The notes under the pieces were generated by a model. It was not told the DNA's origin. It made no database searches and saw only the letters and a program-made list of their open reading frames with translations. 64,000 nt of DNA from an uncultured virus (IMG/VR IMGVR_UViG_3300045115_000228) (lineage: Duplodnaviria; Heunggongvirae; Uroviricota; Caudoviricetes): IMG/VR virus record IMGVR_UViG_3300045115_000228, one strand, 5' to 3'. Made by a program: the position numbers and the translations under genes. This document shows, piece by piece, positions 1 to 64,000 of the stretch. Every line of letters begins with the position of its first letter. Positions within the stretch are counted from its first letter, which is position 1.

Positions 1-632
1 ACCCGACTGACGTCGTACCTCAACGTGGCGGTCGTCGGGATGCTGGACGCTCTGGTCGCGCCGCGCGTCATCCCAGCTCGCATATGCTTGGCGACATACG
101 GAAACGACGCTTTGTGCGCCGACAGGACGAACTGCTGAACGGCAGACAGTTCGCGGATCGCGTTGCTCGGATCGATTATTGGCGGCGCAAGGTATCCCGG
201 GATCGCCGCCTTGAGTTCTTTGGACGCGTCAATGACGGCCTTTATCCTCGCAACCTCCACCCCGGCATATCCGACGAGCGTCTTGGTGGCGGGATTCTCG
301 GAGCATTGCGTCGCTATCAGGATGGACAGGACGTTTATGCGCAGCCTAGAGCCAATCTCCTTTGGTGCATCCTTCACCTGGCTGTTCATTAATTCGACTC
401 CGATCTCCTTGTTCCATCTTGAGCCTGCGTCGGAGGCGGAGTCCGGATTTGACGGGTCGAACGAGGCTGGCCTCGCGCCACGCGAGATCATTCCGAGCAA
501 CGCCAGGATGACTTCGCTGTCCTTGCTGTTGGCAAGGCTGGTCAGCCTCTCGATGACGAAGTCCAGGTGCGGGAGTTCGCCAACGTCGCCGGGAGCGGCG
601 CCGGAGCCTTGGGCGATTCTGGTTATCCTCAT
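1..632 (-). CDS. Hypothetical protein, runs off the window edge; N-terminus MRITRIAQ
   Basis: Manual translation from ATG at 632 (MRITRIAQGSGAAPGDVGELPHLDF...) stays open to position 1. Not in the ORF track because it is truncated. Preceded by the AGG-N19-GAAT motif. Confidence 0.8.
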   Translation of the reverse strand, partial: MRITRIAQGSGAAPGDVGELPHLDFVIERLTSLANSKDSEVILALLGMISRGARPASFDPSNPDSASDAGSRWNKEIGVELMNSQVKDAPKEIGSRLRINVLSILIATQCSENPATKTLVGYAGVEVARIKAVIDASKELKAAIPGYLAPPIIDPSNAIRELSAVQQFVLSAHKASFPYVAKHMRAGMTRGATRASSIPTTATLRYDVSR

Positions 633-672
633 CGTGCCCCTCTGGGTTGGACGGGAAGCGTACCCCACTCTC

Positions 673-698
673 ATTCGATGGGACGGGGAGCCTTCCCT
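673..698 (-). promoter_or_regulatory. AGG-N19-GAAT putative late/phage-sigma promoter
   Basis: Minus strand AGG gaaggctccccgtcccatc GAAT upstream of ATG 632; same spacing as at ~15 other sites. Confidence 0.65.
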
Positions 699-719
699 GT
701 CTGGGCGGGGCTGGCCTGG

Positions 720-1124
720 CTACATGATCTGGCCGACGGCGGGGACGAGCCTGTTCACGAGGGCCCTCGCCACCTCGACGCGCAGCCTGCCGATGTTCTC
801 GGCGTTGAGCTCGATGGGCTTCCCGGGGACGGGCTTCCCGTCGGCGTCCTTGCCGTCGGGTTCCTTGGCGTCCCACGACCTCGCGAGGAAGTACAGGAGG
901 TTGTTCTGCAGCACCATCAGGTTGAGCGACTGTCCGCCGGACTGGTCGGTCACCGTGCTGGTCGCCACGAGCCTCTGCGAGATCGAGAAGTCCGGGCGCC
1001 TGAACTCCACGTTGAGCGTCGTGGTCTTGTCGGTCGGCTCTTCCAAGACGACGACGTTGCCCTTGTCTTCCTCGTAGTGGACAGCGATCCTGATCGCGTC
1101 GCTCTCTTCGACGAATATGCTCAT
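720..1124 (-). CDS. Tail assembly chaperone-like protein (paralog of 1366..1776)
   Basis: 134 aa; SWDAKEPDGKDADGKPVPGKPIELNAENIGRL resembles GWDAKGKDGKPIPVSDDNVLKL of the upstream chaperone; ATGA overlap. Confidence 0.55.
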   Translation of the reverse strand: MSIFVEESDAIRIAVHYEEDKGNVVVLEEPTDKTTTLNVEFRRPDFSISQRLVATSTVTDQSGGQSLNLMVLQNNLLYFLARSWDAKEPDGKDADGKPVPGKPIELNAENIGRLRVEVARALVNRLVPAVGQIM

Positions 1125-1776
1125 TTTGCCTTCCCCTTCCTGTTCTTGCCTAGCCTCTTCGCCTCGACCTCATCGGCAGGGCCCTTGCTCTGGTCCCTCT
1201 GCTCCATCGCCACGAAGATCCTCTGCAGCCTGCCCAGCGGGATGTCGTCTATCTGGTTGGGCGTCCAGTGGAACCTCTCCATCAGCCCTATCTCGACCAA
1301 CTCCGGGGGCGCCTCCGCCGACATGTTGCCCTGCGCCCGGGACATGTAGTAGCGGTGGACCCCCGTCAGGAGTTTTTTCTTTCCTCGTCCCCCATGATGG
1401 TGGCCTGGTCGAACTCGCTCAGGAGCGTCTCGGCGACCTGCGGCGCCAGCTTGAGCACGTTGTCGTCGCTCACCGGGATCGGCTTGCCGTCCTTGCCCTT
1501 GGCGTCCCACCCGACGAGGACCGTGCAGAGCTTCCGCTCCTTGTAGGTCACCCAGTCCAGGTCACTGCCCATCCCCGGGCGGGTCACGGTGGCCGCCCTC
1601 TGGATCTCGTTGTGCTGGCGCCACGTCAGGGGGCGCATCGTGAAGCAGACCTTCTCGAACGCCGCCCTGTCCTTCTCCGCCACGTCCTCGATCCTCTGCT
1701 CGACCCTGACGGCCCCGTTCCTGAACTTCCTGACGTGCAGCTCGACCTTGATCTCGCCGTCCTTCTCGATGAACAT
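1121..1776 (-). CDS. Tail assembly chaperone GT form, made by a -1 frameshift
   Basis: In-frame slippery A AAA AAC at 1378..1372, two codons before the TGA. The -1 frame continues KLLTGVHRYY...ERFHWTPNQIDDIPL, a typical gpT-like C-terminus. Confidence 0.8.
1366..1776 (-). CDS. Tail assembly chaperone G form
   Basis: 136 aa directly downstream of the tail tube gene; ends at the slippery site. Confidence 0.8.
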   Translation of the reverse strand: MFIEKDGEIKVELHVRKFRNGAVRVEQRIEDVAEKDRAAFEKVCFTMRPLTWRQHNEIQRAATVTRPGMGSDLDWVTYKERKLCTVLVGWDAKGKDGKPIPVSDDNVLKLAPQVAETLLSEFDQATIMGDEERKNS

Positions 1777-1811
1777 GCTGAACCTCCAGTGGCCACAGTG
1801 GCCTTGCCGCC

Positions 1812-1817
1812 ATTATA
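1812..1817 (-). promoter_or_regulatory. Sigma70-like -10 (TATAAT)
   Basis: Perfect TATAAT in GC-rich intergenic DNA upstream of the GGAGG RBS and ATG 1776. Confidence 0.55.
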
Positions 1818-1905
1818 CAACGGGAAGTGGGTGCTGGATCATGGCGTGACGAAGTGGCCGCGAGGGCGGTCACCTGGCGTGCCTGTCTCTTGCCGGAGCC
1901 GGCTG

Positions 1906-2790
1906 CTACAGCGTGGCGTCGTTCGGCTCGCAGACCGCCGTGAAGTTCAGGGTGTAGATCGCCGGGCCGGTCTGCCCCGAACCTTCGGGCCTGCTGAACA
2001 CGGCCTTGAAGTCCACGTCGATGATGTTGCCGCCGTCGCCGACGACCGCGAAGGTCACCGTCTTCGCCGAGGAGTCATAGTCGTATGCCGCCCAGTGGTC
2101 GGCGCCTATGCCGATCGCGAGGAGGTCGTGGATCGGGACCTGCGCGTACGCCGAGATCGATCCCGTGATCTCCCTGACGCCGCAGGGCAGGTCGACCGGA
2201 TAGAGGCCGTCCGTCTCGTTGACCTCGCCCTGGATGGCGAAGAGCTTCTGCACGTTGTTGTTGAGCGTGAGGTTGATGGACTGGAGGTTGTCCAGCTTGC
2301 CGGCGGCGTCGGATATGCCGAACACGCAGCGGTCCCACGTCATCAGCTTGGCGCAGGGCTCCATCTCCGTCGCGTTCCCGACGGTTGCGTTGGTCTGGCT
2401 CCTGCCGGCGAAGTCCGCCGTGAAGGTGATGACCTCGCCTGCCGTCGCGGAGATCTGCAGGCTGTTGATCACGCACTCCGGGAACGACCATCCGCCTCCC
2501 CTGTAGAAGAAGATTTCGATCGCCACCGTGTCTTCGAGGTGGTCGAGGTCGTCCGTCCTGTTGAAGGCCTTCGTCCAGAGGCTCGTGGCGTTCTCGTGGA
2601 GCGGCCCGGTCACGTTGCCGGTCGGGTCGACCTTGCCGTACACCCAGCCGCGCCTGATGACGCTTCCGGCGACCGCGTCGGGCGCCTCGACCGCCTGCGT
2701 CGGGTTGAGGGACGACCCCGTCATGAAGAAGGACACGCCGTCGATCGTGACGCTTCCGACGTACCCCATGTGAGCTGTCATCGTTGCCAT
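1906..2790 (-). CDS. Putative major tail tube protein
   Basis: 294 aa, beta-rich (CVINSLQISATAGEVITFTADF; INLTLNNN; REITGSISAY); lies upstream of the chaperones. Confidence 0.7.
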   Translation of the reverse strand: MATMTAHMGYVGSVTIDGVSFFMTGSSLNPTQAVEAPDAVAGSVIRRGWVYGKVDPTGNVTGPLHENATSLWTKAFNRTDDLDHLEDTVAIEIFFYRGGGWSFPECVINSLQISATAGEVITFTADFAGRSQTNATVGNATEMEPCAKLMTWDRCVFGISDAAGKLDNLQSINLTLNNNVQKLFAIQGEVNETDGLYPVDLPCGVREITGSISAYAQVPIHDLLAIGIGADHWAAYDYDSSAKTVTFAVVGDGGNIIDVDFKAVFSRPEGSGQTGPAIYTLNFTAVCEPNDATL

Positions 2791-2801
2791 TGGTCGCCTC
2801 C

Positions 2802-3134
2802 TTATGCGAAAGCCATTTCCGTCTCGGGCTGCCCGTCGACCCCCTCCACCATCTGGGCAACGTAGTCATCGATGGCTTCCGTCAGGCTCGCGTACTGACC
2901 GCCCGACAGCGGATCGCCGTGCCTGTCGTTCGTCCCGCCCCCCGCGCCGTCGCTCAAGGTCTTGATGTCGACCTTCGCGATGGACTCGCCGGCCACCGTC
3001 TTGGCCGACGTCGACAGCGTCACGAAGTACTCCATCTCTCCGAGGAAGTCCTGGACGACCATGGCGGCCTCCATAGCCACCGTGATCGACTTCGTGTTGC
3101 CTGTTGCCGGGTCGATGATCGTTATGGTTGCCAT
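2802..3134 (-). CDS. Hypothetical virion-module protein
   Basis: 110 aa, GAGG RBS, phage codon usage. Confidence 0.75.
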   Translation of the reverse strand: MATITIIDPATGNTKSITVAMEAAMVVQDFLGEMEYFVTLSTSAKTVAGESIAKVDIKTLSDGAGGGTNDRHGDPLSGGQYASLTEAIDDYVAQMVEGVDGQPETEMAFA

Positions 3135-3153
3135 GGCTTACCTCGCTTCATTC

Positions 3154-3179
3154 ATTCGACGGGGCCTTGCCCTTTTCCT
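3154..3179 (-). promoter_or_regulatory. AGG-N19-GAAT promoter motif
   Basis: Exact spacing; upstream of the 3134/tail tube operon. Confidence 0.65.
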
Positions 3180-3223
3180 TCTCCCTGTTCTTCCGCGGCG
3201 GGCGCCTCGATTCCTGCCCCATA

Positions 3224-3249
3224 ATTCGCGTCCCATCCTCCGTTCCCCT
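3224..3249 (-). promoter_or_regulatory. AGG-N19-GAAT promoter motif (tandem with 3154..3179)
   Basis: Exact spacing; overlaps the upstream stop codon. Confidence 0.55.
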
Positions 3250-4480
3250 ACGCCTGCCTTCCCACGCCAGGCTGCGGGAACTGGAACGCCTCCGCCTCCT
3301 TGCCGAACCACGACAGCCTCGCCGCCTTCATGAACACCGAGCCCTTCTGGACCATCCCGTACTCGACGTTCTCGACCCGGCTGTCGTATGTGTATCTCTT
3401 CTTCTTCCGGATGGCCGCCTTGTCCTGCACGAGGAAGTCGCGCGTCAGGGGCCTGTCCAGCCGCACCCAGCACCCGGGCTCCGCCTCCGTGGTCGCCGTC
3501 GACTGCGACGACAGGGACGAGGACTCCGACGTCGCCGAGCTGGAGTCCGGCAGGGTGATCGACGCGGACGACCACGACGACGACGAGCTGGGCGACGACG
3601 AGGAGGACGACCCGGACGCCGACGACAGGCTGGACGGGCTGGAGGACGACGACGTCGATGACAGGCCCACGGCAGAGGACGAGGGGCTGGACGTCGACGA
3701 GGACGACTCGTCCCCCTCGTCCACGATCCTCAGGAGCTGGTTGGCCCCCCAGTTGTCCTGCACCTCGACGTCGAGGCACTCCATGTCGGGCTGCCAGTCC
3801 GCCGCCACGTCGCAGTCGACGTACACGCCGCTGTCGCCCTCCCTGGCGTCCCTGACCAGCCTCGCCTCGGCGATGGAGATGTCGAGGTGGATGTTCCCCA
3901 TGAGCGTCTTGGTGATGGCGTCGGCGTACGCGTTGCAGACGCGCATCGCGTACTCCTCCTCGTCGCCGAGCCCGCCGCACTTGACGTAGACGAGGATGGC
4001 GAGCCTGATGTCGTGGCCGAGCAGGCGCACGGCGAGCCACTCCTGGCTGTGGCTCTCCGGCTCGACGCAGATGGCGACCCCCTCCGAGCTGATGACCTGG
4101 CGGTCGCCGTACAGGACGTCCTTCTCGTAGAGGATCGCCTTCTTGATGGTCTTCTGGAGGCGGCCGTTGTCGGCGACGAGGAAGTCCTTCTGGAGCGGCT
4201 CGGCGATCCGCAGCGTGCCCGTCCCCTCGAAGTCCGAGGAGACCCTGTGGAACTCGACGCCGACCAGCTCGCCGCTCGTGTCCGTGCGCGAGGAGTTGTT
4301 GTCCATCAGCAGGACGTGGTCGAACTTGCGGAAGCGCCTGGAGTTGTCCACGCTGAGGACCGTGTCCCCCACGTGCGCGTCCTGGGTCAGCCAGGTGTTG
4401 GCGACGAGGTTGACCCTCAGCAGGTCGATCATCCCGTCGACCACCGGCTCGACCGCAGCCATCTCTACGTCGTAGGCCAT
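3248..4480 (-). CDS. Putative tail terminator/head-tail completion protein with a Ser-rich insert
   Basis: 410 aa between the adaptor and tail tube genes; ~65-residue Ser-rich tract. Confidence 0.55.
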   Translation of the reverse strand: MAYDVEMAAVEPVVDGMIDLLRVNLVANTWLTQDAHVGDTVLSVDNSRRFRKFDHVLLMDNNSSRTDTSGELVGVEFHRVSSDFEGTGTLRIAEPLQKDFLVADNGRLQKTIKKAILYEKDVLYGDRQVISSEGVAICVEPESHSQEWLAVRLLGHDIRLAILVYVKCGGLGDEEEYAMRVCNAYADAITKTLMGNIHLDISIAEARLVRDAREGDSGVYVDCDVAADWQPDMECLDVEVQDNWGANQLLRIVDEGDESSSSTSSPSSSAVGLSSTSSSSSPSSLSSASGSSSSSSPSSSSSWSSASITLPDSSSATSESSSLSSQSTATTEAEPGCWVRLDRPLTRDFLVQDKAAIRKKKRYTYDSRVENVEYGMVQKGSVFMKAARLSWFGKEAEAFQFPQPGVGRQA

Positions 4481-4484
4481 CCCG

Positions 4485-4700
4485 TCACCCCAGGATCCCG
4501 GACACGTTGTCCATCAGTTGCCTCTCCTCGCGGGCCTTCCAGTCGCCCGCGAGCCTGTTCGCCTCCGCGGCGTCCCTGCCGAGCTGCGGGTGGACGATCA
4601 CCGTCCTCCTCCATCCCCCGCCGGCCGACAGTTGCTTGAGGCTCCGGTGGGCCTCCTCCGCCCACCTCGCCAGCTCCTCGAATGGGTTGTCGCCGCTCAC
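4485..4700 (-). CDS. Hypothetical protein
   Basis: 71 aa tightly packed between its neighbours; GGAGG RBS before a GTG start. Confidence 0.6.
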   Translation of the reverse strand: MSGDNPFEELARWAEEAHRSLKQLSAGGGWRRTVIVHPQLGRDAAEANRLAGDWKAREERQLMDNVSGILG

Positions 4701-4701
4701 G

Positions 4702-5415
4702 TCAGACCTCCTTGCCGCCGCCCCTCTGGACTTCGGCCGACACGCTCATGGTGTCGCGGAGCTGCGTCCTCACGAAGCGGCGCCCGACGAACTCCTGCCC
4801 GTTCAGCCGTATCGTGCCGGCCATCACCTCGTCGAGGGCGGCGGCCGCGAGCGTCCTCTGCTTCTTGCCGTACTCGCTCACGTCGGGGTTCTGCTCGGCG
4901 ACGAACTGCTTGTCGATGATGGCGGCCACCGCTATCCTGGCGCAGGCGATCGGGATGGGGTCGGGGAACGCCACGAGGCTCAGGATCGAGTTCCCGCCCC
5001 GCGTGAAGTTCCTGCCGACGGCGCGCATGAGGGCGACCTCGTTGAGGGAGTAGGCGTCCTCGGGCATGACGTCGACCTCGTTGACCTCGCTGCCGTTGTC
5101 GTCGCCCAGCCTGACGAGGCACCCGGCGCGGAACGCCCCGTTGTCGGCGACGTTGACCTTCCTGTCGCCCGCCCTGCAGTCGCTCGTCAGGTCGGCCTCG
5201 TGCGTCTTGACCCTCTTGAGGGGCACGACGTACACGGCTGACAGCCTCGCGTCGATCTCCTGCGACGCGAAGTTGATGAAGAGCTGCGCCGTCCTGACGT
5301 CGATGGTCGCCGTCGTCCCCGGGGCGTTGAGCGTCGGCGTCGTGATGTTCTGGTTGCCGATCGTGATGGGCTTCGGCAGCAGCGCCCGCATGAAGTTCAC
5401 GGTGCAATAGGACAT
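4702..5415 (-). CDS. Head-tail adaptor, Mu gp36/DUF1320-like
   Basis: MSYCT...ASQEIDARL...YVVPL...PIPIACARIAV...ALDEVMAGTIRL pattern, with an inserted beta domain. Confidence 0.7.
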   Translation of the reverse strand: MSYCTVNFMRALLPKPITIGNQNITTPTLNAPGTTATIDVRTAQLFINFASQEIDARLSAVYVVPLKRVKTHEADLTSDCRAGDRKVNVADNGAFRAGCLVRLGDDNGSEVNEVDVMPEDAYSLNEVALMRAVGRNFTRGGNSILSLVAFPDPIPIACARIAVAAIIDKQFVAEQNPDVSEYGKKQRTLAAAALDEVMAGTIRLNGQEFVGRRFVRTQLRDTMSVSAEVQRGGGKEV

Positions 5416-5416
5416 A

Positions 5417-5611
5417 CTATGCCTCCGTCTGTTGGCGTCTTGGGGTCACTCTCAAATTTGTGCCAAGCCAGTCGGACATACCGCACCACTCCCCTCTGTA
5501 TGTCCTGTCGGGACCCGACGGGATGCACCCGTCGGCGAACCAGAGTCCGAGCACGTACGCCATTTCGGGCGTCCACTTTTTGAAGAAGTCTTGGTTGACC
5601 GTGCGTCTCAT
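5417..5611 (-). pseudogene. Truncated LAGLIDADG homing endonuclease remnant
   Basis: MRRTVNQDFFKKWTPEMAYVLGLWFADGCI is a typical LAGLIDADG N-terminus, but the ORF is only 64 aa; lower GC. Confidence 0.7.
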
Positions 5612-6681
5612 GTCTTGTTTCCATCTTTCTTTTTCTGATCCGCCGCAGCCGCAAGAGCGCATCCTTGAGACACCGAGAAGAAGGGACTCTTCGACAGCCG
5701 CACGGACTTGGTCCTGAACGGCATCTCGACCCTCGCGAGCGCCTTCTCGAACCTGCCGACGAAGCCCCTAGCCATCGCCGTCCCGCCGCACAGGACGACC
5801 TCGACGGGACCCTCGAACGTGCCGCCCCGGCGCGTCATCTCCCTCGACATGGTCCTGGCGACCCTCGCGATCATCTCGTCGTAGTAGACCGACAGGGCCT
5901 CAAGGACGTTCCTCGCGGGATCGTCCTCCGCCGGCTGTCTGTCGAGGTCGAGCTGCCGCTCCTTGACGCGGATGACCTTGCCGACAGGCTCCCCCGTGAC
6001 CATGGACGCCTGCCTGTCGATGTGGTCGCCGCACCTGGTCGTGCTGAACTCCACGAGGCTCTTCCCGCGCATCGCGTAGCAACTGTTCGCCATGCCGCCG
6101 CCGAAGCTGACGCTGTAGCCGGTGTTGGGGTGCGGCTTCTCCCCATCGACCTCCATCGTCGGCCCCTCGCTGTAGACGTTGGCGAGCGCCTCGTTGACGG
6201 CCCTCGTCGAGTAGCCGAGGGACGTGAAGAACTCCCCGAGGATCGCCTGGTGGTACGCGTTGTTGGCGTCCGGGACGTCCACCGGGTTCGCCGGCACGCA
6301 GAACCGCAGGCACTCCCCGTCCGCGACCGGCTTGCCGACGGTCGCCCGTATCACGTGCAGGAGCAGGTCCTTGGACCGCTTGAGGCTGGGGTTCAGCATC
6401 CCGTCCCTCATGGGGCGGATGACCTCCCCGGCGCCCATCGCGTTGCACAGCCTGAGGGCGTCCTCGCCGACGACGTAATACTTGCCGCCCGACCTGACGA
6501 ACAGGAAGTCCCCGCCCTCGACGACCCCGGCGGAGTCCTCGGAGTCCTCCATCTCGAAGAGCATGTTCCTGTGGTGCCTGACGGAGAACGAGCCGTCTGG
6601 CATGCGCCTGGTCACGACGACGTTGGACGTGCCGACGTCGACGCCGACCCCGGGCAGTGGCTGCGCCTGTTCCTTGCTCAT
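5608..6681 (-). CDS. Actin-like ATPase (ParM/MreB/FtsA fold)
   Basis: Phosphate-1 GVDVGTSN, phosphate-2 SFGGG, adenosine VVLCGGTA, C-terminal SVSQGC. Confidence 0.8.
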   Translation of the reverse strand: MSKEQAQPLPGVGVDVGTSNVVVTRRMPDGSFSVRHHRNMLFEMEDSEDSAGVVEGGDFLFVRSGGKYYVVGEDALRLCNAMGAGEVIRPMRDGMLNPSLKRSKDLLLHVIRATVGKPVADGECLRFCVPANPVDVPDANNAYHQAILGEFFTSLGYSTRAVNEALANVYSEGPTMEVDGEKPHPNTGYSVSFGGGMANSCYAMRGKSLVEFSTTRCGDHIDRQASMVTGEPVGKVIRVKERQLDLDRQPAEDDPARNVLEALSVYYDEMIARVARTMSREMTRRGGTFEGPVEVVLCGGTAMARGFVGRFEKALARVEMPFRTKSVRLSKSPFFSVSQGCALAAAADQKKKDGNKT

Positions 6682-7004
6682 CCCGCCTCCCCTATCGCGT
6701 CTATGGCCGCATCGATGTCCGCGGACGCCACGACCTTCTCCTCCTTGCCGAGGCGCTCGAAGTTCGCCCCCTCCACCCTCACGCTCGCCGTGGCGGCCCT
6801 CGCGAGCGCCGCCATCGTCTCCCCGTCGTCCTCCCTCGCCGCGGGGCGCCCGGCCCTGCCCGCCGCCATGGCTATCCTGTCGGCGACGTCGCGCCCGGCC
6901 CTTTCGACCGCCGCCGCTATGGCGGCGCCTATGGCCTCGGCGTCGATCCCGTGCCGCGTCCCGCCGGGCGCCTGCGCTCCGCTGCCGTCCACGAAGATCG
7001 CCAC
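6678..7004 (-). CDS. Hypothetical Ala-rich protein
   Basis: GTG at 7004 after GGAGG; coupled to the actin-like gene. Confidence 0.65.
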   Translation of the reverse strand: MAIFVDGSGAQAPGGTRHGIDAEAIGAAIAAAVERAGRDVADRIAMAAGRAGRPAAREDDGETMAALARAATASVRVEGANFERLGKEEKVVASADIDAAIDAIGEAG

Positions 7005-7006
7005 GG

Positions 7007-7207
7007 CTACCTCCCTACGACGATCCTGGGGAGCGGATCGGTCTTCCTGCGCTGGGCGAAGCTGAACCGGTTGTTCTTGCGGCAGTCCCTGTTGCGGCAG
7101 ACGAACCTGATCTCCTCGTCGAAGGCGTCGAACTCGACGGCGAGGTCGGGATCCTGGTCGCTGATGAACGTGTGGCCGCAGTGCTTGCACTTGCAGACGA
7201 TTTGCAT
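7007..7207 (-). CDS. Small zinc-ribbon protein
   Basis: CKHC...CRNRDC; ATG 8 nt after the AGG-N19-GAAT motif. Confidence 0.7.
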   Translation of the reverse strand: MQIVCKCKHCGHTFISDQDPDLAVEFDAFDEEIRFVCRNRDCRKNNRFSFAQRRKTDPLPRIVVGR

Positions 7208-7213
7208 GTCTGG

Positions 7214-7432
7214 TTATTCGATGGGAAGGAGGGGCAACCCTTGAGGGAGGCGAGGCACGGGATCGTCCGAGGACGACGACGACCCCCTGTCCCCGCCGTC
7301 GTCGACGGGGAAGGGGTACAGGCCGGCGCGCTGGGGGACGTACTGGCTGGGGCGGGATGACGAGGCGTTGAGGAGGGCGTATCGTTCGGGGGCGAAGCGC
7401 AGCCTATCCTTGTCCTCTTGCGTCCATGCCAT
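7214..7432 (-). CDS. Hypothetical protein (MAWTQEDKDRLRF...)
   Basis: 72 aa with a GAGGAG RBS; the real part of track ORF 7214..8398. Confidence 0.6.
   Translation of the reverse strand: MAWTQEDKDRLRFAPERYALLNASSSRPSQYVPQRAGLYPFPVDDGGDRGSSSSSDDPVPRLPQGLPLLPIE
7216..7241 (-). promoter_or_regulatory. AGG-N19-GAAT promoter motif (likely leaderless mRNA)
   Basis: Exact spacing; ATG 7207 lies 8 nt downstream, no SD. Confidence 0.65.
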
Positions 7433-7434
7433 CT

Positions 7435-8145
7435 CTACTCCTCGCCAGCCGGGGGAAGGCCGTCGCGCATGACGGCATGGAACTCCTCGGCGGTGGCGTC
7501 CATTGGCAGCCCCCTGTACCCGATGGCGTCCTGCGCCCTTGAAGCCACCTCGATGGTCATGGGTTCCCTGATTCCCTTGCCGGCCAGGAACCCGACGGGG
7601 AAGCGCCTGACGATCCTGATGTCGCCGTCGTACCCCTCCTTGCCGCCCATCGTCAGGTGCGGCCGTCTGGTCAGCACGAACTCGTAGACCGGGGTCTTGC
7701 CGAAGCGCAGCAGGAGAACCCTGCTCGGCCCGATCCTCGCCTCGGTCTTGACGACGTTCCAGTCGGGGTGCAGGCGTCTGCTGTAGTCGTCGGACGGGAT
7801 CTCGGACGCCGACCTTTCGAGCCAGTTCTCGCCCAGCACGGGAGCGAGTCGCGGGGGGATCCCCTTGTCGATGCGGTGCCTGATCGCGAAGTCGGTCGTG
7901 CGCGAGTTCTTGGAGTTGCCGATGTCGAAGATGAGGCGCTCGACCCTCGTGGACAGTTCGACGAGGTCGGAGTGGCCCATCGAGGCGATCCTCTCGGGGG
8001 ACGGAAGGGCCCTGATCCTCGAAGAGAGGTCGACGAGCCGGTTCGGGTCGACGCCGGCGAGCGACGCCATCCTCAAGGAGTGGCAGATGACCCTGACCTT
8101 GTCCCTGTAGGGCTGGTTCACCGTTGCCCCCCGCGGCGACGTCAT
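7435..8145 (-). CDS. Hypothetical protein
   Basis: 236 aa, ATGA overlap, phage codon usage. Confidence 0.7.
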   Translation of the reverse strand: MTSPRGATVNQPYRDKVRVICHSLRMASLAGVDPNRLVDLSSRIRALPSPERIASMGHSDLVELSTRVERLIFDIGNSKNSRTTDFAIRHRIDKGIPPRLAPVLGENWLERSASEIPSDDYSRRLHPDWNVVKTEARIGPSRVLLLRFGKTPVYEFVLTRRPHLTMGGKEGYDGDIRIVRRFPVGFLAGKGIREPMTIEVASRAQDAIGYRGLPMDATAEEFHAVMRDGLPPAGEE

Positions 8146-8534
8146 TGCGCCGGCTTCGCCTTGTCGCCCGGGAGCGGCTCCCTTCCCGACAGTTGCCCCG
8201 CCGTCGGGACGCCCGCCTGTGCCGGCTGCTGGCCGGCAGGCTGCGCGGGCTGGACGTTCCCCATGATCTGCGCGACGACCTTGTCCGCCTCGGCCTTGAC
8301 GTGCTGCATGCAGGCGGATATGCCCTGCTTGATGGCGTCGTAGCCGGTCCCGTCGAGAGCGTCGAGCGCCTTCTGGAGGAACGACTCGGCGCTCTCAAGC
8401 GTCTTGGTCGCCTTCGCGGCGTTCTGCAGCCTGCTGGACTGCGTCTCGGCCTTGTCGCCCTTGCCCTTCCCGCTGTTCGCCGGATCGTCGGCGCTGAACA
8501 CGAAGACCGGCGTCCCGAATACCTTGCTGCTCAT
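8142..8534 (-). CDS. Hypothetical protein
   Basis: 130 aa, AAGGAG RBS. Confidence 0.75.
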   Translation of the reverse strand: MSSKVFGTPVFVFSADDPANSGKGKGDKAETQSSRLQNAAKATKTLESAESFLQKALDALDGTGYDAIKQGISACMQHVKAEADKVVAQIMGNVQPAQPAGQQPAQAGVPTAGQLSGREPLPGDKAKPAQ

Positions 8535-8568
8535 GTCGTCTCTCCTTGTGTGCTGATGTGCCGCGGTC

Positions 8569-8967
8569 TTATTGTTCCTCGCCAGCCATCGATTCGCCTT
8601 GCCTCTCCATCGCCCTTTCCAGCCACGACGCCTGCCGCCTCCATCCGCACTCCTGGCAGTAGTCGTCGTCCAGTTCCGACCCGCATTCGGCGCATGCGTT
8701 CCTTCCGGCGAGGTCGCGCCTCAGCTTCTGCTTCTCCGCCCACTGCTCGTCGGGCTTCGCCGTGACGAGGATGTCGTCCCTGTAGAAGAGGTGGGACAGC
8801 CACACCTTGTCCCGTTCCCTTGCCTGCTGGAAGCCGCGGAACTTGAGGGCGTTCTTCGCCCCCTTGGCAGTCCGCGCCATCACGTAGGCGACGTAGACGG
8901 GGGCGTGCTCCCTGTTCTCCTCCCAGAACTCGACCTTCCACAGGATTTTGGGCTGCTGCGTCGGCAT
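8569..8967 (-). CDS. Hypothetical protein with a C-terminal zinc ribbon
   Basis: CAECG...CQECG. Confidence 0.75.
   Translation of the reverse strand: MPTQQPKILWKVEFWEENREHAPVYVAYVMARTAKGAKNALKFRGFQQARERDKVWLSHLFYRDDILVTAKPDEQWAEKQKLRRDLAGRNACAECGSELDDDYCQECGWRRQASWLERAMERQGESMAGEEQ
8574..8599 (-). promoter_or_regulatory. AGG-N19-GAAC promoter motif
   Basis: Exact spacing, upstream of ATG 8534. Confidence 0.5.
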
Positions 8968-8975
8968 GGACTGTC

Positions 8976-9001
8976 ATTCGCAGGTCTCCGCCGAAAAACC
9001 T
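8976..9001 (-). promoter_or_regulatory. AGG-N19-GAAT promoter motif (leaderless)
   Basis: Exact spacing; ATG 8967 is 8 nt downstream. Confidence 0.65.
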
Positions 9002-9011
9002 TGAGGCAGGA

Positions 9012-9037
9012 AGGGAAGAGGGAGGGGCGTGGAGAAT
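9012..9037 (+). promoter_or_regulatory. AGG-N19-GAAT promoter motif (divergent)
   Basis: Exact spacing on the plus strand, upstream of the NHL gene. Confidence 0.6.
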
Positions 9038-9119
9038 AGGTGGGCGTGACCCCAATGGGCTGGGGCTGGGTGCCATAGGCACCCCGGTCGGATGAGGCTG
9101 AAAACAGGAGGAAGGCGAA

Positions 9120-10310
9120 ATGGCAACTCAACTGGTGAAGTACGAGCAGGGTGCGGGCGCCGGCGTGGCCGTCGGCAAGAACGTCGGCAAGCTCGTCGTC
9201 GGGGACTCGTTCCCGTCGACCACGGCCGACGCGATGTTCGCGGTGGCGTGCGACTGGTCCGGCAACACGTTCGTCGCCGACATCGCGACCAACGCCATCT
9301 ACAAGGTCACCGAGGGCGGCCAGGTCACACTGTTCGCCGGCTCCCCGGGCAACGACGGGTTCGTGAACGGGACGGGCACGGCCGCCAGGTTCCAGAACCC
9401 CAAGGGCATCGCCTGCGACAAGTCGGGCAACGTCTACGTCGCCGACACCGGCAACAACCGGGTCCGCAAGATCGACCTCAACGGGCGGGTCACGACGATC
9501 GCCGGCGGCTTCAGCGCCCCCCTCGACGTCGCGGTGGCCCCGAACGGCGACGTGATCGTCGCCGACACGGGCAACCACAAGATCTACCGCGTCCAGGCGG
9601 GCGGCAGGACGCTGCTGGTGGCGGGCAGCACCTCCGGCAACGTCTGCGGATACGACGGCACGGGCGGCAAGATCAGGGGCTCGGCGGCGAAGTTCAACAC
9701 TCCGTCCAGCGTGACCGTCGACAACAGCGGCTACATCTACGTCGCCGACACCAGCAACTACCAGGTGAAGGTCATCCATCCCGACGGATGGGTCAAGATC
9801 TTCGCGGGGTCCGGCACGGCGGGGAACCTCAACGGCACCGCGGCGGTCGCCAGGTTCACGAGCCTGCTTCGCGTCAAGGCGAGCAGGAGCGGGTTCCTGT
9901 ACGTGATCGACGCCGTCTCGACCTACAACAGGATCAAGAGGATCGACCCCAACGGCAACGTCTCGACGTTCGCCAACCCCCTGAAGGACGAGCTCTGCTA
10001 CGGTCTGGCGGTCAGCCCGGCCGACAAGGTGTTCGTCGTCACGGCGGCGGAGAGGTCGGAGGGGTACGAGTCGTCCTCCAGCTCGACCGAGGGAAGCTCG
10101 GTCAGCTCGGCGTCGTCCGCCAGCACGGCGAGCTCCAAGACCCCGAGCTCGGTCAGCTCGGCCAGCTCGGTGTCGTCCGTCAGTTCGGCGAGCTCCAAGA
10201 CCCTGAGCTCGGTCAGCTCGGCGTCGTCCGTGACCTCGGACAACTCGCCGAGTTCGGCCAGTTCGGTCAGTTCGGTGTCGTCCACCTCGCAGTCGCCAGG
10301 CGGCCGCTAG
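9120..10310 (+). CDS. NHL-repeat beta-propeller protein with a Ser-rich C-terminal tail
   Basis: Repeated FQNPKGIACDKSGNVYVADTGNNRVRKI-type units; ~75-aa SSVSSAS tail. Confidence 0.9.
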   Translation: MATQLVKYEQGAGAGVAVGKNVGKLVVGDSFPSTTADAMFAVACDWSGNTFVADIATNAIYKVTEGGQVTLFAGSPGNDGFVNGTGTAARFQNPKGIACDKSGNVYVADTGNNRVRKIDLNGRVTTIAGGFSAPLDVAVAPNGDVIVADTGNHKIYRVQAGGRTLLVAGSTSGNVCGYDGTGGKIRGSAAKFNTPSSVTVDNSGYIYVADTSNYQVKVIHPDGWVKIFAGSGTAGNLNGTAAVARFTSLLRVKASRSGFLYVIDAVSTYNRIKRIDPNGNVSTFANPLKDELCYGLAVSPADKVFVVTAAERSEGYESSSSSTEGSSVSSASSASTASSKTPSSVSSASSVSSVSSASSKTLSSVSSASSVTSDNSPSSASSVSSVSSTSQSPGGR

Positions 10311-10333
10311 GCCGGCGAAGGTCCCTGAAGCGG

Positions 10334-10366
10334 GAAAGGCGCCCTTGCGGGCGCCTTTCTCCTTTT
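10334..10366 (+). terminator. Rho-independent terminator, possibly bidirectional
   Basis: gaaaggcgccc-ttgc-gggcgcctttc hairpin plus T-rich tail between convergent genes. Confidence 0.7.
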
Positions 10367-10377
10367 CGAACCGCGGG

Positions 10378-11409
10378 CTAGTCGTTCATCGCGTCGCGGG
10401 ACCTGGCCTCCTGCTCGTCGATGAGCCTGTCCTTCTGTTCCTGGGTCATCCCGCCCTGCTGGAGTTGCTGCCACACGGCGACCTTCTCCTCGTACTTCGA
10501 GTACATCCCCCGCGTCCTCTCGTTCGGCACGTCGCCGAGGTGGGCCGTGGCCTCGCGGACGGCGTCCTCGACCGAGACGAAGTCGAAGGCCCTCAGGCTG
10601 CTCGCCGGGTTGCAGTTCCTTACGACGAACCCCTCCTTCTCGAAGAACGGTTTCGCCTCGGCGAACCAGCCGACCATCTTGGCGTACGTGGACATGTTGC
10701 CCTTGACCGCCGACTCCGTCCTGCCCTCGTCGAAGTGGTACCGCTTCTGGTCGGTCATCTCGAAGTCAACGCCGACGAGGTAGACGCGCCTGAAGCCGAG
10801 CAGGTACAGGATGCGCAGGGAGGCGAGCATCACCGACCTCCCGCCGCCCCACTTCTTGTGGCAGCCCCAGTTGATCGTCTCCTCCTTGAGGTAGCGGGGG
10901 GCGTGGAACTTCTCGTTCCTCTGGTACCCAACGACGTTGGGGCACTGCCCGACCGTCAGGTTCATGGGGCACCACCTGGCGTCGACGTTGCCGTCGGGGC
11001 GCGCGAACGTGCGGTTGTCCCAGATCGGCTTCTTGAAGTGCGACGTGGGGACGAACTTCGTGATCTTGGGGTCGAGCCACAGCGAGGCGACGAACCGCGA
11101 TGGGTCGTCGACGATGCAGGCGGCGTTGCCCCGGAACGAGCGCACGGCGTTGTTCAGGGTCATCGTCCACACGCCGGGGCGGGCCAGCAGCCCCCTGTCG
11201 ACGTCCTTGAAGCTGGGGCCGCTGGCGATCAGGAACGCCGAGCAGCCGCGGTAGGAGTCGACGAGCGGGAGCGACCACTTCGCCGCGTTCCAGAAGAAGG
11301 GGACCATCGGCAGCATGTTGGCAGGCTGCTTGGCGTCCTCCCATCCTCCCTCGTGGACTATGGCGTTGTCGTCGTTCTGGTCGACGCCCATGGACCTCAT
11401 CCTCGTCAT
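10378..11409 (-). CDS. MAF_flag10/DUF115 (MptE-like) glycosyltransferase-related protein
   Basis: AFLIASGPSF...LGFRRVYLVGVDF...VRNCNPASSL motifs. Confidence 0.7.
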   Translation of the reverse strand: MTRMRSMGVDQNDDNAIVHEGGWEDAKQPANMLPMVPFFWNAAKWSLPLVDSYRGCSAFLIASGPSFKDVDRGLLARPGVWTMTLNNAVRSFRGNAACIVDDPSRFVASLWLDPKITKFVPTSHFKKPIWDNRTFARPDGNVDARWCPMNLTVGQCPNVVGYQRNEKFHAPRYLKEETINWGCHKKWGGGRSVMLASLRILYLLGFRRVYLVGVDFEMTDQKRYHFDEGRTESAVKGNMSTYAKMVGWFAEAKPFFEKEGFVVRNCNPASSLRAFDFVSVEDAVREATAHLGDVPNERTRGMYSKYEEKVAVWQQLQQGGMTQEQKDRLIDEQEARSRDAMND

Positions 11410-11425
11410 ATGGCTCCTCCTCGCC

Positions 11426-12193
11426 TCACCTCTGCATGGTGATGTGGCGTCCTTCCTCGTTGTCCCTCTCGTGGTTCAGGTGGTACTGCGGCGGCAGTTC
11501 GATCCTCTTCAGGCCTCCGACCCTCGAACGGAACTGGCTGTCGGATCTCGTCTTGTGGTAGCTGTCGAACTCGGCCTCGTCCTTGCACTCCCCCGGCTCG
11601 ACGTACAGCCCGCCGTGGAGGCACCTGACGGCGGCCACGTTGACGAGCTGGAAGTACCCCGCCCCGCAGTTGCGGCTGATCTGGAAGACTGGCCACGTGG
11701 AGACCTTGGCCGCACAGCCGTCGACCAGCGACGGGTAGACGGTGTCGTCTTCCTCGTTGAAGAACCTCTTCGACTTGTCCTTGTCCAGCGACACGCGGCT
11801 GGCGGATATGCACCGCGTCTCGTCCTTGAGGTCGCCGGCCAGGCGCACGGCGAGCGTGGCGAAGAACTGGCGGCTGTAGACCATGTCGGAGTCGCTGAAC
11901 AGCATCCAGTCGGCGGTCGACTCGGCGAGTTGCCTGTTCCTGACCAGGCCGCGGAACTGGATCGCCCTCTCGTCCGGGTAGGGGAACCTCTTCACCCGCA
12001 GGCCGAGGCCCCCGAAGAAGTCGCACACCTCCTCGGTCGTCGGCCGGCCGTTCCTCGGCGGGTAGGCGACGCTGAACGTCAGGTCCGGGACGGGGCTGCC
12101 GTCCTGGAGGGGATCCTGCTGCAGGCAGGACGACATCATCCAGCACAGCCTCCGCTGGAACCACGTGCACGACACGGCGATCTCGATGTTCAC
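11426..12193 (-). CDS. GT-A fold glycosyltransferase (GT2-like)
   Basis: GTG at 12193; RGLVRN, WMLFSDSDM (DxD), C-terminal YHLNH. Confidence 0.75.
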   Translation of the reverse strand: MNIEIAVSCTWFQRRLCWMMSSCLQQDPLQDGSPVPDLTFSVAYPPRNGRPTTEEVCDFFGGLGLRVKRFPYPDERAIQFRGLVRNRQLAESTADWMLFSDSDMVYSRQFFATLAVRLAGDLKDETRCISASRVSLDKDKSKRFFNEEDDTVYPSLVDGCAAKVSTWPVFQISRNCGAGYFQLVNVAAVRCLHGGLYVEPGECKDEAEFDSYHKTRSDSQFRSRVGGLKRIELPPQYHLNHERDNEEGRHITMQR

Positions 12194-12987
12194 CTTGCGG
12201 CCCTCCTCTTGGCCTTGCGTCCGTCGTCCGGCTTGCGGTATGCGTCCGGGGCGATCTGGACGTACCCCCTGCGGTACAGTGTCCCCTTGACGTGGGACAG
12301 GCTCTCGGTCACATGCTCCGAGTTCACCTTGTACCTCTTCAGCGTCGCCATCAGGACGCCGCCGCCGACCAGGGCCTCGTCGATCGCCTCGACGAACCCC
12401 ATCGGCTCCTCCAGGTGCTCCAGCACGTCGACGGCGACGACGGCGTCGCAGGATGGGAGCCTGCGCGGCGAGTCGTCCGAGTCCAGCCACGTCATGGGCA
12501 ACCGGGCGCCGTCGCACGCCCATCGCAGGAAGTCCTTCCTCGGCGTCGGGACGTCGACGAGGAACAGGCTTGGCTTCCTTCCGGACTCGCACAGCATCAC
12601 CGCCGCCTGCAGCGACGTGCGCGCCAGCCCGCAGCCGAAGTCCAGTATCCTGACCTGGTCGTCCGCGCCCGACACGGCCGTCGCGAGCCAAGACTCGCCG
12701 TCGCGGACGTCTCCCTGGTACGACAGGAAGCGGGCGAAGTGCAGCGGCCACCCGTGGCGGTAGGCGGCGGCGCGCGACCTGCCGAACATCAGGAACAGGC
12801 TCATCGACTCAAGGATGCGCTTCTTGAACTCCCTTGAGCCGAATCCTCCGCACTGTGCCTCGGCCATCGCCATGCGATCCCTGCTCTCGTCCTCGGTCAT
12901 GCCGTGCTCGCTCGCGTTCCACATGTGGAACGGCGTCACCATGTCTCCCTTGCGCAGGCAGGAGCGGAGCCTCTCGACGTCGCTCAT
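12190..12987 (-). CDS. Class I SAM-dependent methyltransferase
   Basis: ILDFGCG, DVLEHLEEP. Confidence 0.85.
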   Translation of the reverse strand: MSDVERLRSCLRKGDMVTPFHMWNASEHGMTEDESRDRMAMAEAQCGGFGSREFKKRILESMSLFLMFGRSRAAAYRHGWPLHFARFLSYQGDVRDGESWLATAVSGADDQVRILDFGCGLARTSLQAAVMLCESGRKPSLFLVDVPTPRKDFLRWACDGARLPMTWLDSDDSPRRLPSCDAVVAVDVLEHLEEPMGFVEAIDEALVGGGVLMATLKRYKVNSEHVTESLSHVKGTLYRRGYVQIAPDAYRKPDDGRKAKRRAAR

Positions 12988-13706
12988 CGTGGCCCCCCGG
13001 GATTCGCCGCCGCGGCGATGTCGAGGAGCTCGTACGGGATGTCGACCCTCGTCGTCGGCGCGAGGGCCCTAGCCTGCCCGATCAGCGGGTTGTCAGGTGA
13101 CGCGAACCTCCCCATCCACCTGCCCCTGTTGATCTTCGGTTCCTTCACGAACCACCACGACGGGGCTGGCCTGCCGTCCGTGTCGGTGTCCTCCACGGTC
13201 AGCATCAGCCTCTGGAGGTGCTCCATGCAGAACCCGTTGACCACGTAGGCGACTTGGTAGGTCGACTTCCGGATGTAGTCGTGGCCAGCCATCACGCCCC
13301 CGTCTCTGACCTTCGGCCACCACCGGATCATGTCCATCGCGAAGCCGGTGAACAGGTGGGAGGCGTCGAGGTAAAGGAAGTCCAGCTCGCCGTCCTTGAA
13401 CCCCTCGACGGCTTCGAGGCTCGTCTTCCTGACGACGCGCGACCTGTCGCCGAACTTGGCGAGCCTGTCCATGGCCTCCTCGTAGAAGGCCTGCATCCTG
13501 CCGTTCTTCTTGAACATCCTCGCGGTGTAGGCCATCGTCATCGTGTCGTCGTCCGTCCACGGGTCGATGCTGTGCAGCAGGTCGAGCTTCGAGTTGGCGA
13601 GCAGGTGCGCCGAGAAGGCCCCGACCCTCACGCCGACCTCGGCGCCGACCTTCAGCCCCATCTCGTCGATGAGCTGGGGGAACTGCGTCCTGCTCGTGAT
13701 CGTCAT
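12984..13706 (-). CDS. Methyltransf_24-like SAM methyltransferase
   Basis: Start MTITSR at 13706; GAEVGV, DFLYLDASH, GGVMAGHDY. Confidence 0.85.
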   Translation of the reverse strand: MTITSRTQFPQLIDEMGLKVGAEVGVRVGAFSAHLLANSKLDLLHSIDPWTDDDTMTMAYTARMFKKNGRMQAFYEEAMDRLAKFGDRSRVVRKTSLEAVEGFKDGELDFLYLDASHLFTGFAMDMIRWWPKVRDGGVMAGHDYIRKSTYQVAYVVNGFCMEHLQRLMLTVEDTDTDGRPAPSWWFVKEPKINRGRWMGRFASPDNPLIGQARALAPTTRVDIPYELLDIAAAANPGGPR

Positions 13707-14482
13707 TCGTCCGCCTCCTCCTGGTCGGCGTACTGGTATGGGAGCACGACCCTCACGCCCTTGTCCTTGAGGATCGCCTTGGCCCTGCGCAGGCCCGCGA
13801 GCGTCTCCGGCAGGGCGTCGAAGAACTCCCTCTTGGTCAGGGCCTCCTTGATCGTCCAGAACGACGGGGACGCATAGGCCCTGCCGTCGAGGCTGGTGTC
13901 GCCCCACGTCAGGCGCATCAGGAGCTTGTGCTCCGCGCAGAAGGCGTTCGCCACGTCCATGACCTCGTAGCGGTACCTTCGCCAGTAGTCGTGCCCGGCG
14001 ATGACCCCTCCCGTCCTGATCTTCGGCCACCACCGGATCAGGTCGAGGGCGAACCCGGTGAACCTGTGCCCGGCGTCGAACATGATGAAGTCGATGGGCC
14101 TGACGAGCTGGAACCCGGCCCCCGGATCGGACGTGCCGTCGGCGTTGGCGAACATCGCCGCCGCGTCGAAGCTGAGCGCCTTCACGACGACCGACCTGTC
14201 GCCGTGGCGGCCGAGCACCTCGCGCGCCGTCGCCTCCGCGCCCTTGACCTCGTCGCCGTGCCTCACCGTCCACGCCTTCCTGGGGGCGGCGAGCGTCTCG
14301 CCGGTCCCCTCCTGCCAGGCGTCGATGCTGTACAGGACGTCCAGCTTCGAGTTCTCCAGCAGGTAGTTGGAGAAGTACCCCTTGTCCACTCCCAGCTCGA
14401 CGCCGACCTTGAGGCCCATCTCGTCGATGAGCCTGGCGAAGTCCTGCCTCGTCGAGACCTCAGTCTTGACTGTCCTCGGCAT
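13703..14482 (-). CDS. Methyltransf_24-like SAM methyltransferase (tandem paralog)
   Basis: GVELGV, DFIMFDAGH, GGVIAGHDY; closely resembles the downstream gene. Confidence 0.85.
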   Translation of the reverse strand: MPRTVKTEVSTRQDFARLIDEMGLKVGVELGVDKGYFSNYLLENSKLDVLYSIDAWQEGTGETLAAPRKAWTVRHGDEVKGAEATAREVLGRHGDRSVVVKALSFDAAAMFANADGTSDPGAGFQLVRPIDFIMFDAGHRFTGFALDLIRWWPKIRTGGVIAGHDYWRRYRYEVMDVANAFCAEHKLLMRLTWGDTSLDGRAYASPSFWTIKEALTKREFFDALPETLAGLRRAKAILKDKGVRVVLPYQYADQEEADE

Positions 14483-16157
14483 GGTTCTCCTCTTCCTGCT
14501 CCCGCTGTTCCGCCTGCGGGACGTCCTGGTCGACCGCCGCGACGCGCGCCTTCAGGCCGTCGATGTCGCTCTTGTTGTCCATGCCGCGGCGGTTCTTGAA
14601 GTTCGTGCGCATGATCGGCAGACCGAGCCTGTTGGCGACGTACCACAGGTAGGTGTCGTGGCTGGGCACCGGCAGCCTGCCGCCCGCCATCTCGGCGGCG
14701 GTGCGGACGAAGTCGGACCTGTGGAACTGCACGAAGCTGGCGACCCTCGGGTGCCAATACTTCCTGCCCTCGACCTTGGACTGGTCGAAGACGTCCCTCG
14801 GGGTGTCCTTGAAGGCGGGGTGGGCGTTGGCCCACTCCATAAGCGGGCCGACGTGCTTGGCGAAGCTGTAGCCCCACCTGTGGCCGCAGATCACGTGGTC
14901 CTTCATCTCGGGGACGAGCAGCGGGGAGTCGTCCGTCGCGTAGGCGTCGGCGTCGATCTTGACCCAGTAGGGGGTCTGGACGTCGCGCGCCGCGCCGAGC
15001 ACGAACGCCGTGAGCATCCTCTCGCGCTGGTCGGCGGCCTCGTCCATGTCCCAGCGTATGATGCGGGCGTTCGGCAGCAGGGCGCGTATGAAGTCGAGCT
15101 CGCTGTTCCTGTGCGGGCGCCTGAAGCCGTTGACGTAGACGATGGCGGGGAACCGGTCGACGCGCTTGTGCCTGACCCAGTTCGCGAGCGTCGCCCTGAG
15201 GTGGTGGACGTACTTCTGGTCGCACGCGGTGACGATGGTGACGTCCTCGTCCCTGAACCCGGGCCACGTCTCGGCGGCGGCTACGCCGAGTATCTCCTTG
15301 ACCCTCCTCTGCAGCGCCGCGTGCATGGTCTTGGCGTTGCCGTGGATGAACCTGTGGAGCCTCCTGTCGTCCCTCGCCTTCGCGGCTATCTCCCTGATGC
15401 CGCATGTGTCGTCCTCAAGGGCCTCGATGAACTCCTGCAGCCACACGGCGCACCTCGGGGCCTCGATGCAGTGCTTCTTGCCGTGGAAGTGGATGATGCG
15501 CGGGTCTGGCGTGCCGGGGTCGTGCAGGACCGACACGTTGCAGCGCGTCCCGATGACGTTCACGTCGTACCGCGGCAGGAGCAACTGGCAGGCGACCTCG
15601 TCGGCTATGTACATCCTGTGCTCGCCCCACTCGGCGATCTGGAGCCACTCCTTGAACATGGGCGTGCCCTTCCGCCACGCGAACACGCCGCAGTTTATCG
15701 CCTTGCCGTGGGCCACGGCGGCCTCGACGTACTCGGGCTTGAGCGGGGCATACCCGCGTATGCGCCGCTCGATCGTGCCGCCGCTGGTCGACCACCCCGC
15801 GAAGTGGCAGATCGCCAGGTCATGGTCCTTGGCCGCCTCGAACAACTCTGAGAAGTCGCCCGTGACCACCGTGTCCGTGTCGAGGACGACGGACAGGTCA
15901 TAGGGGCTCTCCTGGCAGAGCTCGATCTTCCGCAGGAGGGCCTTGTACTTCGACGGGCTGACCTCCCTGTGGACGATGTCGACCGCGAACCTGTCCTTCA
16001 GGTCCGCCATCAGCTTCGGCGAGTGGGGGCCCTCAAGGAAGAGGGTCACGTTGCCGGCGAAGTGCTTCCTCAGCGTGCGAAGGCAGACGATCATCCTCGT
16101 CAGGCACTTCTCGCCGCGGTTGAACAGTATGACCCCTCGCGTGAGGCCGTCTTCCAT
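14460..16157 (-). CDS. Two-domain GT-A glycosyltransferase (GT8-like)
   Basis: LDTDT and KIDAD DxD motifs, INCGVF, IIHFHG. Confidence 0.75.
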   Translation of the reverse strand: MEDGLTRGVILFNRGEKCLTRMIVCLRTLRKHFAGNVTLFLEGPHSPKLMADLKDRFAVDIVHREVSPSKYKALLRKIELCQESPYDLSVVLDTDTVVTGDFSELFEAAKDHDLAICHFAGWSTSGGTIERRIRGYAPLKPEYVEAAVAHGKAINCGVFAWRKGTPMFKEWLQIAEWGEHRMYIADEVACQLLLPRYDVNVIGTRCNVSVLHDPGTPDPRIIHFHGKKHCIEAPRCAVWLQEFIEALEDDTCGIREIAAKARDDRRLHRFIHGNAKTMHAALQRRVKEILGVAAAETWPGFRDEDVTIVTACDQKYVHHLRATLANWVRHKRVDRFPAIVYVNGFRRPHRNSELDFIRALLPNARIIRWDMDEAADQRERMLTAFVLGAARDVQTPYWVKIDADAYATDDSPLLVPEMKDHVICGHRWGYSFAKHVGPLMEWANAHPAFKDTPRDVFDQSKVEGRKYWHPRVASFVQFHRSDFVRTAAEMAGGRLPVPSHDTYLWYVANRLGLPIMRTNFKNRRGMDNKSDIDGLKARVAAVDQDVPQAEQREQEEENHAEDSQD

Positions 16158-16187
16158 CGTCGGATCCTTTCTGTTGCGTCCGGTGGC

Positions 16188-16227
16188 ATTATACACTCGG
16201 AACCGTCCCTGGCACTCTCGCTATAAT
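16188..16227. promoter_or_regulatory. Divergent sigma70-like -10 boxes
   Basis: TATAAT on minus at 16193..16188 and on plus at 16222..16227; the plus box is 6 nt before ATG 16234 (leaderless). Confidence 0.6.
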
Positions 16228-16233
16228 GGCGGC

Positions 16234-16857
16234 ATGTACGGGTCGTACGCCGAGTTCAACGCCGCCAAACTGGCCTGCAGGGCATGCCCTGTCGGTCCCG
16301 TCTACGGCAGGGTCGTCGAGAGCGACGGGTGCGTCGCGACCCCCGCCGTGATGGTCATAGGCGAGGCCCCAGGGGCCGACGAGGTGGCGAAGGGCAAGCC
16401 GTTCGTCGGGAAGTCTGGCAGGCTGCTGCGCGACACGCTCAACGCCGCCGGGTTCAACCGCGACAACGCGGCCATCAGCAACGTCATCCCGTGCCGGCCA
16501 AGGGACAACGTGTTCCCTTCGGACCTGTCGCTGGTCGAGGCGTGCGTGGCGCGATGGCTGCGCGAGGAGATCGCCATCCTCAGGCCGAGGCTGATCCTGC
16601 TGGTCGGCGGGAAGGCCCTCAAGTCCGTGCTCGGGATGGACGGAATAACGAGGAACAGGGGCAGGTGGTTCCCCCTGACGAGGGAGTGGGGGTTCGTCGA
16701 CTGCATGCCGACCTATCACCCGTCGTACGTCCAGCGCATGGAGTACGCCGACGAGGGCTTCGAGGTCATGGAGGCGTTCAAGGCGGACGTCGCCGAGGTC
16801 GCAAGAGCCGCTGGGTTCACGCCGCCGAGGCGCCTGCCGGTCAGAAGAGCCGGCTGA
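16234..16857 (+). CDS. Uracil-DNA glycosylase family 4
   Basis: CxxC, IGEAPGADE, PFVGKSG, NVIPCRP, TYHPS. Confidence 0.92.
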   Translation: MYGSYAEFNAAKLACRACPVGPVYGRVVESDGCVATPAVMVIGEAPGADEVAKGKPFVGKSGRLLRDTLNAAGFNRDNAAISNVIPCRPRDNVFPSDLSLVEACVARWLREEIAILRPRLILLVGGKALKSVLGMDGITRNRGRWFPLTREWGFVDCMPTYHPSYVQRMEYADEGFEVMEAFKADVAEVARAAGFTPPRRLPVRRAG

Positions 16858-17522
16858 AGTCCCCGTCGAGGTACTTGTCAAGGGACGTCTTCTTCCCGTT
16901 CAGGTTGTTCGTGACGATCCCGTCCATGTGCCTCACCGTCCTCACCTTGTCCCCCCTCATCCCGGACCCCACCTGGGCCCTGCGCGACGCGTTCTCGTCG
17001 GAGGCGACCTTGGACGTCCTGGCGGCCGCGACCCTCGCGGCAAGCCAAGCCATGGCCATCTCCCGGTTCTGGTGCTGCGACCTCTCGGACTCGCACCTCA
17101 CCGTGACGCCCGTCGGCCTGTGGGTGACGCGGATGGCGGACAGCGTCTTGTTCCTGTGCTGGCCGCCTGGTCCCGACCCCCTGTATGGCTCGACGTCCAC
17201 GTCGGAAGGGTTCAGCCCGTCTGACGACCGGCACGGCGGGAGCACGGCCACCGTGATGGTCGAGGTGTGGCGCCTTCCGTGGCGCTCGTTGGGAGGCACG
17301 CGCTGGTGTCGATGGCCGCCCGGCTCGTTGGCGAACGCCTTGCCCGCCCCCTCGCCCTCGGCCACGAACGCTATGAACCCTGGCTGGACCTCAAGGAGGG
17401 AGCACTCAAAGACGGTTCCTGGACGCCATCTTCGAGTAGATCCTGTACTGCTCGTTGACGAGCAGCTTCGCGTCGTCGCCGCCCTCGGCGGCCCTCATCT
17501 CCACGATCGCCATCTCCTTCAT
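16841..17522 (-). CDS. Class I peptide release factor-like protein (RF1/PrfH-like, no domain 1) made by a +1 frameshift
   Basis: ATG 17522 gives MKEMAIVEMRAAEGGDDAKL...RNRL, then CTT TGA (17411..17406). The +1 frame continues ECSLLEVQPG...HRHQRVPPNE...GPGGQH; ~226 aa. Confidence 0.85.
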
Positions 17523-17539
17523 GGTTCCCTCCTCGCAGG

Positions 17540-17545
17540 ATTATA
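17540..17545 (-). promoter_or_regulatory. Sigma70-like -10 (TATAAT)
   Basis: Upstream of the GAGGAGG RBS of the release factor gene. Confidence 0.55.
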
Positions 17546-17589
17546 CAACGGGGAGCCGGCATGTCCCTTCCAACGCCATTCCGCGTCGG

Positions 17590-18390
17590 TCAGCCACCCA
17601 ATTGCGGTATCTTTCCGTCCGACATCGCCTTCAATATGGTCGCCTCGGAGCGGCAGTCGACGCCGGCGGCCTTGAGGGCGCGAAGGGCCTGCGCGGCCCT
17701 CCCGTAATGGCAGAACACGGGAGTCTGGTTCCTGAAGGTCTTCATCTTGCACCACCTGTGATAGTATTTCGGCTCGTGCACCTTGGCGTACTCCGCCACG
17801 CCGCGCCACCCTCCCCTCGTGAGGTCGATGTGCATGGCGAACACGATCTCGTCGTTGCTGACGTCATGGCCGTCCTTGATCATCCTCAGCGCCAGCCTCG
17901 TCAACCTCTTCGTGGAGTTCGACCCGCGCATGTACACATAGCAACTGCAGGGGATGTACTTGCGTCCGTCCTCGTCCGTCCTCCATTTCGCTGGGGAATA
18001 CCACTTCCTGTAAAGCGGGATTTGCAGGTCGCCCTTGGAACGGCAGGCGTCCCAGAAGTCGCCAGGGAGAGGGGCTATTTGGTGGCAATCGATGTCCAGA
18101 AACACGGCGTCGCGGAACATCGGGCTGGCGGTCTCGCAGGCCAACAACTTGTTGCACAAGAGGCTCTTGCCGGAGAACGGCATCGGTCGTCTTTCGACCA
18201 TCAGGCACTTGAACCCGAGGTCGTCAAGGCGATCCCTGTTCTCCTTCCCGAAGACGACGAACGGCTTCTGCGTGGCGTTGTCGAATCGGCTGGTCTTGAG
18301 GAACGCCAGATCGGCGACGATGTGGTGTCGGTGTCCATGGTCTTGGGACCATGGGTTGCCGAACAAGACCCGGAAGAACGTCCCATCCAT
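17590..18390 (-). CDS. Putative GT-A glycosyltransferase
   Basis: VFLDIDC (DxD), NDE; paralog of 50318..51213. Confidence 0.6.
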   Translation of the reverse strand: MDGTFFRVLFGNPWSQDHGHRHHIVADLAFLKTSRFDNATQKPFVVFGKENRDRLDDLGFKCLMVERRPMPFSGKSLLCNKLLACETASPMFRDAVFLDIDCHQIAPLPGDFWDACRSKGDLQIPLYRKWYSPAKWRTDEDGRKYIPCSCYVYMRGSNSTKRLTRLALRMIKDGHDVSNDEIVFAMHIDLTRGGWRGVAEYAKVHEPKYYHRWCKMKTFRNQTPVFCHYGRAAQALRALKAAGVDCRSEATILKAMSDGKIPQLGG

Positions 18391-18402
18391 ATCGTCGTTC
18401 TT

Positions 18403-20445
18403 TCATCCGTTGGGATCATTGTTCCCTTGGACGTTGCCCATGGCGTTTTCGAGCCAGTCGCCCTTGCGCAGCTCCCTGATGGCGTCGTCCTTCGTGATGC
18501 CCGGGTTCTCGTCCATCATCCTGACGACGGCGTCGAGCGCCCTGCCGACGTCGGGCCCCGGCTTCAGGCCGAGCTCCAGCATGATCTCCCTGCCGTCGAG
18601 GACCGGCTTGACGCCGCGCCCCTTCTGCACCGCCATGTCCTTGGCGACCTCCGCCCCGTCCGACAGGAGCCGGAGGTAGCCCTCGCGCTCGGAGTCCTCC
18701 ACGGGGCCTCCCTTGGCGACGGCGTCCGCCGCGGCGATGTTGACGACGTCCTCCCAATCGATGCCGAGGGCCGCCATCTGCCGCACGAAGCGCCTGAGCG
18801 CCGACTTGTTGCTGTCGTACCTGTTCAGGTGGTGCGGCCGCATGTGCGACCCGACAAGGGCCTCGACGGGCTTGGAGAGCGGCTCCAGCTTGACGAAGCG
18901 CATGAACTCGCCGGCCACGTCGCGGCTGACGTCCTCGTGCCCGTGGTACGTCATCGTCCCGTCGTCCTTGGCCTGCCTTGAGGCCGAGTCCAGCTTGCCG
19001 GCGTCATGGAGCAGGGCGGCCATCATCACGAGGAAGACCTTGTCCTTGTCCCTGCCGCGGTACTTCCTTGCCACCCCCCTCGCCAGCGCCTTCGTGTGCT
19101 CGTCCCACGTGAGGTTGTGGTGCCGGCTCTTCTGGTCCATCGTCGGCGGCGACAGCCTCTCCGACCGCCCCGACTCGGCCGTGGCGTCGCGGAGCAGGTC
19201 CTCGAAGATGCCCGTGTCGATCAGCATCTCGACGGCCACCTCCGGGAAGCCCGACGACAGCATGTCCACGAGCTCGATGCCCTTCCTTTCGCGCGACACC
19301 TTGCGCCTGAGCTTCTCGCGCAGGTCGGGGGACCCAAGGGCGATCATCGCGTCGGGGGCCACCTTCCAGCCGTAGCGGGCGGCGAAGCGGATCGTCCTGA
19401 GCATCCGAAGGGGATCGTCGCTGAAAGTCTTCGCCGGGTCGAGCGGTGTGCGCACGACCCTGTCCTGGATGTCCCTGACGCCCCTCCCCGTGAAGTCCTC
19501 GACCTCGTCCCTGTTGACGTTGTAGAACAGGCAGTTGATGGTCAGGTCTCGCCTGTGGGCGTCCTCCTCGGCCGTGGCCCTGGTGGTGACGGGGATGCGG
19601 GAGTCTCCGCGGTAGACGTCGCGCCTCGCCTGCGCGACGTCGATCTCCAGCCTCGCGCCGGACGACAGGTCCATGTAGATCCTGGCGGTCTCGACGTGCT
19701 TGGACTGCTCCGGGTTGGAGCGGATGACATGGGGGTCGGACAGCCCGAGCTCCTCCGCGACGAGCCTGGCGAACGCGGGCCCGCCCATGTCGTCGACCAT
19801 CAGGTCGATGTCCTTGGGCTGGGCGCCCATCAGCTTGTCCCTGACCCACCCCCCGGCGGCCCTGACGGTCGTCCCCGGCGTCCGCCTCTCGACGACCCTC
19901 ATGAGGATGGCGAAGAGTTCTTGCTCGTCGGCCGTCAGCCTCCCAGACCTGGCGAACCCGGTAGGGTCGACCGTCGCCGAGGCCGTCTTGTCGATGCCCA
20001 GCCTGTCGGTGGGCTGCCACCTGTCCAGCATCCTCTGGATGACATCCTCGGGCACCCCGTGCGCGTTCCTGCGCGCCAACTCCTTGACGTCGAACTTCCA
20101 CGCGGTCTGCGGCTCGGCATATTTGACGGAGTAACCGAACTTGCTGGCAAGCCGGACATACACATTCGTTTCAGAAGCCGTAATGTTCGTATTGTCAACG
20201 ACCACGGGGGTTATCCCCATTTGCATTGCCTTCTCCACTCGCTCCTGATTGTAAAGGTGTGCCTCCCCAAGCAACTCGCGTCGGAAAAGATATTCGCCAT
20301 CGACCATGAAGAAGTCGTCCGCCGACAGGACGATCCCGCCGTCTTCCTCGGCGATCGCCCTGGCGCTCGTGCTCTTCCCGCTGCCGGGCAGGCCGCGCAT
20401 GATGACGAGCCGCTTGTCGTAACTCTGTGCCTTGACGATCCTCAT
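18403..20445 (-). CDS. P-loop (AAA_33/N4BP2-like) kinase fused to a CCA-adding/poly(A) polymerase and an HD domain
   Basis: Start MRIVKAQ after GGAGG; MRGLPGSGKS, VVDNTN; AGGWVRD, KDIDL, RRDLTIN, DDPLRMLR; LLHDAGK. Confidence 0.9.
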   Translation of the reverse strand: MRIVKAQSYDKRLVIMRGLPGSGKSTSARAIAEEDGGIVLSADDFFMVDGEYLFRRELLGEAHLYNQERVEKAMQMGITPVVVDNTNITASETNVYVRLASKFGYSVKYAEPQTAWKFDVKELARRNAHGVPEDVIQRMLDRWQPTDRLGIDKTASATVDPTGFARSGRLTADEQELFAILMRVVERRTPGTTVRAAGGWVRDKLMGAQPKDIDLMVDDMGGPAFARLVAEELGLSDPHVIRSNPEQSKHVETARIYMDLSSGARLEIDVAQARRDVYRGDSRIPVTTRATAEEDAHRRDLTINCLFYNVNRDEVEDFTGRGVRDIQDRVVRTPLDPAKTFSDDPLRMLRTIRFAARYGWKVAPDAMIALGSPDLREKLRRKVSRERKGIELVDMLSSGFPEVAVEMLIDTGIFEDLLRDATAESGRSERLSPPTMDQKSRHHNLTWDEHTKALARGVARKYRGRDKDKVFLVMMAALLHDAGKLDSASRQAKDDGTMTYHGHEDVSRDVAGEFMRFVKLEPLSKPVEALVGSHMRPHHLNRYDSNKSALRRFVRQMAALGIDWEDVVNIAAADAVAKGGPVEDSEREGYLRLLSDGAEVAKDMAVQKGRGVKPVLDGREIMLELGLKPGPDVGRALDAVVRMMDENPGITKDDAIRELRKGDWLENAMGNVQGNNDPNG

Positions 20446-20837
20446 TTCTCCTCCACGCTCCACCCTTCCCCCCTCGCGACTTCCATCAATGCTACCGGAA
20501 AACCCCTTGGCACGTCAAGGACATCCCCTTGGGCCCCAGACTCCGCGAGGATTCGCCTCACCAAGTCGAGCTGCGACCACCTGAAGTACAGGTAGGCGTC
20601 GCTGTGCCTGGAGTCCCTGTCGTCGGTGTCGGCGACGTAATGGCGAACCCCGAACTCCTCGGCCAAGGCCTTGAGCTGCTGGTGCGCTTCCCTCGTCTCC
20701 TCGTACCTCTCGATGTGGGCGGCGTCGTCCGGTCCTTGCGTGAAGAAATCCTTGTGGCCGGCGCCGAAGTCGTCGGCGCAGACGCACTCAAGGCTGACGT
20801 CCCAGTCGTCCACTTGTGCCACCCTGACGATCCTCAT
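20442..20837 (-). CDS. Hypothetical protein, N-terminus MRIVRVAQ
   Basis: 131 aa with ATGA overlaps on both sides. Confidence 0.75.
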   Translation of the reverse strand: MRIVRVAQVDDWDVSLECVCADDFGAGHKDFFTQGPDDAAHIERYEETREAHQQLKALAEEFGVRHYVADTDDRDSRHSDAYLYFRWSQLDLVRRILAESGAQGDVLDVPRGFPVALMEVARGEGWSVEEK

Positions 20838-23800
20838 TGGCTCCCCCCGAACAGCATCTTGACGGCCGCCACGACCCCCGGATGCGTGCCCCTTGGCAGG
20901 CGGGACAGGGGGAACCACCCGTGCTCGTCGCTCTCCCAGTTCAGCCGGATGTTCCTCTCGATGGTCGCCTTCTGGTCTGCCGTCACGTCCATCCTGAACG
21001 TCGTGTACTTGAAGTTGCCGAAGGGTATCGTGACGCTCCCGGCGGGAGTCCCATCGGGGTTGTGTCCCATCTCCTCTCCGACCTCGGAGTGGGCCGAGTC
21101 GCGCAGAGTGTCCTCATCGAACTCCACCCCCTCGCGTTCCTCGTCCTCGACGTGGCCCTCGGTCCCCTTGACGGCGCCGCCCGGTATCCCCCACATCCCG
21201 GGGTCGTACGTCTCGGACGACCTCTTGAGCAGGAGGATCGTGCCGTCGTCGGGGCAATGGTACATAACCCCCGACCCGGCAGTGCCCCAGGTCGTGGCGG
21301 TCATCTTGACCACGCCGCCAGACTCGGCGACTTTGTCGCCGACGAACCTGCCGGGGAACTGGTACATGAGGATCATCCTTGGGTCCGAGATCACCATCCC
21401 ATGAATCATCTGGTAGACGTCGTCCGAGTCGAACCCTCCGGCGACGAACTCGTCGAACTGCTTCTTCAGGGCAGGGACGGATGACATGACGACATTGAGC
21501 CTGTCCTTGTTGATCGTCCCGACGTCGAACGTCTCTTGCCCGGCCGGTTCCGCGGCGTCGGCGCAATCCTCCTTCGCCTCGCCCTTCGACCTTGCGTACT
21601 CCTCCTTGATCTCGCGCTCGGCGACGTCCGGGCCCGCCTGCTTGGCCCTCCTCAACCACGCCTTGTGGTCGCGCCAGTAATACCTGAACATAGGCAACGA
21701 CCATCCCTCAAGCTGAGCCTCAAGCACGCGGCTGAACCCCGATCGCAGGGGGTTCAGCTTGTGGTCGCCTTCGAGGGACACCGTCACGGGATGGGCCCCC
21801 GGCTTGACGAACGTGAAGTGCGTGCCGCTCGACCTCGCCTCCCTAAACCCAAGGAAGGTGCACAGGAAACTGCGGACATCCCCGGCCATCATTTCCGGCA
21901 CTCCGCAGTTCGACACCGCCGTCACGATCGGGCCATGGCGAAACGCCCTGATGCCGAACGGCTTCGACCTGTCCGGCTTGGACGCCCTGTACCTCCTGAC
22001 GAAGTCGGCGAACCACCTGCCCTTGGACTTGGCCGCAAGGAACGCCTCGTACTCCTCCCTCGGCACCCCGGCGAACGAGTACTCCCGGAAGTCGCGCATC
22101 TTGAACTCAAGCATCCCGAGGAGCTCGAAGTAGGCCACCTCGCGGATCGCCGACGACTCGACGGGCGTCCACTTGTCGCGGTATTCCGCGTCCAGCTCGG
22201 CGATCAGCTCGCCGTCGATGTCCCTCTCGGCGGACGCCGTCCGCCTGCCGCCGAGGTTGAGGATGTCGGAGGGGGCGACGCGAGGCAGGACATACTGGTA
22301 GCGCCCGGACTCGATGTCGGCGTCGTCCGGGTCGGGGGAGAGGTCGGCGAGCCGTGTCCTGATCTCAAGGACGACCGGTTCCCCTCCGTGCTTGGACACG
22401 GCGTTGTCGGCGTACCCGTCCATCGCGACCCCGCCCGACCGCAGGGACACGTAGACGCCCGCCGGAGCCTGCCCGAAGCGGTTGACGTCCTTCTTGCTGG
22501 GCAGAAGCCCCTCGCGCCTGATGCGGGGCAGGAGCCGCGTGCTCGTGGCGTGGAATGCCACGACGTCCTCGCCACCGATGACCCTCGCCGCGTCGTCGTC
22601 GACCATCCAGTTCACCTCGATCAGGCCGTCGTCCCGGATCCTCAGGCTGTACTTCTCGTCGGCGAAGTCCCGGAAGTACTCCAGGTCGAGCTTGCCGCGC
22701 TCCTCGCCCAAGTCCCTCATCCACTCGCCGAAGTTCGCGTCGTCCCTCTGCATCATCCGCATGGCGACGGGGCGCCACGCCTCCGCCTGCGCCAGCCTCT
22801 TGTGCCTGCGCTTGCGGTTCTTCTTCACGACGTCGCGGTCGAACTTCGTCCCGGCGCACTCCGGGAAGAGCTGGGTGTCGAGGTGCCCGTGCTGCGGGGC
22901 GTCGTCCACGCCGGTGTCGCGGTTCAGCCTCCCGGTCACGGCGATCCCGGAGGACGCCGACCCGAACGTCTCCTTGCTCCTGTGGCCGCCGCGCAGCCTG
23001 TCGTGGGCCACCTGGGGGTCGCGCGGCACGTAGATGAACTCGTGCGGGTCGCCCAGCGAGACGAGCTCGTCGGGGTAGACCTCGATCGCGAACACCCTCC
23101 ACTTCCGCCCGTGGAACTGCATCTCGCCGTGCCTCCTGGCGTACGGGAGGGACTCCGTGACATACGACCCCGGCATGATGCCCCCGATGGTGGCCGCGCG
23201 GAAGACCCTGATCTTCCTGCCGGCCTTGATGGCGTCCTTGAGGTGCAGGGAACCCGGCACCCCGTCGAGGGACCTGTCCCACCCCTTGCCGAGGACATCC
23301 TCGAACCTCCACTGGTCGTCGTACGAGGCGAGGTCGGCGAGCGTCTCGTGTCCCGACGCCCCGGCGCCCTCGCCCATCTCCGCGCGCCACTCGAACGACC
23401 TCCTCGGCGATATGCTGCCGCTCGCCGGCACGTCGATGTCCATGGACGCCAATTCCTCCGGCGTCGCTGGGAGCGTGGCGGCCATCTTCGGCACGCCGCC
23501 GGCGGGCCTGATCTGGGACGGGTCGAACGCGACGTAGACGTCGGAGACCATGGCCCCGTCGTGGAAGCCCCGGATGACGACCCCGTCGTGCCCAGCGTCC
23601 TTGGCGATCGGCACGAGCATAGGCGGAGACCACCTGTTCTCGCCCATCTCCTTGGACGTGACCTCAAGGGGGTTCTCGATCCTGAGGTGGTATCCCCTGA
23701 CGAACATGTCCTCCCCGCGAGCGTTGGCGGCGTTGTAGCGCCTGACGTGGGCCTTGCCGGCGCGCTCCGCGAGCTCCGGCGTCCCGAACGCGCCGCCGTT

Positions 23801-26800
23801 GAGCACGATGTTGCCGTCGTCGTCCGACGCGGCGTAGAACCACTCCTCGCCGTCCCCGTAGGACGACACGAGGTCCGGGTGGAGGCTGGCGGGGACGTCC
23901 CTGAAGTCGGCGAAGAAGGCGGCGTTGTCCGGTGCGGACGTGAAGAAGAATCCGCCGTAGTCGGGCCTGTCGACGAGACCCCTCGTGATGCCCGTCCCGA
24001 TGAGGTCCTTGCTGAACCTCTCGACCATCGGCTCCTTAGACCCGTGGTAGACGACGAGCGGCTGCCCGTCCTCTCCGACGACCTTGCTGTTGCCGAACCA
24101 CGACGCGGGCGGCTTGGCGGAGGCGAGCCTCGGCTGCGTCCCCCACATCGCGATGTCCGTCAGGGTCTTCGATCCTCCCTCCACGAACATGGCGGCGAGG
24201 TCTCCCCTCTGGTGGACGACGTTGAGCATCTGGTCGACGACGAGGAGTTGGGCCTCGGCCGTCTCGGCGGCCGCGAGCTGGAACAGGAGCCTCTCAAGCT
24301 TTGGCAGGCCGTAGTCGCTGACATACCATCTGCCATCCTTCGTCTCCATGCCATCGACGAGCCTCTCCCACTGCTTGTCCGTGAACTCGTGCCCGTGGTC
24401 CTTGATGGCCTCCCTCATGTCGACCATCGCGTGCCCGCTGATCTCGTTGGATATGCGGAGCCTGACGACGCCGTCGAACATCGCGTCCGCTATCTCGCGC
24501 ATCCCGGCCTCGTCCCTGACGAAGCCCATCTTGGCGTAGTCCGTCCATATCTTCTTCAGCCTGGCGGCCGGCACCAGCGGCCAGTTGACGAGCCACTTCC
24601 TCTTCCGATCCCTGTGGGCCCTGAACGACCCGACGATCTCGTCGATGATGGAGTCGTACCTTTCCAAGTGCCTTTCGGCGACGCGATCATGCGTCTCGTC
24701 GTCCGACGCGGCGATCTTGAGCGGGCGGGACGCCAGCCTTGCGAAGGACTCGTCGTCGGGGGCCTTGGCCACGAGGCCGTTCCTCTCGGCGTCCCTGGCC
24801 TTCGCCCTCGCGAACCCCAGCGCCGCCGCGTTGATCCTGTCGTCCATCTCGGAGTACCCCGTCATCCTGTCGGCGGCCAAGTCGTAGATCCACGTCCATG
24901 GCGTGTCGGAGGTCTCCATCTGCGAGAGGCCGAAGATCTCCTCGTGCGTGACGCCGCGCTTCGCGTTCCACCCCAGCGCTGCCCTCCTGGTGATGTAGAC
25001 GGCTTCCGACTTCAGGCTGTGGGCCATCGTGTAGCCGAAGATGGCGCCCTTGGCGTACTCCGGAGGCTTGCGTTCCGACAGGACTATCGGGAATCTCTCC
25101 GACGCCTGCTTCGCGACGTTGTCGGCGAGGGGGCCCACGATGCGTCCTCTTCTTGTCGAAAGCATGATGGCGGACGGGGGGATCGCCATCCCGTTGTAGG
25201 CCGGCTCGTAGGCTATCACCGACCCGTACTGGTGCTGCTCGATGACCTCTGGGAAGTCCTTGCGCCTGACGGCGACCCATGCGTCGCGCCCGAAGTCGCA
25301 CGGGCGGTCGGAGAACGACCCGGCGTCCATCCCCTCGGCGGCGATGGACGGCAAGTCCCTGGCCCAGCAGTTGTGGTAGACGTAGCGGTCATCCTTGGGG
25401 GCGTGCCGCGGAAATCCCGCCGGGAGCACTCTGGCCGTCACCTGGCCCTTGCCCCACTCCGACCTGGGCTTGCGACCGACGCTGGCGTCCATCGCCACCA
25501 GCTTCGCCTTGCTGGGGTCGAAGATGACGTAGTTCGTGAACCCCCACTCTTGCGAGCCAGAGGGGCCCCTGAAGTTGGCGTACTCGATCTCTGGCAGTAT
25601 CCTGATGCCGTCGTACCCCATCCCCTCGACGGTCTTCCTGAACGCGACCGGGTCGTCTCTGCCGTACATGAACCTTTGCAGGTACCTCGCCGCGTGGATG
25701 TCGTACAGCCTCCCGACGTTGACCTCGACGGTCATCACGTTGTGGCCGAAATACTTCGCGACGTCAGGCGACTCCGTCAGCCAGAAGCCTGGGACTTGGC
25801 TGCTTTCTTCGCCAGGCGTACCCTGCCCGCTAAGCTCCAGCGACGGGTCGAACCAGTCGAACATCTGACTGTCCGTCCCGTGGTAGGCGACGATCGTCCC
25901 CCTGGGGACGAACCCGCCTTCGGAATGTTTCTTGGACATCCTCGCCGCGATCGCCGCCACGTCGTCCTCCCCATGGTCGAGCCTCACGTGCTCGCCCCAC
26001 TCATGGAACTGCGTCCCAGGCTCGCGTGACGGCTCCTCCCCGACGTTGTCGAACTGCGCTTGGTAGTCTTCGAGGATCCCCCTTGCCTCTTCGGTGAAGA
26101 AGTCGTCCGTCGATGCGATGCGTATGTCGAAGTCAATGAGGGACGCCTGCGTCGCAAGACCCCACAGCTTCCGGTTCCTTCGTATGAACCTCCTCGCCTG
26201 CTCAAGGGCCTCGCCCGCGATCTCCTGCGACGCCTCAAGGTCCTCGACGCTGGAGTCCTCGATCCTCCACCCTCCTGGCTTGAGCGGCTCGGCGTCCGAC
26301 CCCAGCATGTTGGCGGCCACCGTCGCCTCGTCGCGCAGGCCGCGGGCGTCGGCGTAGCGGCCGTCCGGGGCTCGGCAGGCGGCGTGGGCGAGGATGCCAT
26401 ACTCCTCCCCTTCCGCCTCGTCCCTGACGAGCTCGTTGAAGACCACGATCGGCCATCCCGTGGCCTCATGGAGGGCGATGGCGAACTCCGGGCAGTACCC
26501 CCTGCAGAAGGATCCCGCGTCCAGCCTGGCACCCTTGGGGGAGCCGAGGCTTCCCGCGGTCGCCTCCAGGCCGTCCGCCGAGACGTCCTCCTGCCTGAAC
26601 CTCATGGACTGCGTCCGGCCCTTCCTGTCGAGGAAGAACCCCCAGACGTCGCCCTCCGGCAGGTCGACGGCCCATCCGCGCAGCCAGTACCTCCCGCCCA
26701 TGGTGCCCGTCAGGCGCAGCCTGGCGCGGCGAGGCTCCGTCCCCTTCATCCTCCCTGAATCGACCTTCGCCTTCACCCTCTCGATGGGCGGGAAGTCACC

Positions 26801-29800
26801 GTACGTGCGCTCGACGGACTGGGCGATCGTCGTCTTGGCGGCGAACTCCCTCTCCTTCTTGGCGAGGGCGTCGGCGACGTCCTGATCCGTGGAGTCGTCC
26901 CGGACGTCGATCGCGAAGGTGGATCCGTGCGACGGGGACCCGGCGCGCACGTCGTTGAAATACATCAGGCGGATGTCGTCATGGCTCTGCTCGCCTATGT
27001 AGGTGATCCCGAGCCTTGTCGCCACGCCGTGCGGATCGATGGCCGCGGTGACCGGCGCCGCCCCCGCCCTCCCGGGCGACATCCATGTCCTCCCGACGAG
27101 GACGAGGTCGCCCGCGGACTCCATCTCGCCCGTGCCCTGGTTGAAGCGGATGTCCCTCGGGTCCACCTTGAGGCGCATGACGATCCCTGGATCGTCCTTC
27201 GACCCCCTCATCTTGGCGTAGCCGGACGCCCCCTCGCTCCCGAACGCCGACCTGTCCCTGGCATGGCTGAAGTATGCGGGGCCGATGATGCGCCTGTCCT
27301 TGAGGATCCTCTCCCTGCTGCTGGCAGTCGTCCCATGCCAGACGTAGACGTCGTACTCGTACTTGTCGAGCGACAGGCGATAGCCCTCCGCATGGAGCTC
27401 CTTGAACAACGACATGGCGGCGTCCGCCTTCTCCCCCATTTCCCTGACATACTCGCCTGCCCTCCTGCGATCCCGCTCTCTCCACAGGGCGGCGTATTCC
27501 TCGACGAGCCTTGCCTGCTCCTCGTCGCCCGCCTTCCTCGCCCTCTCGACCTCGATGTGGAAGCCGCTGGGGTGGAGGGAGTCCATCCTGACGTTCCCGC
27601 GGACGGACAGGTCCTCGGCGTAGTCCTTGACGGTCATTGCGGCGAGCTCCGACATCCTATCGGTCTTGACCGATGCCGTCCTGATGTTGGCGACGTCTTC
27701 GGGGGTCAGTCTTGATTCCGCGACCTCGACATCCGCAACCTCCACATGCGCCCCTTCCCTCTTTTTCCACGAGTAGCCACCGCCGGTCTCGTAGACGGAC
27801 GGATCGATGTCGACGACGAAAGCGCACTTGAGGTCGTGGACGAGCAGGTAGGCGTGGTCGTCTCCGTCCTGTCCGCCGTCCGCAACGTCATAGCCGTGAT
27901 CGACGAGCACGCCCGCCATGGCTTGGGCGACGGCGTCGCACACGCCGCCGCTCCCGTACGTGGGGTCAACCCCATCCTCGTCCTGCTCCCATCCGTCAAT
28001 GACCTCGTTGGCGGCGGCGGCAAGTCCCGGGCGGAGAGCAAGCAGGGCGTCGCGCTCGACGGCCTTCGTGACAGGGTTTGTCACGTCGATGTCGAATGTG
28101 AACTCCTGCTGTTCTGGCGTCGGTTGGTTTCCGGCGTGCTTTATGATCACGTCGAACTTGCCAGACGCCACGCGCTCCCTTCCGACGATCCTGATCTGGT
28201 CGGGACGGAACGCCACGTAGTGCTTCTTCGTCCCATAGTCCTTGACGATCCCGTCGTACCCGAGGATTTTCGTGACCGCGTCGTTGAACGCCTTCGTGTG
28301 GCCGCGGTAGAAGTCGTTGGCTATCGCCCAGAGGGCCCTGATCGTCGCGTCCCCTCGCGAAAGCTGGGCGTACGCCTTCACGGCCTCGCCGATGACCTTC
28401 CCCCTGCCCTCGAAGCTCACGTCCCCCCAGTTCGCCAGGGCGTCCTCGAACTCCGGCGACGCCATGAGCAGCCTACGGATCTTGCCGGGCGGGATTGGGC
28501 CCGTGGCGTCGGCGTCCAGCGGGTTCCTGATGTCGAGCTCGACTTCGTGGATGGTCGGGGCGTCCTCCCCGCCAGGCTTCGGCTCGTCCTCCCTCCGCCT
28601 GGTGGTGTATCCGCGAGCCTCGTTCCTGTCGGTCGTGAAGTAGAACCCGCTGCCGATCTCGTCGTTGCCGACGCCCGTGAACTCGTACGAGAACTCCTTG
28701 ATGTCCGTCCCGCTGCCGTGGTAGGCGCGTATCGGGGTTTGGGTTGACGCTGTCTTGTTGGCCATCGCCCGGCTTGCGAGCCCTTCTGCGAGGCTTTCGC
28801 CGGCGCGCTTGGACGCCGCTTCCTCCACGTCCAGGCGGTCGAAGCCATGCTCCCGCATCAGCTCCGAGGCGACCTCCCCGTCAACGGACAGGACGTCTAC
28901 CTCTCGCGCCCCGTCGCGGATGGCCCTGGCGAGCCTGTGGTGCCCGTTCTGCAGCACGTACCCCTTGGGGTAGCGGAAGGCGAACAGGGGCTTGCCGTCG
29001 TCCCTCGTGGGCTTGGGGTCGTCGCGCCCGAAGGCCGCCGTCTCCGTCGGCTCAAGGGACGACGTCGGGACGCGCTCCCGCCTCGGATCGAGCCTGTCCG
29101 CCAGGTCGTCGGCCGACGGCGGGGCCCGCCGCCTGACCTCCTTGAACGGCGTGATCTGCTCCGGGCCTATCCTGCCTGCGACGCGCGCCCCGTGGCCGTA
29201 GACGAGGCTCTCGGCGAGGGAGTCGCCGAGGCCCTGGAACCGCTCGCCGCCCCAGTACCTCTTGTTCCTGAGCTGGTCCAGGTCCGGGCGGAGCCTCCTG
29301 ACGGTCAGGTCGACGGCGTAGACCACGATGTCCTTCCCGGGGTACGCCATCCTCGCGAAGTCCTCGGCCGACGTCGGGAACACGCTGAGGTAGACGTAGC
29401 CGCTCCCGCTCTGGTAGGAGTGGCGCCTCCTGCCGCTGGTCGGGAGCAGCCCCTTCTCCATGACGGGGTGCTCGGCGGACGTTCCGTGGTACATGCGGAC
29501 GAACCGGTTCGGGTCGGACCGGAGCCAGGCGGCGACCCTGCGGACGGCCTCCGGCGTCTCCGCGGAGTAGAAGAGGCCGTCTATCTCGGGGTCGCCCGTG
29601 AACCTGGCCTGCGCCGTCCTGACGACGACCGGGAACCCCTCGTCCCGCTCGGACTCCGCCTGCGCGACGTCCGCCTCGGCGAACGTGTCTCTGATGTACC
29701 TCCGCAGCGTGACGCCGTCGCCGTCGAGGGAGGACGGGTATGGCTCGCCCGGCCCCATGCGGAACTGCCGGCGCCACACGCGCACGGCGGCCTCCGCGAT

Positions 29801-32800
29801 GGCCTCCGAGCCATGGCTGCGGTCGTCGATGAGCCAGTCGTAGGCCTTCTCCAGCGTGTCGATGCCGCTCTCGATCATCCGTTCGGCGTCCGACTCGTGG
29901 GACTCCGCGCCGGTCGCGGCCTCGCCAGAGACCGTCTTGACAGTGGCATCCAACGACGCCGTGATGTCCGGGCTTTCGGGATCGAACCCGCCAGAGTTCT
30001 CGACGGCGGACTTGATCTGGCGCGGATCGAAGACGACGTACACGTCGGTCTCGACCTCCGCCCCGTCGAGGGCGTCCATGATGTTCCTGAAGATCACGCC
30101 GTCGTGGCCGCCCTTGCGGGCGTCCCCGATCTGCGCGGCCATCGCCGCCATGTCGCTGTCGCCGCCCTCGTAGTCGTGGACGGCCGGGTTGACGATCCTC
30201 AGGTACACGTCGAACACGTGCGCCTTCCCCCGCGCGGCGTCGTTCCTCGCCCTGTCCTTCGCCATGTACTCTTCGAGCTTGCGCTCGGCCTTGGCGACCT
30301 CCGCCTCCACCTCCGCGTCGCCGGCGGCGCGGGCCTCCGCCTCGGTCCCGTAGTAGTCCGGGCTGCCGTACGTGTACGGGTCTCCGAAGTGGCTGTAGGC
30401 GTGGATGACGTACTCGAAGCCCTTCTCGCCGCCCTCCTCGTACGGGATGACCTCCACCGTGGACGCCCTGGCGCGCTCGACAGCCTCCTCGTGCTGGGGA
30501 AGACGGGACTCAAGCGTCATCCGCATGCGGGCGGCGTTGTCCATCGCCCTGGAGTGGCTCTCGGGGTCGGCGTAGGACGCGGCGACGCCCCTGTCGCTCA
30601 CGAAGAACATCCCCCCGGCGGCGAACTCGGACATGTTCCTGCCCGCCTGCGAGAAGTCGAACACCTTGAACTTGCCGCCCAGCGTGCCGTGGTGGACGAC
30701 GAGCGGCCTGCCGTCCTCGTCCACGACCTTGCTGCCGCGGAACCATGCGTCGAACGCCTTCGAGCGCGACGCCTTCGCCGCGAGCCGGATGCCGTCCCCG
30801 TCGCGGGGGGCGATTGACGACGCCCTCCTGGCGGCAGGATAGAGCCTGCGTCCCTCCTCCTGGGCGATCACGAGGACATTGTTGCCGGGCAGAACGAACT
30901 GTATGTCGAACCCATGGAACTGTCCGTCCAAGGACTCCTTGACGTCGGTGTTCAGTTCAAGCACCCTGGGGCCGGCGGCCGACTCCGGGACCGACACGAC
31001 GATGTCCCAGTCGCTGTCGGGTCTTTCCGTGCCCCTGGCCCTGCTGCCATGGAACCATATCTCCGTGGCCTCGGGGACGACCCTTCTGATTTCCCTGACG
31101 ACCCTCGCCCCCATGGGGCACGAGGACGCCATCCTTCTGCCGGGGAGGCTGAACTTCAGCTCGCCGGCGAGCCTGCTGGGGATGACACCCTGCGGCGCGG
31201 AAAGCCTCGAAGGGTCGTGCTCGTCCCAGTACCACACGCCGCACGCCTGGGGAATCTCCTGCTCGACGTAGGCCTCGAAGATGGCGTCCTGGTCGCCGTC
31301 GGAGAAGCCCACGATCCTCTTCGTCTCCGTGCCCTCGTCGTAGCCCTCGGGGTCGTCCTCCATCCATCCGCTGACCTCGCCGTCCTCGTCGTACTGCGCG
31401 ACCAGCGTGCGCTCCTTGGCCTCCCACCTCCCCTGGGCCTTCGCCCACTCGAAAACCATAGGGACGTCCTCGACGGCCTTCGACCCGAACGTGCCGTAGA
31501 AGTCCAGCATCTTCCTGCCAGGGGGAAGGGTGACCCAGACGGGGTTCGTCCCGCCGAGCTTGGCTATCTCGATCCACGAGTCGACGTACTCCGGCAGCGT
31601 GACGGCGACTCCCCTGTAGAGGGACCCGCCGACCGTCCCCTCCCTTGACGCGTCCCACCCGTTCGCGGCCAGAGACTCGGCGTCGGAGGACATGTGGACG
31701 AAGCGGCGGTTGGGGATGAACTTCGGGCCGACCGCGGCATGGCTCCTGATGCGCGCCCCCTTCGGTCTGTCGATGAGGGTCGGCTCGGACGCGTCCCTCG
31801 GGCTTCCGTCCTCCATCGGCTCCTTGCGCCACGCGTCGGCGGCATCAAGGTTCGTGAAGTATTGTACCCCCCTGCCGTCCGCCCATAGAACCTCCCAGCA
31901 CTTGCCGTCTGGGGCGATGCCGGTGTCCTTGGAAAGGACCTCCTTCCACTCCCGCCTCTTGAGCAGTTTCTTCGGGTACCCGAGCACGGCGGGGATCGTC
32001 CTGGCGCGCGCGAGCCGCGCCCCCTCAAGCCGATGGTTCCCGTCCTGCAGGCTCCACCCGAATTCCTCGCTGTACACGAAGCAAACCGGGGGGACGTCAT
32101 CCCCACGCTCGAACACCCTCCTCCACTTGCCGACGCCCCTCCTGTAGTACCCCGTCCTGTTGTCCTCGGGCGACATGACGTAGTCGAACGGATCGGACCA
32201 CACGTAGTCTTGCGGGTCGAACGGGAGCCTGAAGGCCTCGTTGCCGTCGTGATGGAACCTCGATGTCCATGGCTCGCGAGTCGTCCACCTGTCGGGAGGG
32301 GCGAGCGCCTCAAAGGCCTCCCAGCAGCCCGCGAACTCCCTGCGGCCAGACGCCCCTGCCGAGACGATGATGGGGACGGATTCCTCCATCCTGACGTCCG
32401 GCGACGACGAGTCGAACCTCTTGGACGGCGGGACGATTTCGCCGTCGCCCCCCTTGACGACGGCGTCGGCCAGCTTGATGTTGTTCGCGTCGAACACGAC
32501 GAGCGACACGTTCTCCCCCTCGTGCCTGTGCCAGTCGGGGACGACGACGGCGTCGTAGCCGTCGGCGTGCGCCGTCGCCTGCAGGTCGGTCCACCGCTCC
32601 ATCGACCAGTCGCCCTCGTAGTCGTACAGCGTCCCGTGGAGGACGGCGTCGAACGGGGTCAGTTCCTCCCCGCTCTGCCGGTCGACCCACTCGTCGTAGG
32701 TCTTCCCCCACTCGTTCGTCCATCGCGCCGCCTCGACGTCCCCCTCGTCCGTCAGGTCGAGGACCTTCGGGGCCCTGACGTAGAACCTCCGCGCCTTCCC

Positions 32801-33151
32801 CCTGGCGTAGGAGTCGGCGATCCCCCTGTTCTGGGTGGTGAAGATGCCGTAGTTGGCCCTGTCCTTCCTGTGGTACTCGAAGATGCCGTCGGCGTCCCTG
32901 TCGCCCCTGAACACCTCGTGGACGTATCCCGCCGCCTTGGCGGCCTCGTCGACCAGCCTCTGGGCGGCCGCCATGTCCCCGGCCTCGACGGCCGCCATGT
33001 ACTCGTCGTCCACTCCCGACGCGGCCTTGATCGTGATGTCGAAGGATGCGGGGACGCCGGCGCCGTCCTGGTTGTCGAAGACGACGCCTTCGACCTCGAA
33101 CGGCTTGTCCGGGTCGCGTTCCTTGGGATGGGATGTCTCTCTCGTCGGCAT
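20834..33151 (-). CDS. Giant polyvalent protein (~4105 aa): ~11 ADP-ribosyltransferase-like domains, 2 ParB-like, nucleotidyltransferase, 2 papain-like, KTSC, HicA-like, Nudix
   Basis: Repeated WFxxSKVVxxDGxPLVVxHG[ST]...G[FM][FY]F...GxDG...VFDPxQI units; DGNHR and NGHHR; FHGSRARG..DSDWD; VESSAIREVAY..SKG; GF..RSSGTH; WGIPGG..EVGEEMG. Likely start MPTRE at 33151. Confidence 0.9.
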   Translation of the reverse strand: MPTRETSHPKERDPDKPFEVEGVVFDNQDGAGVPASFDITIKAASGVDDEYMAAVEAGDMAAAQRLVDEAAKAAGYVHEVFRGDRDADGIFEYHRKDRANYGIFTTQNRGIADSYARGKARRFYVRAPKVLDLTDEGDVEAARWTNEWGKTYDEWVDRQSGEELTPFDAVLHGTLYDYEGDWSMERWTDLQATAHADGYDAVVVPDWHRHEGENVSLVVFDANNIKLADAVVKGGDGEIVPPSKRFDSSSPDVRMEESVPIIVSAGASGRREFAGCWEAFEALAPPDRWTTREPWTSRFHHDGNEAFRLPFDPQDYVWSDPFDYVMSPEDNRTGYYRRGVGKWRRVFERGDDVPPVCFVYSEEFGWSLQDGNHRLEGARLARARTIPAVLGYPKKLLKRREWKEVLSKDTGIAPDGKCWEVLWADGRGVQYFTNLDAADAWRKEPMEDGSPRDASEPTLIDRPKGARIRSHAAVGPKFIPNRRFVHMSSDAESLAANGWDASREGTVGGSLYRGVAVTLPEYVDSWIEIAKLGGTNPVWVTLPPGRKMLDFYGTFGSKAVEDVPMVFEWAKAQGRWEAKERTLVAQYDEDGEVSGWMEDDPEGYDEGTETKRIVGFSDGDQDAIFEAYVEQEIPQACGVWYWDEHDPSRLSAPQGVIPSRLAGELKFSLPGRRMASSCPMGARVVREIRRVVPEATEIWFHGSRARGTERPDSDWDIVVSVPESAAGPRVLELNTDVKESLDGQFHGFDIQFVLPGNNVLVIAQEEGRRLYPAARRASSIAPRDGDGIRLAAKASRSKAFDAWFRGSKVVDEDGRPLVVHHGTLGGKFKVFDFSQAGRNMSEFAAGGMFFVSDRGVAASYADPESHSRAMDNAARMRMTLESRLPQHEEAVERARASTVEVIPYEEGGEKGFEYVIHAYSHFGDPYTYGSPDYYGTEAEARAAGDAEVEAEVAKAERKLEEYMAKDRARNDAARGKAHVFDVYLRIVNPAVHDYEGGDSDMAAMAAQIGDARKGGHDGVIFRNIMDALDGAEVETDVYVVFDPRQIKSAVENSGGFDPESPDITASLDATVKTVSGEAATGAESHESDAERMIESGIDTLEKAYDWLIDDRSHGSEAIAEAAVRVWRRQFRMGPGEPYPSSLDGDGVTLRRYIRDTFAEADVAQAESERDEGFPVVVRTAQARFTGDPEIDGLFYSAETPEAVRRVAAWLRSDPNRFVRMYHGTSAEHPVMEKGLLPTSGRRRHSYQSGSGYVYLSVFPTSAEDFARMAYPGKDIVVYAVDLTVRRLRPDLDQLRNKRYWGGERFQGLGDSLAESLVYGHGARVAGRIGPEQITPFKEVRRRAPPSADDLADRLDPRRERVPTSSLEPTETAAFGRDDPKPTRDDGKPLFAFRYPKGYVLQNGHHRLARAIRDGAREVDVLSVDGEVASELMREHGFDRLDVEEAASKRAGESLAEGLASRAMANKTASTQTPIRAYHGSGTDIKEFSYEFTGVGNDEIGSGFYFTTDRNEARGYTTRRREDEPKPGGEDAPTIHEVELDIRNPLDADATGPIPPGKIRRLLMASPEFEDALANWGDVSFEGRGKVIGEAVKAYAQLSRGDATIRALWAIANDFYRGHTKAFNDAVTKILGYDGIVKDYGTKKHYVAFRPDQIRIVGRERVASGKFDVIIKHAGNQPTPEQQEFTFDIDVTNPVTKAVERDALLALRPGLAAAANEVIDGWEQDEDGVDPTYGSGGVCDAVAQAMAGVLVDHGYDVADGGQDGDDHAYLLVHDLKCAFVVDIDPSVYETGGGYSWKKREGAHVEVADVEVAESRLTPEDVANIRTASVKTDRMSELAAMTVKDYAEDLSVRGNVRMDSLHPSGFHIEVERARKAGDEEQARLVEEYAALWRERDRRRAGEYVREMGEKADAAMSLFKELHAEGYRLSLDKYEYDVYVWHGTTASSRERILKDRRIIGPAYFSHARDRSAFGSEGASGYAKMRGSKDDPGIVMRLKVDPRDIRFNQGTGEMESAGDLVLVGRTWMSPGRAGAAPVTAAIDPHGVATRLGITYIGEQSHDDIRLMYFNDVRAGSPSHGSTFAIDVRDDSTDQDVADALAKKEREFAAKTTIAQSVERTYGDFPPIERVKAKVDSGRMKGTEPRRARLRLTGTMGGRYWLRGWAVDLPEGDVWGFFLDRKGRTQSMRFRQEDVSADGLEATAGSLGSPKGARLDAGSFCRGYCPEFAIALHEATGWPIVVFNELVRDEAEGEEYGILAHAACRAPDGRYADARGLRDEATVAANMLGSDAEPLKPGGWRIEDSSVEDLEASQEIAGEALEQARRFIRRNRKLWGLATQASLIDFDIRIASTDDFFTEEARGILEDYQAQFDNVGEEPSREPGTQFHEWGEHVRLDHGEDDVAAIAARMSKKHSEGGFVPRGTIVAYHGTDSQMFDWFDPSLELSGQGTPGEESSQVPGFWLTESPDVAKYFGHNVMTVEVNVGRLYDIHAARYLQRFMYGRDDPVAFRKTVEGMGYDGIRILPEIEYANFRGPSGSQEWGFTNYVIFDPSKAKLVAMDASVGRKPRSEWGKGQVTARVLPAGFPRHAPKDDRYVYHNCWARDLPSIAAEGMDAGSFSDRPCDFGRDAWVAVRRKDFPEVIEQHQYGSVIAYEPAYNGMAIPPSAIMLSTRRGRIVGPLADNVAKQASERFPIVLSERKPPEYAKGAIFGYTMAHSLKSEAVYITRRAALGWNAKRGVTHEEIFGLSQMETSDTPWTWIYDLAADRMTGYSEMDDRINAAALGFARAKARDAERNGLVAKAPDDESFARLASRPLKIAASDDETHDRVAERHLERYDSIIDEIVGSFRAHRDRKRKWLVNWPLVPAARLKKIWTDYAKMGFVRDEAGMREIADAMFDGVVRLRISNEISGHAMVDMREAIKDHGHEFTDKQWERLVDGMETKDGRWYVSDYGLPKLERLLFQLAAAETAEAQLLVVDQMLNVVHQRGDLAAMFVEGGSKTLTDIAMWGTQPRLASAKPPASWFGNSKVVGEDGQPLVVYHGSKEPMVERFSKDLIGTGITRGLVDRPDYGGFFFTSAPDNAAFFADFRDVPASLHPDLVSSYGDGEEWFYAASDDDGNIVLNGGAFGTPELAERAGKAHVRRYNAANARGEDMFVRGYHLRIENPLEVTSKEMGENRWSPPMLVPIAKDAGHDGVVIRGFHDGAMVSDVYVAFDPSQIRPAGGVPKMAATLPATPEELASMDIDVPASGSISPRRSFEWRAEMGEGAGASGHETLADLASYDDQWRFEDVLGKGWDRSLDGVPGSLHLKDAIKAGRKIRVFRAATIGGIMPGSYVTESLPYARRHGEMQFHGRKWRVFAIEVYPDELVSLGDPHEFIYVPRDPQVAHDRLRGGHRSKETFGSASSGIAVTGRLNRDTGVDDAPQHGHLDTQLFPECAGTKFDRDVVKKNRKRRHKRLAQAEAWRPVAMRMMQRDDANFGEWMRDLGEERGKLDLEYFRDFADEKYSLRIRDDGLIEVNWMVDDDAARVIGGEDVVAFHATSTRLLPRIRREGLLPSKKDVNRFGQAPAGVYVSLRSGGVAMDGYADNAVSKHGGEPVVLEIRTRLADLSPDPDDADIESGRYQYVLPRVAPSDILNLGGRRTASAERDIDGELIAELDAEYRDKWTPVESSAIREVAYFELLGMLEFKMRDFREYSFAGVPREEYEAFLAAKSKGRWFADFVRRYRASKPDRSKPFGIRAFRHGPIVTAVSNCGVPEMMAGDVRSFLCTFLGFREARSSGTHFTFVKPGAHPVTVSLEGDHKLNPLRSGFSRVLEAQLEGWSLPMFRYYWRDHKAWLRRAKQAGPDVAEREIKEEYARSKGEAKEDCADAAEPAGQETFDVGTINKDRLNVVMSSVPALKKQFDEFVAGGFDSDDVYQMIHGMVISDPRMILMYQFPGRFVGDKVAESGGVVKMTATTWGTAGSGVMYHCPDDGTILLLKRSSETYDPGMWGIPGGAVKGTEGHVEDEEREGVEFDEDTLRDSAHSEVGEEMGHNPDGTPAGSVTIPFGNFKYTTFRMDVTADQKATIERNIRLNWESDEHGWFPLSRLPRGTHPGVVAAVKMLFGGSQ

Positions 33152-33160
33152 CCCCATATT

Positions 33161-33186
33161 GTTCGATGGGGCATGCCCCAAAACCT
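33161..33186 (-). promoter_or_regulatory. AGG-N19-GAAC promoter motif of the polyprotein gene
   Basis: Exact spacing; ATG 33151 is 9 nt downstream. Confidence 0.6.
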
Positions 33187-33811
33187 AGACGGAAGGCGGC
33201 TCCGGAGCCCCGGAGACCATGATCCGGATCTCGGCGATCCGCTTGGCGAGGTCGAGCCCCATGCTCCTCGTCTCCGCCTCGACCTTCGCCTCCTCCGCAA
33301 GGACGTCTCCGATGACCTCGCCGAACAGCAGGCAGACCTCCTCAAGGACCGGCACGACGGACGGGTCGAAGGCGTCCTCCCTGCGGTCGTTGACCTGCAG
33401 CAGGCCGACGACGGAGTCGCCGTCCCTGATCGGGACGAGGCAGACGGTCTCGTATCCCTCCCCGTTGCACCTGTCCCTCGTGTCCGACCCCCTCTGCTCC
33501 TTCGTCGTGCCGGCGAGCAGCCCGGTCGTGCCGAAGGAGCAGAAGCTGCCGCCCGAGGTGAAGAAGGGCTTGCCAGAATCCGTCCGGCCGCGGATCACGT
33601 TGCCGCACATGCGGTCCAGGGCCACGCTGCCGGTGCGGTCCCTGATGGCGCAGCCGTTGCCGTCCCTCCTGCACAGCGACAGCTCGGCGCTCACGAAAGA
33701 CTCCGTGAAGCCGATAGTCGTGTAGTACGGGTAGTCGTCGCCCTCGTGCAGGCGGACGCCGACGGCGTCCGTGCACAGCGAGTCCTTCACGGCGAGCACG
33801 AACTTGCGCAC
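33185..33811 (-). CDS. Stand-alone GAF-domain protein
   Basis: AVGVRL..GDDYPYY..GF...MCGNVIRGRTD..PFFT..GSF...RCNGEGYE..LVPIR..GLLQVND. The frame stays open upstream to ~33900; true start uncertain. Confidence 0.75.
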   Translation of the reverse strand: MRKFVLAVKDSLCTDAVGVRLHEGDDYPYYTTIGFTESFVSAELSLCRRDGNGCAIRDRTGSVALDRMCGNVIRGRTDSGKPFFTSGGSFCSFGTTGLLAGTTKEQRGSDTRDRCNGEGYETVCLVPIRDGDSVVGLLQVNDRREDAFDPSVVPVLEEVCLLFGEVIGDVLAEEAKVEAETRSMGLDLAKRIAEIRIMVSGAPEPPSV

Positions 33812-33918
33812 GAGGTCGCGCTTCGTGCAGTCCTGCCCGTCCCCGTACAGGACGCCGGATACGCGCGCCAGGAACGATGCCCTGTCGATGGTCTTTATGC
33901 CATGCTCCTTCCGTCATT

Positions 33919-33993
33919 GTTCGGCGACAGCGGCCGGGAGTCCTGCCCGTCAGACACGGAAGGAATCGGCGGCGTCCGCAGAGAATGTATAAT
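33919..33993. promoter_or_regulatory. Divergent AGG-N19-GAA(C/T) motifs plus TATAAT
   Basis: Minus 33944..33919, plus 33961..33986, and plus TATAAT at 33988..33993. Confidence 0.6.
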
Positions 33994-34017
33994 CTGGACA
34001 GGCAATGAGGGGGAATC

Positions 34018-35097
34018 ATGAGCGACAGGATAGCCAAGATGACGAAGACCAAGAACGCCGACAGCCGGGCGGAGGTGTTGCGGGCGATGGGGAGTTTCGA
34101 TGGCGGGCAGTCGGACGTGAAGCTCGTCGTGCCTGGCCACAGGACGAAGAGGCACATCACGCTCGAAGAGTACAAGGCGATGCTCAAGTCCGGGATGACC
34201 CCACAGCAGGTCATCGCCACGACGTCGAAGCACCTCATCTTCTTCTACAACGCCATCCTCGACGGAAGAATCACGCTCGACAGGAACGAGTTCGTCAGGA
34301 TGTACGAGTCTGGGGTCTCGCTGGACGAGATCGCCGCCAAGCACGGAATCCCCAGGGGACACGTGACCTTCCTGCGGGAGTTCTATGGGATCAAGCGCAA
34401 GGGGGCCACGTTCCAAAGGCGCCTGCACAGTGAAGTGCCGCTGTCACCACAGGCAAAAAGTGTCATCGTCGGATCCATCCTCGGCGACGGCCACATCCAT
34501 CCGAACGGATACTGGTCAGAGAAGCATTGCATCGCTCAGGCCGACTACCTTCGGTGGAAGGCTTCGTTCGTGCCCGACATCACGACCGAGAAGAGCTTCG
34601 TCGAGTACGAGTCGTACGACAAGAGGTACGGCAAGTCTAACAAGGGTCTGTCATTCAGGACTCGGGCGCACTCGTGGCTACAGGAGATGGGTCAGTTGTT
34701 CTATCGGGGAGAGGGGCGAACGAGGACGAAGGTCGTTCCTGACAACATTTCCGACCTCCTTGACGAGACGGCGTTGGCCGTTTGGTTCATGGATGACGGC
34801 AATACGGATTGGGGATACAGAGGAGGGGTGAAAAAACATTCTGGAACAGAACCAAGATGTCTGATACATACGGAAGGGTTTGACGAGATTGGAGTAGAGT
34901 CGCTGTGTTCGGTGTTGCGCCGCAAGTTTGGCTTGTCTTGCAAGCCTTGTTTGAAGGATGCCAAGGTTCCAGACAAATGGGTTGTCCGACTTACGTCAAT
35001 GTCGTCTCGAAAGCTGACAACAATGCTTATGGAAAAGTTCTCTTTTATGACAACAATGCAGTACAAAATCAACGAATCTGCTTTTGTAAATCGTTGA
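34018..35097 (+). CDS. Free-standing LAGLIDADG homing endonuclease with an N-terminal HTH
   Basis: IVGSILGDGHI and LAVWFMDDG; lower GC in the 3' half. Confidence 0.9.
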   Translation: MSDRIAKMTKTKNADSRAEVLRAMGSFDGGQSDVKLVVPGHRTKRHITLEEYKAMLKSGMTPQQVIATTSKHLIFFYNAILDGRITLDRNEFVRMYESGVSLDEIAAKHGIPRGHVTFLREFYGIKRKGATFQRRLHSEVPLSPQAKSVIVGSILGDGHIHPNGYWSEKHCIAQADYLRWKASFVPDITTEKSFVEYESYDKRYGKSNKGLSFRTRAHSWLQEMGQLFYRGEGRTRTKVVPDNISDLLDETALAVWFMDDGNTDWGYRGGVKKHSGTEPRCLIHTEGFDEIGVESLCSVLRRKFGLSCKPCLKDAKVPDKWVVRLTSMSSRKLTTMLMEKFSFMTTMQYKINESAFVNR

Positions 35098-36207
35098 TTA
35101 CGAGCCACTTTTGTACATATACCTGAACCAGCGGCTTCTGCCCCCAGGCAACGTATATTCAGGCGTCACGTGGATGCTGATCGGCGGCAGGACCTTCTTG
35201 ATGTCCTTGCGCATCTCCATCCACATCGTGCTGTAGTCCGTGTAGAGGGCCTTGCAGTTGTCGATGAACCTCTGGGCGTCCTCGGGCTTCTCGCCGAAGA
35301 TGATCGCCCTCTCCTGCCACGTGAAGCCGAAGATGACCTTGCGGAGGGCCTGCATCGAGGCGTACAGGATCACCCCCCCTCGCCAGTGGAACGGGGCGCT
35401 TGAGATCGTCCTGTAGGTCTCCGACGCGGGGGGCGTGGCGTTCATCACCCACAGGGCCTCGTTCAGCATGGACAGCAGGTCGTCGTCGCTGAAGTAGGCG
35501 AAGTGGTAGTGGGCGTAGAACATGTCCTCCGGGTCGATGGCCCGCGCCGTGACGGCGTTGCCGGCGAAGTCGGGGGTCCAGTCGTCGACGAGCCTGTTGT
35601 TCCTGCGCAGCAGCACGGGCTGGTCGTGCCTCCAGTTCTTGAAGGCGAAGTTGAGCCTGTTCGCCCCGACCACCATCGCCTGCTCCCAGTAGACGGGTAT
35701 GTCGCAGGCCTGCTCGATGAGGTTGGTCTTCAGGCCGTTGACCAGCGACACGGCGACGTCGCCCATCTTGGACACCGTCTGGCTGGTCTCGAAGTTGAGG
35801 AAGGCGTCGCCCCCGTGGACCTCGAAGCGGAACGTCTTCTGCTCGGACGACGATCCGGACTCGAACTGGAAGTACCACACGTCGAACCAGTCCCCGAGGG
35901 CGGCGTCCTCCGGGACGAACCAGTCGACGTACCAGATGCCCGTGTGCATCCTGACGGCGTAGAAGGGGCCGTAGCCCGTGTTCATGTCGGGCGTGGTCGA
36001 CGACTCGCTGCTGCCGGAGGAGTCGCTCCCGCTCGTCTCCGACGTGGACGTCTCCGACTCCTGCTCGTAGTCGTTGGTCACGATCCTGACCTGCGGCTGC
36101 GAGACTGGGTCGCGCAGGACGCCGTCCCTGGAGAACATGCAGAAGAGGCGCACGATGTCCCCCCGCATCGCGGTCTCCCGGCTCTGGTATGGCTGCGTCA
36201 GTGGCAT
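35098..36207 (-). CDS. Putative neck/head-completion structural protein
   Basis: 369 aa with an Ig-like N-terminus and Ser/Thr tract; FSDDDLLSMLNEAL..NATPP adaptor-like segment. Confidence 0.55.
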   Translation of the reverse strand: MPLTQPYQSRETAMRGDIVRLFCMFSRDGVLRDPVSQPQVRIVTNDYEQESETSTSETSGSDSSGSSESSTTPDMNTGYGPFYAVRMHTGIWYVDWFVPEDAALGDWFDVWYFQFESGSSSEQKTFRFEVHGGDAFLNFETSQTVSKMGDVAVSLVNGLKTNLIEQACDIPVYWEQAMVVGANRLNFAFKNWRHDQPVLLRRNNRLVDDWTPDFAGNAVTARAIDPEDMFYAHYHFAYFSDDDLLSMLNEALWVMNATPPASETYRTISSAPFHWRGGVILYASMQALRKVIFGFTWQERAIIFGEKPEDAQRFIDNCKALYTDYSTMWMEMRKDIKKVLPPISIHVTPEYTLPGGRSRWFRYMYKSGS

Positions 36208-36211
36208 ATTT

Positions 36212-37981
36212 TCACCTGCTGTCCACGGTGACCCTAACCCTCTTGGAGTTGATTCGCTTGATTGAAACCCGACCGACCAGCGACAGGCAATTGTTGAGCC
36301 TTCTGATCGACTCTTCGTCCATGCGCGGCTCTCGCGCGAGGATCATCGTGCAAACCTTGGGGTTCTCTATCGTTCTTCGTGGCGGATACCCGTCAGAGGA
36401 ACTCAACGACATTGCCTCGACCGAGGCAATGTCGTTGAGTTCCTCGATCACGGCCATGGGCCAAGGCCTAACGGAGATGGAGGTCTTTAGAATCCCAGCG
36501 ATGACCGCCGCCACCTTGGCGTCCCCCTTGGCGATCTCGACGACCTTCCCGTAGATCTCCGCAGGCAACCTGTGGAACTGCTCCAGCATGGGCGCCACGG
36601 CGGCGAACCTCGGGTCCTGGCAGACGGCGACGATCCACTTCGCGATCTTGCCGCCCTCGGGGCCGGAATGGTAGTTGATGAGCACGTCCATGAACGCCCC
36701 CAGACCGTCGGCAAGCAGGGCGTCGTCGATGGGCTTCCCTGCCGGCCTGGGCTGTCCGATGGGGATGGGCTTCTTCGCCGCCTCCCTGGTGATCTCGTCC
36801 CCGCCCTCGAACAGCCCCGCGACGTCGGCGTCGCTGGGGTCGGGCGACGGGATGCGAGAGATCGACGCCGGATCGGGCGGCGCCTTGCTGGCGCCGAAGG
36901 TCTTGTTCGCCCATGCGTCGAACGCCTTGTCCTGCGGCATCGACAGGTCGAGCATGCGCTTGAGGACGTTGTGCCACCCGTTCCTCCAGTCCGAGGCGTC
37001 CCACCTGGCGGCCTCCGTCGGCTTCTCGTCCTCCGCCTTGGCGATCGCGACCATCTCGCCGCCATCCGCCCTGACAGCCACCCATTCGAGGTCCTGCCTG
37101 CCGGACATGAACTCCTTGGGGACATACTCCGTCCCAGGAGGCGACTCGTAGTATTCGTCGTGCTCGGCGATGTCCTCGGCCCACCTCTCGGCGGACGCAC
37201 CGAGGCCCTCTCCGCCGTCGTCCTTCTCGTCGTAGTTGGCCTCCCCGTACTCCCGCAGCCTCCTGACGAGCAACGGCAGCTCGCTCCTGTGGAACTCCAG
37301 GACGAGCCTCGACCCGCCGAGCTCGCCGTCGGAGCGGCTGAACCTGGACCTCGTGAACGCCTCAAGGCGGGAATCGATCCCTTGGTTGACGACGTCCGTG
37401 AAGATCTTGACGTCCGTCTTGCTCCCGAAGGGGATGGAGATCCTGAAGAAGTCGGACTGCGCCGTCCTGGCCATCCCCGAGGCGACCCCAGACGCCAGCG
37501 CCGCCGACAGCCAGTCGCCGGTGGCCCCGTCCTCGTCGCCGACGGCCGTCCTGGCCATGTCGGTCTCGCGCATCATGGCGTAGGCGTCGGACATGGCCTG
37601 CTCGGTGACGGCCTCCCTAGTCTGCATCCACAGGTCGTCCGGCATGCCGGCGGGCTGGCGAACCTCGACGTCCGTCACGGGATCGCCGGGCTGCCCCACC
37701 TTCGCGGTCCAGTTGAACGTGTAGTCCACGCCCGCGACGTTGCGCTCGACGAAGCCCTGGCGGCCTCCGGCCGCCTTGCCGAGGAACCGGGCCAGTTCTC
37801 GCCTGCCCCTCTCGACGTCCAGCCTGTCGATCGGCCCCTTCTCCACGCACCCCCTGTGGTAGACGTAGTCGTCCTGGTCCACGAAGTGGCCCTTCTCGTG
37901 GATCTCCAGCATGCAGTGCGGGCAGACCTCGTACCGCTCCGCCCTGACCCGCGTGCGTCTTATGACCGGCGTGATCCTCAC
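36212..37981 (-). CDS. Multidomain hypothetical protein, N-terminus MRITPVIRR
   Basis: GTG at 37981 (GTGA overlap); Zn finger CPHC..HRGC; linkers GKAA, ARTAV, ARTAQ. Confidence 0.75.
   Translation of the reverse strand: MRITPVIRRTRVRAERYEVCPHCMLEIHEKGHFVDQDDYVYHRGCVEKGPIDRLDVERGRRELARFLGKAAGGRQGFVERNVAGVDYTFNWTAKVGQPGDPVTDVEVRQPAGMPDDLWMQTREAVTEQAMSDAYAMMRETDMARTAVGDEDGATGDWLSAALASGVASGMARTAQSDFFRISIPFGSKTDVKIFTDVVNQGIDSRLEAFTRSRFSRSDGELGGSRLVLEFHRSELPLLVRRLREYGEANYDEKDDGGEGLGASAERWAEDIAEHDEYYESPPGTEYVPKEFMSGRQDLEWVAVRADGGEMVAIAKAEDEKPTEAARWDASDWRNGWHNVLKRMLDLSMPQDKAFDAWANKTFGASKAPPDPASISRIPSPDPSDADVAGLFEGGDEITREAAKKPIPIGQPRPAGKPIDDALLADGLGAFMDVLINYHSGPEGGKIAKWIVAVCQDPRFAAVAPMLEQFHRLPAEIYGKVVEIAKGDAKVAAVIAGILKTSISVRPWPMAVIEELNDIASVEAMSLSSSDGYPPRRTIENPKVCTMILAREPRMDEESIRRLNNCLSLVGRVSIKRINSKRVRVTVDSR
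36396..36445. repeat. Perfect 24-bp inverted repeat with a 2-nt spacer
   Basis: gaggaactcaacgacattgcctcg-ac-cgaggcaatgtcgttgagttcctc. Confidence 0.95.
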
Positions 37982-38394
37982 GTCTCCGCCCTCGCCGGAC
38001 CGTACACCGTGATGGACGACCTGTCGTAGTCCGGCGACAGGTCGGGCTTGACCCACAGGTCGATCTCGCCGACCGTGACCTGGTCTGACGGGACCTTGTC
38101 CTGCTTCAGCCTGTTCGCCTCGAACCGCAGGGTGACGTCCTCCCTCCTGCTCTCGTCCTGCTCGGCCGTCATGGATATGACGACCTCGACGGCGCCGTGC
38201 AGGACCACTATGATGTCCTTGATGCCCCAACTGCGGTGTTCCTGGTCGATGCTGAACGACACGTCGACCTTCCATCGCACCTCGTCGGTCATCATCCCCG
38301 GCTTGGCCACGTCGAGCCCGTACACGGACAGGTCGACCCTGTTGTGGTACAGGTTGTCCCCCGGTTGACCGTACGCGAGCCTCTTGATCCTCAT
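37978..38394 (-). CDS. Hypothetical protein, N-terminus MRIKRLA
   Basis: 138 aa, GAGGAGG RBS. Confidence 0.8.
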   Translation of the reverse strand: MRIKRLAYGQPGDNLYHNRVDLSVYGLDVAKPGMMTDEVRWKVDVSFSIDQEHRSWGIKDIIVVLHGAVEVVISMTAEQDESRREDVTLRFEANRLKQDKVPSDQVTVGEIDLWVKPDLSPDYDRSSITVYGPARAET

Positions 38395-38404
38395 GGCGTC
38401 CTCC

Positions 38405-38938
38405 TCACGAAAGGTAGCAGGTCACCTCGTAGTTGCCGCTCGGCATCATGCAGTACGACAGGGCCAGCCATGTGTTGGTGAGAACCCACCTGTCGCCGTC
38501 CTGGGCGACGATCCTCGCCCTCGCGACCTGGTCGCGCGCGCCCTCCGACCCGCATTCCGCCGTGCCGACCAGCAGGCCGAGCCACTTCTCGCCGTTCTCG
38601 TCGATCGCCGCAAGGCCGTGCCTTGCGAGCGCCGACAGGATGGCGTTCGACGGCATGGAGGAGTGGTACCCCCTCGTCGACTCGTACACCGCCTTGCCGG
38701 CCCTGTTCTTGACCCCCTGGGGCAAGGACACGGGGCGCCTGCCTCCCTTGCCCCACTCCGCCGGGTTCACGAACCTCGTGACGTCCCTGAACGGCACGGC
38801 CTCGATCTGCCGCTCCACGTCCATGCGGAGGGCGTCGGCGTCCGGCTCCTGCGGCTCGTCGTCGAATTGCGCCGCCTTGGCCAGCGCCCTATCGATCCAG
38901 TCCGGCCGCTCGCAGCATCTCGTGATCCGTGTGGGCAT
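38405..38938 (-). CDS. Hypothetical protein (MPTRITR...)
   Basis: 177 aa; 3' part of track ORF 38405..39619; contains LAKAAQ. Confidence 0.7.
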   Translation of the reverse strand: MPTRITRCCERPDWIDRALAKAAQFDDEPQEPDADALRMDVERQIEAVPFRDVTRFVNPAEWGKGGRRPVSLPQGVKNRAGKAVYESTRGYHSSMPSNAILSALARHGLAAIDENGEKWLGLLVGTAECGSEGARDQVARARIVAQDGDRWVLTNTWLALSYCMMPSGNYEVTCYLS

Positions 38939-38940
38939 AG

Positions 38941-39480
38941 CTACACCAGTTGCCTGATCGCGGAATAGACTGCCACCAGCTTGCTCCTGTCCATGGCATC
39001 GATGGTCTTGTATATGAACTCCTCGACCATCCCGCCGTTCTGGGTCCCGTCGGGCCCGGACACGCCACGCCTGGCCTCGTCGGCGTTGGACCCCATGATG
39101 GACAGGATCCGTTCGAACAGCCTCGTCTTGTCCTCTTCGGGAAGGCTGCCCAGCATCGAGACGATCTCCATCCTCAGCTCGTGGTCGGTCGTCTCCCTCG
39201 GGACGAAGGCGAGGGGGTCGAACCCCGTCCCCTTGACGAGGTCGTCGAAGCTGCCTATCGGGTCGTCGGCGAGGTCCGACGGCTCGAAGATCTCGTCGAA
39301 CTCCTGCTGGGCCCTCTTCTCCAGCGCCTCGCCCCCGCACAGGATCGAGGCGACGCGGGCCATCGCCGGCGCGCCGCCGCTGCCGCCGCACTTCCTGCAC
39401 ACGATCGGCATGGCGTACGTGTCCTCCTGCCCGGCTCCGTCGCACTGGGGGCATGTCCTGGTCTTGTCGTTCGTGCTCAT
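38941..39480 (-). CDS. Hypothetical protein with a DnaJ-type CxxCxGxG zinc finger
   Basis: CPQCDGAG, CRKCGGSG; linkers ARVAS, EKRAQ. Confidence 0.75.
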   Translation of the reverse strand: MSTNDKTRTCPQCDGAGQEDTYAMPIVCRKCGGSGGAPAMARVASILCGGEALEKRAQQEFDEIFEPSDLADDPIGSFDDLVKGTGFDPLAFVPRETTDHELRMEIVSMLGSLPEEDKTRLFERILSIMGSNADEARRGVSGPDGTQNGGMVEEFIYKTIDAMDRSKLVAVYSAIRQLV

Positions 39481-39492
39481 CTGGCTCCTCCG

Positions 39493-40200
39493 TTATGGCG
39501 CGTCCGTCGCCTGCCTTGCCGTGCCCGTGGCGTTCGTGGCGTTCGTGGCGTTCGTGGCGCCCTTGGCGGCGGACACCACCGGCGGACGTTCGCCCTTGAG
39601 CTTCCGGAACTGCTGGCAACCCTCGATGCAGGTCACCAGGGTCGTGAAGATCACGTAGACGCCGACGATGATCGCCGTCGGCTTCGAGAACAGGACGGCA
39701 AGGCGCTTGAAGGGCTCGATCTGCTTCTTCATCGCCTCGATCGCTTCGAGCATGGTCTTGATGTTCCCTGACGCGGCGACCAGCGTGGATATTTGGCTGA
39801 CGAAGCCGTCCATGTGGCCGTCGACGTGCACGGTGATGTCCTTGCCCTCCCTTGCGGTCGTCATGGCGGCCTCGGCCGATCTGGCCACCGACGACAGCCT
39901 GGAGTCGATGCCATCCATACTCTTCCCGAGGGCATCGACGGCCGCGGCCAGCTTGGAGCTCGCCTCCTTGTTGCTCGCCATCACGTCCTTGATGGCCTCA
40001 AGGTCGCGGGATATGGCGGCGAAGGACGTCGACAGCTCCTTCGCGACGGCCACGACGGCGGCATCGGTCTTCTCGCGGTCGCTCGCCTGCCTTGCCCCGG
40101 CGGAGACGAGCAGTTCGTACTTGACCGCCAGTTCCCTGAGGGAGGTGCTGAGCGAGTCGAGCAGCTTGTAGAAGAGTTGGACGTCATTCCCGTTCAACAT
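39493..40200 (-). CDS. Coiled-coil protein with a C-terminal transmembrane segment
   Basis: Heptad-rich; AIIVGVYVIFTTLV hydrophobic helix; (ATN)3 tandem repeat near the C-terminus. Confidence 0.7.
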   Translation of the reverse strand: MLNGNDVQLFYKLLDSLSTSLRELAVKYELLVSAGARQASDREKTDAAVVAVAKELSTSFAAISRDLEAIKDVMASNKEASSKLAAAVDALGKSMDGIDSRLSSVARSAEAAMTTAREGKDITVHVDGHMDGFVSQISTLVAASGNIKTMLEAIEAMKKQIEPFKRLAVLFSKPTAIIVGVYVIFTTLVTCIEGCQQFRKLKGERPPVVSAAKGATNATNATNATGTARQATDAP

Positions 40201-40892
40201 GGCGCCATTCCTGTTTTGCGGTTTTGGGCGTTCCTGCGTTTCGCAGACCACGGCCTGCCCCTTTGCGTATCAGACCTCTTCTTCCTCGTTTCAGGGGATG
40301 GGTTCCTGTGCGACTCAGACAACCGAAGGCAAGTCTCTGCGGACAACTTTCGCCCCAAACCTTGCCCCCTTCTGCTTTCCGACATCTTTTGGCGCGTCGC
40401 ATCGGAATGTCTAATGCCGATGTGAGAAGCTGAAAGTTTGGCCAGCGCCGCTGGAGAAAAGTGGCAACCCAAGAAGGAAGACGGCTTCCCCCTGCGAGAC
40501 GCTGACATCTTCTCCCTGGACTCATCCGAATGGCGACGCCCCCTGTTCGCTTCCGATATTTTCCTGCAGGTTTCCGGCGAGTGGCGATGGTGCATCGATC
40601 CGCCGCTATCGAGGTTGTACCCGAAGCGTGGATCAGTGCTCGCAAGTCGTTCAATCCATGCCCTTTCCCTTTCGTCCAGAAGGGTCTCCTCGCAATACTC
40701 GACCACATCGAACGTGAACCCATCGATCCCGTGTTCGATCACGGACGACTGCAGATGCCTATTCGGGTGCTTTTGAGACCTCAACATCGCAAAATGCCAC
40801 GAGCGGCGGGCATCCACATCGGTGCTTTGACCGACGTAGACTTTCCCGTTATGGCCATTGGTGATGGCGTATATGGCGCACTGGCTATTCAT
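40194..40892 (-). CDS. GIY-YIG homing endonuclease with NUMOD3 repeats
   Basis: AIYAITN..NGKVYVGQS; HSPETCRKIS, HSDESREKMS, HSDATRQKMS; lower GC. Confidence 0.9.
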   Translation of the reverse strand: MNSQCAIYAITNGHNGKVYVGQSTDVDARRSWHFAMLRSQKHPNRHLQSSVIEHGIDGFTFDVVEYCEETLLDERERAWIERLASTDPRFGYNLDSGGSMHHRHSPETCRKISEANRGRRHSDESREKMSASRRGKPSSFLGCHFSPAALAKLSASHIGIRHSDATRQKMSESRRGQGLGRKLSAETCLRLSESHRNPSPETRKKRSDTQRGRPWSAKRRNAQNRKTGMAPC

Positions 40893-42655
40893 GCCTGTCC
40901 CACATTGGCTACGGTCCTCGACAGTTCGAGTATCGTCTCCTCTATCTTTCTCGAAAGGTCGCCCCGATTCTTCTCGGCCCTCGCGAGGACGCACAGGAGC
41001 GTGGCCAGCCCCTCCGTGGCCTCGACCTCAAGGTCGCTCCACGCCTTGCCGCACTTCGACGCCATCATGACCACGCCAGCCTGCCCGCGGGTCGCGTCCC
41101 CGAGCACCGGCACGATCAGCCACTGCCCTGGGACCTTCCTCGCCAGCTTGGACAGTTGCGGCGGGATGCCGTCCCAGTCGCCGCAGTATGGCCTCCTGGC
41201 GAGTATCCACTCCCTGACGGCCTGCACGTCGCGCGCCTCCATCCTGAAGTCGCCTATGACCGACGCCTGGCTCGACGCGCCGTCGCCCGTCCACCTGCCC
41301 AGCATCCTCGTCTCGCCCATCGTGGCGACGCACAGCCAGTTGACGCCAAGCTTCCTGCCCGCCGTCGCGAGGACTCCGTCGAGGCTCCTGTCAGTCCCCT
41401 CTACCATCCGCCTCGCTATGTCGCACTCGACGGACAGTATGCCGTTCGCCTTGGCGATGGTCTTGCGGTGCCGCTCCACCGCGCCGATCAGCGACTCCTT
41501 GGCCGCCTCGGACTCCTTCTGTTCCGTGATGTCGATGATCTGGGCGAACTTCTCGAATCGGCCGTCGTCGTGCTCGACTCGCGACAGGTAGGTGCGCCCC
41601 CACCTTGTGGCCCCGTCCTTCCTGACATACCTCTTGACAACGATGACCGGCCTGTTCCCGAACGGCTGGCGGATCACGGTGTCGTTCGCCTCCAGCGAGG
41701 CGGGCATGTCGTCGGGGTGGGTCAGATCCGCGACGTTCTTCCTGCCGATCAGCTCTTCCGCCGGATACCCGACGAAGGCGCAGAAGGCGGGGTTCGCGCT
41801 CGTGATCACGAGGTCTCGGTCGGCCGAGGCCGTAGGCACGGGGGAGTGCTCGAAGAGGTGCCTGAACCGCTGCTCGTCGTCGCGCAGCTTCCCGATGCTG
41901 TCGGACACCCTCTCGGCGAGGACCTTCTTGTCCGTCACGTCGTCGTACACCGCGACGATCTCGCCGCTCGGGAGCCTGTAGACGTAGTTGTCGCGCCAGC
42001 CCTTCCTGACGTTGTCCTCGTACCACGCGCACGGCGCCCGCTCGCTCTTGCCCGTCCTCCACACGCGCCTGAACACGTCGAGGAGCCTCATGTCCGACAC
42101 GCCGACGAAGACGTCCCTGACGTCCCTCCCTATCAGGTCTTCGCGCTTGACCCCCTCCAGAGCCTCGGCCGACGAGTTGAAGTCGGCGAAGAGGAACCTC
42201 TCGCCGTCGTCGCTGTGGTAGACGGCTATCCCGCTCCTCGTGCTCTCGAACAGCGCGGAGTACCTGTCGTTGGCGAGCCTGACCGATGTGAGCAGCCTCA
42301 CGGTCTCGGTCACGTCGCGGAATATGGCGACGGCTCCGACGACGTCGCCCTCGACGTTGCGTATCGGCGAGACCGAGTCCTCGACGTACACCCCCCTGTT
42401 CTCGATCAGCATCGGCTTGTCGTACCGCGCCTCCTTGCCCGAGGACAGGACGTCGCCGAAGATGTCGATCTCCGCTCCGTCCGCCGAGACGATCCTCGCC
42501 ATGTCGTCGAACAGGATCCCGACGGCTCCGTCGGGCTGCACGCCCATCATGCCGCACGCCGCGGAGTTCGCGAAGACGACGCGGCGATCGGCGTCGACGG
42601 AGACGACCCCGTCGCCGATGTGCTCAAGTATGCTGCGTGACAGGTCGCTCGCCAT
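40889..42655 (-). CDS. Multi-PAS sensor protein (3 PAS plus GAF-like), no output domain
   Basis: ILEHIGDGVVSVD..FANSAA..FRDVTE; LFESTRSG..YDDVTD; LFEH..ANPAFC..THPDD..IIDITE. Confidence 0.85.
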   Translation of the reverse strand: MASDLSRSILEHIGDGVVSVDADRRVVFANSAACGMMGVQPDGAVGILFDDMARIVSADGAEIDIFGDVLSSGKEARYDKPMLIENRGVYVEDSVSPIRNVEGDVVGAVAIFRDVTETVRLLTSVRLANDRYSALFESTRSGIAVYHSDDGERFLFADFNSSAEALEGVKREDLIGRDVRDVFVGVSDMRLLDVFRRVWRTGKSERAPCAWYEDNVRKGWRDNYVYRLPSGEIVAVYDDVTDKKVLAERVSDSIGKLRDDEQRFRHLFEHSPVPTASADRDLVITSANPAFCAFVGYPAEELIGRKNVADLTHPDDMPASLEANDTVIRQPFGNRPVIVVKRYVRKDGATRWGRTYLSRVEHDDGRFEKFAQIIDITEQKESEAAKESLIGAVERHRKTIAKANGILSVECDIARRMVEGTDRSLDGVLATAGRKLGVNWLCVATMGETRMLGRWTGDGASSQASVIGDFRMEARDVQAVREWILARRPYCGDWDGIPPQLSKLARKVPGQWLIVPVLGDATRGQAGVVMMASKCGKAWSDLEVEATEGLATLLCVLARAEKNRGDLSRKIEETILELSRTVANVGQA

Positions 42656-42658
42656 CGC

Positions 42659-43504
42659 CTATGCGTCCAGTATCCTGTAGACCACCTCGTAGGCCACGAA
42701 GCCGGAGCCCGCGTCCCCGCTCACGCTGCTGGACGAGGAGCTCTCGCCAGCCCCCGGGGCGGCGAACTCCGACTCGATCAGGAGCTCGTCGTCTATCGTC
42801 ATCGCCAGCGCGTCCGTCGTCGTGACGTTCCGGGTGCTCGACGACGCGGCCGACAGGATCGTCATCTCCGTGCCGATCCCGCCGACCGACGTGTCGCTCG
42901 TCGCCGAGGCGGCGGCGGACGTCGTCGCCGTGAAGCCGATGAGCGGCGCCAGCGTGCTCGTCGTCCTCACCGTGCCGACGGGGGCGTACTCCGTCTGGCG
43001 GTCGAGGATCCCGCCGATGAACCTCGTGTGTCCGGCCCCAGGGACGTAGACGATCACGTTCCCGGAGGAAGGGGCGATGGTGAAGGTCCCGTCGACCGAG
43101 TCGTACGACGCGGAGACGGGCTTGGCCGCCGTCGCGAAGTCGAGGGAGCCCATGGCCGTCTGGAGGGCGGCCGCCATCGTCGTGCCGTCGTAGAACCCCT
43201 GCGGCACTATCACCTCCTTGGCCTTCGTGGCGTCGCACTTGACCCAGATCCTGTCGTTCCGTCCCGTGGCCACGCCGATCCCCCTGACCACCGAGATCGA
43301 GTAGGACTTGGTCGAAGCCGAGTCGAAGGCGAGGGAGACGCGCTTGACCTCCCACCCCTTGGGGCACCACACGCCGACGCTCAGCGCGCCGGAGTTCAGG
43401 TTCTGCCTCCCGAACACGCTGTGCAGCATGTTGGGCTGCTGGAGCTGCTCGATGACGTGCATGCGCATCTTCGCCCATTCGCCGGGATAGTACGTGATTG
43501 GCAT
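42659..43504 (-). CDS. Hypothetical, likely virion structural protein
   Basis: 281 aa, Thr/Ser/Ala-rich beta protein with an ESSSSSS tract; AAGGAG RBS. Confidence 0.7.
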   Translation of the reverse strand: MPITYYPGEWAKMRMHVIEQLQQPNMLHSVFGRQNLNSGALSVGVWCPKGWEVKRVSLAFDSASTKSYSISVVRGIGVATGRNDRIWVKCDATKAKEVIVPQGFYDGTTMAAALQTAMGSLDFATAAKPVSASYDSVDGTFTIAPSSGNVIVYVPGAGHTRFIGGILDRQTEYAPVGTVRTTSTLAPLIGFTATTSAAASATSDTSVGGIGTEMTILSAASSSTRNVTTTDALAMTIDDELLIESEFAAPGAGESSSSSSVSGDAGSGFVAYEVVYRILDA

Positions 43505-43547
43505 TTTCGTTCTCCTTCTGGTTCCGGTGTGGTCCCGCCAAGTTGTT

Positions 43548-43573
43548 ATTCGACGGGAGGGGGTCGCTTTCCT
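43548..43573 (-). promoter_or_regulatory. AGG-N19-GAAT promoter motif
   Basis: AGG aaagcgaccccctcccgtc GAAT aac. Confidence 0.65.
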
Positions 43574-43586
43574 GTCCTGAAGCGGC

Positions 43587-43612
43587 GAAGGCCCGCCGCG
43601 GGGCGGGCCTTC
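43587..43612 (-). terminator. GC hairpin, probable terminator
   Basis: gaaggcccgcc-gcgg-ggcgggccttc just after the 43635 stop. Confidence 0.55.
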
Positions 43613-43634
43613 GGTTCGCGGGCTTGCGGCAGGA

Positions 43635-44930
43635 TCACCTGACGCGGCGAGGCGGGGCGGGCGGCGCCGCCTTCTGGGACGGCAACTGGCCGATGAGGGC
43701 CTGCATCTGCGGGTTGTCCTCGTAGACGGCCTGCGGCGGCTGGTCGCCGCCGGAATCGATGCTCACCGCCACCGGATCGGGCCCCCTTCCGCCTATGTGG
43801 ATGGAGTCCTTCTCGTCGACCATCGCCGACCCGGTGGCGACGACGTCCGCCACCCCTCCCGAGGAGTCGTGCGGGCTGGTCCTTGCCGCCCCGCTGTACA
43901 CCGTCAGGGTCGTCGGCTCGGACGCCTCGACGTCCGCCTGGACCTTCTTGAACGAGGCCGCGTACGTCGCCGTGTTCACCAGCTCGACCTTGCCGGTGTC
44001 GAAGCACCACTTGAGGTCCGTGCTGTTGAGGATGTTGCGCGCCGGCACGCGGGTCAGGTCGTAGGCGGCACCCGGCAGGAGCGCGAGGCAGAACCCGCTG
44101 CCGTCCAGCGTGGTGTACAGGTCCCCGATCATGAGCTGCGACTGCAGGGCGTTCCGTAGGTAGGCCTTCCTGCGGAGCCTCGGCATCTGCGACAGCACGA
44201 GCTCCGTCTCCCTCGGGGTCATCTTCCTGTCCGTGGGCATCCTCGGCATGGCATCGACGTTGGGGATGGAGTTCAGTTCCCTCATCAGCTCGTCGTAGGT
44301 GAGGATGCAGTTGTCCTTGACCTGCGGCCTAGGCGGCGCGGCGGGGGCGGCGCCAGCCTGTATCGACTGCAGGACGTTGGCGGGCACGCCAAGCGTGCCC
44401 AGCATCGCCATGACCAGCTTGAGGCTGTCGGGGGACATCGTCGGCGTCGGGGCGACAGGGGTGGCCGCAGGCGCCGCGGGCGGGGCGGGCGGGGCGGGTG
44501 GGGCGGGCGGGGCGGGCGGGGCGGGTTCCGCCGGCACGGACACGGGGTTCGGCTCCCCGCCGCGGTACTCGGCCCCCGTGTTGTCGAGCCCCGACTTGCG
44601 GTTCTCGACGGTGGGCACGTCTGGCGACGTCCTTGCCATGGCCGCCTCGACGGCCGTCGGGACTCCGCCGACGATGTTGCCGACCCTCCTGACGTCCGTC
44701 TCGATGGTCTTGATGTCCTCGGAGACGCCGGTGACCTTGAGCATCAGGCTCGTCTCGCCGATCTTGGCGACGTCCTTCTCGGACACGCCAGGCTTGCAGG
44801 AGATGCGGACGATGGCCCTGCCCTTGTTGCCGGACACCGACGTGACGTGGATCGAGATGGGCTCGCCGTCGTCGCAGACGGCCTCCAGCTTCTTGCTGAT
44901 CACGACATCGCATTCGAGGACGACGTTCAT
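43635..44930 (-). CDS. Hypothetical protein with a Pro/Ala linker
   Basis: Start MNVVLEC at 44930; PAPPAPPAPP repeats. Confidence 0.75.
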   Translation of the reverse strand: MNVVLECDVVISKKLEAVCDDGEPISIHVTSVSGNKGRAIVRISCKPGVSEKDVAKIGETSLMLKVTGVSEDIKTIETDVRRVGNIVGGVPTAVEAAMARTSPDVPTVENRKSGLDNTGAEYRGGEPNPVSVPAEPAPPAPPAPPAPPAPPAAPAATPVAPTPTMSPDSLKLVMAMLGTLGVPANVLQSIQAGAAPAAPPRPQVKDNCILTYDELMRELNSIPNVDAMPRMPTDRKMTPRETELVLSQMPRLRRKAYLRNALQSQLMIGDLYTTLDGSGFCLALLPGAAYDLTRVPARNILNSTDLKWCFDTGKVELVNTATYAASFKKVQADVEASEPTTLTVYSGAARTSPHDSSGGVADVVATGSAMVDEKDSIHIGGRGPDPVAVSIDSGGDQPPQAVYEDNPQMQALIGQLPSQKAAPPAPPRRVR

Positions 44931-46096
44931 CGCTTGCCTCCTTGGGTTGCGGACAGCTCGGAAAGGCGCTCCTCGATGGCGTCGACGGTGTTCTCCCACG
45001 TCATGGACGTCCTGACCTTGCCCGCCAGAACGGCGGCGCGCCTTGCCGCCTCGCCCCTGTCCTCATAGGCCCTGCGCATCAGGCTCCCGAGCGCCCTCAC
45101 CGACTGGCCGCCGAACACGGGGAAGAACTGGTTCTCGTAGAACACGCACCACCGCCCCACGCTGGACGGCCTGCCGTCCCTCGGGTTGGCCTTCTCGTAC
45201 CCCTCGGGTTCGAGGAGGAACGAGTTCGAGTCGTCGAGGTACGTCGCCTGCGCCGTGCAGCGCGTCGCGATGACGGGAAGGCCGCATGACGCCGCCTCGA
45301 CGATGGGCAGCGAGAAGCCCTCCCCGCGCGACGCCAGGACGAAGGCGTCGCAGGCGTTGTACAGCGAGGCGAGCTCGCGATCGGTCGTGGCGGCACTGTG
45401 GAGGACGACGGGAGGCCTGTCGGTCTTGCCGGTCGCCCTGACGATGCCGCGTATCTCGTCGGCGATCCTCGACGACGGCCTGCCGTCATGCGCGCGGCTT
45501 GAGATGACCAGGCTGACGTCGTCCTTGGACGAGAACTCCGTGACGAACGCCCTGATCAGGATGTCGAACCCCTTGCGAGGCCCCCACCACGACACGCTGA
45601 GGAACCTGTAGCCCCTGGCGTCCCTCGGCAACGCCATCCTTCCGGAGCCGGGGCCGAACACCTCGGGATCGACCCCGAGGGGGATCACGCGGACGGGCGA
45701 CGCCACGCCCGCCTCGTACATCAGGTCGCTCATGTGGGTGGTCGGGACCCAGACCTCGCTCGCGAGGTTCATCCTCTCTGCATAGTCCTTGTGGAGCCCC
45801 CTCGACGTCTCCATCATCGTGAACAGGATGCGTGGCCCGTCGTTGCCGATGACCGGGGGCACGGTCATGCTGTAGACCATGGGGGTCTTGGGAGGGACCG
45901 GCGTCTTGGACAGGCGCCTTATGGCCTCGCGGGTCCTCTCGTCGACCTCGACCTTGGTCTCGCACACGTCGGCCCTGACGGCGACCCCTCGCCTCGACAG
46001 GCGCAGGGCTATCTCGCGGTTGGTCTTGGAGAACCCGCTGTGCGACAGGTATGGCCCGCACAGTATGACGGAAAGGCCGCTTGTGACGCCGCTCAT
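44927..46096 (-). CDS. GT-B (GT4) glycosyltransferase
   Basis: IPLGVD, RKGFDIL, FVLASRGEGFSLPIVEAASCG. Confidence 0.9.
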   Translation of the reverse strand: MSGVTSGLSVILCGPYLSHSGFSKTNREIALRLSRRGVAVRADVCETKVEVDERTREAIRRLSKTPVPPKTPMVYSMTVPPVIGNDGPRILFTMMETSRGLHKDYAERMNLASEVWVPTTHMSDLMYEAGVASPVRVIPLGVDPEVFGPGSGRMALPRDARGYRFLSVSWWGPRKGFDILIRAFVTEFSSKDDVSLVISSRAHDGRPSSRIADEIRGIVRATGKTDRPPVVLHSAATTDRELASLYNACDAFVLASRGEGFSLPIVEAASCGLPVIATRCTAQATYLDDSNSFLLEPEGYEKANPRDGRPSSVGRWCVFYENQFFPVFGGQSVRALGSLMRRAYEDRGEAARRAAVLAGKVRTSMTWENTVDAIEERLSELSATQGGKR

Positions 46097-46128
46097 GTCC
46101 TTGGCTCCTCCATGGATCGAACCAAGGC

Positions 46129-46134
46129 ATTATA
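46129..46134 (-). promoter_or_regulatory. Sigma70-like -10 (TATAAT) of the GT4 gene
   Basis: Upstream of a GGAGGA RBS; coincides with the IS left junction. Confidence 0.55.
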
Positions 46135-46218
46135 CAGCGGGAAGACCCTGCCCATTCAGGGGTAGGGATGGGAGCGAGCCACTTGCCAACCGGGTTGCGA
46201 AAAAAGATGAAATCAGGC

Positions 46219-46244
46219 AGGAAGCGTGGCATGTTCTGATGAAT
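46219..46244 (+). promoter_or_regulatory. AGG-N19-GAAT promoter motif before tnpB
   Basis: Exact spacing; ATG 46253 is 8 nt downstream. Confidence 0.55.
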
Positions 46245-46252
46245 CAATGGAC

Positions 46253-47425
46253 ATGCTCAAGGCATACAAGCATAGGCTCTACCCGACGGACGATCAAAGG
46301 CAATCCCTCGTCCGCCAGTTCGGCTGCTCCAGGTTCGCCTGGAACTGGGCACTGGAGAGCAGGAACAAGGCCTATGCCGAGACGGGCAAGGCCCCGTCCG
46401 CCATCACCCTGACGAACCGGTTGCCTGACCTGAAGGCGGAACACGAATGGCTCAAGGAAGCCTATTCGCAGAGCCTGCAGGCTTCCATCAGGAACCTCGA
46501 CGTGGCCTTCACGCACTTCTTCCGGAGGTTCAAGGAGGGAGATAAGGAGAAGGGCTACCCGAGGTTCAAGTCCAGGCACGGCAGGCAATCCATGCAGTTC
46601 CCCCAAGGAGCCAAGCCAGACTTCGACAAGGGGCTTACCATTCTCCCCAAGATGGACGGCATCAGGACCGTCTTCGAGAGGAGATTCGGGGGGCAGGTCA
46701 AGACCGTCACCGTAAGCATGGAACCCACCGGCAAGTTCTTCGTGTCCTTCCTCGTGGAGGACGGGAAGGCATTGCCGAAGAAGGGACCCATCGATCCGTC
46801 CAAGGCGATCGGGATCGACCTTGGGCTGACCCATTTCCTGACCACCTCGGACGGAGAGAAGGTGGAGAACCCGAGGTTCCTCAGGAAGGACCACAAGAGG
46901 ATCAGGAAGCTTTCGAGAAGAGTGTCGAGGAAAACAAAGGGAGGAAGGAACAGGGACAAGGCTCGCAAAAGACTGGCCTTGGTTCACGAGAAGGCACGGA
47001 ACAGGAGAAGGGACTTCCTGCACAAGCTGAGCACGAGGCTCATCCGCGAGAACCAAGCGGTGTGCGTGGAGGACCTGTTCGTCAAGGGCATGCTGGGGAA
47101 CCGCCGATTGACCCGTTCCGTCTCGGACGTCGCCTGGGGCGAGTTCGTCGGTATGCTGAAGTACAAGTCGGAATGGCAAGGCAAGCACCTTCTGGAGATC
47201 GGGAGGTTCGATCCGAGCTCCAGGATGTGCTCGTCCTGCGGGGCGATCAACTCCGGATTGACCCTGAAGGACAGGTTCTGGGAATGCCCATCCTGCCATG
47301 CCAAGCACGACAGGGACTGGAATGCCGCACGGAACGTGCGGACGTTCGCCCTGACTCGAAGGAACTTGATCGGGAAGGTACCGGCGGACTGCCGGGAACT
47401 CACGCCTGCGGAGATCGTCCGGTAG
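46253..47425 (+). CDS. tnpB: RNA-guided endonuclease TnpB
   Basis: MLKAYKHRLYP HTH; RuvC GIDLG, VEDL, DRDWNAA intact; CSSC/CPSC zinc finger. Confidence 0.95.
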   Translation: MLKAYKHRLYPTDDQRQSLVRQFGCSRFAWNWALESRNKAYAETGKAPSAITLTNRLPDLKAEHEWLKEAYSQSLQASIRNLDVAFTHFFRRFKEGDKEKGYPRFKSRHGRQSMQFPQGAKPDFDKGLTILPKMDGIRTVFERRFGGQVKTVTVSMEPTGKFFVSFLVEDGKALPKKGPIDPSKAIGIDLGLTHFLTTSDGEKVENPRFLRKDHKRIRKLSRRVSRKTKGGRNRDKARKRLALVHEKARNRRRDFLHKLSTRLIRENQAVCVEDLFVKGMLGNRRLTRSVSDVAWGEFVGMLKYKSEWQGKHLLEIGRFDPSSRMCSSCGAINSGLTLKDRFWECPSCHAKHDRDWNAARNVRTFALTRRNLIGKVPADCRELTPAEIVR

Positions 47426-47485
47426 GACGGTCGCTGAAGCAGGAAACACATCCTGAAGGGGGATTGTGAGGAAGTCATACAGCGG

Positions 47486-48109
47486 TCACTTCACCCTGAC
47501 GGCGACCCCGGACTTCCACCCCTCGTATGGCCTTGACAGGTCGACGACCTTGGCGAGCTTGTGCTTGTGCCACATGCGCTCCAGCTTGTCCTTGACCCAC
47601 GGCCAGGACTCCTCCCCTGTCTGCATCACCACCTCGCCCCGCTCCCTGTTGATCAGGGCCCTGACGCCGCCCCTCGCCAGGATCAGGCCGACGATCTCCT
47701 CGACCCCGCCGGACGCCAGGAGTTGCTCGAAGACGAGAGGGTTGATGTCGAGGAGCGAGCACACCAGTATGCGGTTGTCCTTGGCGGCCTGGAAGTGGTT
47801 GTAGCCCGCCAGCAGGATGCCGCCCGGCATCAGCCAGTACGCGCCGTCGAGGTCGGCGGCGTCCGTGTTCCTCGACTCGAACTCCGGCTCGCCGCCGGAC
47901 ATGCCTTCCCACAGGTGCCTGACGCTGTGGTACAGGGCGTCGCGCTGCGGGTCGTCCATGTCGTGGATGACGCGGCTCCTCGACGGCAGGGCATCGACGA
48001 GCCTGGCCTCGTCAGGACCGAACGACTCCGAGTGGTCAGACCGGAAGACCCTGATCGCGTCCACCATGGCAGCCAGGGCCTCTGGGCATGGGGTGTCGTT
48101 GCCTGCCAT
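47486..48109 (-). CDS. Hypothetical protein
   Basis: 207 aa, GGAGG RBS. Confidence 0.75.
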   Translation of the reverse strand: MAGNDTPCPEALAAMVDAIRVFRSDHSESFGPDEARLVDALPSRSRVIHDMDDPQRDALYHSVRHLWEGMSGGEPEFESRNTDAADLDGAYWLMPGGILLAGYNHFQAAKDNRILVCSLLDINPLVFEQLLASGGVEEIVGLILARGGVRALINRERGEVVMQTGEESWPWVKDKLERMWHKHKLAKVVDLSRPYEGWKSGVAVRVK

Positions 48110-48110
48110 T

Positions 48111-48530
48111 TCATGCCTCCTTCGAGTAGCCGAAGAACCACTTCAGCACGAAGCACGCGCAGTCGATGGGCTTGTCCTGCGCCACGGCCATGAGGGCGAC
48201 GTATTTGGACTCCGTCGCGGAGCGCATCCCCACTTCCTCCACGTTGGCCGCCCCGTCGTCGCCCGCCACGCCGGCGAATGTCCTCGTCGGCTCCTCGACG
48301 TCGGCGAGGGAGTCGAAGACGTCGAACATCAGGATGCCGGACGGGCCGCCGTCGAAACTGCAGGAAGCCACGCCGACGCCCAGCTCGCCGACGGACTGGA
48401 ACCCGTCGAATTTGGCGTCGACGACCACCACCTGGCTTCGCGACGAGGGTGGCACTGTGCCGAACGAGACCGACGCGACGGGCGTGGTCTCTGCCCCGGA
48501 CGCGATCCTTGTCGTGACGGACGGTGTCAT
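48111..48530 (-). CDS. Hypothetical protein (MTPSVTTRIAS...)
   Basis: ATG 48530 after GGAGG; ATGA overlap. Confidence 0.7.
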   Translation of the reverse strand: MTPSVTTRIASGAETTPVASVSFGTVPPSSRSQVVVVDAKFDGFQSVGELGVGVASCSFDGGPSGILMFDVFDSLADVEEPTRTFAGVAGDDGAANVEEVGMRSATESKYVALMAVAQDKPIDCACFVLKWFFGYSKEA

Positions 48531-48820
48531 GACACCTCCACCCTGATGTCGCCGTCCCCAGACGCGGTCAGCGACACCGTGGCGCCGAACGGCGTCTCGA
48601 ACCCGACTGTCCTGCTCTCCACGCTGACCGGGCCGCCGCCGATGCCGCACGACCCCGACTGTTTCTGGAAATACCTTGCCATGCCGCAAGGAAGCCGTAT
48701 GGTTCGTCCGCCGACGATCAAGGACAAGCCTACCACTCTGCCGCGGACGTCGCCCCACAGGACACCGTCCGACTGCCTGGCCACTGTCCCGTCCGACAAC
48801 TCGGCGACCCAGCCGCTCAA
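48527..48820 (-). CDS. Hypothetical protein
   Basis: Probable TTG start overlapping the upstream TGA (SGWVAELSDG...). Confidence 0.55.
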   Translation of the reverse strand: MSGWVAELSDGTVARQSDGVLWGDVRGRVVGLSLIVGGRTIRLPCGMARYFQKQSGSCGIGGGPVSVESRTVGFETPFGATVSLTASGDGDIRVEVS

Positions 48821-49071
48821 GCCCGCTTGACTTCCCTGCCGCCGCATTCGGGGCACCCTCCGCCCACGAAGGTCGCGTCGATGCCCCTGTATGAGCACCC
48901 GGCGCACTCGTACGTGTCGCCGACGATCGCCGACGCCTCGTCGGCCTGCTTCGACAGGCTCCATCCGAGGTCGACGGGGGCGTTCTTCCTGGCGGCCTTG
49001 GTCAGGGCCCTGCCGACCTCGGCGGCGGTGCCCACGAGGTACGCCTTTCCGCCCCTTCTGACGAGTCTCAT
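48817..49071 (-). CDS. Small protein with a zinc ribbon; N-terminus similar to 55786..56244
   Basis: MRLVRRGGKAYLVG..EV; CAGC..CPEC; internal SKQAD. Confidence 0.75.
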   Translation of the reverse strand: MRLVRRGGKAYLVGTAAEVGRALTKAARKNAPVDLGWSLSKQADEASAIVGDTYECAGCSYRGIDATFVGGGCPECGGREVKRA

Positions 49072-49478
49072 GTTTGCCTCCCGATGCTGAACCTTTTCTC
49101 GATCACGGCGTGGGCGTCCTTGACGAGCCTGTCGACGTTCGCTATCGCCTGGGACACCTTGTCCGCCATGGCCTTGAGCTCGCCGCCCCTGATTCCTTCG
49201 ATGTTCACGCCAGGCTTGCCGTCAAGCTCGGCCACGATTCCGGACACGGCATCGAAGTATGTCTTCGCCGTCCCGAGCGCCACGATGGCATCGTTCAGTT
49301 TCCTCTGTGAGACGATGTCCACGGCGAGCTGGCTCTTGGAGTCCGCCGACAGGCCATTCGAGCTCTGCATCCCTTCGAGTCGGCCGAGAGCCCGGTGGTA
49401 GTCGTCGAGCAGATCGGGCGTGACTTCGTGCTGGGCCTTCTTGGCGGATGTGGAGCCCGCGACTCTCGATATTCTCAT
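49068..49478 (-). CDS. Hypothetical helical protein, N-terminus MRISRVA
   Basis: ATG 49478 after AGGAGG; AKKAQ follows. Confidence 0.8.
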   Translation of the reverse strand: MRISRVAGSTSAKKAQHEVTPDLLDDYHRALGRLEGMQSSNGLSADSKSQLAVDIVSQRKLNDAIVALGTAKTYFDAVSGIVAELDGKPGVNIEGIRGGELKAMADKVSQAIANVDRLVKDAHAVIEKRFSIGRQT

Positions 49479-49500
49479 GCTGCTCCTCCTGCGTTGCCCC

Positions 49501-50301
49501 TCATTCTTCGCCAAAGATGCCTCCGTTCCCTTTCCCATGAGGGCTTTCGCCGACGCCGTGGCGCTCCGCCCCCAGGCGGGCCTCGGCCTTGGCGTGCCAC
49601 TCCTCGGTCATCTCGCACCCCAGCCAGCGTCTGCCGTTCGCCTTGGCGACCACGAGGGTCGTTCCGGTCCCCGCGAACGGATCGAACACGAGATCCCCGG
49701 GGTTGGAAGAGTACAGGACGAGCGGCTCGATGATCGCCTCGGGCTTCTGCGTCGGGTGGCCAAGGGACTCCTTGGACTGGTGCAGGTTCGGGCAGAACAT
49801 CACGCTGCGCGGCATCCGGAGTCCGTCGTCGACGTACGCCACGCGCCCCTTCATGTACTGGGTGGCGGCGTAGCCCTTGCCCGCCGCTATGGACTTGTCG
49901 CCCCTCGTGGTCTTGGGGACGCGGACGGCCGACAGGTTGAACGTGGACGAGCGGGAGCGCCTGAAGTGCCAGATGTTCTCGTGCACCTTGCGGAACGTCT
50001 TGACGGTGGCCCCTCCGCCGTTCTGCTTCTCCCACACGACTTCCTGGACGTACCTCCAGCCGGCGCCAACGGCGGCGGAGTAGACCTCCACGGCCCACGG
50101 CATCCTGACGAAGACCCATGCCTGCCCGGAATCCCCGCAGACCCTCGCCATCTGTTCCCAGAAGAACGACCAGTACGGTCTGTGGTCCCATGACATCGGG
50201 GTGCACCCGTATGGCGGGTCGGTCACGACGAGGGACACGGATCCGTCAGGGACGGACGGCACGTGGCGTTCCCACTTGCCGAAAAGGAGCGAGTTGTCCA
50301 T
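49501..50301 (-). CDS. N6A/N4C DNA methyltransferase (beta class)
   Basis: TDPPY ... HPTQKP ... DPFAGTGTT; TATAAT 5 nt before the ATG. Confidence 0.92.
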   Translation of the reverse strand: MDNSLLFGKWERHVPSVPDGSVSLVVTDPPYGCTPMSWDHRPYWSFFWEQMARVCGDSGQAWVFVRMPWAVEVYSAAVGAGWRYVQEVVWEKQNGGGATVKTFRKVHENIWHFRRSRSSTFNLSAVRVPKTTRGDKSIAAGKGYAATQYMKGRVAYVDDGLRMPRSVMFCPNLHQSKESLGHPTQKPEAIIEPLVLYSSNPGDLVFDPFAGTGTTLVVAKANGRRWLGCEMTEEWHAKAEARLGAERHGVGESPHGKGNGGIFGEE

Positions 50302-50317
50302 GCGGGATTATAGGCCG

Positions 50318-51213
50318 TCAGGACGGCCTTTGCCCAACGAAGGGGTATCGCAGCGGCCACTTCCCGCGCCGCCTCAGCCTGCCTATCCGGTGGACCTTGA
50401 AGTTGTGGTGCCTGAACACGTCGGACTTGTCGTGCTGGTACCAAGGGGGGCAGAACCTCCCCATGAAGTACGGCGGCATGTGGTTGTCGAGGAAGGCGTC
50501 GCACCCGATCCATCCGCCGTACGACTCGTCAAGCACCCAGCTCATGACGGCCTCGTCGTCAACCTGCCTGCTGGGGTGTTCCTTCATCATCCTCTCGGCC
50601 GTCTCGATGAGCCGCCTCACTATGGGCTTGCCGCGCAGGTAGATGTAGCAGCCAACCAGGCTCGTGAGGGAATCGCTCCCGTCGCGCCAGAAGATCGCGT
50701 CGTACCCCCGCGGTATCGGAACAGGGCCGTCTGGAGCACGGACTTCCTTCCGTGGGACTCCCAGAAGTCTTCTGGCAGAGGCTTCACGCGCTCGCAATCG
50801 ACGTCGAGGTACACCGCCTCGTCGTACTGCCCCATGGCGGCCTCGAAGGCGAGGAACTTGTGGACGAACATCGAGTATGGGTGGGAGTTGCACGACACCG
50901 TTGGGCGCCTGTCGAGGAGCACGGTCCGCAGGCCCATGTCGACCAGCCTGTCGTTGTTGTCCTTCCCGAAGACGAAGAACGGGATCCGCATCTCGTCGGG
51001 GTCGTTCCTGGCGCACAGCCAGGCCAGGTCGAGCCCCATGTCGAGGCCAAGCCTCTTGCCCGGGGCCTGCGGCGCGCCGAATGGCCTGCCGAACATGATC
51101 CTGAAGAAGCCCCTCTTGGACTTCGCGGGAGGGCTAGGAACGCGCAGCTCTTTCGGGATCGGAAGGCGAGCGTCGATGTGCGTCGGCGACCACAGCGCCC
51201 GATTGTTCCTCAT
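50318..51213 (-). pseudogene. GT-A glycosyltransferase paralog split by a frameshift at a G5 run
   Basis: MRNNRALW...YLDVDC...LFRYRG in one frame, YDAIFWR..GCYIYLRG..DDE in another; together they align with 17590..18390. One extra G at 50705..50709 restores the frame. Confidence 0.75.
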
Positions 51214-51245
51214 GTCGGCATTATACCATGCGGGCCGACCAGTGG

Positions 51246-51752
51246 TCAGCGGTCTTCCCACCCGTCCCAAGTCCACCGTCCCTCTCCCGTCGAGTCGGCG
51301 ACGAACTTGCCTCCCATCGTGCCGTCCTTGACGTAGTGGCTCCAGAAGTTCCAGATCGAGGTCCAGGCGATCCTCGCGGCGTTGTCGATGCGGTGGTTGC
51401 CGCCGCCGTCGGACATGGAGTACAGGCCCCACCCTTCCGGCAGGTCGCGTCTGGGGTCGAACCCGGGGAGCAGCTTGACCTCCCTCTTGTCGTACCCCTT
51501 CCTGGCGTTGTTGACCGAACCGCCGCCCCTCCTCCTGTCGACGGGGACCGGGATGGGGACGGCAAGCAGGCGCCGTTCCGCGGCGGCGTACTCGGACGGG
51601 CTGGGGCGCGTCTTGCCGAACCTCGCCATCTCGGCGAGGATGGCCTCGGACTGCGCCGGGGACAGGTTGACGGGGTGGTGGCTCGAAACCCATCCGATGG
51701 GGTCGTCATGGGCCTCCGCGGCGACCTGCTGGGCTATCCTGACGATCCTCAC
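51246..51752 (-). CDS. Hypothetical protein, N-terminus MRIVRIAQ; weak ParB-like GNHR motif
   Basis: GTG start; SDGGGNHR. Confidence 0.7.
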   Translation of the reverse strand: MRIVRIAQQVAAEAHDDPIGWVSSHHPVNLSPAQSEAILAEMARFGKTRPSPSEYAAAERRLLAVPIPVPVDRRRGGGSVNNARKGYDKREVKLLPGFDPRRDLPEGWGLYSMSDGGGNHRIDNAARIAWTSIWNFWSHYVKDGTMGGKFVADSTGEGRWTWDGWEDR

Positions 51753-51755
51753 ATG

Positions 51756-54308
51756 CTACCTGTCCCACGGCGACTTCGGCCAAGGGGTCTTCGGCTCCGG
51801 CTGCCGCGCCGAGTCCGGCCATGCCGCCGAGCCCCAGTAGAGCCAAGGCACGTCTCCGAGGTCTTCGAGGAACTCGACGCTGGTCGGCCTGTGCGTGGTC
51901 TTCTCGTCCCGCAGCACGAAGTCGTTGCTCAGGTAGTATCGGCGGATCTCGTCCCTCGTGCCGTTGATCCACGTCTCGACGACGTCGCCGTCGTCGAAGG
52001 AGACCCTGACGCTCCACTTCCTCGGCTTGTCCTCGGTCACCGGGGCGACCTTGCCCTCCATGAGGTCCATCTCCTCGTCCGTGTACGGCGTCCCTCCGTC
52101 GGCGATCCCGTCGGCGGGGATGACTTGGGCCACCCTCTCGCCGGCTGGCCTTGGCCCGTCGAGCCACGGGGCATCGATGCCGCAGGCGTCGCGGACCTTC
52201 TTCTTGAGTTCGAGGCTTGCCAGGTTGTACTGGTGGTTGTTCGCCATGTGGCCGGTTTCCATGGCGCTGGCGATCTCCCAGCAGCGGTCACACAGCCGCG
52301 TGCCCGTCATCCTAGTCGTCTCGCCGCAGACCTTGCAGGGACAGGACTCGTCCTGCGCCTTCTTCGTTTCCCACAGGGACATGGCGCGGCGCCTCCTCGG
52401 CTTGTCCTCGCCCTTCGCCTCCATGGCGCGCTTGTTGACGACCTCGGCGAGCATCATCGCCTCGTAGTCCTTGAGCTTGCGCCTCTTGGCGACCTCGTCG
52501 AACATTGCCTGCGCCTGTGGCTTGTCGCCCGCCACGAGCAGCCTCGTGATCGCCTCGACGTCGCCCTTGGCCTCCTCGGACAGCCTGTCCCCGAGGGCGC
52601 GCCTCTCCAGCAGCAGGCGCTCGTCCTCGGCGACCGTCGCCGGGCTGGTCGAATGGCGGCGCATGCAGGCCGGGCACTGGACGGGATACGATCCTCCCAG
52701 CGAGAGGCTCCGCGAGACCATCTCCCTGCCCTTGTCGCACCTCTGGTTCGCGCAGTCGGGGAACCAGTAGAACCTCTCGCGGTCGCGCCTCCACGACGGA
52801 CAGTGCGGCGGGTGGCTCATCATCTTGGCGCCGCTCGGGAGTTCCTTCTCCTCGTACGCCCCCTTCTTCTCGCACTCGTAGCACAGCCCCGTGTAGGTGC
52901 CGGCGTAGAGCTCGGCGGGATGCCCTCCGTCGGCGTTCAGGGGCTTGCCGCACGCCTTGCAGTCGTGCTGGGGGTACATCCCCTGGTCGTCGAAAACCAT
53001 CTTGCCTCCGGACTGGGCCGTCCTCGTTTCGCCGTGCGCCTTCGGGTTCCAGATCGTCCTGACGACGTAGTTCTTGTCCTGGTTCCTGTCGGCGAACCTC
53101 TGGGCGAGCGCCTTGGACCTGAACACCCTCACGGCGTCCTTGGCCGGGTACCTGCCGTCCTCCTTCCACACGAACACGCCATGGGAATCGCCCTCGGACG
53201 CCGCCTGCGACCTGAGGTAGTCGCCCCATGGGTCGTTCGGCTGCCGGTTGCGGCACTTCCCGCACATCAACCCGTTGCCGCGGAACTCCGACTCGCTGAA
53301 GACCGACCCCCCGCACTTCCTGCAGACCCTGAAACCATCGCTGATGGCTCCCGATCCGGCCCTCGGATCCGGGATGTAGGGCTTGTTGCCGGATGCGGCG
53401 AACCTCGGCATCTGCCACAGGGACTTCGCCTCGCGGTCGGACGGCAACTCTTCCTGCGGGTCGTACCTTGCCGCCTCCTCGTCCAGGCGCTCGTTGATGG
53501 CCCTGTCCTGGTCGAGGCAGGCCTGGTGCCATCTCTGGCCGTCCTCGACGACGATGCCCTGCTGGCCGACCTCGTCGTCCTCGATGTAGTTCTCGCACCC
53601 GGGGCAGGTGTTGTCCTTGTCACTCATCCTTTGCTCCTCCGCCGTCCTTGCGATCCATGCGGACGCCTCTTCGAGGGTGTCGAACCTGGCGAGCGGCTTG
53701 TTCCTCCTGCCCTTCGAGAGGTCGGGGTATTGCGCCTCGTCCTTCGGCTGCCATGCCTTGAAGTCGGTCAGGAACGCCTCGTACTTGCCGTCCTCTGCCT
53801 TGCGAAGGGCGACTTGGTAGTGGCTGACGAAGAACCTCGGGATGTCCGCCTTGCCCTTCTCGGCGATGTCCATCTCGACCCACGCCTTCCACTTCGCCAT
53901 CCGCTGCTCAGGCGACAGGGCCCTGTGGTCGCGGATCATCTGGGCGATGTCCTGGAAGGCGTTGTACTGGCTCTGGTCGCGGCGGGAGAAGCCGAACCTG
54001 TCGCGCTCATCGTCGGTCATCATGTCGGGCTTGCGCGGTCCTTCGGCCTGCGCGCTCCTCCTTGTGGCACTGACCACACCTGACGGATGCGCGTCGCATG
54101 CCGAGCACAGCCCGCCAGACTCTTTCCATTCATCGGACGTCCGTGCGTACTCCTTGTCGCACTTCTTGCAATGCCTCGACTGGTATCGGTCGGGAGGGGC
54201 TCCATTTCCGCTGCCGGGAGTCTGTATGGCTGGGGAATGGCGGGGAGTCGTCAGCGTCGTCAGCAACAGCGGGGCGGCGGAGAAGGTCGCTATGTGCCTG
54301 ATCCTCAT
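51756..54308 (-). CDS. Modular protein (~850 aa) with many small Zn-finger domains; N-terminus MRIRHIA
   Basis: At least five CxxC..CxxC/H modules separated by RSAQ, RTAE, RFAAS, RTAQ, KKAQ, RVAQ. Confidence 0.8.
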   Translation of the reverse strand: MRIRHIATFSAAPLLLTTLTTPRHSPAIQTPGSGNGAPPDRYQSRHCKKCDKEYARTSDEWKESGGLCSACDAHPSGVVSATRRSAQAEGPRKPDMMTDDERDRFGFSRRDQSQYNAFQDIAQMIRDHRALSPEQRMAKWKAWVEMDIAEKGKADIPRFFVSHYQVALRKAEDGKYEAFLTDFKAWQPKDEAQYPDLSKGRRNKPLARFDTLEEASAWIARTAEEQRMSDKDNTCPGCENYIEDDEVGQQGIVVEDGQRWHQACLDQDRAINERLDEEAARYDPQEELPSDREAKSLWQMPRFAASGNKPYIPDPRAGSGAISDGFRVCRKCGGSVFSESEFRGNGLMCGKCRNRQPNDPWGDYLRSQAASEGDSHGVFVWKEDGRYPAKDAVRVFRSKALAQRFADRNQDKNYVVRTIWNPKAHGETRTAQSGGKMVFDDQGMYPQHDCKACGKPLNADGGHPAELYAGTYTGLCYECEKKGAYEEKELPSGAKMMSHPPHCPSWRRDRERFYWFPDCANQRCDKGREMVSRSLSLGGSYPVQCPACMRRHSTSPATVAEDERLLLERRALGDRLSEEAKGDVEAITRLLVAGDKPQAQAMFDEVAKRRKLKDYEAMMLAEVVNKRAMEAKGEDKPRRRRAMSLWETKKAQDESCPCKVCGETTRMTGTRLCDRCWEIASAMETGHMANNHQYNLASLELKKKVRDACGIDAPWLDGPRPAGERVAQVIPADGIADGGTPYTDEEMDLMEGKVAPVTEDKPRKWSVRVSFDDGDVVETWINGTRDEIRRYYLSNDFVLRDEKTTHRPTSVEFLEDLGDVPWLYWGSAAWPDSARQPEPKTPWPKSPWDR

Positions 54309-55759
54309 GGTCTGACTCCCCCGGGGACTTCGAGGCTCTTCCTGAGTTCCTTGAACGGGATTACCTTCACGTCGCCGTGGTAGCGGCGCAGGTAGCGGGC
54401 CATGACCCTCTGGCCCCTCGTGTTCTCGGAGTGGATGACGACCGGCGTGCGGGGGCACAGCCGTTCCTGCCCCATCGCCCACGCCACGTCCTCTCCCGTC
54501 TCCTTGGGGTGGGACAGGTCGCGGTCGAGGTACACGCGGGCGAACCTGCGGGAGCGCAGGAGGTCGACGGCGGCCCTCGCGCTGTGCGTGACGGTCACGT
54601 TGTCCCCCCCGAACGCCGCCTTGAAGATCCCGATGCGCTCGGGGTCGCCCTCAAGCACGAACACGGACGCCACGCGCCCCGTCGGCCCGACGCCCTTCCC
54701 GATGACCCAGTCGGCCCTCACGAGGTCGACCTTCGGATGCACGGACTGCGGCTTGATCCGCATGTCGTCGAAGCCCTGGTCCTCCACCAGCACCCTGTCG
54801 CCCCTGTCCTCGATGACGACCATCACGTGGTCTGGATCCTCGTCGGCGTTGGGGTTGGCGAAGCGGACGCGCGTCCCAGGCTCAAGCGCGCCGGTCTCCG
54901 CCTGGGCGGTCTTGGCGGCGCAGTCCGGGCACACGCCCTCGAAGTGGCGCTTCGGCTTGGAGCACCTGCAGGTCTGCGAGTTCCCGCAGCGCACGCACGA
55001 CAGGCGCAGGTCGTGCTGCGTCCCGTCGGGATCCAGCTCGTCCTCTATCTGCCTCCATGTCCTGGAGGATGCGGTCTTGGCAGGCTCCCCGTCCTTGCCG
55101 TCCTTCCCGTCGGCCTCCGGGAACGCCGGCGGGCGGCCCTCCTTGCGCCTCTGCTCGTTGACGAACCTTTGGAAGCCAGCGTCGGACTTGGACGTCGAGA
55201 CTGCGGCGCTCTTGACCCCCATTGCAGGGGATCCATGCTGTTCTTGGACTCTGCGTCCGACGTCCGTCAGCGAGAGCCACGCCCCTCCATGGGCGCTTCT
55301 GGATCTTTCGGTCACGACAGCCACAAGCCCCTTGTCGATCAGGGACTTGACCACGGCCTCGAAATGGTCGGACGGGAACCTGCTGTGGTTGGCGTTCGTC
55401 GTCGCAATGCCCTCGGCCTCTTGTTGCGCAAGGAAATCCAGAACCAGCATTTGTCTCGGCGTGAACCCCCCGAGCGTCGCGGCGTTCTTGGAGAGTTCCT
55501 CGACCCTGTCCTTGGCCTCGTCGGCGCCCCAGTCCTTCTTCATCGGCCTCGTGTAGTACTCCGGGTTCTCGGCGAGGTGGTCGCGGGCGATCTTCTCCGC
55601 CTCCTTCGGGTCGCTGGTGTGCTCAAGCTCGACCGCCATGCCGATGGCGAGCTGCTTCTTGTCGCAGCACCCGTCGCCTGCGGACTTGGCGAGCATCGAT
55701 GCGACGACGGCCTTGGCCACGTCGCCCAGCGGAATCTCGAAGTCGGGCGCGATCCTCAT
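54305..55759 (-). CDS. Modular protein: DUF5661-like, wHTH, Zn module, SH3-like and cyclic-phosphate-processing receiver-like domains
   Basis: QLAIGMAVELEHT..IARDHL.E.PEYY; C-terminal VFVLEGD..YLDRDL..TGEDVA..VIHSEN; linkers KSAG, KNAA, KSAA, KTAS, KTAQ, RVAS. Confidence 0.75.
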   Translation of the reverse strand: MRIAPDFEIPLGDVAKAVVASMLAKSAGDGCCDKKQLAIGMAVELEHTSDPKEAEKIARDHLAENPEYYTRPMKKDWGADEAKDRVEELSKNAATLGGFTPRQMLVLDFLAQQEAEGIATTNANHSRFPSDHFEAVVKSLIDKGLVAVVTERSRSAHGGAWLSLTDVGRRVQEQHGSPAMGVKSAAVSTSKSDAGFQRFVNEQRRKEGRPPAFPEADGKDGKDGEPAKTASSRTWRQIEDELDPDGTQHDLRLSCVRCGNSQTCRCSKPKRHFEGVCPDCAAKTAQAETGALEPGTRVRFANPNADEDPDHVMVVIEDRGDRVLVEDQGFDDMRIKPQSVHPKVDLVRADWVIGKGVGPTGRVASVFVLEGDPERIGIFKAAFGGDNVTVTHSARAAVDLLRSRRFARVYLDRDLSHPKETGEDVAWAMGQERLCPRTPVVIHSENTRGQRVMARYLRRYHGDVKVIPFKELRKSLEVPGGVRP

Positions 55760-55785
55760 GGGCTAGTTCTCCTCACCTTCTCCGG

Positions 55786-56244
55786 TCATTGGTTGTCCCA
55801 GTTCGGGTAGACAACTCTCCGAGGCGTGTAGTGGGGAGCGAAAGTGAACAGGGGTCTTCCGCCTGGCGTGTTTGGACGAATCCTGAACGTCAGGTGGCGC
55901 ACGATGGGGTCATCGCGCAACCTCTTGGACAACGCAGCGTGAGCCTCTTGAGGTGTTGCGAATGAGCGACCATGCTCGAAAAATTCGTGCCAGTCATTCT
56001 TGCGGCTTGCGGAGTCGTATCTTGCATGTTCGACGATGAACCCTGTTCCCTCCTCCAGGTCGCCCATAAGATGTGGCGACAAGCGGGAGACATACTCCTC
56101 ATCCGACTCGCCTTTCCTGTGCGGATGGTCAGGATGGTTGGGGTCATAAATGGCCGACGTCCTTGAGAGGCCATCGATGACCGCTTGGACTTCGCTCTTC
56201 ATCCCCGTCAAGTAGAACTTGCCGTCCTTGGCGAAAACCTTCAT
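55786..56244 (-). CDS. Hypothetical protein
   Basis: 152 aa, GGAGG RBS, lower GC; N-terminus similar to 48817..49071. Confidence 0.75.
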   Translation of the reverse strand: MKVFAKDGKFYLTGMKSEVQAVIDGLSRTSAIYDPNHPDHPHRKGESDEEYVSRLSPHLMGDLEEGTGFIVEHARYDSASRKNDWHEFFEHGRSFATPQEAHAALSKRLRDDPIVRHLTFRIRPNTPGGRPLFTFAPHYTPRRVVYPNWDNQ

Positions 56245-56264
56245 GGTGCCTCCGTTGGCTACTA

Positions 56265-56290
56265 TTTCGGCACGCCCATCGGCAAACCCT
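56265..56290 (-). promoter_or_regulatory. AGG-N19-GAAA promoter motif heading the MRI-protein operon
   Basis: Exact spacing, upstream of ATG 56244. Confidence 0.55.
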
Positions 56291-56371
56291 TGCTGCTATC
56301 GCCCAGTCTGGTCGAGCAGGAGGCGCATGGCGGCGGCCTGAACGTCGTCGAAGGGGAACACCTTGCCGCCG

Positions 56372-58630
56372 TCAACCCTTTCGCCAAACCTGGACGTACG
56401 TCTCTCGCATGGCCTTCCGTCGTCTGTTGCTTTCCCCCGAGACCGTGACGAACGGGATGGAGACGTCCCGCATGAACCCGACCGATTCGGACAGGGAATC
56501 AACGATGTCTGGCAACCTGTTCCCCTTGGACTCGGCTTTCCCCAGGTACAGAGCCATCCTGCCGCCACCCTTCAGGAGGACGAAAGCCTCATCCAAGAAC
56601 GGACGCATGAACGCATCTATCCATTGGGACAGGTCGTGATACGCCTCGACGCCGACATATTCCTCGCGATCAACGAACGGAGGAGAGGTCATGATCATGT
56701 CGAAAGAGGCTCCATCTTTGGCGAGAGCGGCCATCTTGGCAACGCAGTTGCAGCAGGAAATCTCCACCTTCGTGTTGGCTCCATAGGATGCCAAGAATTT
56801 GGCTTCGGCTTTCAGGCCGTCGCAAGTTCTCGTTGAGAGGTCAATGCCGACATACGATTCGACCTTGGCCGCCAAAAACCCCAACAGTCGCCCTCCAAAT
56901 CCGGCACATGGGTCTAGCACCGAAGCCCCCTTGCCGCCATCTCGAAGCAAGAGCCTTGCTAGGGTCAGCGCCACCTTCGGCGGGAAGTTGTTGACCCTGC
57001 TTGATTTGGAGTCGTTTCTGCAGGCGTCCCTAATCGTCGAGTCGGAGGCGACCCCCTTGAGACACAGGACCTTGTAGATAGCCTCCAGAAGCATGTCATC
57101 GTTCGAGAAAAATTCGATCGGCGACATTTTGCCATTCTTCCTACATTCGAAGATGTGCGGATGAAATGACGACGCCAAGTCCGTGGCGAATCCATCCCAA
57201 AGATAGCGGCCATCCTGTCTTTGGGCGACACTCCCGCCGCTAATGGCCATCCATTTCCTGACCATCTCCTCGTGCGAGGGGCAATAGAATGGGAACCCAC
57301 GCGAGCGTAGTTTGGCAAGTTCAGAACGCAGGGTTTCTTCTGGCACAGCGCGCTCATCTCCGAACCGGCTTACAAGACCAGCAAGTTGGTCGTAGTCGCC
57401 TTGCGGAACGAGTAGTCCTGGCAACAGGGCTATCCCATTTTGGGCCGCAAGCCACCTAGCGTTATACAGTCTTCTGGGGCTGCTCGCGATGGGTTTGGCG
57501 GAAACGAACCCGTCGTTCATGAGACGGACTTCCTTCGCTTTCGGCAAGGCGATCAGTTGGGGGGCAATGTCGGCTGCCGTCTCCCTGTTCGATGGCTTCA
57601 AGCAAGCGACGAGCACCTCGCCCATCCTCCCGCTCTTGACGTCATGCTCCCACAACTCGACAGGAGTCCAACCGCTCGCCGAAATGTCCGACATCCTGAC
57701 CTTGTCGGTGCACACGTTCTTCTTGACAGCTTCCGCCAACCTCTCGAATGGCTTCTGCCCTGACACGAAGTCCCATCCGTGCCAGAAGCTCCCTAGAACC
57801 TCTATGACGATCTTCCTCGATGGGATGGCGAAATCGACAACATACCTCCCCATCATCGGGAATTGTCTATACGCCACTGGACAGGTCTCTGATTCCGTCA
57901 CTGGGGCGTCGGCAAAACACACGACATAGCCGTGTGATGACAACCACTCGGCGACGACGTCTTCAACTCCGCTTGTCCTCGCCAGCCTGCTTTCAGCAAG
58001 ACGCTTGGTCATCTCGATTCTTTTCTGGTCTCTTTGCGATTGCGGGTTGAGATAGCCTCGACCCGCCATCAACTTCTTGCGACCGTCCGAGATGGCGACC
58101 GCCATCTTGGTCATAAGAAGAGACGGTCGGGTAGTGTTGACGCCATGCTTGGCGTGGTATTCGGTTTCCGTCATCCCGTGCTCCCGCAGATGCCCATTCG
58201 TCATCAAGCACTCGAACGGCTTGCCGCATTCCCTGCAAACCACGTAGGAGACCCCTTCCTCTCCCAGGATGGTCAACGATTTGTTCTTCCTTTCGATCCT
58301 CGCGGATTGCTGTTCAATATCGTAGCATCGTTTGCACAAGCCATGGGACGAATGGGGCCAATCCGTTGTGTTGCATTTGATGCACCGACCATGCTCTCTG
58401 CTCCATGTCCCGGGCGCCAATTTGCGAGACCTCGTTCGCCCCTTGTTCCGGTGTCCGATTTCCCGAAATCGTTCCATCGCTTCTTGGCTAGAAAGGAGCC
58501 ATGCTCGACGAAGCGGACTCCCGTTGAATTTCTCCCTATATTCCTTTGCTGACATGCCATGCTTGGTTCTGACATGGCTCAAGATGCTGTCGTCGTTCGA
58601 AAACTGGCAAATCTGACAGGTTATCATCAA
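56372..58630 (-). CDS. Fusion of Zn-finger/MucR-like repeats, a Vsr/DUF559-like endonuclease and a DNA methyltransferase
   Basis: CQIC..HVRTKHGMSAKEYREKF; YVVDFA..IEVLGSFWHG..LWEHD; LDPCAGFGG...TSPPF; lower GC. Confidence 0.8.
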   Translation of the reverse strand: MMITCQICQFSNDDSILSHVRTKHGMSAKEYREKFNGSPLRRAWLLSSQEAMERFREIGHRNKGRTRSRKLAPGTWSREHGRCIKCNTTDWPHSSHGLCKRCYDIEQQSARIERKNKSLTILGEEGVSYVVCRECGKPFECLMTNGHLREHGMTETEYHAKHGVNTTRPSLLMTKMAVAISDGRKKLMAGRGYLNPQSQRDQKRIEMTKRLAESRLARTSGVEDVVAEWLSSHGYVVCFADAPVTESETCPVAYRQFPMMGRYVVDFAIPSRKIVIEVLGSFWHGWDFVSGQKPFERLAEAVKKNVCTDKVRMSDISASGWTPVELWEHDVKSGRMGEVLVACLKPSNRETAADIAPQLIALPKAKEVRLMNDGFVSAKPIASSPRRLYNARWLAAQNGIALLPGLLVPQGDYDQLAGLVSRFGDERAVPEETLRSELAKLRSRGFPFYCPSHEEMVRKWMAISGGSVAQRQDGRYLWDGFATDLASSFHPHIFECRKNGKMSPIEFFSNDDMLLEAIYKVLCLKGVASDSTIRDACRNDSKSSRVNNFPPKVALTLARLLLRDGGKGASVLDPCAGFGGRLLGFLAAKVESYVGIDLSTRTCDGLKAEAKFLASYGANTKVEISCCNCVAKMAALAKDGASFDMIMTSPPFVDREEYVGVEAYHDLSQWIDAFMRPFLDEAFVLLKGGGRMALYLGKAESKGNRLPDIVDSLSESVGFMRDVSIPFVTVSGESNRRRKAMRETYVQVWRKG

Positions 58631-58648
58631 TCTCTCCCTTTGGTAATC

Positions 58649-58686
58649 ATTCGATAGTATTATACCAAAGTCCTGCCTGCTGTCAA
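58649..58686 (-). promoter_or_regulatory. Overlapping TTGACA-N16-TATAAT and AGG-N19-GAAT promoters
   Basis: TTGACA 58686..58681, TATAAT 58664..58659 (extended TG); AGG 58674..58672, GAAT 58652..58649. Confidence 0.7.
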
Positions 58687-58697
58687 CTCGTTAGGGC

Positions 58698-58731
58698 AAA
58701 AAAGAAGGACCGCCATTTCTGGCGGTCCTTC
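58698..58731 (-). terminator. Rho-independent terminator after the capsid gene
   Basis: gaaggaccgcca-gaaa-tggcggtccttc followed by T6 on the minus strand. Confidence 0.85.
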
Positions 58732-58766
58732 CTCGACTTCTGTCGTTTCTGACACAGCCCGGTCGC

Positions 58767-59633
58767 TTACGAGCCGACGCTCACCTCGACACGCGCAATG
58801 GCGTAGTCGTTGATGATGACGATCCCGATTTCCTCATAGACGACCCAGCCTAGCCTGAGTCTCTTGGGGTCATCGGCCGGGATCACGCTGATGTCCTGGC
58901 GCACGGGCATCGCACCGACGTACTCCGCCGGGGCGAGCACGAACACATACGCCGTGGGCACCCTGCTCGACACGTGGATGTCCGCCGTGTAGATGTGGCC
59001 GAACAGCCCCGTGGTCAGCACTTCCTTCTGGGTGGCCTGGTCGAACACCGTCTGGCCCCAGCTACGGATGTCGCCGTAGCGGATGGCGTGGCAGACGACC
59101 TTGCCGACCGTCAGGTCGCGCGACTCGACCGCGACGAACGCCTGGTTCAGCGCGGACAGGGAGAGGGCGCCACCCGTCGAGACGATCTGGTTCGCCGCGG
59201 GGACCGCGGTGTTGATCGCCGTGAAGATGTTCGTGTCCTCTTCCTTCTGGATCGCTTCCTTCGCCTTGATCTGGGCGCGGTCCACGATGTAGAACCGGCG
59301 CGCCTTCACCTCCGAGATCCTGACCGTGGGGTTGACCACGATCTCGAACGTCGGGACGAGGATCTCCTCGCCTTCGGTGATGAACTCCGGCGCCCCACCG
59401 CGGCGGCTGAGGCGGACGGCCTTCGAGCGCACGTCCTTCTCGTACCTGGCGTACGCGCCCTGCGGGAGCTCGTCCACCATGATCAGCTTGCGGCCGACCG
59501 CCTGGTACTCCAGAGCCCTGCGGATGGGCTCCACCATCGCCTGCGCCAGCGCAACGCGTCCCTCCGGGCTGTCAGCAGCCTGGGCGATGAGCATTGCGCG
59601 CCTCTCGTTGATCGCTCTCTTGTCGATAGCCAT
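58767..59633 (-). CDS. Major capsid protein (HK97 fold, encapsulin/linocin-like type)
   Basis: GRVALAQAMVEPIRRALEYQAVGRK..VDELPQG..VPTFEI..KEED..GWVVYEEIG; strong RBS, terminator, follows the decoration and scaffold genes. Confidence 0.85.
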   Translation of the reverse strand: MAIDKRAINERRAMLIAQAADSPEGRVALAQAMVEPIRRALEYQAVGRKLIMVDELPQGAYARYEKDVRSKAVRLSRRGGAPEFITEGEEILVPTFEIVVNPTVRISEVKARRFYIVDRAQIKAKEAIQKEEDTNIFTAINTAVPAANQIVSTGGALSLSALNQAFVAVESRDLTVGKVVCHAIRYGDIRSWGQTVFDQATQKEVLTTGLFGHIYTADIHVSSRVPTAYVFVLAPAEYVGAMPVRQDISVIPADDPKRLRLGWVVYEEIGIVIINDYAIARVEVSVGS

Positions 59634-59711
59634 GTTCGTGTCTCCTTGAAGTGACCTTCCGGTTTTCCTTCTCGGTCTTCCCTTGTTGTCAGCCCACCCG
59701 GGAGTCGCTGG

Positions 59712-60254
59712 TTAGACCAGCAGCTTGACCGTGATGTACTGGTTGCTGTTGTCGCCTCCGAGCTCGGCGTCGTTGTTGACGTCGGTGCCCGGGACGCCCG
59801 ACGGGTACGCTCCGGCCGCGACGAGCAGCATCGCCACCGGCGGCGTGCCGGCGTTGAGCAGCGTGTGCGGGTCCGTGCCCCCGTACTTGAGGGTGCCCGT
59901 GGACTCGTCGGCGATCAGGTAGACGCCGGCGGTGTCCATGGTCGTGTCGACGAACTGGTCCGTGGCGAAGGTGCCGCCGCTGTGGTAGACGGTCAGCTTG
60001 CCGCTCGCCCTGGTCTCGTCGAAGCGGTCCGACGCCCTGTTCTGCCAGCCACTGCTGATGCCCGGCATCGAGGACGCGGTGTCGCTCTTCGTGTCGCCCG
60101 CCAGTCCGAGAACCTTCGCATCGTCACCCGTGGTCACCCTGCGGACGCCCGCGTTGCCGTTCAGCGCGACGAGCATGCCCTGCTTGATGTCCAGCGTGTC
60201 GGGATCGATGTCGAAGGAATCGACAACGGGGAAGTACAGCGGAATGAGTGCCAT
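59712..60254 (-). CDS. Capsid decoration/cement protein
   Basis: 180 aa; VLGLAGD, ASGKLTVY..GGTFATDQF; lies between scaffold and capsid genes. Confidence 0.7.
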   Translation of the reverse strand: MALIPLYFPVVDSFDIDPDTLDIKQGMLVALNGNAGVRRVTTGDDAKVLGLAGDTKSDTASSMPGISSGWQNRASDRFDETRASGKLTVYHSGGTFATDQFVDTTMDTAGVYLIADESTGTLKYGGTDPHTLLNAGTPPVAMLLVAAGAYPSGVPGTDVNNDAELGGDNSNQYITVKLLV

Positions 60255-60443
60255 TGTAGTGTCTCCCTTGTTTTCCTGTTACCGTTCCTGTTCCCTTGGC
60301 CCGGAAGATTCCCGCTAATGGATTCGGCGTCTGTTGCCCTGCGCCTGCGCCCGCGCTGCGTCGTCCCGTTGCTCCGTCGAGTGCCCTGCGTTTTCCCCGG
60401 CCTTCGTGGCGTCGCCGACCTGGCGCGCCGTTCATGTCCCTTT

Positions 60444-60469
60444 ATTCTCCGGCCGCGCGCCGGATCCCT
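60444..60469 (-). promoter_or_regulatory. AGG-N19-GAAT promoter motif of the decoration/capsid operon
   Basis: Exact spacing in the 280-nt intergenic region. Confidence 0.6.
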
Positions 60470-60536
60470 TCCGGCCTTTCGAAACTTTTCGGGGAGGCCA
60501 CGTGGCCTCCCCGAATCGTACGCGTCGTGACCCGTC

Positions 60537-63500
60537 CTACTGGGCCGCGGAGTCCTTGCGGTCGTCCTCCATCGCGCGCTCGTGCACCTGCGCGTTGCCG
60601 ATCGTGAAGATGCCCTTGAGCTGCTCCGCCATCGTCTTCGGCATCTCCGGCCTGTAGGTCGAGGCCTCCTGGACGATGGGCGTCGCGAGCGTCGGGGCCG
60701 GGGCTGCGGAGGCGACCTTCACGGCCTTGTACAGCCTCTCGGCGAACGCCTCCATCCTGTCGACCTCGATCTTCGAGAGGTCCTCGACGACCGCGTCGTA
60801 GTCGGACTCGGCGATCCTGCCGAGGCCCATCAGCTTCGCCGCGACCTGGCAGGCCTTCTTGTGGCGGGCCGCCGCGATCTTGGCGACCTGCTGGTCGCGC
60901 TTCTCGGCGATCACCCTGCCGCGGACGTCCACGTTGATCGCGGGCATCCCCTTCTGGGTGTCCTTCTCGCCGCCGATCAGGCTGTTGTCGACGGGGATGT
61001 CGGGCAGGCTGGCGTCAGGGATCGTCTCCTTCTCGCCGCGGGTCTTCGACGCGGCCTCGTTGCTCGGGATGGTCGGCTTGCCGGCATCGACGTCGATGTT
61101 CTTCTTGCCCTCGTTGCCGATCGTGCCCGTGCCGCCCTTCACCTTGCCCTCGACGCCGGACGAGATGTCCTCGACCTGCTTCGGCTTGTCGGCCTGCTTC
61201 TGGAGGTCGCCGGGCTTCGCCTCGGCGATGACCCTGCCCCTCATCTCGGTGCTGACGGGCGGGGTGCCCTTCAGCGTGTTGGCCTCGTCGCCCATCGTGG
61301 CGCTGTCGGCCGGGATGTCAGGCAGCGTCGCCTCGGGGATCGTCTCCTTCTCGCCGCCGATCTTCGACCCGCCCTCGTTGCTCGGCACCGTGGGCTTCTT
61401 GGCGTCGAACGGCTGCTCCTTGCCGATCGTCCCCGTCCCGCCCTTCACCTTGCCCTCGACGCCGGACGAGATGTCCTCGACCTTCGTGGGCTTGGCGGCG
61501 GTCTTCACGGCCTGCTTGGAGGCGGCCACGGCGTCGGCCGGGGGAGCGATCTCCTCCGGGGCCGCGGGGGCCTCGACGGGCGCCTCGGCCTGCTCCACCT
61601 GCTCCTCGACCTGCCCGGCGAGGTCCCTCGCCACGGCCTCCGGGATCTCCACCGTCACGGTCGCCTCCTCGGCGACGTCGGCGACCGGCGCCACGTCGTC
61701 GAGCGGCGCGCCCAGGTCGGCGTCCAGGTTGACTGGCGCGGCCCCGGCGGCCTGCGCCCCCTTCGTCATGCTCTTTTCCTTCATGATCCTCAGCTCCTCC
61801 GTGGTGAACCGGCTGTCGCCCGCGAAGGCCTCCAGCCACTCGTTGGTTTCGGTCTCCTTCGCGTACTTCTTCTGCATGGCCTTGCACATCGTCTCGGCCT
61901 GGGCCTGCTTGTACCCCTTGCCCTTCCAGATCGAGAGGCACTTCTCCATCAGGTCGGGCTTGCGGTACACGGCCGCGAGCTTCTCGACGTCGTTGCGGCT
62001 CCTCAGGCCGAACGCCTTGAGCTGCTTGCAGACGCAGTCGGCGAGCGGCTTGCCCTTGCAGGGGCCGTTCGTGGCCACGGCGTTGGCGCCGAACCTGCGG
62101 GACACGTACTCGGCGCAGTTCGCCTCGGGGAAGGCCGTCTCGGGCTTGCCGTCGGCCGCCGCCGCGCGGCGCATCCTGGCCGTGACCTTCATCAGGGCCA
62201 CGTACGCGGCCGCCGCCTTCTTGCACGGCTCGCAGTCGGCCGAGAACACCTTCTTCGGGTTGAGGGTCCACGCGATCTGCATGAACCCGGTCTTGTCGGC
62301 GGCGACGAGGATCTCCTTGGTGGTCTTCGTCTCGCAGGACGGGCAGACGTACGCGACCTTGCCGGCCCCCTTCTCAAGCGGCTTGCACTCGGTCATGCCG
62401 CAGGCGGGGCAGACGTGCCCGTACTTCTGCTCGCAGGAGGCGATCTTCTCCAGCCCGGCCTTGTCGAGCCTCGTGACCGCCGCCACCGGCATCTCCGGCA
62501 GCTTCGGCTCCGTCACGCCCTCGTCGTTGCCGCCCGCCTCGAAGGACATGCCCTCGGGGTTGAGCACCTCGACGTTGACGTGCACCTCGTACTTGGCTCC
62601 GCAGCCGTTGCACTCGAACGCGCCCGGGGGCAGGTCCTTCTTGCCGGTGGTCGTGTCCGAGCCCTTGCAGAACGGGCAGATCGATCCGGGCATCATCTGC
62701 TCGCCGACGCCCGGGGCCTTCTCCTCGTCCTTGTCGTCCTTCTCGTCCTCGGTGAAGTTCTGCAGGCCCTCGCCCGCGTCCATCGCCGGGGCGCCCTGCG
62801 GGAGCGCCGATCCGGGGTCCTGCGCCCCTCCGAGGTTCCCTCCGCCCGGCAGTCCGCCGGCGGCGCCGCCGAACTGGGCGGTCTTGACCTTCCTCTTCGC
62901 GGAGGCGGTCGGGAGCGGGGCGTTCGGGGCTGGGGCTGCCGGGGGCGCGCCTGCCGCCCCGGCTGCGCCGGCAGGAGCCGGCGGAATCCCGGCGCCAGCG
63001 TCGCCGCCGACGAGCGCGTCGAGGCCCTCGCCCGTCGCGTCACCCTCCTTCGGGGCGCCCTCCACGTCCTTGCCCTGGTCGGCGAGGTCGAGGGACACGT
63101 CGGCCGCGGTTTCGCCCTCCTCGGTCTGGATCGCGATCTGCACGGAGCCTGCGGCCCCGTCGACCGTGACGTTCGTGATGTTGGCGACCTTGAGGCCCTT
63201 CACCTTGCTCGCGACGACGATGGGCTTGCCGTCCTTGACCCTGTTCTCCTCGATGGTCAGCTCGCCGGATCCGGCGACCTTGTTGACGAACGCGACGATC
63301 TTCGCCCGCGCCGCCTTCTGGTTGCCCTTGAGCTCATCAATGGTCGTGCCGATCTCCTGGACGGTCGCCTCGATGACGTGCGTCGGCCTCCTGGAGGCGA
63401 GGGCGGCCTTCATCCTGTCGCGTTCCTTGGCCCTCGCGTCGGCTCCGCCGGCCAGCGGGACGGGTTCCGCCGCGGGCGGGGCATCGACCTGCTGGACCTT

Positions 63501-64000
63501 GGACGGGGCGAGGACGGCCATCCTGATCTGCTGCTTGCGCGACGCCGAGGCGGCGACCGCCTCGACGGGCTCGGCGATGACGTCGTCGATGGCGGTCGAG
63601 AGGGCGACGACGGAGTCGTCCTCCGATCCGACCACGTCGAGGACGTCCATGACGACCTCGGGGCTGATCTCGGCGTCCTGGGCCACCAGGGTGCGCAGAC
63701 CGGCCACCACGTCGGCCCTCATGTCGTCGACGGTGACGGAGGCGAGCGTGATGCCCTTGCCGCCCCAGTAGTGGGCCCTGGCGACGACCGACGCCGCCTT
63801 GCCGACCGCCACGGCGTCCTTGTCGGACGTGATCAGGTCGAGCGTGCTCGTGCGGGACCTGGTGTCATCGACGAGCGAGGCAACGGCCCCGCGGATCATC
63901 TGGGGCGTTGCGGAGCAGCGGACGGCCGACTCGGCGATGGAGCGGATGACGGCGGCGGAGTGCTGCTCGGCGGTCTTCACCTTCTGGCGCCTGAACGCGG
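60537..64000 (-). CDS. Large scaffold/prohead-core-like protein (5' end outside the window)
   Basis: Over 1150 aa, open to the window edge; Zn ribbons, acidic low-complexity stretches, two internal repeats, many KTA/KQA/KVA motifs; directly upstream of the decoration and capsid genes. Confidence 0.65.
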   Translation of the reverse strand, partial: AFRRQKVKTAEQHSAAVIRSIAESAVRCSATPQMIRGAVASLVDDTRSRTSTLDLITSDKDAVAVGKAASVVARAHYWGGKGITLASVTVDDMRADVVAGLRTLVAQDAEISPEVVMDVLDVVGSEDDSVVALSTAIDDVIAEPVEAVAASASRKQQIRMAVLAPSKVQQVDAPPAAEPVPLAGGADARAKERDRMKAALASRRPTHVIEATVQEIGTTIDELKGNQKAARAKIVAFVNKVAGSGELTIEENRVKDGKPIVVASKVKGLKVANITNVTVDGAAGSVQIAIQTEEGETAADVSLDLADQGKDVEGAPKEGDATGEGLDALVGGDAGAGIPPAPAGAAGAAGAPPAAPAPNAPLPTASAKRKVKTAQFGGAAGGLPGGGNLGGAQDPGSALPQGAPAMDAGEGLQNFTEDEKDDKDEEKAPGVGEQMMPGSICPFCKGSDTTTGKKDLPPGAFECNGCGAKYEVHVNVEVLNPEGMSFEAGGNDEGVTEPKLPEMPVAAVTRLDKAGLEKIASCEQKYGHVCPACGMTECKPLEKGAGKVAYVCPSCETKTTKEILVAADKTGFMQIAWTLNPKKVFSADCEPCKKAAAAYVALMKVTARMRRAAAADGKPETAFPEANCAEYVSRRFGANAVATNGPCKGKPLADCVCKQLKAFGLRSRNDVEKLAAVYRKPDLMEKCLSIWKGKGYKQAQAETMCKAMQKKYAKETETNEWLEAFAGDSRFTTEELRIMKEKSMTKGAQAAGAAPVNLDADLGAPLDDVAPVADVAEEATVTVEIPEAVARDLAGQVEEQVEQAEAPVEAPAAPEEIAPPADAVAASKQAVKTAAKPTKVEDISSGVEGKVKGGTGTIGKEQPFDAKKPTVPSNEGGSKIGGEKETIPEATLPDIPADSATMGDEANTLKGTPPVSTEMRGRVIAEAKPGDLQKQADKPKQVEDISSGVEGKVKGGTGTIGNEGKKNIDVDAGKPTIPSNEAASKTRGEKETIPDASLPDIPVDNSLIGGEKDTQKGMPAINVDVRGRVIAEKRDQQVAKIAAARHKKACQVAAKLMGLGRIAESDYDAVVEDLSKIEVDRMEAFAERLYKAVKVASAAPAPTLATPIVQEASTYRPEMPKTMAEQLKGIFTIGNAQVHERAMEDDRKDSAAQ
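60905..61495 (-). repeat. Two ~95-100-codon imperfect direct repeats in the scaffold-like gene
   Basis: KPxxVEDISSGVEGKVKGGTGTIG...PSNE...EKETIPxAxLPDIP...RGRVIAE occurs twice. Confidence 0.85.

Follow-up and report, generated by a model that had tools for sequence, protein, structure and literature searches.

The question raised by this locus is whether an open reading frame of more than four thousand codons in the genome of an uncultured tailed phage is a genuine gene and, if so, what kind of protein it encodes. In the window, by which we mean the whole 64,000-nucleotide stretch of viral DNA analysed here, the frame lies on the minus strand at 20834..33181 (stop codon included) and encodes 4115 aa from a TTG codon, slightly more than the 4100 aa and 20834..33151 of a preliminary description made from the sequence alone. 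Residue numbers follow aa = (33181-coordinate)/3+1, and all domains described below are on the same strand; the public version of the protein begins at Met9 (33157), the start called by JGI, and is then 4107 aa long. Codon-position GC is of the coding type (GC3 0.91 vs GC2 0.46). The protein is also encoded on separately assembled contigs of 125,023 bp and 142,314 bp, with 99.98-100% identity (0 or 1 difference in 4107 residues), and pieces of it are present in two further sources. The frame is therefore real, and the assembly chimera that had been named as a possible objection is refuted. An antisense frame at 21536..26029 on the plus strand was rejected as a gene and attributed to a shadow of the high GC.

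The giant chain holds about 25 modules in one polypeptide, and unites otherwise unrelated enzymatic domains, namely ADP-ribosyltransferase (ART), nucleotidyltransferase, ParB-like, Nudix, KTSC and Cys-His-Asp domains. ART-PolyVal, Pol-beta nucleotidyltransferase and ParB-like domains are all types listed for the polyvalent proteins of phages and conjugative elements (Iyer et al. 2017, PMC5512222), and the giant protein resembles that class, as described there, in its single giant chain, its multiple ART-PolyVal domains and its phage origin, which upholds the class assignment suggested at the outset. It differs from the class as described in lacking a detected zincin metallopeptidase: there was no Pfam match to one, and the sole HExxxH string, at aa 2393, stands in an 80-aa segment without homologues. 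Zincin-like metallopeptidases are the commonest hub of the class but are reported in about 36% of its members (PMC5512222), so that a zincin is not obligatory. Relative to the class as set out in PMC5512222, the giant protein adds Cys-His-Asp domains, a KptA-lobe-like ART family, KTSC and a C-terminal Nudix domain; the main text of that paper, as distinct from its architecture lists, does not mention KTSC, HicA or transglutaminase, and has Nudix once, in another context. The phage itself is related to Bacillus phage G, with which its major capsid protein shares 54% identity. With a probability of roughly 0.6, we consider the giant protein to be a polyvalent effector of this phage-G-related tailed phage, carried in the virion, delivered with the DNA and modifying host targets. 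By analogy with the class, it would be made alongside the virion proteins, carried in the head and injected with the DNA; early in infection its NAD- and nucleotide-using enzymes might act on more than one host protein or nucleic acid, with signalling nucleotides as possible further targets. Packaging followed by injection is also the mode proposed for polyvalent proteins (PMC5512222, PMC9503650).

Searched with Pfam as a whole, the protein scores 186.6 bits against ART-PolyVal (PF18760; cut-off 31.2 bits) over six stretches that amount to five domains. Pfam, a local profile and hhalign between them place these within about 30 aa of five ART units called earlier. Copy 1 (aa 90-239; 32465..32914) matches the local profile at E 1.7e-19 and reaches 99.3% in hhalign, and copy 4 (aa 2430-2561; 25499..25894) likewise reaches 99.3%; taken alone, the two score 27.9 and 26.5 bits, under the Pfam cut-off. 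Copy 2 (aa 816-1066; 29984..30736), which carries an insert of ~100 aa, and copy 5 (aa 3031-3229; 23495..24091) are recovered by all three methods. When segments of 260 aa are searched, the top three copies reach 47.5, 53.9 and 43.1 bits, the best being copy 3 (aa 1482-1665; 28187..28738). We found no solved structure related by sequence to ART-PolyVal, and to our knowledge no ART-PolyVal domain has a known activity or target.

Beside these five stand three further ART-superfamily domains, which belong to two families outside Pfam. KptA-lobe-like domains A (aa 1228-1355; 29117..29500; unit 4 of the original eleven) and B (aa 3538-3645; 22247..22570; unit 11) form one family (hhalign 99.8%) that has no Pfam model and is matched to ART-PolyVal at 91.4%. 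The structure model of domain B aligns with Thermococcus kodakarensis KptA at Z 9.4 (rmsd 2.7 over 85 aa, 26% identity), model residues 306-413, that is, aa 3538-3645, pairing with KptA chain residues 91-180. ART enzymes dominate the 50 fold-search matches listed, the top 16 Foldseek rows are all Tpt1/KptA (best E 2e-4), and in a profile search of PDB sequences ARTs account for 20 of 22 rows, with KptA at E 0.0019. The predicted fold of domain B is thus that of an ART, nearest to the NAD lobe of KptA/Tpt1. Since KptA is matched at residues 91-180 only, its N-terminal RNA-binding lobe is without counterpart, the 50 aa that precede domain B being modelled at low confidence and unmatched; domain B is not an orthologue of KptA. 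The third domain (aa 1926-2048; 27038..27406; unit 6; WHGTT...FSH...VDPRD...GTGE) is linked by hhalign to the KptA-lobe-like family at 94.4% and to ART-PolyVal at 36%, with no match among PDB sequences.

Eight of the eleven ART units first proposed are thereby supported. Unit 8 (aa 2582-2692; 25106..25438; VYHNC...GSFSDRP) is a weak case of uncertain kind, with hhalign reaching 68% over 25 columns and a DarT/PARP-labelled cluster (n=1) at rank 11. The other two find no support in ART profiles. Unit 2 is a conserved domain (aa 485-682; 31136..31729) that also occurs as free-standing proteins of 216-220 aa, and for which neither hhalign nor profile comparison pointed to ARTs. Language-model neighbours of aa 483-684 include clusters with PF26151, which we record as a lead only. 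Unit 10, described as an ART of the R-S-E type at aa 3323-3385, is a conserved small domain (aa 3300-3401; 22979..23284; model pLDDT 61-74), for which the hhalign values are 2% (ART-PolyVal) and 12.5% (KptA-lobe-like family); the R-S-E description is unsupported. Nor is the ART array unusually large, as had been claimed: among the modifying domains that polyvalent proteins carry, ARTs are reported to be the most frequent, with up to 12 copies, the 12 being in one Pseudomonas prophage protein (PMC5512222), and among relatives of the giant protein P0004 has about 12 and P0018 has 11 Pfam stretches.

Most of the remaining modules were as first described. Two ParB/Srx-like domains (aa 319-440, 31862..32227, LQDGNHRLEGA; aa 1375-1470, 28772..29059, LQNGHHRLARA) are mutually related (hhalign 98%) and carry a DG.HR...A-type motif, as in ParB N-terminal domains, and their profile (n=5 sequences) finds ParB 7bnk_A in the PDB at E 2e-7, with 27 of 29 rows of ParB/Srx type. 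PF02195 is matched by three of the five profile members, and domain 1 alone has no Pfam match. The minimal Pol-beta-type nucleotidyltransferase (aa 696-750; 30932..31096), MntA-like with GS...DxD, scores 30.9 bits against NTP_transf_2 (cut-off 21) and E 1.5e-7 against NF047752, and the KTSC domain (aa 3675-3730; 21992..22159) is found by Pfam on the whole protein. The HicA-like stretch (PF07927; aa 3777-3805; 21767..21853) is marginal, at 14.9 bits and E 0.03, below the cut-off of 27. The Nudix domain (PF00293; aa 3976-4096; 20894..21256) scores 28.3 bits on the last 215-aa segment and 21.0 on the whole protein, against a cut-off of 21.1. Its box reads G-x5-E, an acidic insert, then S-E-V-G-E-E-M-G-H, residues that are invariant in seven relatives; compared with what we take to be the canonical box, Glu-Glu is retained and Ser stands for Arg. 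Of the C-terminal modules of the family, Nudix, proposed at the outset as a possible eraser, shows the strongest conservation, and the protein is closed by a conserved core of ART5, the small domain, a 'link' module (aa 3411-3488; 22718..22951; VTGRLN.DTGVDD...GHLDTQLF..C.GTKFDRDVV, with a basic run at its end), KTSC and Nudix.

The two units first described as papain-like have nearly invariant triads. Cys-His-Asp domain 1 (aa 1700-1825; 27707..28084; C1748, H1776, D1791, E1798) keeps C in 135/136, H in 136/136 and D in 134/136 cases, and in domain 2 (aa 2220-2342; 26156..26524; C2230, H2266, D2278) each is present in 10/10. The family of domain 1 is widespread, with >500 metagenome representatives and no Pfam model, and tblastn against GenBank phage records gave no match. 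The model of aa 1690-1840 (pLDDT 89.7) has as its best matches arylamine N-acetyltransferase, the Pasteurella toxin C3 domain, SseI, LapG and protein-glutaminase, at Z 6.4 to 4.2; the best is the N-acetyltransferase 1e2t_A (Z 6.4, rmsd 3.9 over 97 aa), no match attains Z 8, and Foldseek returned none at E <= 0.001. The order of Cys, His and Asp is the same as in arylamine N-acetyltransferase-type enzymes, with Cys at a helix start, yet unrelated folds (uridylyltransferases, EcoRV, FBPase) score like the Cys-His-Asp enzymes against this model, all at Z <8.

How much of this chain is catalytic, and where it acts, could be read differently. PMC5512222 gives the ART-PolyVal residues as His in strand 1, Tyr in strand 2 and Asp in strand 5. 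In our local alignment the GYDG-type Asp, in a column assigned by inference from conservation, is present in all five copies (as GYDA in copy 1) and the strand-1 His in four, which speaks against a reading that we hold improbable, namely that most ART-type copies are inert, serving as NAD or ADP-ribose binders, decoys or bulk internal head protein while one or two are active. Such a reading would draw on the Arg that replaces the strand-1 His in copy 1, the Arg at the FDP position in copy 3 and its orthologues, the sub-threshold Pfam scores of copies 1 and 4, and an aromatic site that is Tyr in one copy only (Phe in three, Trp in one). However, Phe and Trp are frequent at that site among the 59 copies having the column, and the substitutions are common to orthologues (60-66% identity), as expected of working variants. 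It is also unlikely, in our view, that the protein is a non-packaged multi-enzyme that works inside the infected cell, for example against NAD- or nucleotide-based defences, without ever being injected. Searches of the protein gave no hit to a portal, MuF or capsid-targeting domain, and its neighbours are mostly non-structural: the window has capsid, adaptor and tail tube genes, and the 55-kb capsid-tail stretch also holds methylases, a glycosyltransferase, a PAS protein, an RF-1-like gene and an RNA repair/CCA-adding enzyme. With so many non-structural genes between capsid and tail, the position of the giant gene is weak evidence for packaging. Against the purely intracellular alternative, that gene is nonetheless flanked by head and tail genes and shares their strand, the class overall is argued to be virion-borne (PMC5512222, PMC9503650), and a 450-kDa protein would be costly if required late only.

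A further alternative concerns the linkers. As judged from sequence comparison, the domains are exchangeable cassettes between conserved linkers, in sets that differ among relatives: the KTSC-Nudix end is common to six of these (P0003, P0009-P0013) and to P0159 (translated from L013), and the cassettes before it include a C39 peptidase, a GNAT, a 2H/Acb1-like domain and a zincin-like insert, with an HELxER insert in P0012 and P0159. A K-T-A-S-like motif recurs in the linkers and may be a processing site. It is doubtful, but worth stating, that the product is a true polyprotein, cut at these junctions, which often follow a conserved ...IPLSKRF...DIRF...PVI-x-K-A-S tail, either by a protease of head maturation or by the Cys-His-Asp domains that it carries. 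About two dozen separate small enzymes would then be released, the giant chain being a mere device for delivery or stoichiometry, and the result, processed in capsid or host, would amount to a self-contained and modular 'effector operon in one ORF', with related phages freely trading the cassettes that lie between junctions. The strict motif [RKQ].[AT][AS][STN] occurs 8 times in P0001 vs 1.8 in shuffles (no more than 7 in any of 500), and a looser form has 13 of its 17 occurrences inside linkers (560 of 4115 residues), although the linker boundaries for that count were set partly with knowledge of the motif. P0159 has KTA 7 and TAS 7 times, vs about 0.85 expected each, and P0012 has KTA 7 times vs 0.87, but the strict pattern is not enriched in P0003, P0009 or P0011. 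Ahead of ART copy 3 and ahead of Nudix, orthologous junctions retain the motif between variable flanks, yet it is degenerate in the giant protein. Several modules are also known as free-standing proteins, relatives carry the C39 peptidase or zincin-like insert just mentioned, and autoproteolytic release has been proposed for the class (PMC5512222). Set against this, a search for a protease gene in the window found none, the Cys-His-Asp domains are no more than putative peptidases, and phage N4 packages its virion RNA polymerase as an uncut chain.

The polyvalent proteins gain a large new member in the giant protein, which leaves the picture of the class unchanged, arrays of 11-12 ARTs being already known; what goes beyond the preliminary description is the exchange of cassettes between conserved linkers and the recurrent K-T-A-S-like motif, which together open the question of proteolytic processing to direct test. 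Of all phage proteins, the polyvalent ones are presumed to be those that the host encounters first, and this one brings together, in a form compact enough for testing, five versions of ART-PolyVal (with a natural His-to-Arg change and further active-site differences among them), two ART families without a Pfam model, and the Cys-His-Asp family. AcrIF11, described as an ADP-ribosyltransferase with which phages and plasmids counter CRISPR, sets a precedent for a phage ART of small size that works against a defence system; no alignment-based link between it and any unit of the giant protein was found, and the PF26151 neighbourhood remains a lead only. T4 Alt, described as a virion-packaged, injected ART and proposed to work as soon as infection begins, is likewise an ART of phage origin, but it is a single-domain member of the R-S-E Alt/VIP2 clade, whereas the copies in the giant protein are of the H-aromatic-D type.

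The product of the minus-strand frame at 20834-33181 (P0001; residues are numbered from its TTG) is a new, large member of the known class of polyvalent proteins: the class is already defined in PMC5512222, which reports as many as 12 ADP-ribosyltransferase (ART) copies in one protein, and relatives identified here carry about 12 (P0004) and 11 (P0018) ART stretches. In that paper ARTs are the commonest modifying domain of polyvalent proteins, with the configuration H-Y-D, and DdrB-like ParB domains appear in its list beside Pol-beta nucleotidyltransferases. The paper further proposes that such proteins are packaged and injected, and that they may undergo autoproteolysis by zincin peptidases; PMC9503650 and PMC7824862 restate this virion-borne model. 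Four peptidase superfamilies are named in PMC5512222, papain-like enzymes not being among them. Some domain families of the giant protein are uncatalogued, and the motif at its junctions is suggestive.

The frame runs uninterrupted from 33181 to 20834 through 4115 codons from a TTG start, and the public gene call begins at Met9, giving 4107 aa. The window has 66% GC and long open frames on either strand, including an antisense frame of 1497 codons over 21536-26029; it is composition that tells the minus frame apart from these, as its GC3 of 0.91 and GC2 of 0.46 follow the same pattern as other real genes of the window. The preliminary description had named an assembly chimera as a possible undoing of its reading. 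This is ruled out, because contigs of 125,023 and 142,314 bp carry the giant protein with one difference in 4107 residues or none, and fragments identical or 99.7% identical to it occur in two further sources. Just upstream lies a gene (33188-33913, minus strand) for a Cys-rich product with a weak GAF match (E 3.5e-4); its stop abuts the first start codon of the giant frame, an arrangement that suggests translational coupling.

Some 11 ART-like units had been proposed for this protein, of which eight are supported by profiles and one model, one is weak and two are without support. A Pfam search of the whole protein gave ART-PolyVal (PF18760) 186.6 bits in six stretches, and a scan of 31 overlapping pieces of 260 aa each placed five copies, at aa 90-239, 821-1066 (copy 2, interrupted by an insertion), 1482-1665, 2430-2560 and 3037-3227. 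Copies 1 and 4 alone scored 27.9 and 26.5 bits, below the Pfam cut-off of 31.2. When a profile was built by iteration over seven giant proteins, it recovered exactly these five copies (E 1.7e-19 to 9.3e-47), copy 4 being found as two pieces (E 2.7e-7 and 1.2e-6); with filters off and E raised to 10, it still recovered no sixth copy in the giant protein. By hhalign the five match ART-PolyVal at 99.3-100%; unit-against-unit comparison of single sequences was uninformative, with copies 1 and 4 missing each other.

In an alignment of 78 hits, the strand-1 His is present in four of the five copies; copy 1 has Arg there, a residue found in 4 of the 58 copies having that column. The strand-2 aromatic is Tyr in one copy, Phe in three and Trp in one, and the Asp of a GYDG motif is present in all five. 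The Asp of a terminal FDP was rejected as the conserved catalytic Asp, and because it occurs in only 17 of 53 copies we infer that the GYDG Asp is the strand-5 residue named in PMC5512222. A helical leader (..DEYMAAVEAGDMAAAQRLVDEAAKAAGY; aa 47-89, 32915-33043, minus strand) precedes some ART-PolyVal copies, both here and in the relatives P0010, P0012 and P0159, the last translated from the metagenome locus L013.

Beyond these copies, iterated profiles, run within a local collection of about 160 retrieved proteins, joined aa 1228-1303 and 3538-3620 into one family of 13 segments, which matches ART-PolyVal at 91.4% (E 9e-7) across the His and Tyr strands. Against PDB sequences the profile of this family reached KptA at E 0.0019, ARTs filling 20 of 22 rows. 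An AlphaFold2 model of aa 3232-3650 was poor overall (mean pLDDT 54), with values of 61-91 in aa 3538-3645, and the fold searches took in model residues 294-419 only. With these, Foldseek returned Tpt1/KptA in rows 1-16 (best E 2e-4), followed by ART toxins, DarT and PARPs; a search independent of Foldseek gave Thermococcus kodakarensis KptA (Z 9.4, rmsd 2.7 over 85 aa, 26% identity; model 306-413 on chain 91-180) and the Rhs toxin TreX (Z 8.6), with ART enzymes dominating the best 50 rows. Judged from model and profiles, these domains are ARTs; they are not KptA orthologues, because the match covers the NAD lobe only, aa 3538-3645 corresponding to that lobe and the rest of KptA being unmatched. 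A further segment, aa 1926-2048, forms its own family of seven segments, related to the KptA-lobe-like family at 94.4% (E 8e-8) and to ART-PolyVal at 36%; a profile of aa 1836-2060 retrieved nothing useful from PDB sequences, and no match for this segment.

The other proposed units fared less well. For aa 2582-2692 the profile comparison reached 68% over 25 columns only, and for the small domain at aa 3300-3401 comparisons with ART families gave 2-12%. The segment at aa 485-682 is well conserved (55-64% identity in two relatives) and also exists free-standing, as proteins of 216-220 aa; its six-sequence profile gave at most 0.5% against every profile tried, and aa 479-690 found nothing in the PDB. 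In a language-model search the neighbours of aa 483-684 included ART-PolyVal/AcrIF11 clusters, and those of aa 2575-2720 included one DarT/PARP cluster; recognition fell short of the tool's guide value in both cases. These neighbours are the sole ART hints for the two segments, and we treat them as leads only.

Most of the accompanying modules of the preliminary description were borne out. The two ParB-like GxHR units are mutually homologous (hhalign 98%), and a five-sequence profile of them matches ParB in the PDB (E 2e-7; ParB/Srx-type proteins in 27 of 29 rows); Pfam ParB_N matches three of the five sequences, and the window's first copy alone gave no match. The minimal nucleotidyltransferase, which is MntA-like, and the KTSC domain both exceed their Pfam cut-offs; KTSC matches 4rgi, and a PDB sequence search with the whole giant protein yielded nothing else useful. 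Nudix likewise passes on the last segment, its box having an acidic insert and a Ser replacing the box Arg, both invariant in seven relatives. The HicA-like call is a marginal Pfam match. A single HEWGEH (HExxxH) lies within aa 2351-2444 (25850-26131, minus strand), in an 80-aa segment with no homologues in the local set and too short to be called a metallopeptidase.

Two Cys-His-Asp units had been described as papain-like. With aa 1666-2865 as query, a full HMMER search found 854 proteins at E <= 0.001, 527 of them at <= 1e-10, and among the 150 matches listed most cover aa 1710-1825; on these sequence matches the first unit is a member of a large family. Its triad is kept (Cys in 135 and His in 136 of 136 segments, Asp in 134), and its model, which is confident (pLDDT 89.7), puts the Cys at the start of a helix. 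No decisive match came from fold searches of the PDB and BFVD: the best structural matches are Cys-His-Asp enzymes, an arylamine N-acetyltransferase (Z 6.4) followed by the Pasteurella toxin C3 domain, SseI, LapG and glutaminases; all stay below Z 8, and unrelated folds obtain similar scores. The unit 1 profile found nothing useful among PDB sequences. The family is without a Pfam model and has no tblastn match in GenBank phages, and one plasmid record matches it. In the second unit the triad is present in 10 of 10 sequences.

Between the domains a short motif recurs, for example NKTAS, IRTAS, RRTAS, RRMASS, PKMAAT and VKMTAT. In its strict form the pattern is found 8 times, compared with 1.8 in shuffled sequence, and in relatives the tripeptides KTA and TAS rank with the most over-represented (7 against about 0.85 expected). 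The linker map was drawn in part with knowledge of the motif. Orthologous junctions keep the motif, and the strict pattern is not enriched in three relatives (P0003, P0009 and P0011). A conserved tail, QIKSA..D.G.VIPLSKRF...DIRF...PVI.KAS, often follows ART-PolyVal copies. On our reading the junction motif is a candidate signal, either for processing or for a boundary. No capsid propeptide bearing it was seen, there being no obvious propeptide at the start of the capsid protein, and a protease gene was not found in the window.

The KTSC and Nudix end is common to six relatives (P0003, P0009-P0013). A seventh relative, encoded by L013, is 3910 aa or longer and combines KTSC and Nudix with a C39 peptidase and five ART-PolyVal stretches. 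Blocks in common with the giant protein are 45-66% identical, and domain sets and order vary. The Cys-His-Asp unit stands before a copy-3-type ART in L013 and after it in the giant protein; the flanks that here enclose the second KptA-lobe-like ART enclose a C39 peptidase in P0003; and P0012 and P0003 have zincin-like and GNAT inserts at a junction that is empty in the giant protein. The best conserved short element is the 'link' module (22718-22951, minus strand; aa 3411-3488), about 55 aa long with a terminal Lys/Arg run. It is present in all seven relatives examined, in each case upstream of KTSC; searches with it gave no match and its model is of low confidence. A word-based search of shorter proteins with aa 3228-3975 gave two matches only. 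In L013 the gene adjoining the giant frame (11656-13569) has a weak PARP match (E 1.9e-4), and the gene after next (13620-14525) has an AAA_33 domain.

The window is phage DNA. Its major head protein (58770-59711, minus strand; phrog_2522, E 2.8e-72) is 54% identical to that of Bacillus phage G, other large phages giving more distant matches, and the same strand also encodes a head-tail adaptor (4705-5445) and a tail tube (1909-2865). Megablast of the giant gene against GenBank phages found no related phage, and IMG/VR scans with P0001, P0012 and P0010 found one locus, sharing aa 1711-1850 only. Between the adaptor and other structural genes sits a gene for an actin-like protein (5611-7014, minus strand) that matches Volactin (PF25216; E 1.7e-50, 172.8 bits, cut-off 35). 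The 55 kb separating head from tail genes also hold DNA methylases, a glycosyltransferase, a PAS protein, a peptide chain release factor-like RF-1/PCRF-domain protein (16844-17494, minus strand; RF-1 E 1.8e-26, phrog_19918 E 3.5e-37) and, directly downstream of the giant gene, a fusion of AAA_33 kinase, CCA-adding/poly(A) polymerase head and HD domains (18406-20514, minus strand) that looks like an RNA-repair protein. On the opposite strand, a LAGLIDADG homing endonuclease (34009-35094) and a TnpB/IS605 OrfB gene (46211-47422) coincide with GC dips (58% and 61% against about 66%) and are probably mobile insertions. Upstream of the head genes, a protein of at least 1153 aa (60540-63998, minus strand), Ala/Glu-rich with a Cys-rich centre and without a match in a family search, may be a scaffold; it contains two near-identical segments (...VEDISSGVEGKVKGGTGTIG...). 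Zinc finger, Ros/MucR (E 1.3e-11) and methyltransferase domains are joined in one fusion at 56375-58630 on the minus strand.

Follow-up and report, generated by a model that had tools for sequence, protein, structure and literature searches.

In the 64,000-nucleotide window of uncultured virus DNA analysed here (IMGVR_UViG_3300045115_000228), the short motif [KR]-x-A followed by serine, less often by glutamine, alanine or glycine, appears to be the recognition and cutting signal of the phage clade's own head-maturation protease, a reading to which we assign a probability of roughly 0.6. Because the signal at the junctions of a giant 4115-residue protein is the one found in the scaffold and at the starts of neighbouring genes, cutting inside the capsid probably divides the giant protein into its individual enzymes. 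The initial annotation had proposed that one maturation protease degrades the scaffold and also cuts packaged polyproteins into free effectors. As a whole this interpretation is partly supported: its sequence-level predictions all held, and from them we infer the packaging of these proteins, the cleavage after alanine and the targeting role of the leader.

Two genes define the clade and the protease.

58767..59633, minus strand: major capsid protein (phrog_2522; 54% identity to phage G gp27)
60537..63998, minus strand: head protease-scaffold fusion, C-terminal 1153 aa; protease domain past the window end

The capsid protein, which has 170 relatives in IMG/VR, assigns the source phage to the clade of Bacillus phage G. 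ORF 60537–63998 is 46% identical to residues 593–1696 of P0009, a protein of the relative L002, and residues 57–225 of P0009 match the head maturation protease phrog_18299. This alignment makes the ORF the last two thirds of a protease-scaffold fusion, with ~590 N-terminal residues past the window end. The protease gene had been placed outside the window; the domain does lie past the window end, but as the N-terminal part of the scaffold fusion and not as a separate gene. This phage's own protease domain is predicted from the L002 relative, at 46% identity over the shared part. The P0009 protease domain was predicted to fold with a pLDDT of 86. In a fold comparison its top 27 matches were all gp21 or herpesvirus assemblins, with T4 gp21 the best PDB match; no sequence similarity of the protease to assemblin was detectable by Pfam scan. 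The protease alignment (A1) conserves the order His, Ser, His (H98, S149, H175). A motif site lies ~30 residues from the N-terminus, ahead of the protease domain, in a segment with pLDDT <50, and its alanine is invariant in 45/45 sequences.

The motif had also been described as frequent in the scaffold. It is present at multiple sites in ORF 60537–63998, including VKTAE (63972–63983), VKTAQ (62874–62885), VKTAA (61497–61508) and VKVAS (60708–60719), and dominates among the short motifs of scaffold proteins across the clade. Across 63 distinct protease-scaffold proteins, which are mutually related and not independent events, the scaffold portions contain 530 copies of [KR].AS against 88.8 expected (6.0-fold) and 1133 of [KR].A[SQAG] against 336.8, with at least 1.63-fold in each protein. 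Control motifs (register-shifted, reversed, acidic at P3, or Gly/Ser/Val at P1) gave 0.55–1.13-fold in the same 63 scaffolds. A mild enrichment (1.4–1.7-fold) is seen as well when [KR].A precedes D/E, K/R or a hydrophobic residue, so part of the K-x-A excess may reflect helical composition. Lineages without KTA have 27–28 K-x-A-[SQAG] sites against ~7 expected. Alanine is strict at P1, followed by Ser, Gly, Gln or Ala, and the protease-scaffold proteins carry 17 (median) to 29 copies, one per ~70–100 residues. So many sites would make the scaffold part choppable and removable. In the proposed mechanism the protease, of T4 gp21/herpesvirus assemblin fold, would form the N-terminal domain of a ~1700–1900-residue protease-scaffold protein, and the scaffold would be chopped at many sites and cleared from the prohead.

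The giant protein and its motif matches are located as follows.

20834..33181, minus strand: giant polyvalent protein P0001, 4115-aa ORF (JGI protein P0002 is identical)
33017..33028, minus strand: KAAS, aa 52–55, closes a ~50-aa N-terminal propeptide; FDITI precedes
31787..31798, minus strand: RDAS, aa 462–465, 21 aa ahead of the start (486) of a P0003 homology block
31124..31135, minus strand: RMAS, aa 683–686, precedes the nucleotidyltransferase module; REAA in P0003
30818..30829, minus strand: RRAS, aa 785–788, follows the nucleotidyltransferase module
30776..30787, minus strand: RLAA, aa 799–802, precedes ART2; AKAS after it
29609..29620, minus strand: RTAQ, aa 1188–1191, FPVVV precedes; kept in P0010 as FPVNIKTAQ
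29528..29539, minus strand: RVAA, aa 1215–1218, probable chance match; KNLVS in P0010
28745..28756, minus strand: KTAS, aa 1476–1479, 3 aa ahead of ART3
28163..28174, minus strand: RVAS, aa 1670–1673, 5 aa past ART3
27671..27682, minus strand: RTAS, aa 1834–1837, 1 aa past the end of module 1713–1833
26111..26122, minus strand: RIAS, aa 2354–2357, FDI precedes; 12 aa past the end (2342) of a P0003 homology block
25100..25111, minus strand: KQAS, aa 2691–2694, end of HMMER module q282–393
24977..24988, minus strand: RRAA, aa 2732–2735, within a domain body; probable chance match
24707..24739, minus strand: twin sites RLAS (aa 2815–2818) and KIAA (2822–2825), precede module A
24119..24130, minus strand: RLAS, aa 3018–3021, module A/ART5 junction
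23477..23488, minus strand: KMAA, aa 3232–3235, ART5/module C junction; KMAS in P0010, RTAA in P0003
22787..22798, minus strand: RLAQ, aa 3462–3465; KKAQ in P0010 and P0012, KKAS in P0003
22232..22243, minus strand: RTAS, aa 3647–3650, 25 aa ahead of KTSC; KTAQ in P0010, KIAA in P0003

P0001 has five ART-PolyVal domains (aa 90–239, 821–1066, 1482–1665, 2430–2560 and 3037–3225), a nucleotidyltransferase (696–750), KTSC (3675–3730) and NUDIX (3965–4111). Domain searches of the whole protein found no peptidase domain. Its start lacks the MRI leader, the first site coming only at aa 52. The 15 junction strings and four hydrophobic-strand strings of the initial annotation are all in the translated ORF at the expected places; one, AKAS (aa 802), misfits [KR]-x-A-[SQA], which the overlapping RLAA at 799 fits.

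[KR].A[SQA] occurs 19 times in P0001 against a shuffle mean of 10.3 (11/1000 shuffles reach 19), and [KR].AS 12 times against 3.3 expected (0/1000 shuffles). Such strings could be functionless, arising by chance from Ala/Arg/Ser-rich linkers in a 65% GC genome or inherited with a duplicated ART-PolyVal unit. In keeping with this, R.AS ranks fourth among all 8000 a.bc patterns in P0001 (9 vs 2.3, Poisson p 6e-4), which is not significant after multiple testing in this unbiased scan of P0001 alone, and ART-PolyVal units of unrelated polyvalent proteins (P0004) end in a conserved motif-like tail, ..PDITRRA... The positions of the sites argue otherwise. Domain bodies, which make up 33% of the protein, were delimited independently of the motif by Pfam envelopes and by alignment to stand-alone homologues; they hold 1/19 [KR]xA[SQA] sites (random mean 6.4, P 0.005). 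A site lies within 16 aa outward of 6/20 body edges (random 1.4, P 0.0007) and within 40 aa outward of 12/20 (random 3.2; 0/20000 permutations reach 12), bearing out the enrichment at domain boundaries that had been predicted. The motif borders non-ART modules too (module A, module C, the nucleotidyltransferase, the CCA enzyme), and the 6-fold enrichment extends to scaffolds of AT-rich relatives, where alanine is scarce. Long polyvalent relatives are mostly without enrichment, only 6/59 reaching p<0.005, which counts against the cutting-signal reading. P0004, P0006, P0007 and P0008 are not enriched. Absence of function, largely refuted by the boundary test, these four unenriched proteins, the scaffold counts and the junction conservation described below, is very improbable.

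The [KR]-x-A rule fits many junctions, but not every boundary has the basic residue at P3: at least five more show only xxA[S/T/G] (DITAS 1072, AMDAS 2563, FGSAS 3406, KMTAT 3959 and LEATAG 2205). Site-free stretches reach 520 aa (1837–2356). P0001 junctions mostly end A|S, and leaders mostly A|Q/G/Y/T. Two matches, RRAA 2732 and RVAA 1215, are probably chance rather than sites.

A leader of the form MRIxRxA is present on nine genes in the window, and related megaphages have MKIxKxA and MNWYKKA. Motif-bearing genes other than P0001 are listed here.

3..632, minus strand: 210-aa gene, leader MRITRIAQ
18403..20445, minus strand: kinase + CCA-adding enzyme, leader MRIVKAQ
19978..19989, minus strand: site DKTAS, separates the AAA_33 kinase from the PolyA_pol head domain of 18403..20445
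20442..20837, minus strand: 131-aa gene, leader MRIVRVAQ
36212..37981, minus strand: 589-aa gene, begins VRITPVIRR (GTG); internal ARTAQ at 37457–37468
37978..38394, minus strand: 138-aa gene, leader MRIKRLAY
49068..49478, minus strand: 136-aa gene, leader MRISRVAG
51246..51752, minus strand: 168-aa gene, leader VRIVRIAQ (GTG start)
51756..54308, minus strand: 850-aa multi-module gene, leader MRIRHIAT
54305..55759, minus strand: 484-aa gene, begins MRIAPDF

The placement of DKTAS between kinase and CCA enzyme agrees with the initial annotation, as does the motif in the other modular genes: four sites in 51756–54308 (RSAQ at aa 84, RTAQ at 429, KKAQ at 649, RVAQ at 725), three in 54305–55759 (KTAS at 228, KTAQ at 283, RVAS at 362) and one in 36212–37981. 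No [KR].AS was found in leaderless window enzymes (PAS, glycosyltransferase, TnpB, methyltransferase, capsid protein), and all non-leader window proteins pooled have 11 against 7.6 expected. The non-leader gene 7435–8145 has three [KR].AS sites, which the cutting-signal reading leaves unexplained.

The leader occurs throughout the clade and is specific for N-termini. Among 81 sources, 98 ATG hits were found in 35/81, a rate 4.4 times that at internal positions; phage G has the pattern in 6/60 N-termini vs 3/722 internal windows. Its amino acids are kept across 34% to 65% GC, and its codon use is not odd. Leader genes are grouped on the strand of the capsid gene and adjoin it, and 56/92 leader hits in relatives are downstream of the capsid gene.

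For ~ten junctions, related megaphages encode stand-alone homologues with an N-terminal leader where this phage has an internal motif. Stand-alone ARTs begin MNWYKKAN where P0001 has KTAS 1476 (L083; NKTAS-..AYHGS vs MNWYKKAN-..AYYGT), or have the leader MKIWKIAD at the same distance from WFxGSKVV as RLAA 799 (L007). Homologues beginning at KQAS 2691 read MNWYKRAQ (L012, aligned to AKQAS) and MKIYRIGN (L010). DKTAS ahead of the CCA enzyme aligns with MNWYKTAN, and kinase alone (L006, L083) and CCA enzyme alone (L069, L072) have MNWYK.A leaders at the matching places. The last module of 51756..54308 is a separate gene in L002, whose start aligns to it as MKIFKLGKVAQ-VIHDDGIADGG vs ERVAQ-VIPADGIADGG. 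A G007 ORF starting MKIKIADGI aligns directly past KTAS 228 of 54305..55759, and homology of P0001 to P0003 and to a 154-aa stand-alone G007 ORF stops at 1832/1833. Entire internal leaders persist in multi-module relatives (TMRWYKRAQ in P0084; LNWYKTAK and TNWHKMAE in P0105). The junctions thus match stand-alone N-termini position for position, as expected of leader-tagged genes fused in series, the origin that had been suggested for the internal copies.

Stand-alone homologues of module A, ART5 and module C were sought in 1.84 billion representatives, and the termini of >25 coincide with the bordering sites. N-termini of >25 map to query 516–530 around the upstream site of module A (P1 at 526), where P0084 and P0105 have leaders; stand-alone module A proteins end at 711–734 (site at 721). 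P0101, a stand-alone module C protein, begins MNWYKIS. AF2 folded one module confidently (query 528–720, module A; pLDDT >90), ending 1–3 residues from both flanking sites, with confidence falling at 721. Basic-x-Ala-small is kept at homologous junctions of P0010, P0003, P0012, P0018, P0039, P0145 and P0129, while P2 and the flanks vary; RLAS 3018 corresponds to RTAS/KRAS/KKAQ/KEAS in P0018/P0039/P0145/P0129, and RDAS 462 to KVAS in P0003. KAAS, 35 aa ahead of ART1, has the counterpart IIIASS in P0010, with K missing. This conservation, together with its lack at the in-domain match 1215, indicates that the junction motif is under selection.

The correspondence of junctions and leaders would also be expected if both were only a docking tag: a short strand, basic and hydrophobic, through which cargo attaches to scaffold, portal or shell and is loaded into the prohead. 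In that case no internal junction would be cut, the giant protein would remain intact, and its internal tags would add avidity or be tolerated leftovers from the fusion of genes. Strings such as FDITIK, FDVIIK and FPVVVR, hydrophobic-x-hydrophobic-basic in pattern, are strand-like, and the accessible text of PMC5512222 describes unprocessed delivery for the virion RNA polymerase of phage N4 and for certain plasmid polyvalent proteins. We consider a pure docking role unlikely. It leaves unexplained the regularly spaced copies with strict P1 alanine in the protease-scaffold itself and the invariant site directly ahead of the protease domain, and it is the basic-x-Ala-small core, not the hydrophobic part, that is kept at junctions.

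Another machine might instead read the motif, either another protease, from phage or host, or an unfoldase-protease recognising N-terminal Met-basic-hydrophobic tags; the leader would then set protein stability or timing, not capsid loading. The leader presumably resembles ClpX N-terminal recognition motifs, which we count in favour of this, and P0003 holds a C39-type peptidase module (precomputed Pfam). Phage G encodes ClpP and ClpX, reported in particle proteomics in the accessible part of bioRxiv 10.1101/2024.12.16.628780. Against this, the densest motif carrier is a substrate known to be destroyed by head proteases and is fused to one, the leader genes cluster beside the capsid gene, and the giant protein has no detected peptidase. 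Such a reader is decidedly improbable.

If the head protease reads the signal, cargo proteins would begin with a seven-residue leader, M-[KR]-[IL]-x-[KR]-x-A, ending in the same cutting signal and probably used like T4 capsid-targeting sequences, to bring cargo into the prohead and then be removed. When neighbouring leader-tagged genes fuse, the old leader would persist as an internal linker, and the 4115-residue protein would for that reason be a polyprotein. Cutting in the prohead at ~17 sites would release ~15 individual enzymes, among them ADP-ribosyltransferases, the nucleotidyltransferase and NUDIX, to accompany the DNA into the next cell. The same processing would apply to the kinase-CCA, 850-aa and 484-aa proteins.

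Known systems are compared here as described in the accessible parts of the cited papers. In herpesviruses, UL26 fuses protease to scaffold and is self-cleaved at ..QA-T and ..QA-S (PMC4498786). Like UL26/UL26.5, the phage protein would join a serine protease of assemblin fold, at its N-terminus, to a long scaffold in its C-terminal part; it would cut itself between Ala and Ser/Thr, as at the PrV sites YLQA-T and VQA-S, and the putative triad H98, S149, H175 recalls the Ser-His-His triad of that system (PMC4498786). Unlike in UL26, P3 is basic rather than P4/P3 hydrophobic, sites number dozens rather than two or three, and many non-structural cargo proteins bear the signal as well.

In T4, gp21 breaks the scaffold down into fragments and trims 10–20-residue targeting propeptides off internal proteins (PMC5694885). 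The likeness to gp21, IPI-III and Alt lies in the protease fold and in short conserved N-terminal leaders ending in the proposed protease motif, and would extend to the scaffold being cut small and the cargo being ejected with DNA (PMC5694885). T4 proteins, however, are cut after Glu (L/I-x-E) behind leaders of 10–20 residues, whereas here seven residues would be removed after Ala; T4 also lacks fused polyprotein cargo, and its protease and scaffold are separate proteins. As with phiKZ gp175 and SPN3US gp245, one head protease with a short motif would act on many packaged giant-phage proteins (PMC5694885, PMC13282480). Their motif is S/A/G-x-E, their propeptides often exceed 100 residues, they belong to another phage clade and capsid lineage, and they have no 4000-residue multi-enzyme substrate.

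Polyvalent proteins (Iyer, Burroughs, Anand, de Souza, Aravind 2017; PMC5512222) likewise combine unrelated effector domains in one chain, including ART-PolyVal, from genes adjoining virion genes, with predicted delivery with the DNA. That paper proposes that their domains are freed by an embedded zincin-like (MPTase) autopeptidase or remain unprocessed, and its accessible text describes neither head-protease processing nor a junction motif. In P0001 domain searches detected no peptidase, and its junctions bear the proposed head protease signal. The head processing proposed here would be of the T4/phiKZ type, with an assemblin-like Ala|Ser specificity.

The window has a GC content of 65% and carries nearly all of its genes on the minus strand. 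The 288-aa protein encoded at 58767-59633 belongs by family match to phrog_2522 (major head protein) and is 54% identical to gp27 of Bacillus phage G. Judged by such matches, the source is an uncultured relative of phage G, which is the sole cultured member of the clade. A search of IMG/VR found 170 relatives, with contigs up to 548 kb; a query of IMG/VR with the scaffold fragment of the window found no relative. Since a tail tube gene lies in the window, late-gene territory is covered. The genes referred to here are as follows.

5608-6681, minus strand: 357-aa protein with a full-length match to Pfam Volactin (actin-like), E 6.7e-51
7435-8145, minus strand: 236-aa protein with no family match and no leader
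16841-17365, minus strand: 174-aa protein with PCRF and RF-1 domains, a megaphage gene resembling a short peptide-chain release factor
18403-20445, minus strand: kinase-CCA protein
20834-33181, minus strand: giant protein
33185-33811, minus strand: 208-aa protein with a weak GAF match, a sensor-type domain amid late phage genes
40889-42655, minus strand: 588-aa protein with two PAS domains, likewise sensor-type and amid late phage genes
46226-47425, plus strand: IS605 OrfB/TnpB-type gene (phrog_506, E 1.7e-122), on the opposite strand within the minus-strand late block
51756-54308, minus strand: 850-aa protein
54305-55759, minus strand: 484-aa protein
56372-58630, minus strand: 752-aa protein, immediately downstream of the capsid gene
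60537-63998, minus strand: scaffold ORF, partial at the window end

The 752-aa protein has C2H2/ROS-MucR zinc fingers, a methyltransferase part and a part like DUF559/Vsr endonucleases, and its block has a GC content of 58.8%, lower than the ~65% around it. In relatives the same spot holds a LAGLIDADG homing endonuclease (locus L002) or similar zinc-finger ORFs (locus L013), so the site resembles an insertion hot spot for mobile elements.

Polyvalent proteins are common across phages and conjugative elements, and the means by which their domains are freed is an open question. An embedded autopeptidase (MPTase) is a frequent, though not obligatory, feature of the class. The giant ORF runs for 4115 residues without a stop (GC3 0.91), and an identical 4107-aa protein is already on record. 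The following domains were identified by scanning the whole protein, and 20 overlapping windows of 400 aa, with Pfam.

Pfam domains of the giant protein (residues)
90-239: ART-PolyVal
696-750: nucleotidyltransferase (NTP_transf_2)
821-1066: ART-PolyVal, split by an insertion
1482-1665: ART-PolyVal
2430-2560: ART-PolyVal
3037 onward: ART-PolyVal
3675-3730: KTSC
3976-4096: NUDIX

With five ART-PolyVal domains, NTP_transf_2, KTSC and NUDIX on one phage polypeptide, where the class takes at least two unrelated effector domains, the giant protein qualifies as polyvalent as Iyer et al. 2017 use the term. The relevant passages of that paper (PMC5512222) propose that the domains are released by embedded metallopeptidases or that the proteins are delivered unprocessed. 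Pfam and PHROGs searches of the whole protein and the 20 windows detected no peptidase family, and the MPTase proposed as the domain releaser of the class is absent by the same searches.

The initial annotation had listed junction strings in the giant protein and read them as [KR]-x-A|[SQA] cutting sites. All 19 listed strings are present (19/19); AKAS occurs but does not match the motif, which is matched instead by the RLAA just before it. [KR].A[SQA] was counted 19 times against a shuffle mean of 10.3, with 19 or more in 11 of 1000 shuffles, and [KR].AS 12 times against 3.3 expected, a count reached in none of 1000. Among 8000 gapped patterns scanned without bias, R.AS ranked fourth (p 6e-4), which fails correction, so the count alone is only suggestive. 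Motif position is a stronger test. Domain bodies were set without reference to the motif, from Pfam envelopes and alignments to stand-alone homologues, and cover 33% of the chain. Only 1 of the 19 sites falls inside a body (6.4 expected, P 0.005). Going outward from the body edges, a site lies within 16 aa of 6 of the 20 (1.4 expected) and within 40 aa of 12 (3.2 expected), the latter value being reached in none of 20000 permutations. The placement of the motif at domain boundaries is thus borne out. The site inside a body, RRAA 2732, is probably a chance match, as probably is RVAA 1215, since it is not conserved in the related protein P0010. Several observations speak against reading the motif as a cutting signal. 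Five more boundaries carry xxA[S/T/G] without the basic residue (DITAS 1072, AMDAS 2563, FGSAS 3406, KMTAT 3959 and LEATAG 2205), one stretch of 520 aa has no site at all, and the giant protein itself does not start with an MRI leader. Furthermore, the non-leader 236-aa protein has three [KR]xAS sites (RMAS, RIAS, RSAS) against 0.19 expected, which is unexplained.

Residues 2300-3499 of the giant protein were searched with HMMER against 1.84 billion representatives, giving 1856 matches at E <=0.001, of which the best 150 were listed; positions from this search are counted from residue 2300 as 1. In many organisms among the matches listed, module A (giant 2825-3017) stands alone as a protein of 185-220 aa. 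Its N-termini in these matches lie at 516-530, where a cut is predicted after KIA(A) 525/526, and its C-termini at 711-734, where a cut is predicted after RLA 721. Also among the matches listed, the fifth ART unit (719-930) meets module C (939-1104) at KMAA (933-936), and the module at 282-393 stops at AKQAS (392). An AlphaFold2 model of the same region (69 sequences) reached a mean pLDDT of 46 because sequence depth was available at module A only, and module A alone folded. The confident fold spans 528-720 and ends within 3 residues of both predicted cuts. A comparison with AlphaFold domain boundaries, as had been proposed, was therefore limited to these two sites, and both agree.

In aligned junctions of related polyvalent proteins the core of basic residue, any residue, alanine and small residue is kept while P2 and the flanks vary.

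Junction variants at aligned positions
RLAQ, KKAQ, KKAS, KKAQ
RTAS, KTAQ, KIAA
KMAA, KMAS, RTAA
RLAS, RTAS, KRAS, KKAQ, KEAS
VRTAQ, IKTAQ

As judged from these alignments, the junction motif is under selection. It is enriched in the relatives P0003 (10 sites, 4.0 expected) and P0005 (17, 6.4 expected), and enrichment is absent from P0004, P0006, P0007 and P0008. Among the matches listed, 6 of 59 long relatives are enriched in the motif at p<0.005 and most show nothing. By these counts the motif is not shared by polyvalent proteins in general. In P0003 a GNAT module is inserted between a RAAT and a KEAS site, and aa ~1935-2110 form a C39-type peptidase module (PF03412/PF13529, precomputed Pfam) at a place that a different module occupies in the window phage.

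In the window, nine minus-strand genes have leader-type starts of the form M(V)-R-I-x-[RK]-x-A: MRIVKAQ, MRIVRVAQ, MRIKRLAY, MRISRVAG, VRIVRIAQ, MRIRHIAT and MRITRIAQ, with VRITPVI and MRIAPDF as looser cases. Downstream of capsid genes, relatives have AT-rich forms such as MKIYKIA, MKIVKTAG, MKIIKNAN and MNWYKKAQ. The leader expression matches at 98 of 12753 ATG positions, 4.4 times the rate at non-starts, in 35 of 81 sources. In the head region of phage G the strict pattern is found at 6 of 60 N-termini and in 3 of 722 internal windows. A whole 255-kb record (G007) holds only about three convincing leaders (MMIIKIAS, MKIRKIT, MKIWKLA), and leader use therefore differs much between lineages. 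As amino acids the leader is conserved from 34 to 65% GC. A nucleotide-level signal (rare codons or start region) was considered and rejected, as AGG is the commonest Arg codon and GC3 around the sites equals the gene mean. In the giant gene (GC 67%) AGG accounts for 199 of 361 Arg codons, an excess consistent with a lineage moving from Lys AAG to Arg AGG as GC content rose.

Genomes related to the window phage often carry, downstream of capsid, several copies of a small protein family (L004:10956, L011:11579/15985/17422, L003:12057, L007:14894, L009:11469), in which a leader is followed by G-K-x-T-[IV]-K-[LIM]-S-x-x-E-W-x-x-[IM]-G-K-K-A-G-W; the version in G007 is MMIIKIASGKSTLEVSFKEW.

Stand-alone relatives of the modules have leaders at the positions of the junctions.

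Leaders of stand-alone relatives and the corresponding strings in this phage
ART: L007 MKIWKIAD..WFQGSKVV; this phage RLAAKAS..WFRGSKVV
ART: L083 MNWYKKAN-SYI-AYYGT; this phage NKTAS-TQTPIR-AYHGS
Module 2694-2817: L012 MNWYKRAQ and L010 MKIYRIGN; this phage AKQAS
NUDIX: L010 MVKIYRFTS..WGLAGSGVMY; this phage VKMTATT-WGTAGSGVMY
Module A: P0084 MNWYKKA and P0105 MRIYKIA; this phage KIAA (aa 2822)
Module C: P0101 MNWYKIS; this phage KMAA (aa 3232)
Kinase: L006 MNWYKKAQ; this phage MRIVKAQ (the gene's own leader)
CCA enzyme: L069 MNWYKTAN and L072 MNWYKFAA; this phage internal DKTAS
850-aa protein, last module: L002 MKIFKLGKVAQ-VIHDDGIADGG; this phage ERVAQ-VIPADGIADGG
484-aa protein, site 228: G007 MKIKIADGI; this phage KTAS

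Whole internal leaders were also found, with the Met in P0084 (TMRWYKRAQ) and as LNWYKTAK and TNWHKMAE in P0105. Together these give direct comparative support to the earlier proposal that leader-tagged genes were fused in series. In being short, N-terminal, shared by nine window genes and clade-wide, and in ending with the [KR]-x-A of the scaffold, the leader has the form of a T4-type capsid-targeting sequence, a short shared propeptide that ends in a protease motif. Leaders, however, mostly end in A followed by Q, G, Y or T, whereas junctions read A followed by S. A docking tag with no internal cutting is a conceivable use of such strings; we consider it unlikely.

The partial scaffold ORF is 46% identical to residues 593-1696 of its closest relative, a 1696-aa protein of locus L002. 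Both phage G gp19 and residues 57-225 of the L002 protein match phrog_18299 'head maturation protease', the latter with E 3.5e-17. The initial annotation had placed the protease in a separate gene outside the window. Because the window ORF aligns to the C-terminal part of the L002 protein, the protease is instead predicted to be encoded by the 5' part of this ORF, ~1.8 kb past the end of the window. The gene order in L002 is portal-like ORF, 600-aa ORF, protease-scaffold, 210-aa ORF and capsid, and this order is matched in the window up to its end; a location between portal and capsid and fusion to the scaffold are as found in head proteases. With an alignment of 45 homologues the L002-type domain folds at pLDDT 86, and the model has the characteristic assemblin/T4 gp21/HK97 gp4 fold. 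Of the candidate catalytic residues, H98 and S149 are invariant among the 45 sequences and H175 is at least 90% conserved. Pfam did not assign the domain to S21, S77 or S78, Peptidase_S78_2 at E 0.13 being the only match. PF04586 (Peptidase_S78) appears in 0 of 5 relatives' records, and a search of the domain sequence against PDB gave nothing below E 0.1. A site ~30 residues into the protein, ahead of the protease domain, has an invariant Ala (45/45; pLDDT below 50 there).

Motif counts over 111,080 residues of scaffold from 63 distinct homologues, which are related proteins and not independent events, yet vary in site number and positions
[KR].AS: observed 530, expected 88.8, ratio 6.0
[KR].A[SQAG]: observed 1133, expected 336.8, ratio 3.4
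[DE].A[SQAG], control: observed 357, expected 537.0, ratio 0.66
[KR].G[SQAG], control: observed 161, expected 291.3, ratio 0.55
[KR]A[SQAG], control: observed 352, expected 336.8, ratio 1.05
[KR]..A[SQAG], control: observed 379, expected 336.8, ratio 1.13
[SQAG]A.[KR], reversed control: observed 299, expected 336.8, ratio 0.89

Enrichment of [KR].A[SQAG] is at least 1.63-fold in each of the 63 scaffolds, and the median number of sites is 17, where 5.2 are expected. Ser comes after KTA in 100 of 264 cases, and lineages without KTA have 27-28 K-x-A-[SQAG] sites against ~7 expected. On the other side, a mild enrichment (1.4-1.7x) is also seen where residues of other classes come after [KR].A. Chance, or inheritance of the motif with the ART unit, might be entertained on the count in the giant protein, but the boundary permutations, the relatives P0004, P0006, P0007 and P0008 without enrichment and the scaffold statistics largely exclude it, and we regard it as highly improbable. 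Reading of the motif by another protease or an unfoldase seems improbable, with the same motif dense in a scaffold fused to the head protease.

We propose that the clade's head protease recognises [KR]-x-A|[S,Q,A,G] as its cutting signal and that the seven-residue leader may be a minimal tag by which cargo is targeted and trimmed. The giant, kinase-CCA, 850-aa and 484-aa proteins would then be polyproteins cut in the prohead into modules, the giant protein into about 15 pieces. From sequence and predicted structure we infer that these proteins are packaged and cut after Ala and that the leader targets them, and give this reading as a whole a probability of roughly 0.6. More tentatively, at somewhat under even odds, leader and head protease may form a general cargo-cassette system of phage-G-like megaphages, in which any gene gaining M-[KR]-[IL]-x-[KR]-x-A is loaded and trimmed and the giant polyvalent proteins of the clade are protein-level operons, that is, capsid-processed polyproteins. 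Fusion and fission of cargo genes at leader sites would then be selectively almost free, because the protease restores separate products.

If true, this would explain the origin of giant polyvalent proteins and the delivery of some 15 independent anti-host enzymes by a ~450-kDa chain. A head-protease code at junctions would answer the question of domain release for one large, globally distributed megaphage clade. The rule that leader or junction motif marks packaged cargo could list injected anti-defence enzymes in hundreds of uncultured genomes, and the seven-residue tag might load foreign proteins into very large capsids, like the T4 targeting sequence. Because phage G has the same leaders, the idea is testable at the bench.

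Literature searches with the leader strings NWYKK, MNWYK, MKIYKIA and NWYKRA returned irrelevant matches only, and searches on phage G prohead protease cleavage and jumbo-phage capsid targeting sequences found no account of such a code. Head-protease processing of packaged proteins is already known from T4, phiKZ and SPN3US (PMC5694885), where the enzyme cuts after Glu; a 2026 jumbo-phage review mentions the phiKZ S/A/G-x-E as its only motif (PMC13282480). New here would be the clade, an assemblin-like Ala|Ser signal with basic P3 and the very short leader, and the chief novelty would be a giant polyvalent protein as a head-protease polyprotein. Such a protein would be a counterpart, in a dsDNA phage, of the polyprotein strategies of RNA viruses, served by an assemblin-like protease with Ala|Ser specificity. 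Herpesvirus assemblin would then share this specificity with a phage protease that has its fold. The fusion of a protease to a scaffold studded with its own putative signal corresponds to the arrangement of herpesvirus UL26, whose enzyme, in the relevant part of PMC4498786, cuts itself at ..QA-T and ..QA-S. In T4, according to the passages on gp21 in PMC5694885, the protease reduces the scaffold to fragments and strips capsid-targeting propeptides of 10-20 residues off internal proteins that are injected later.
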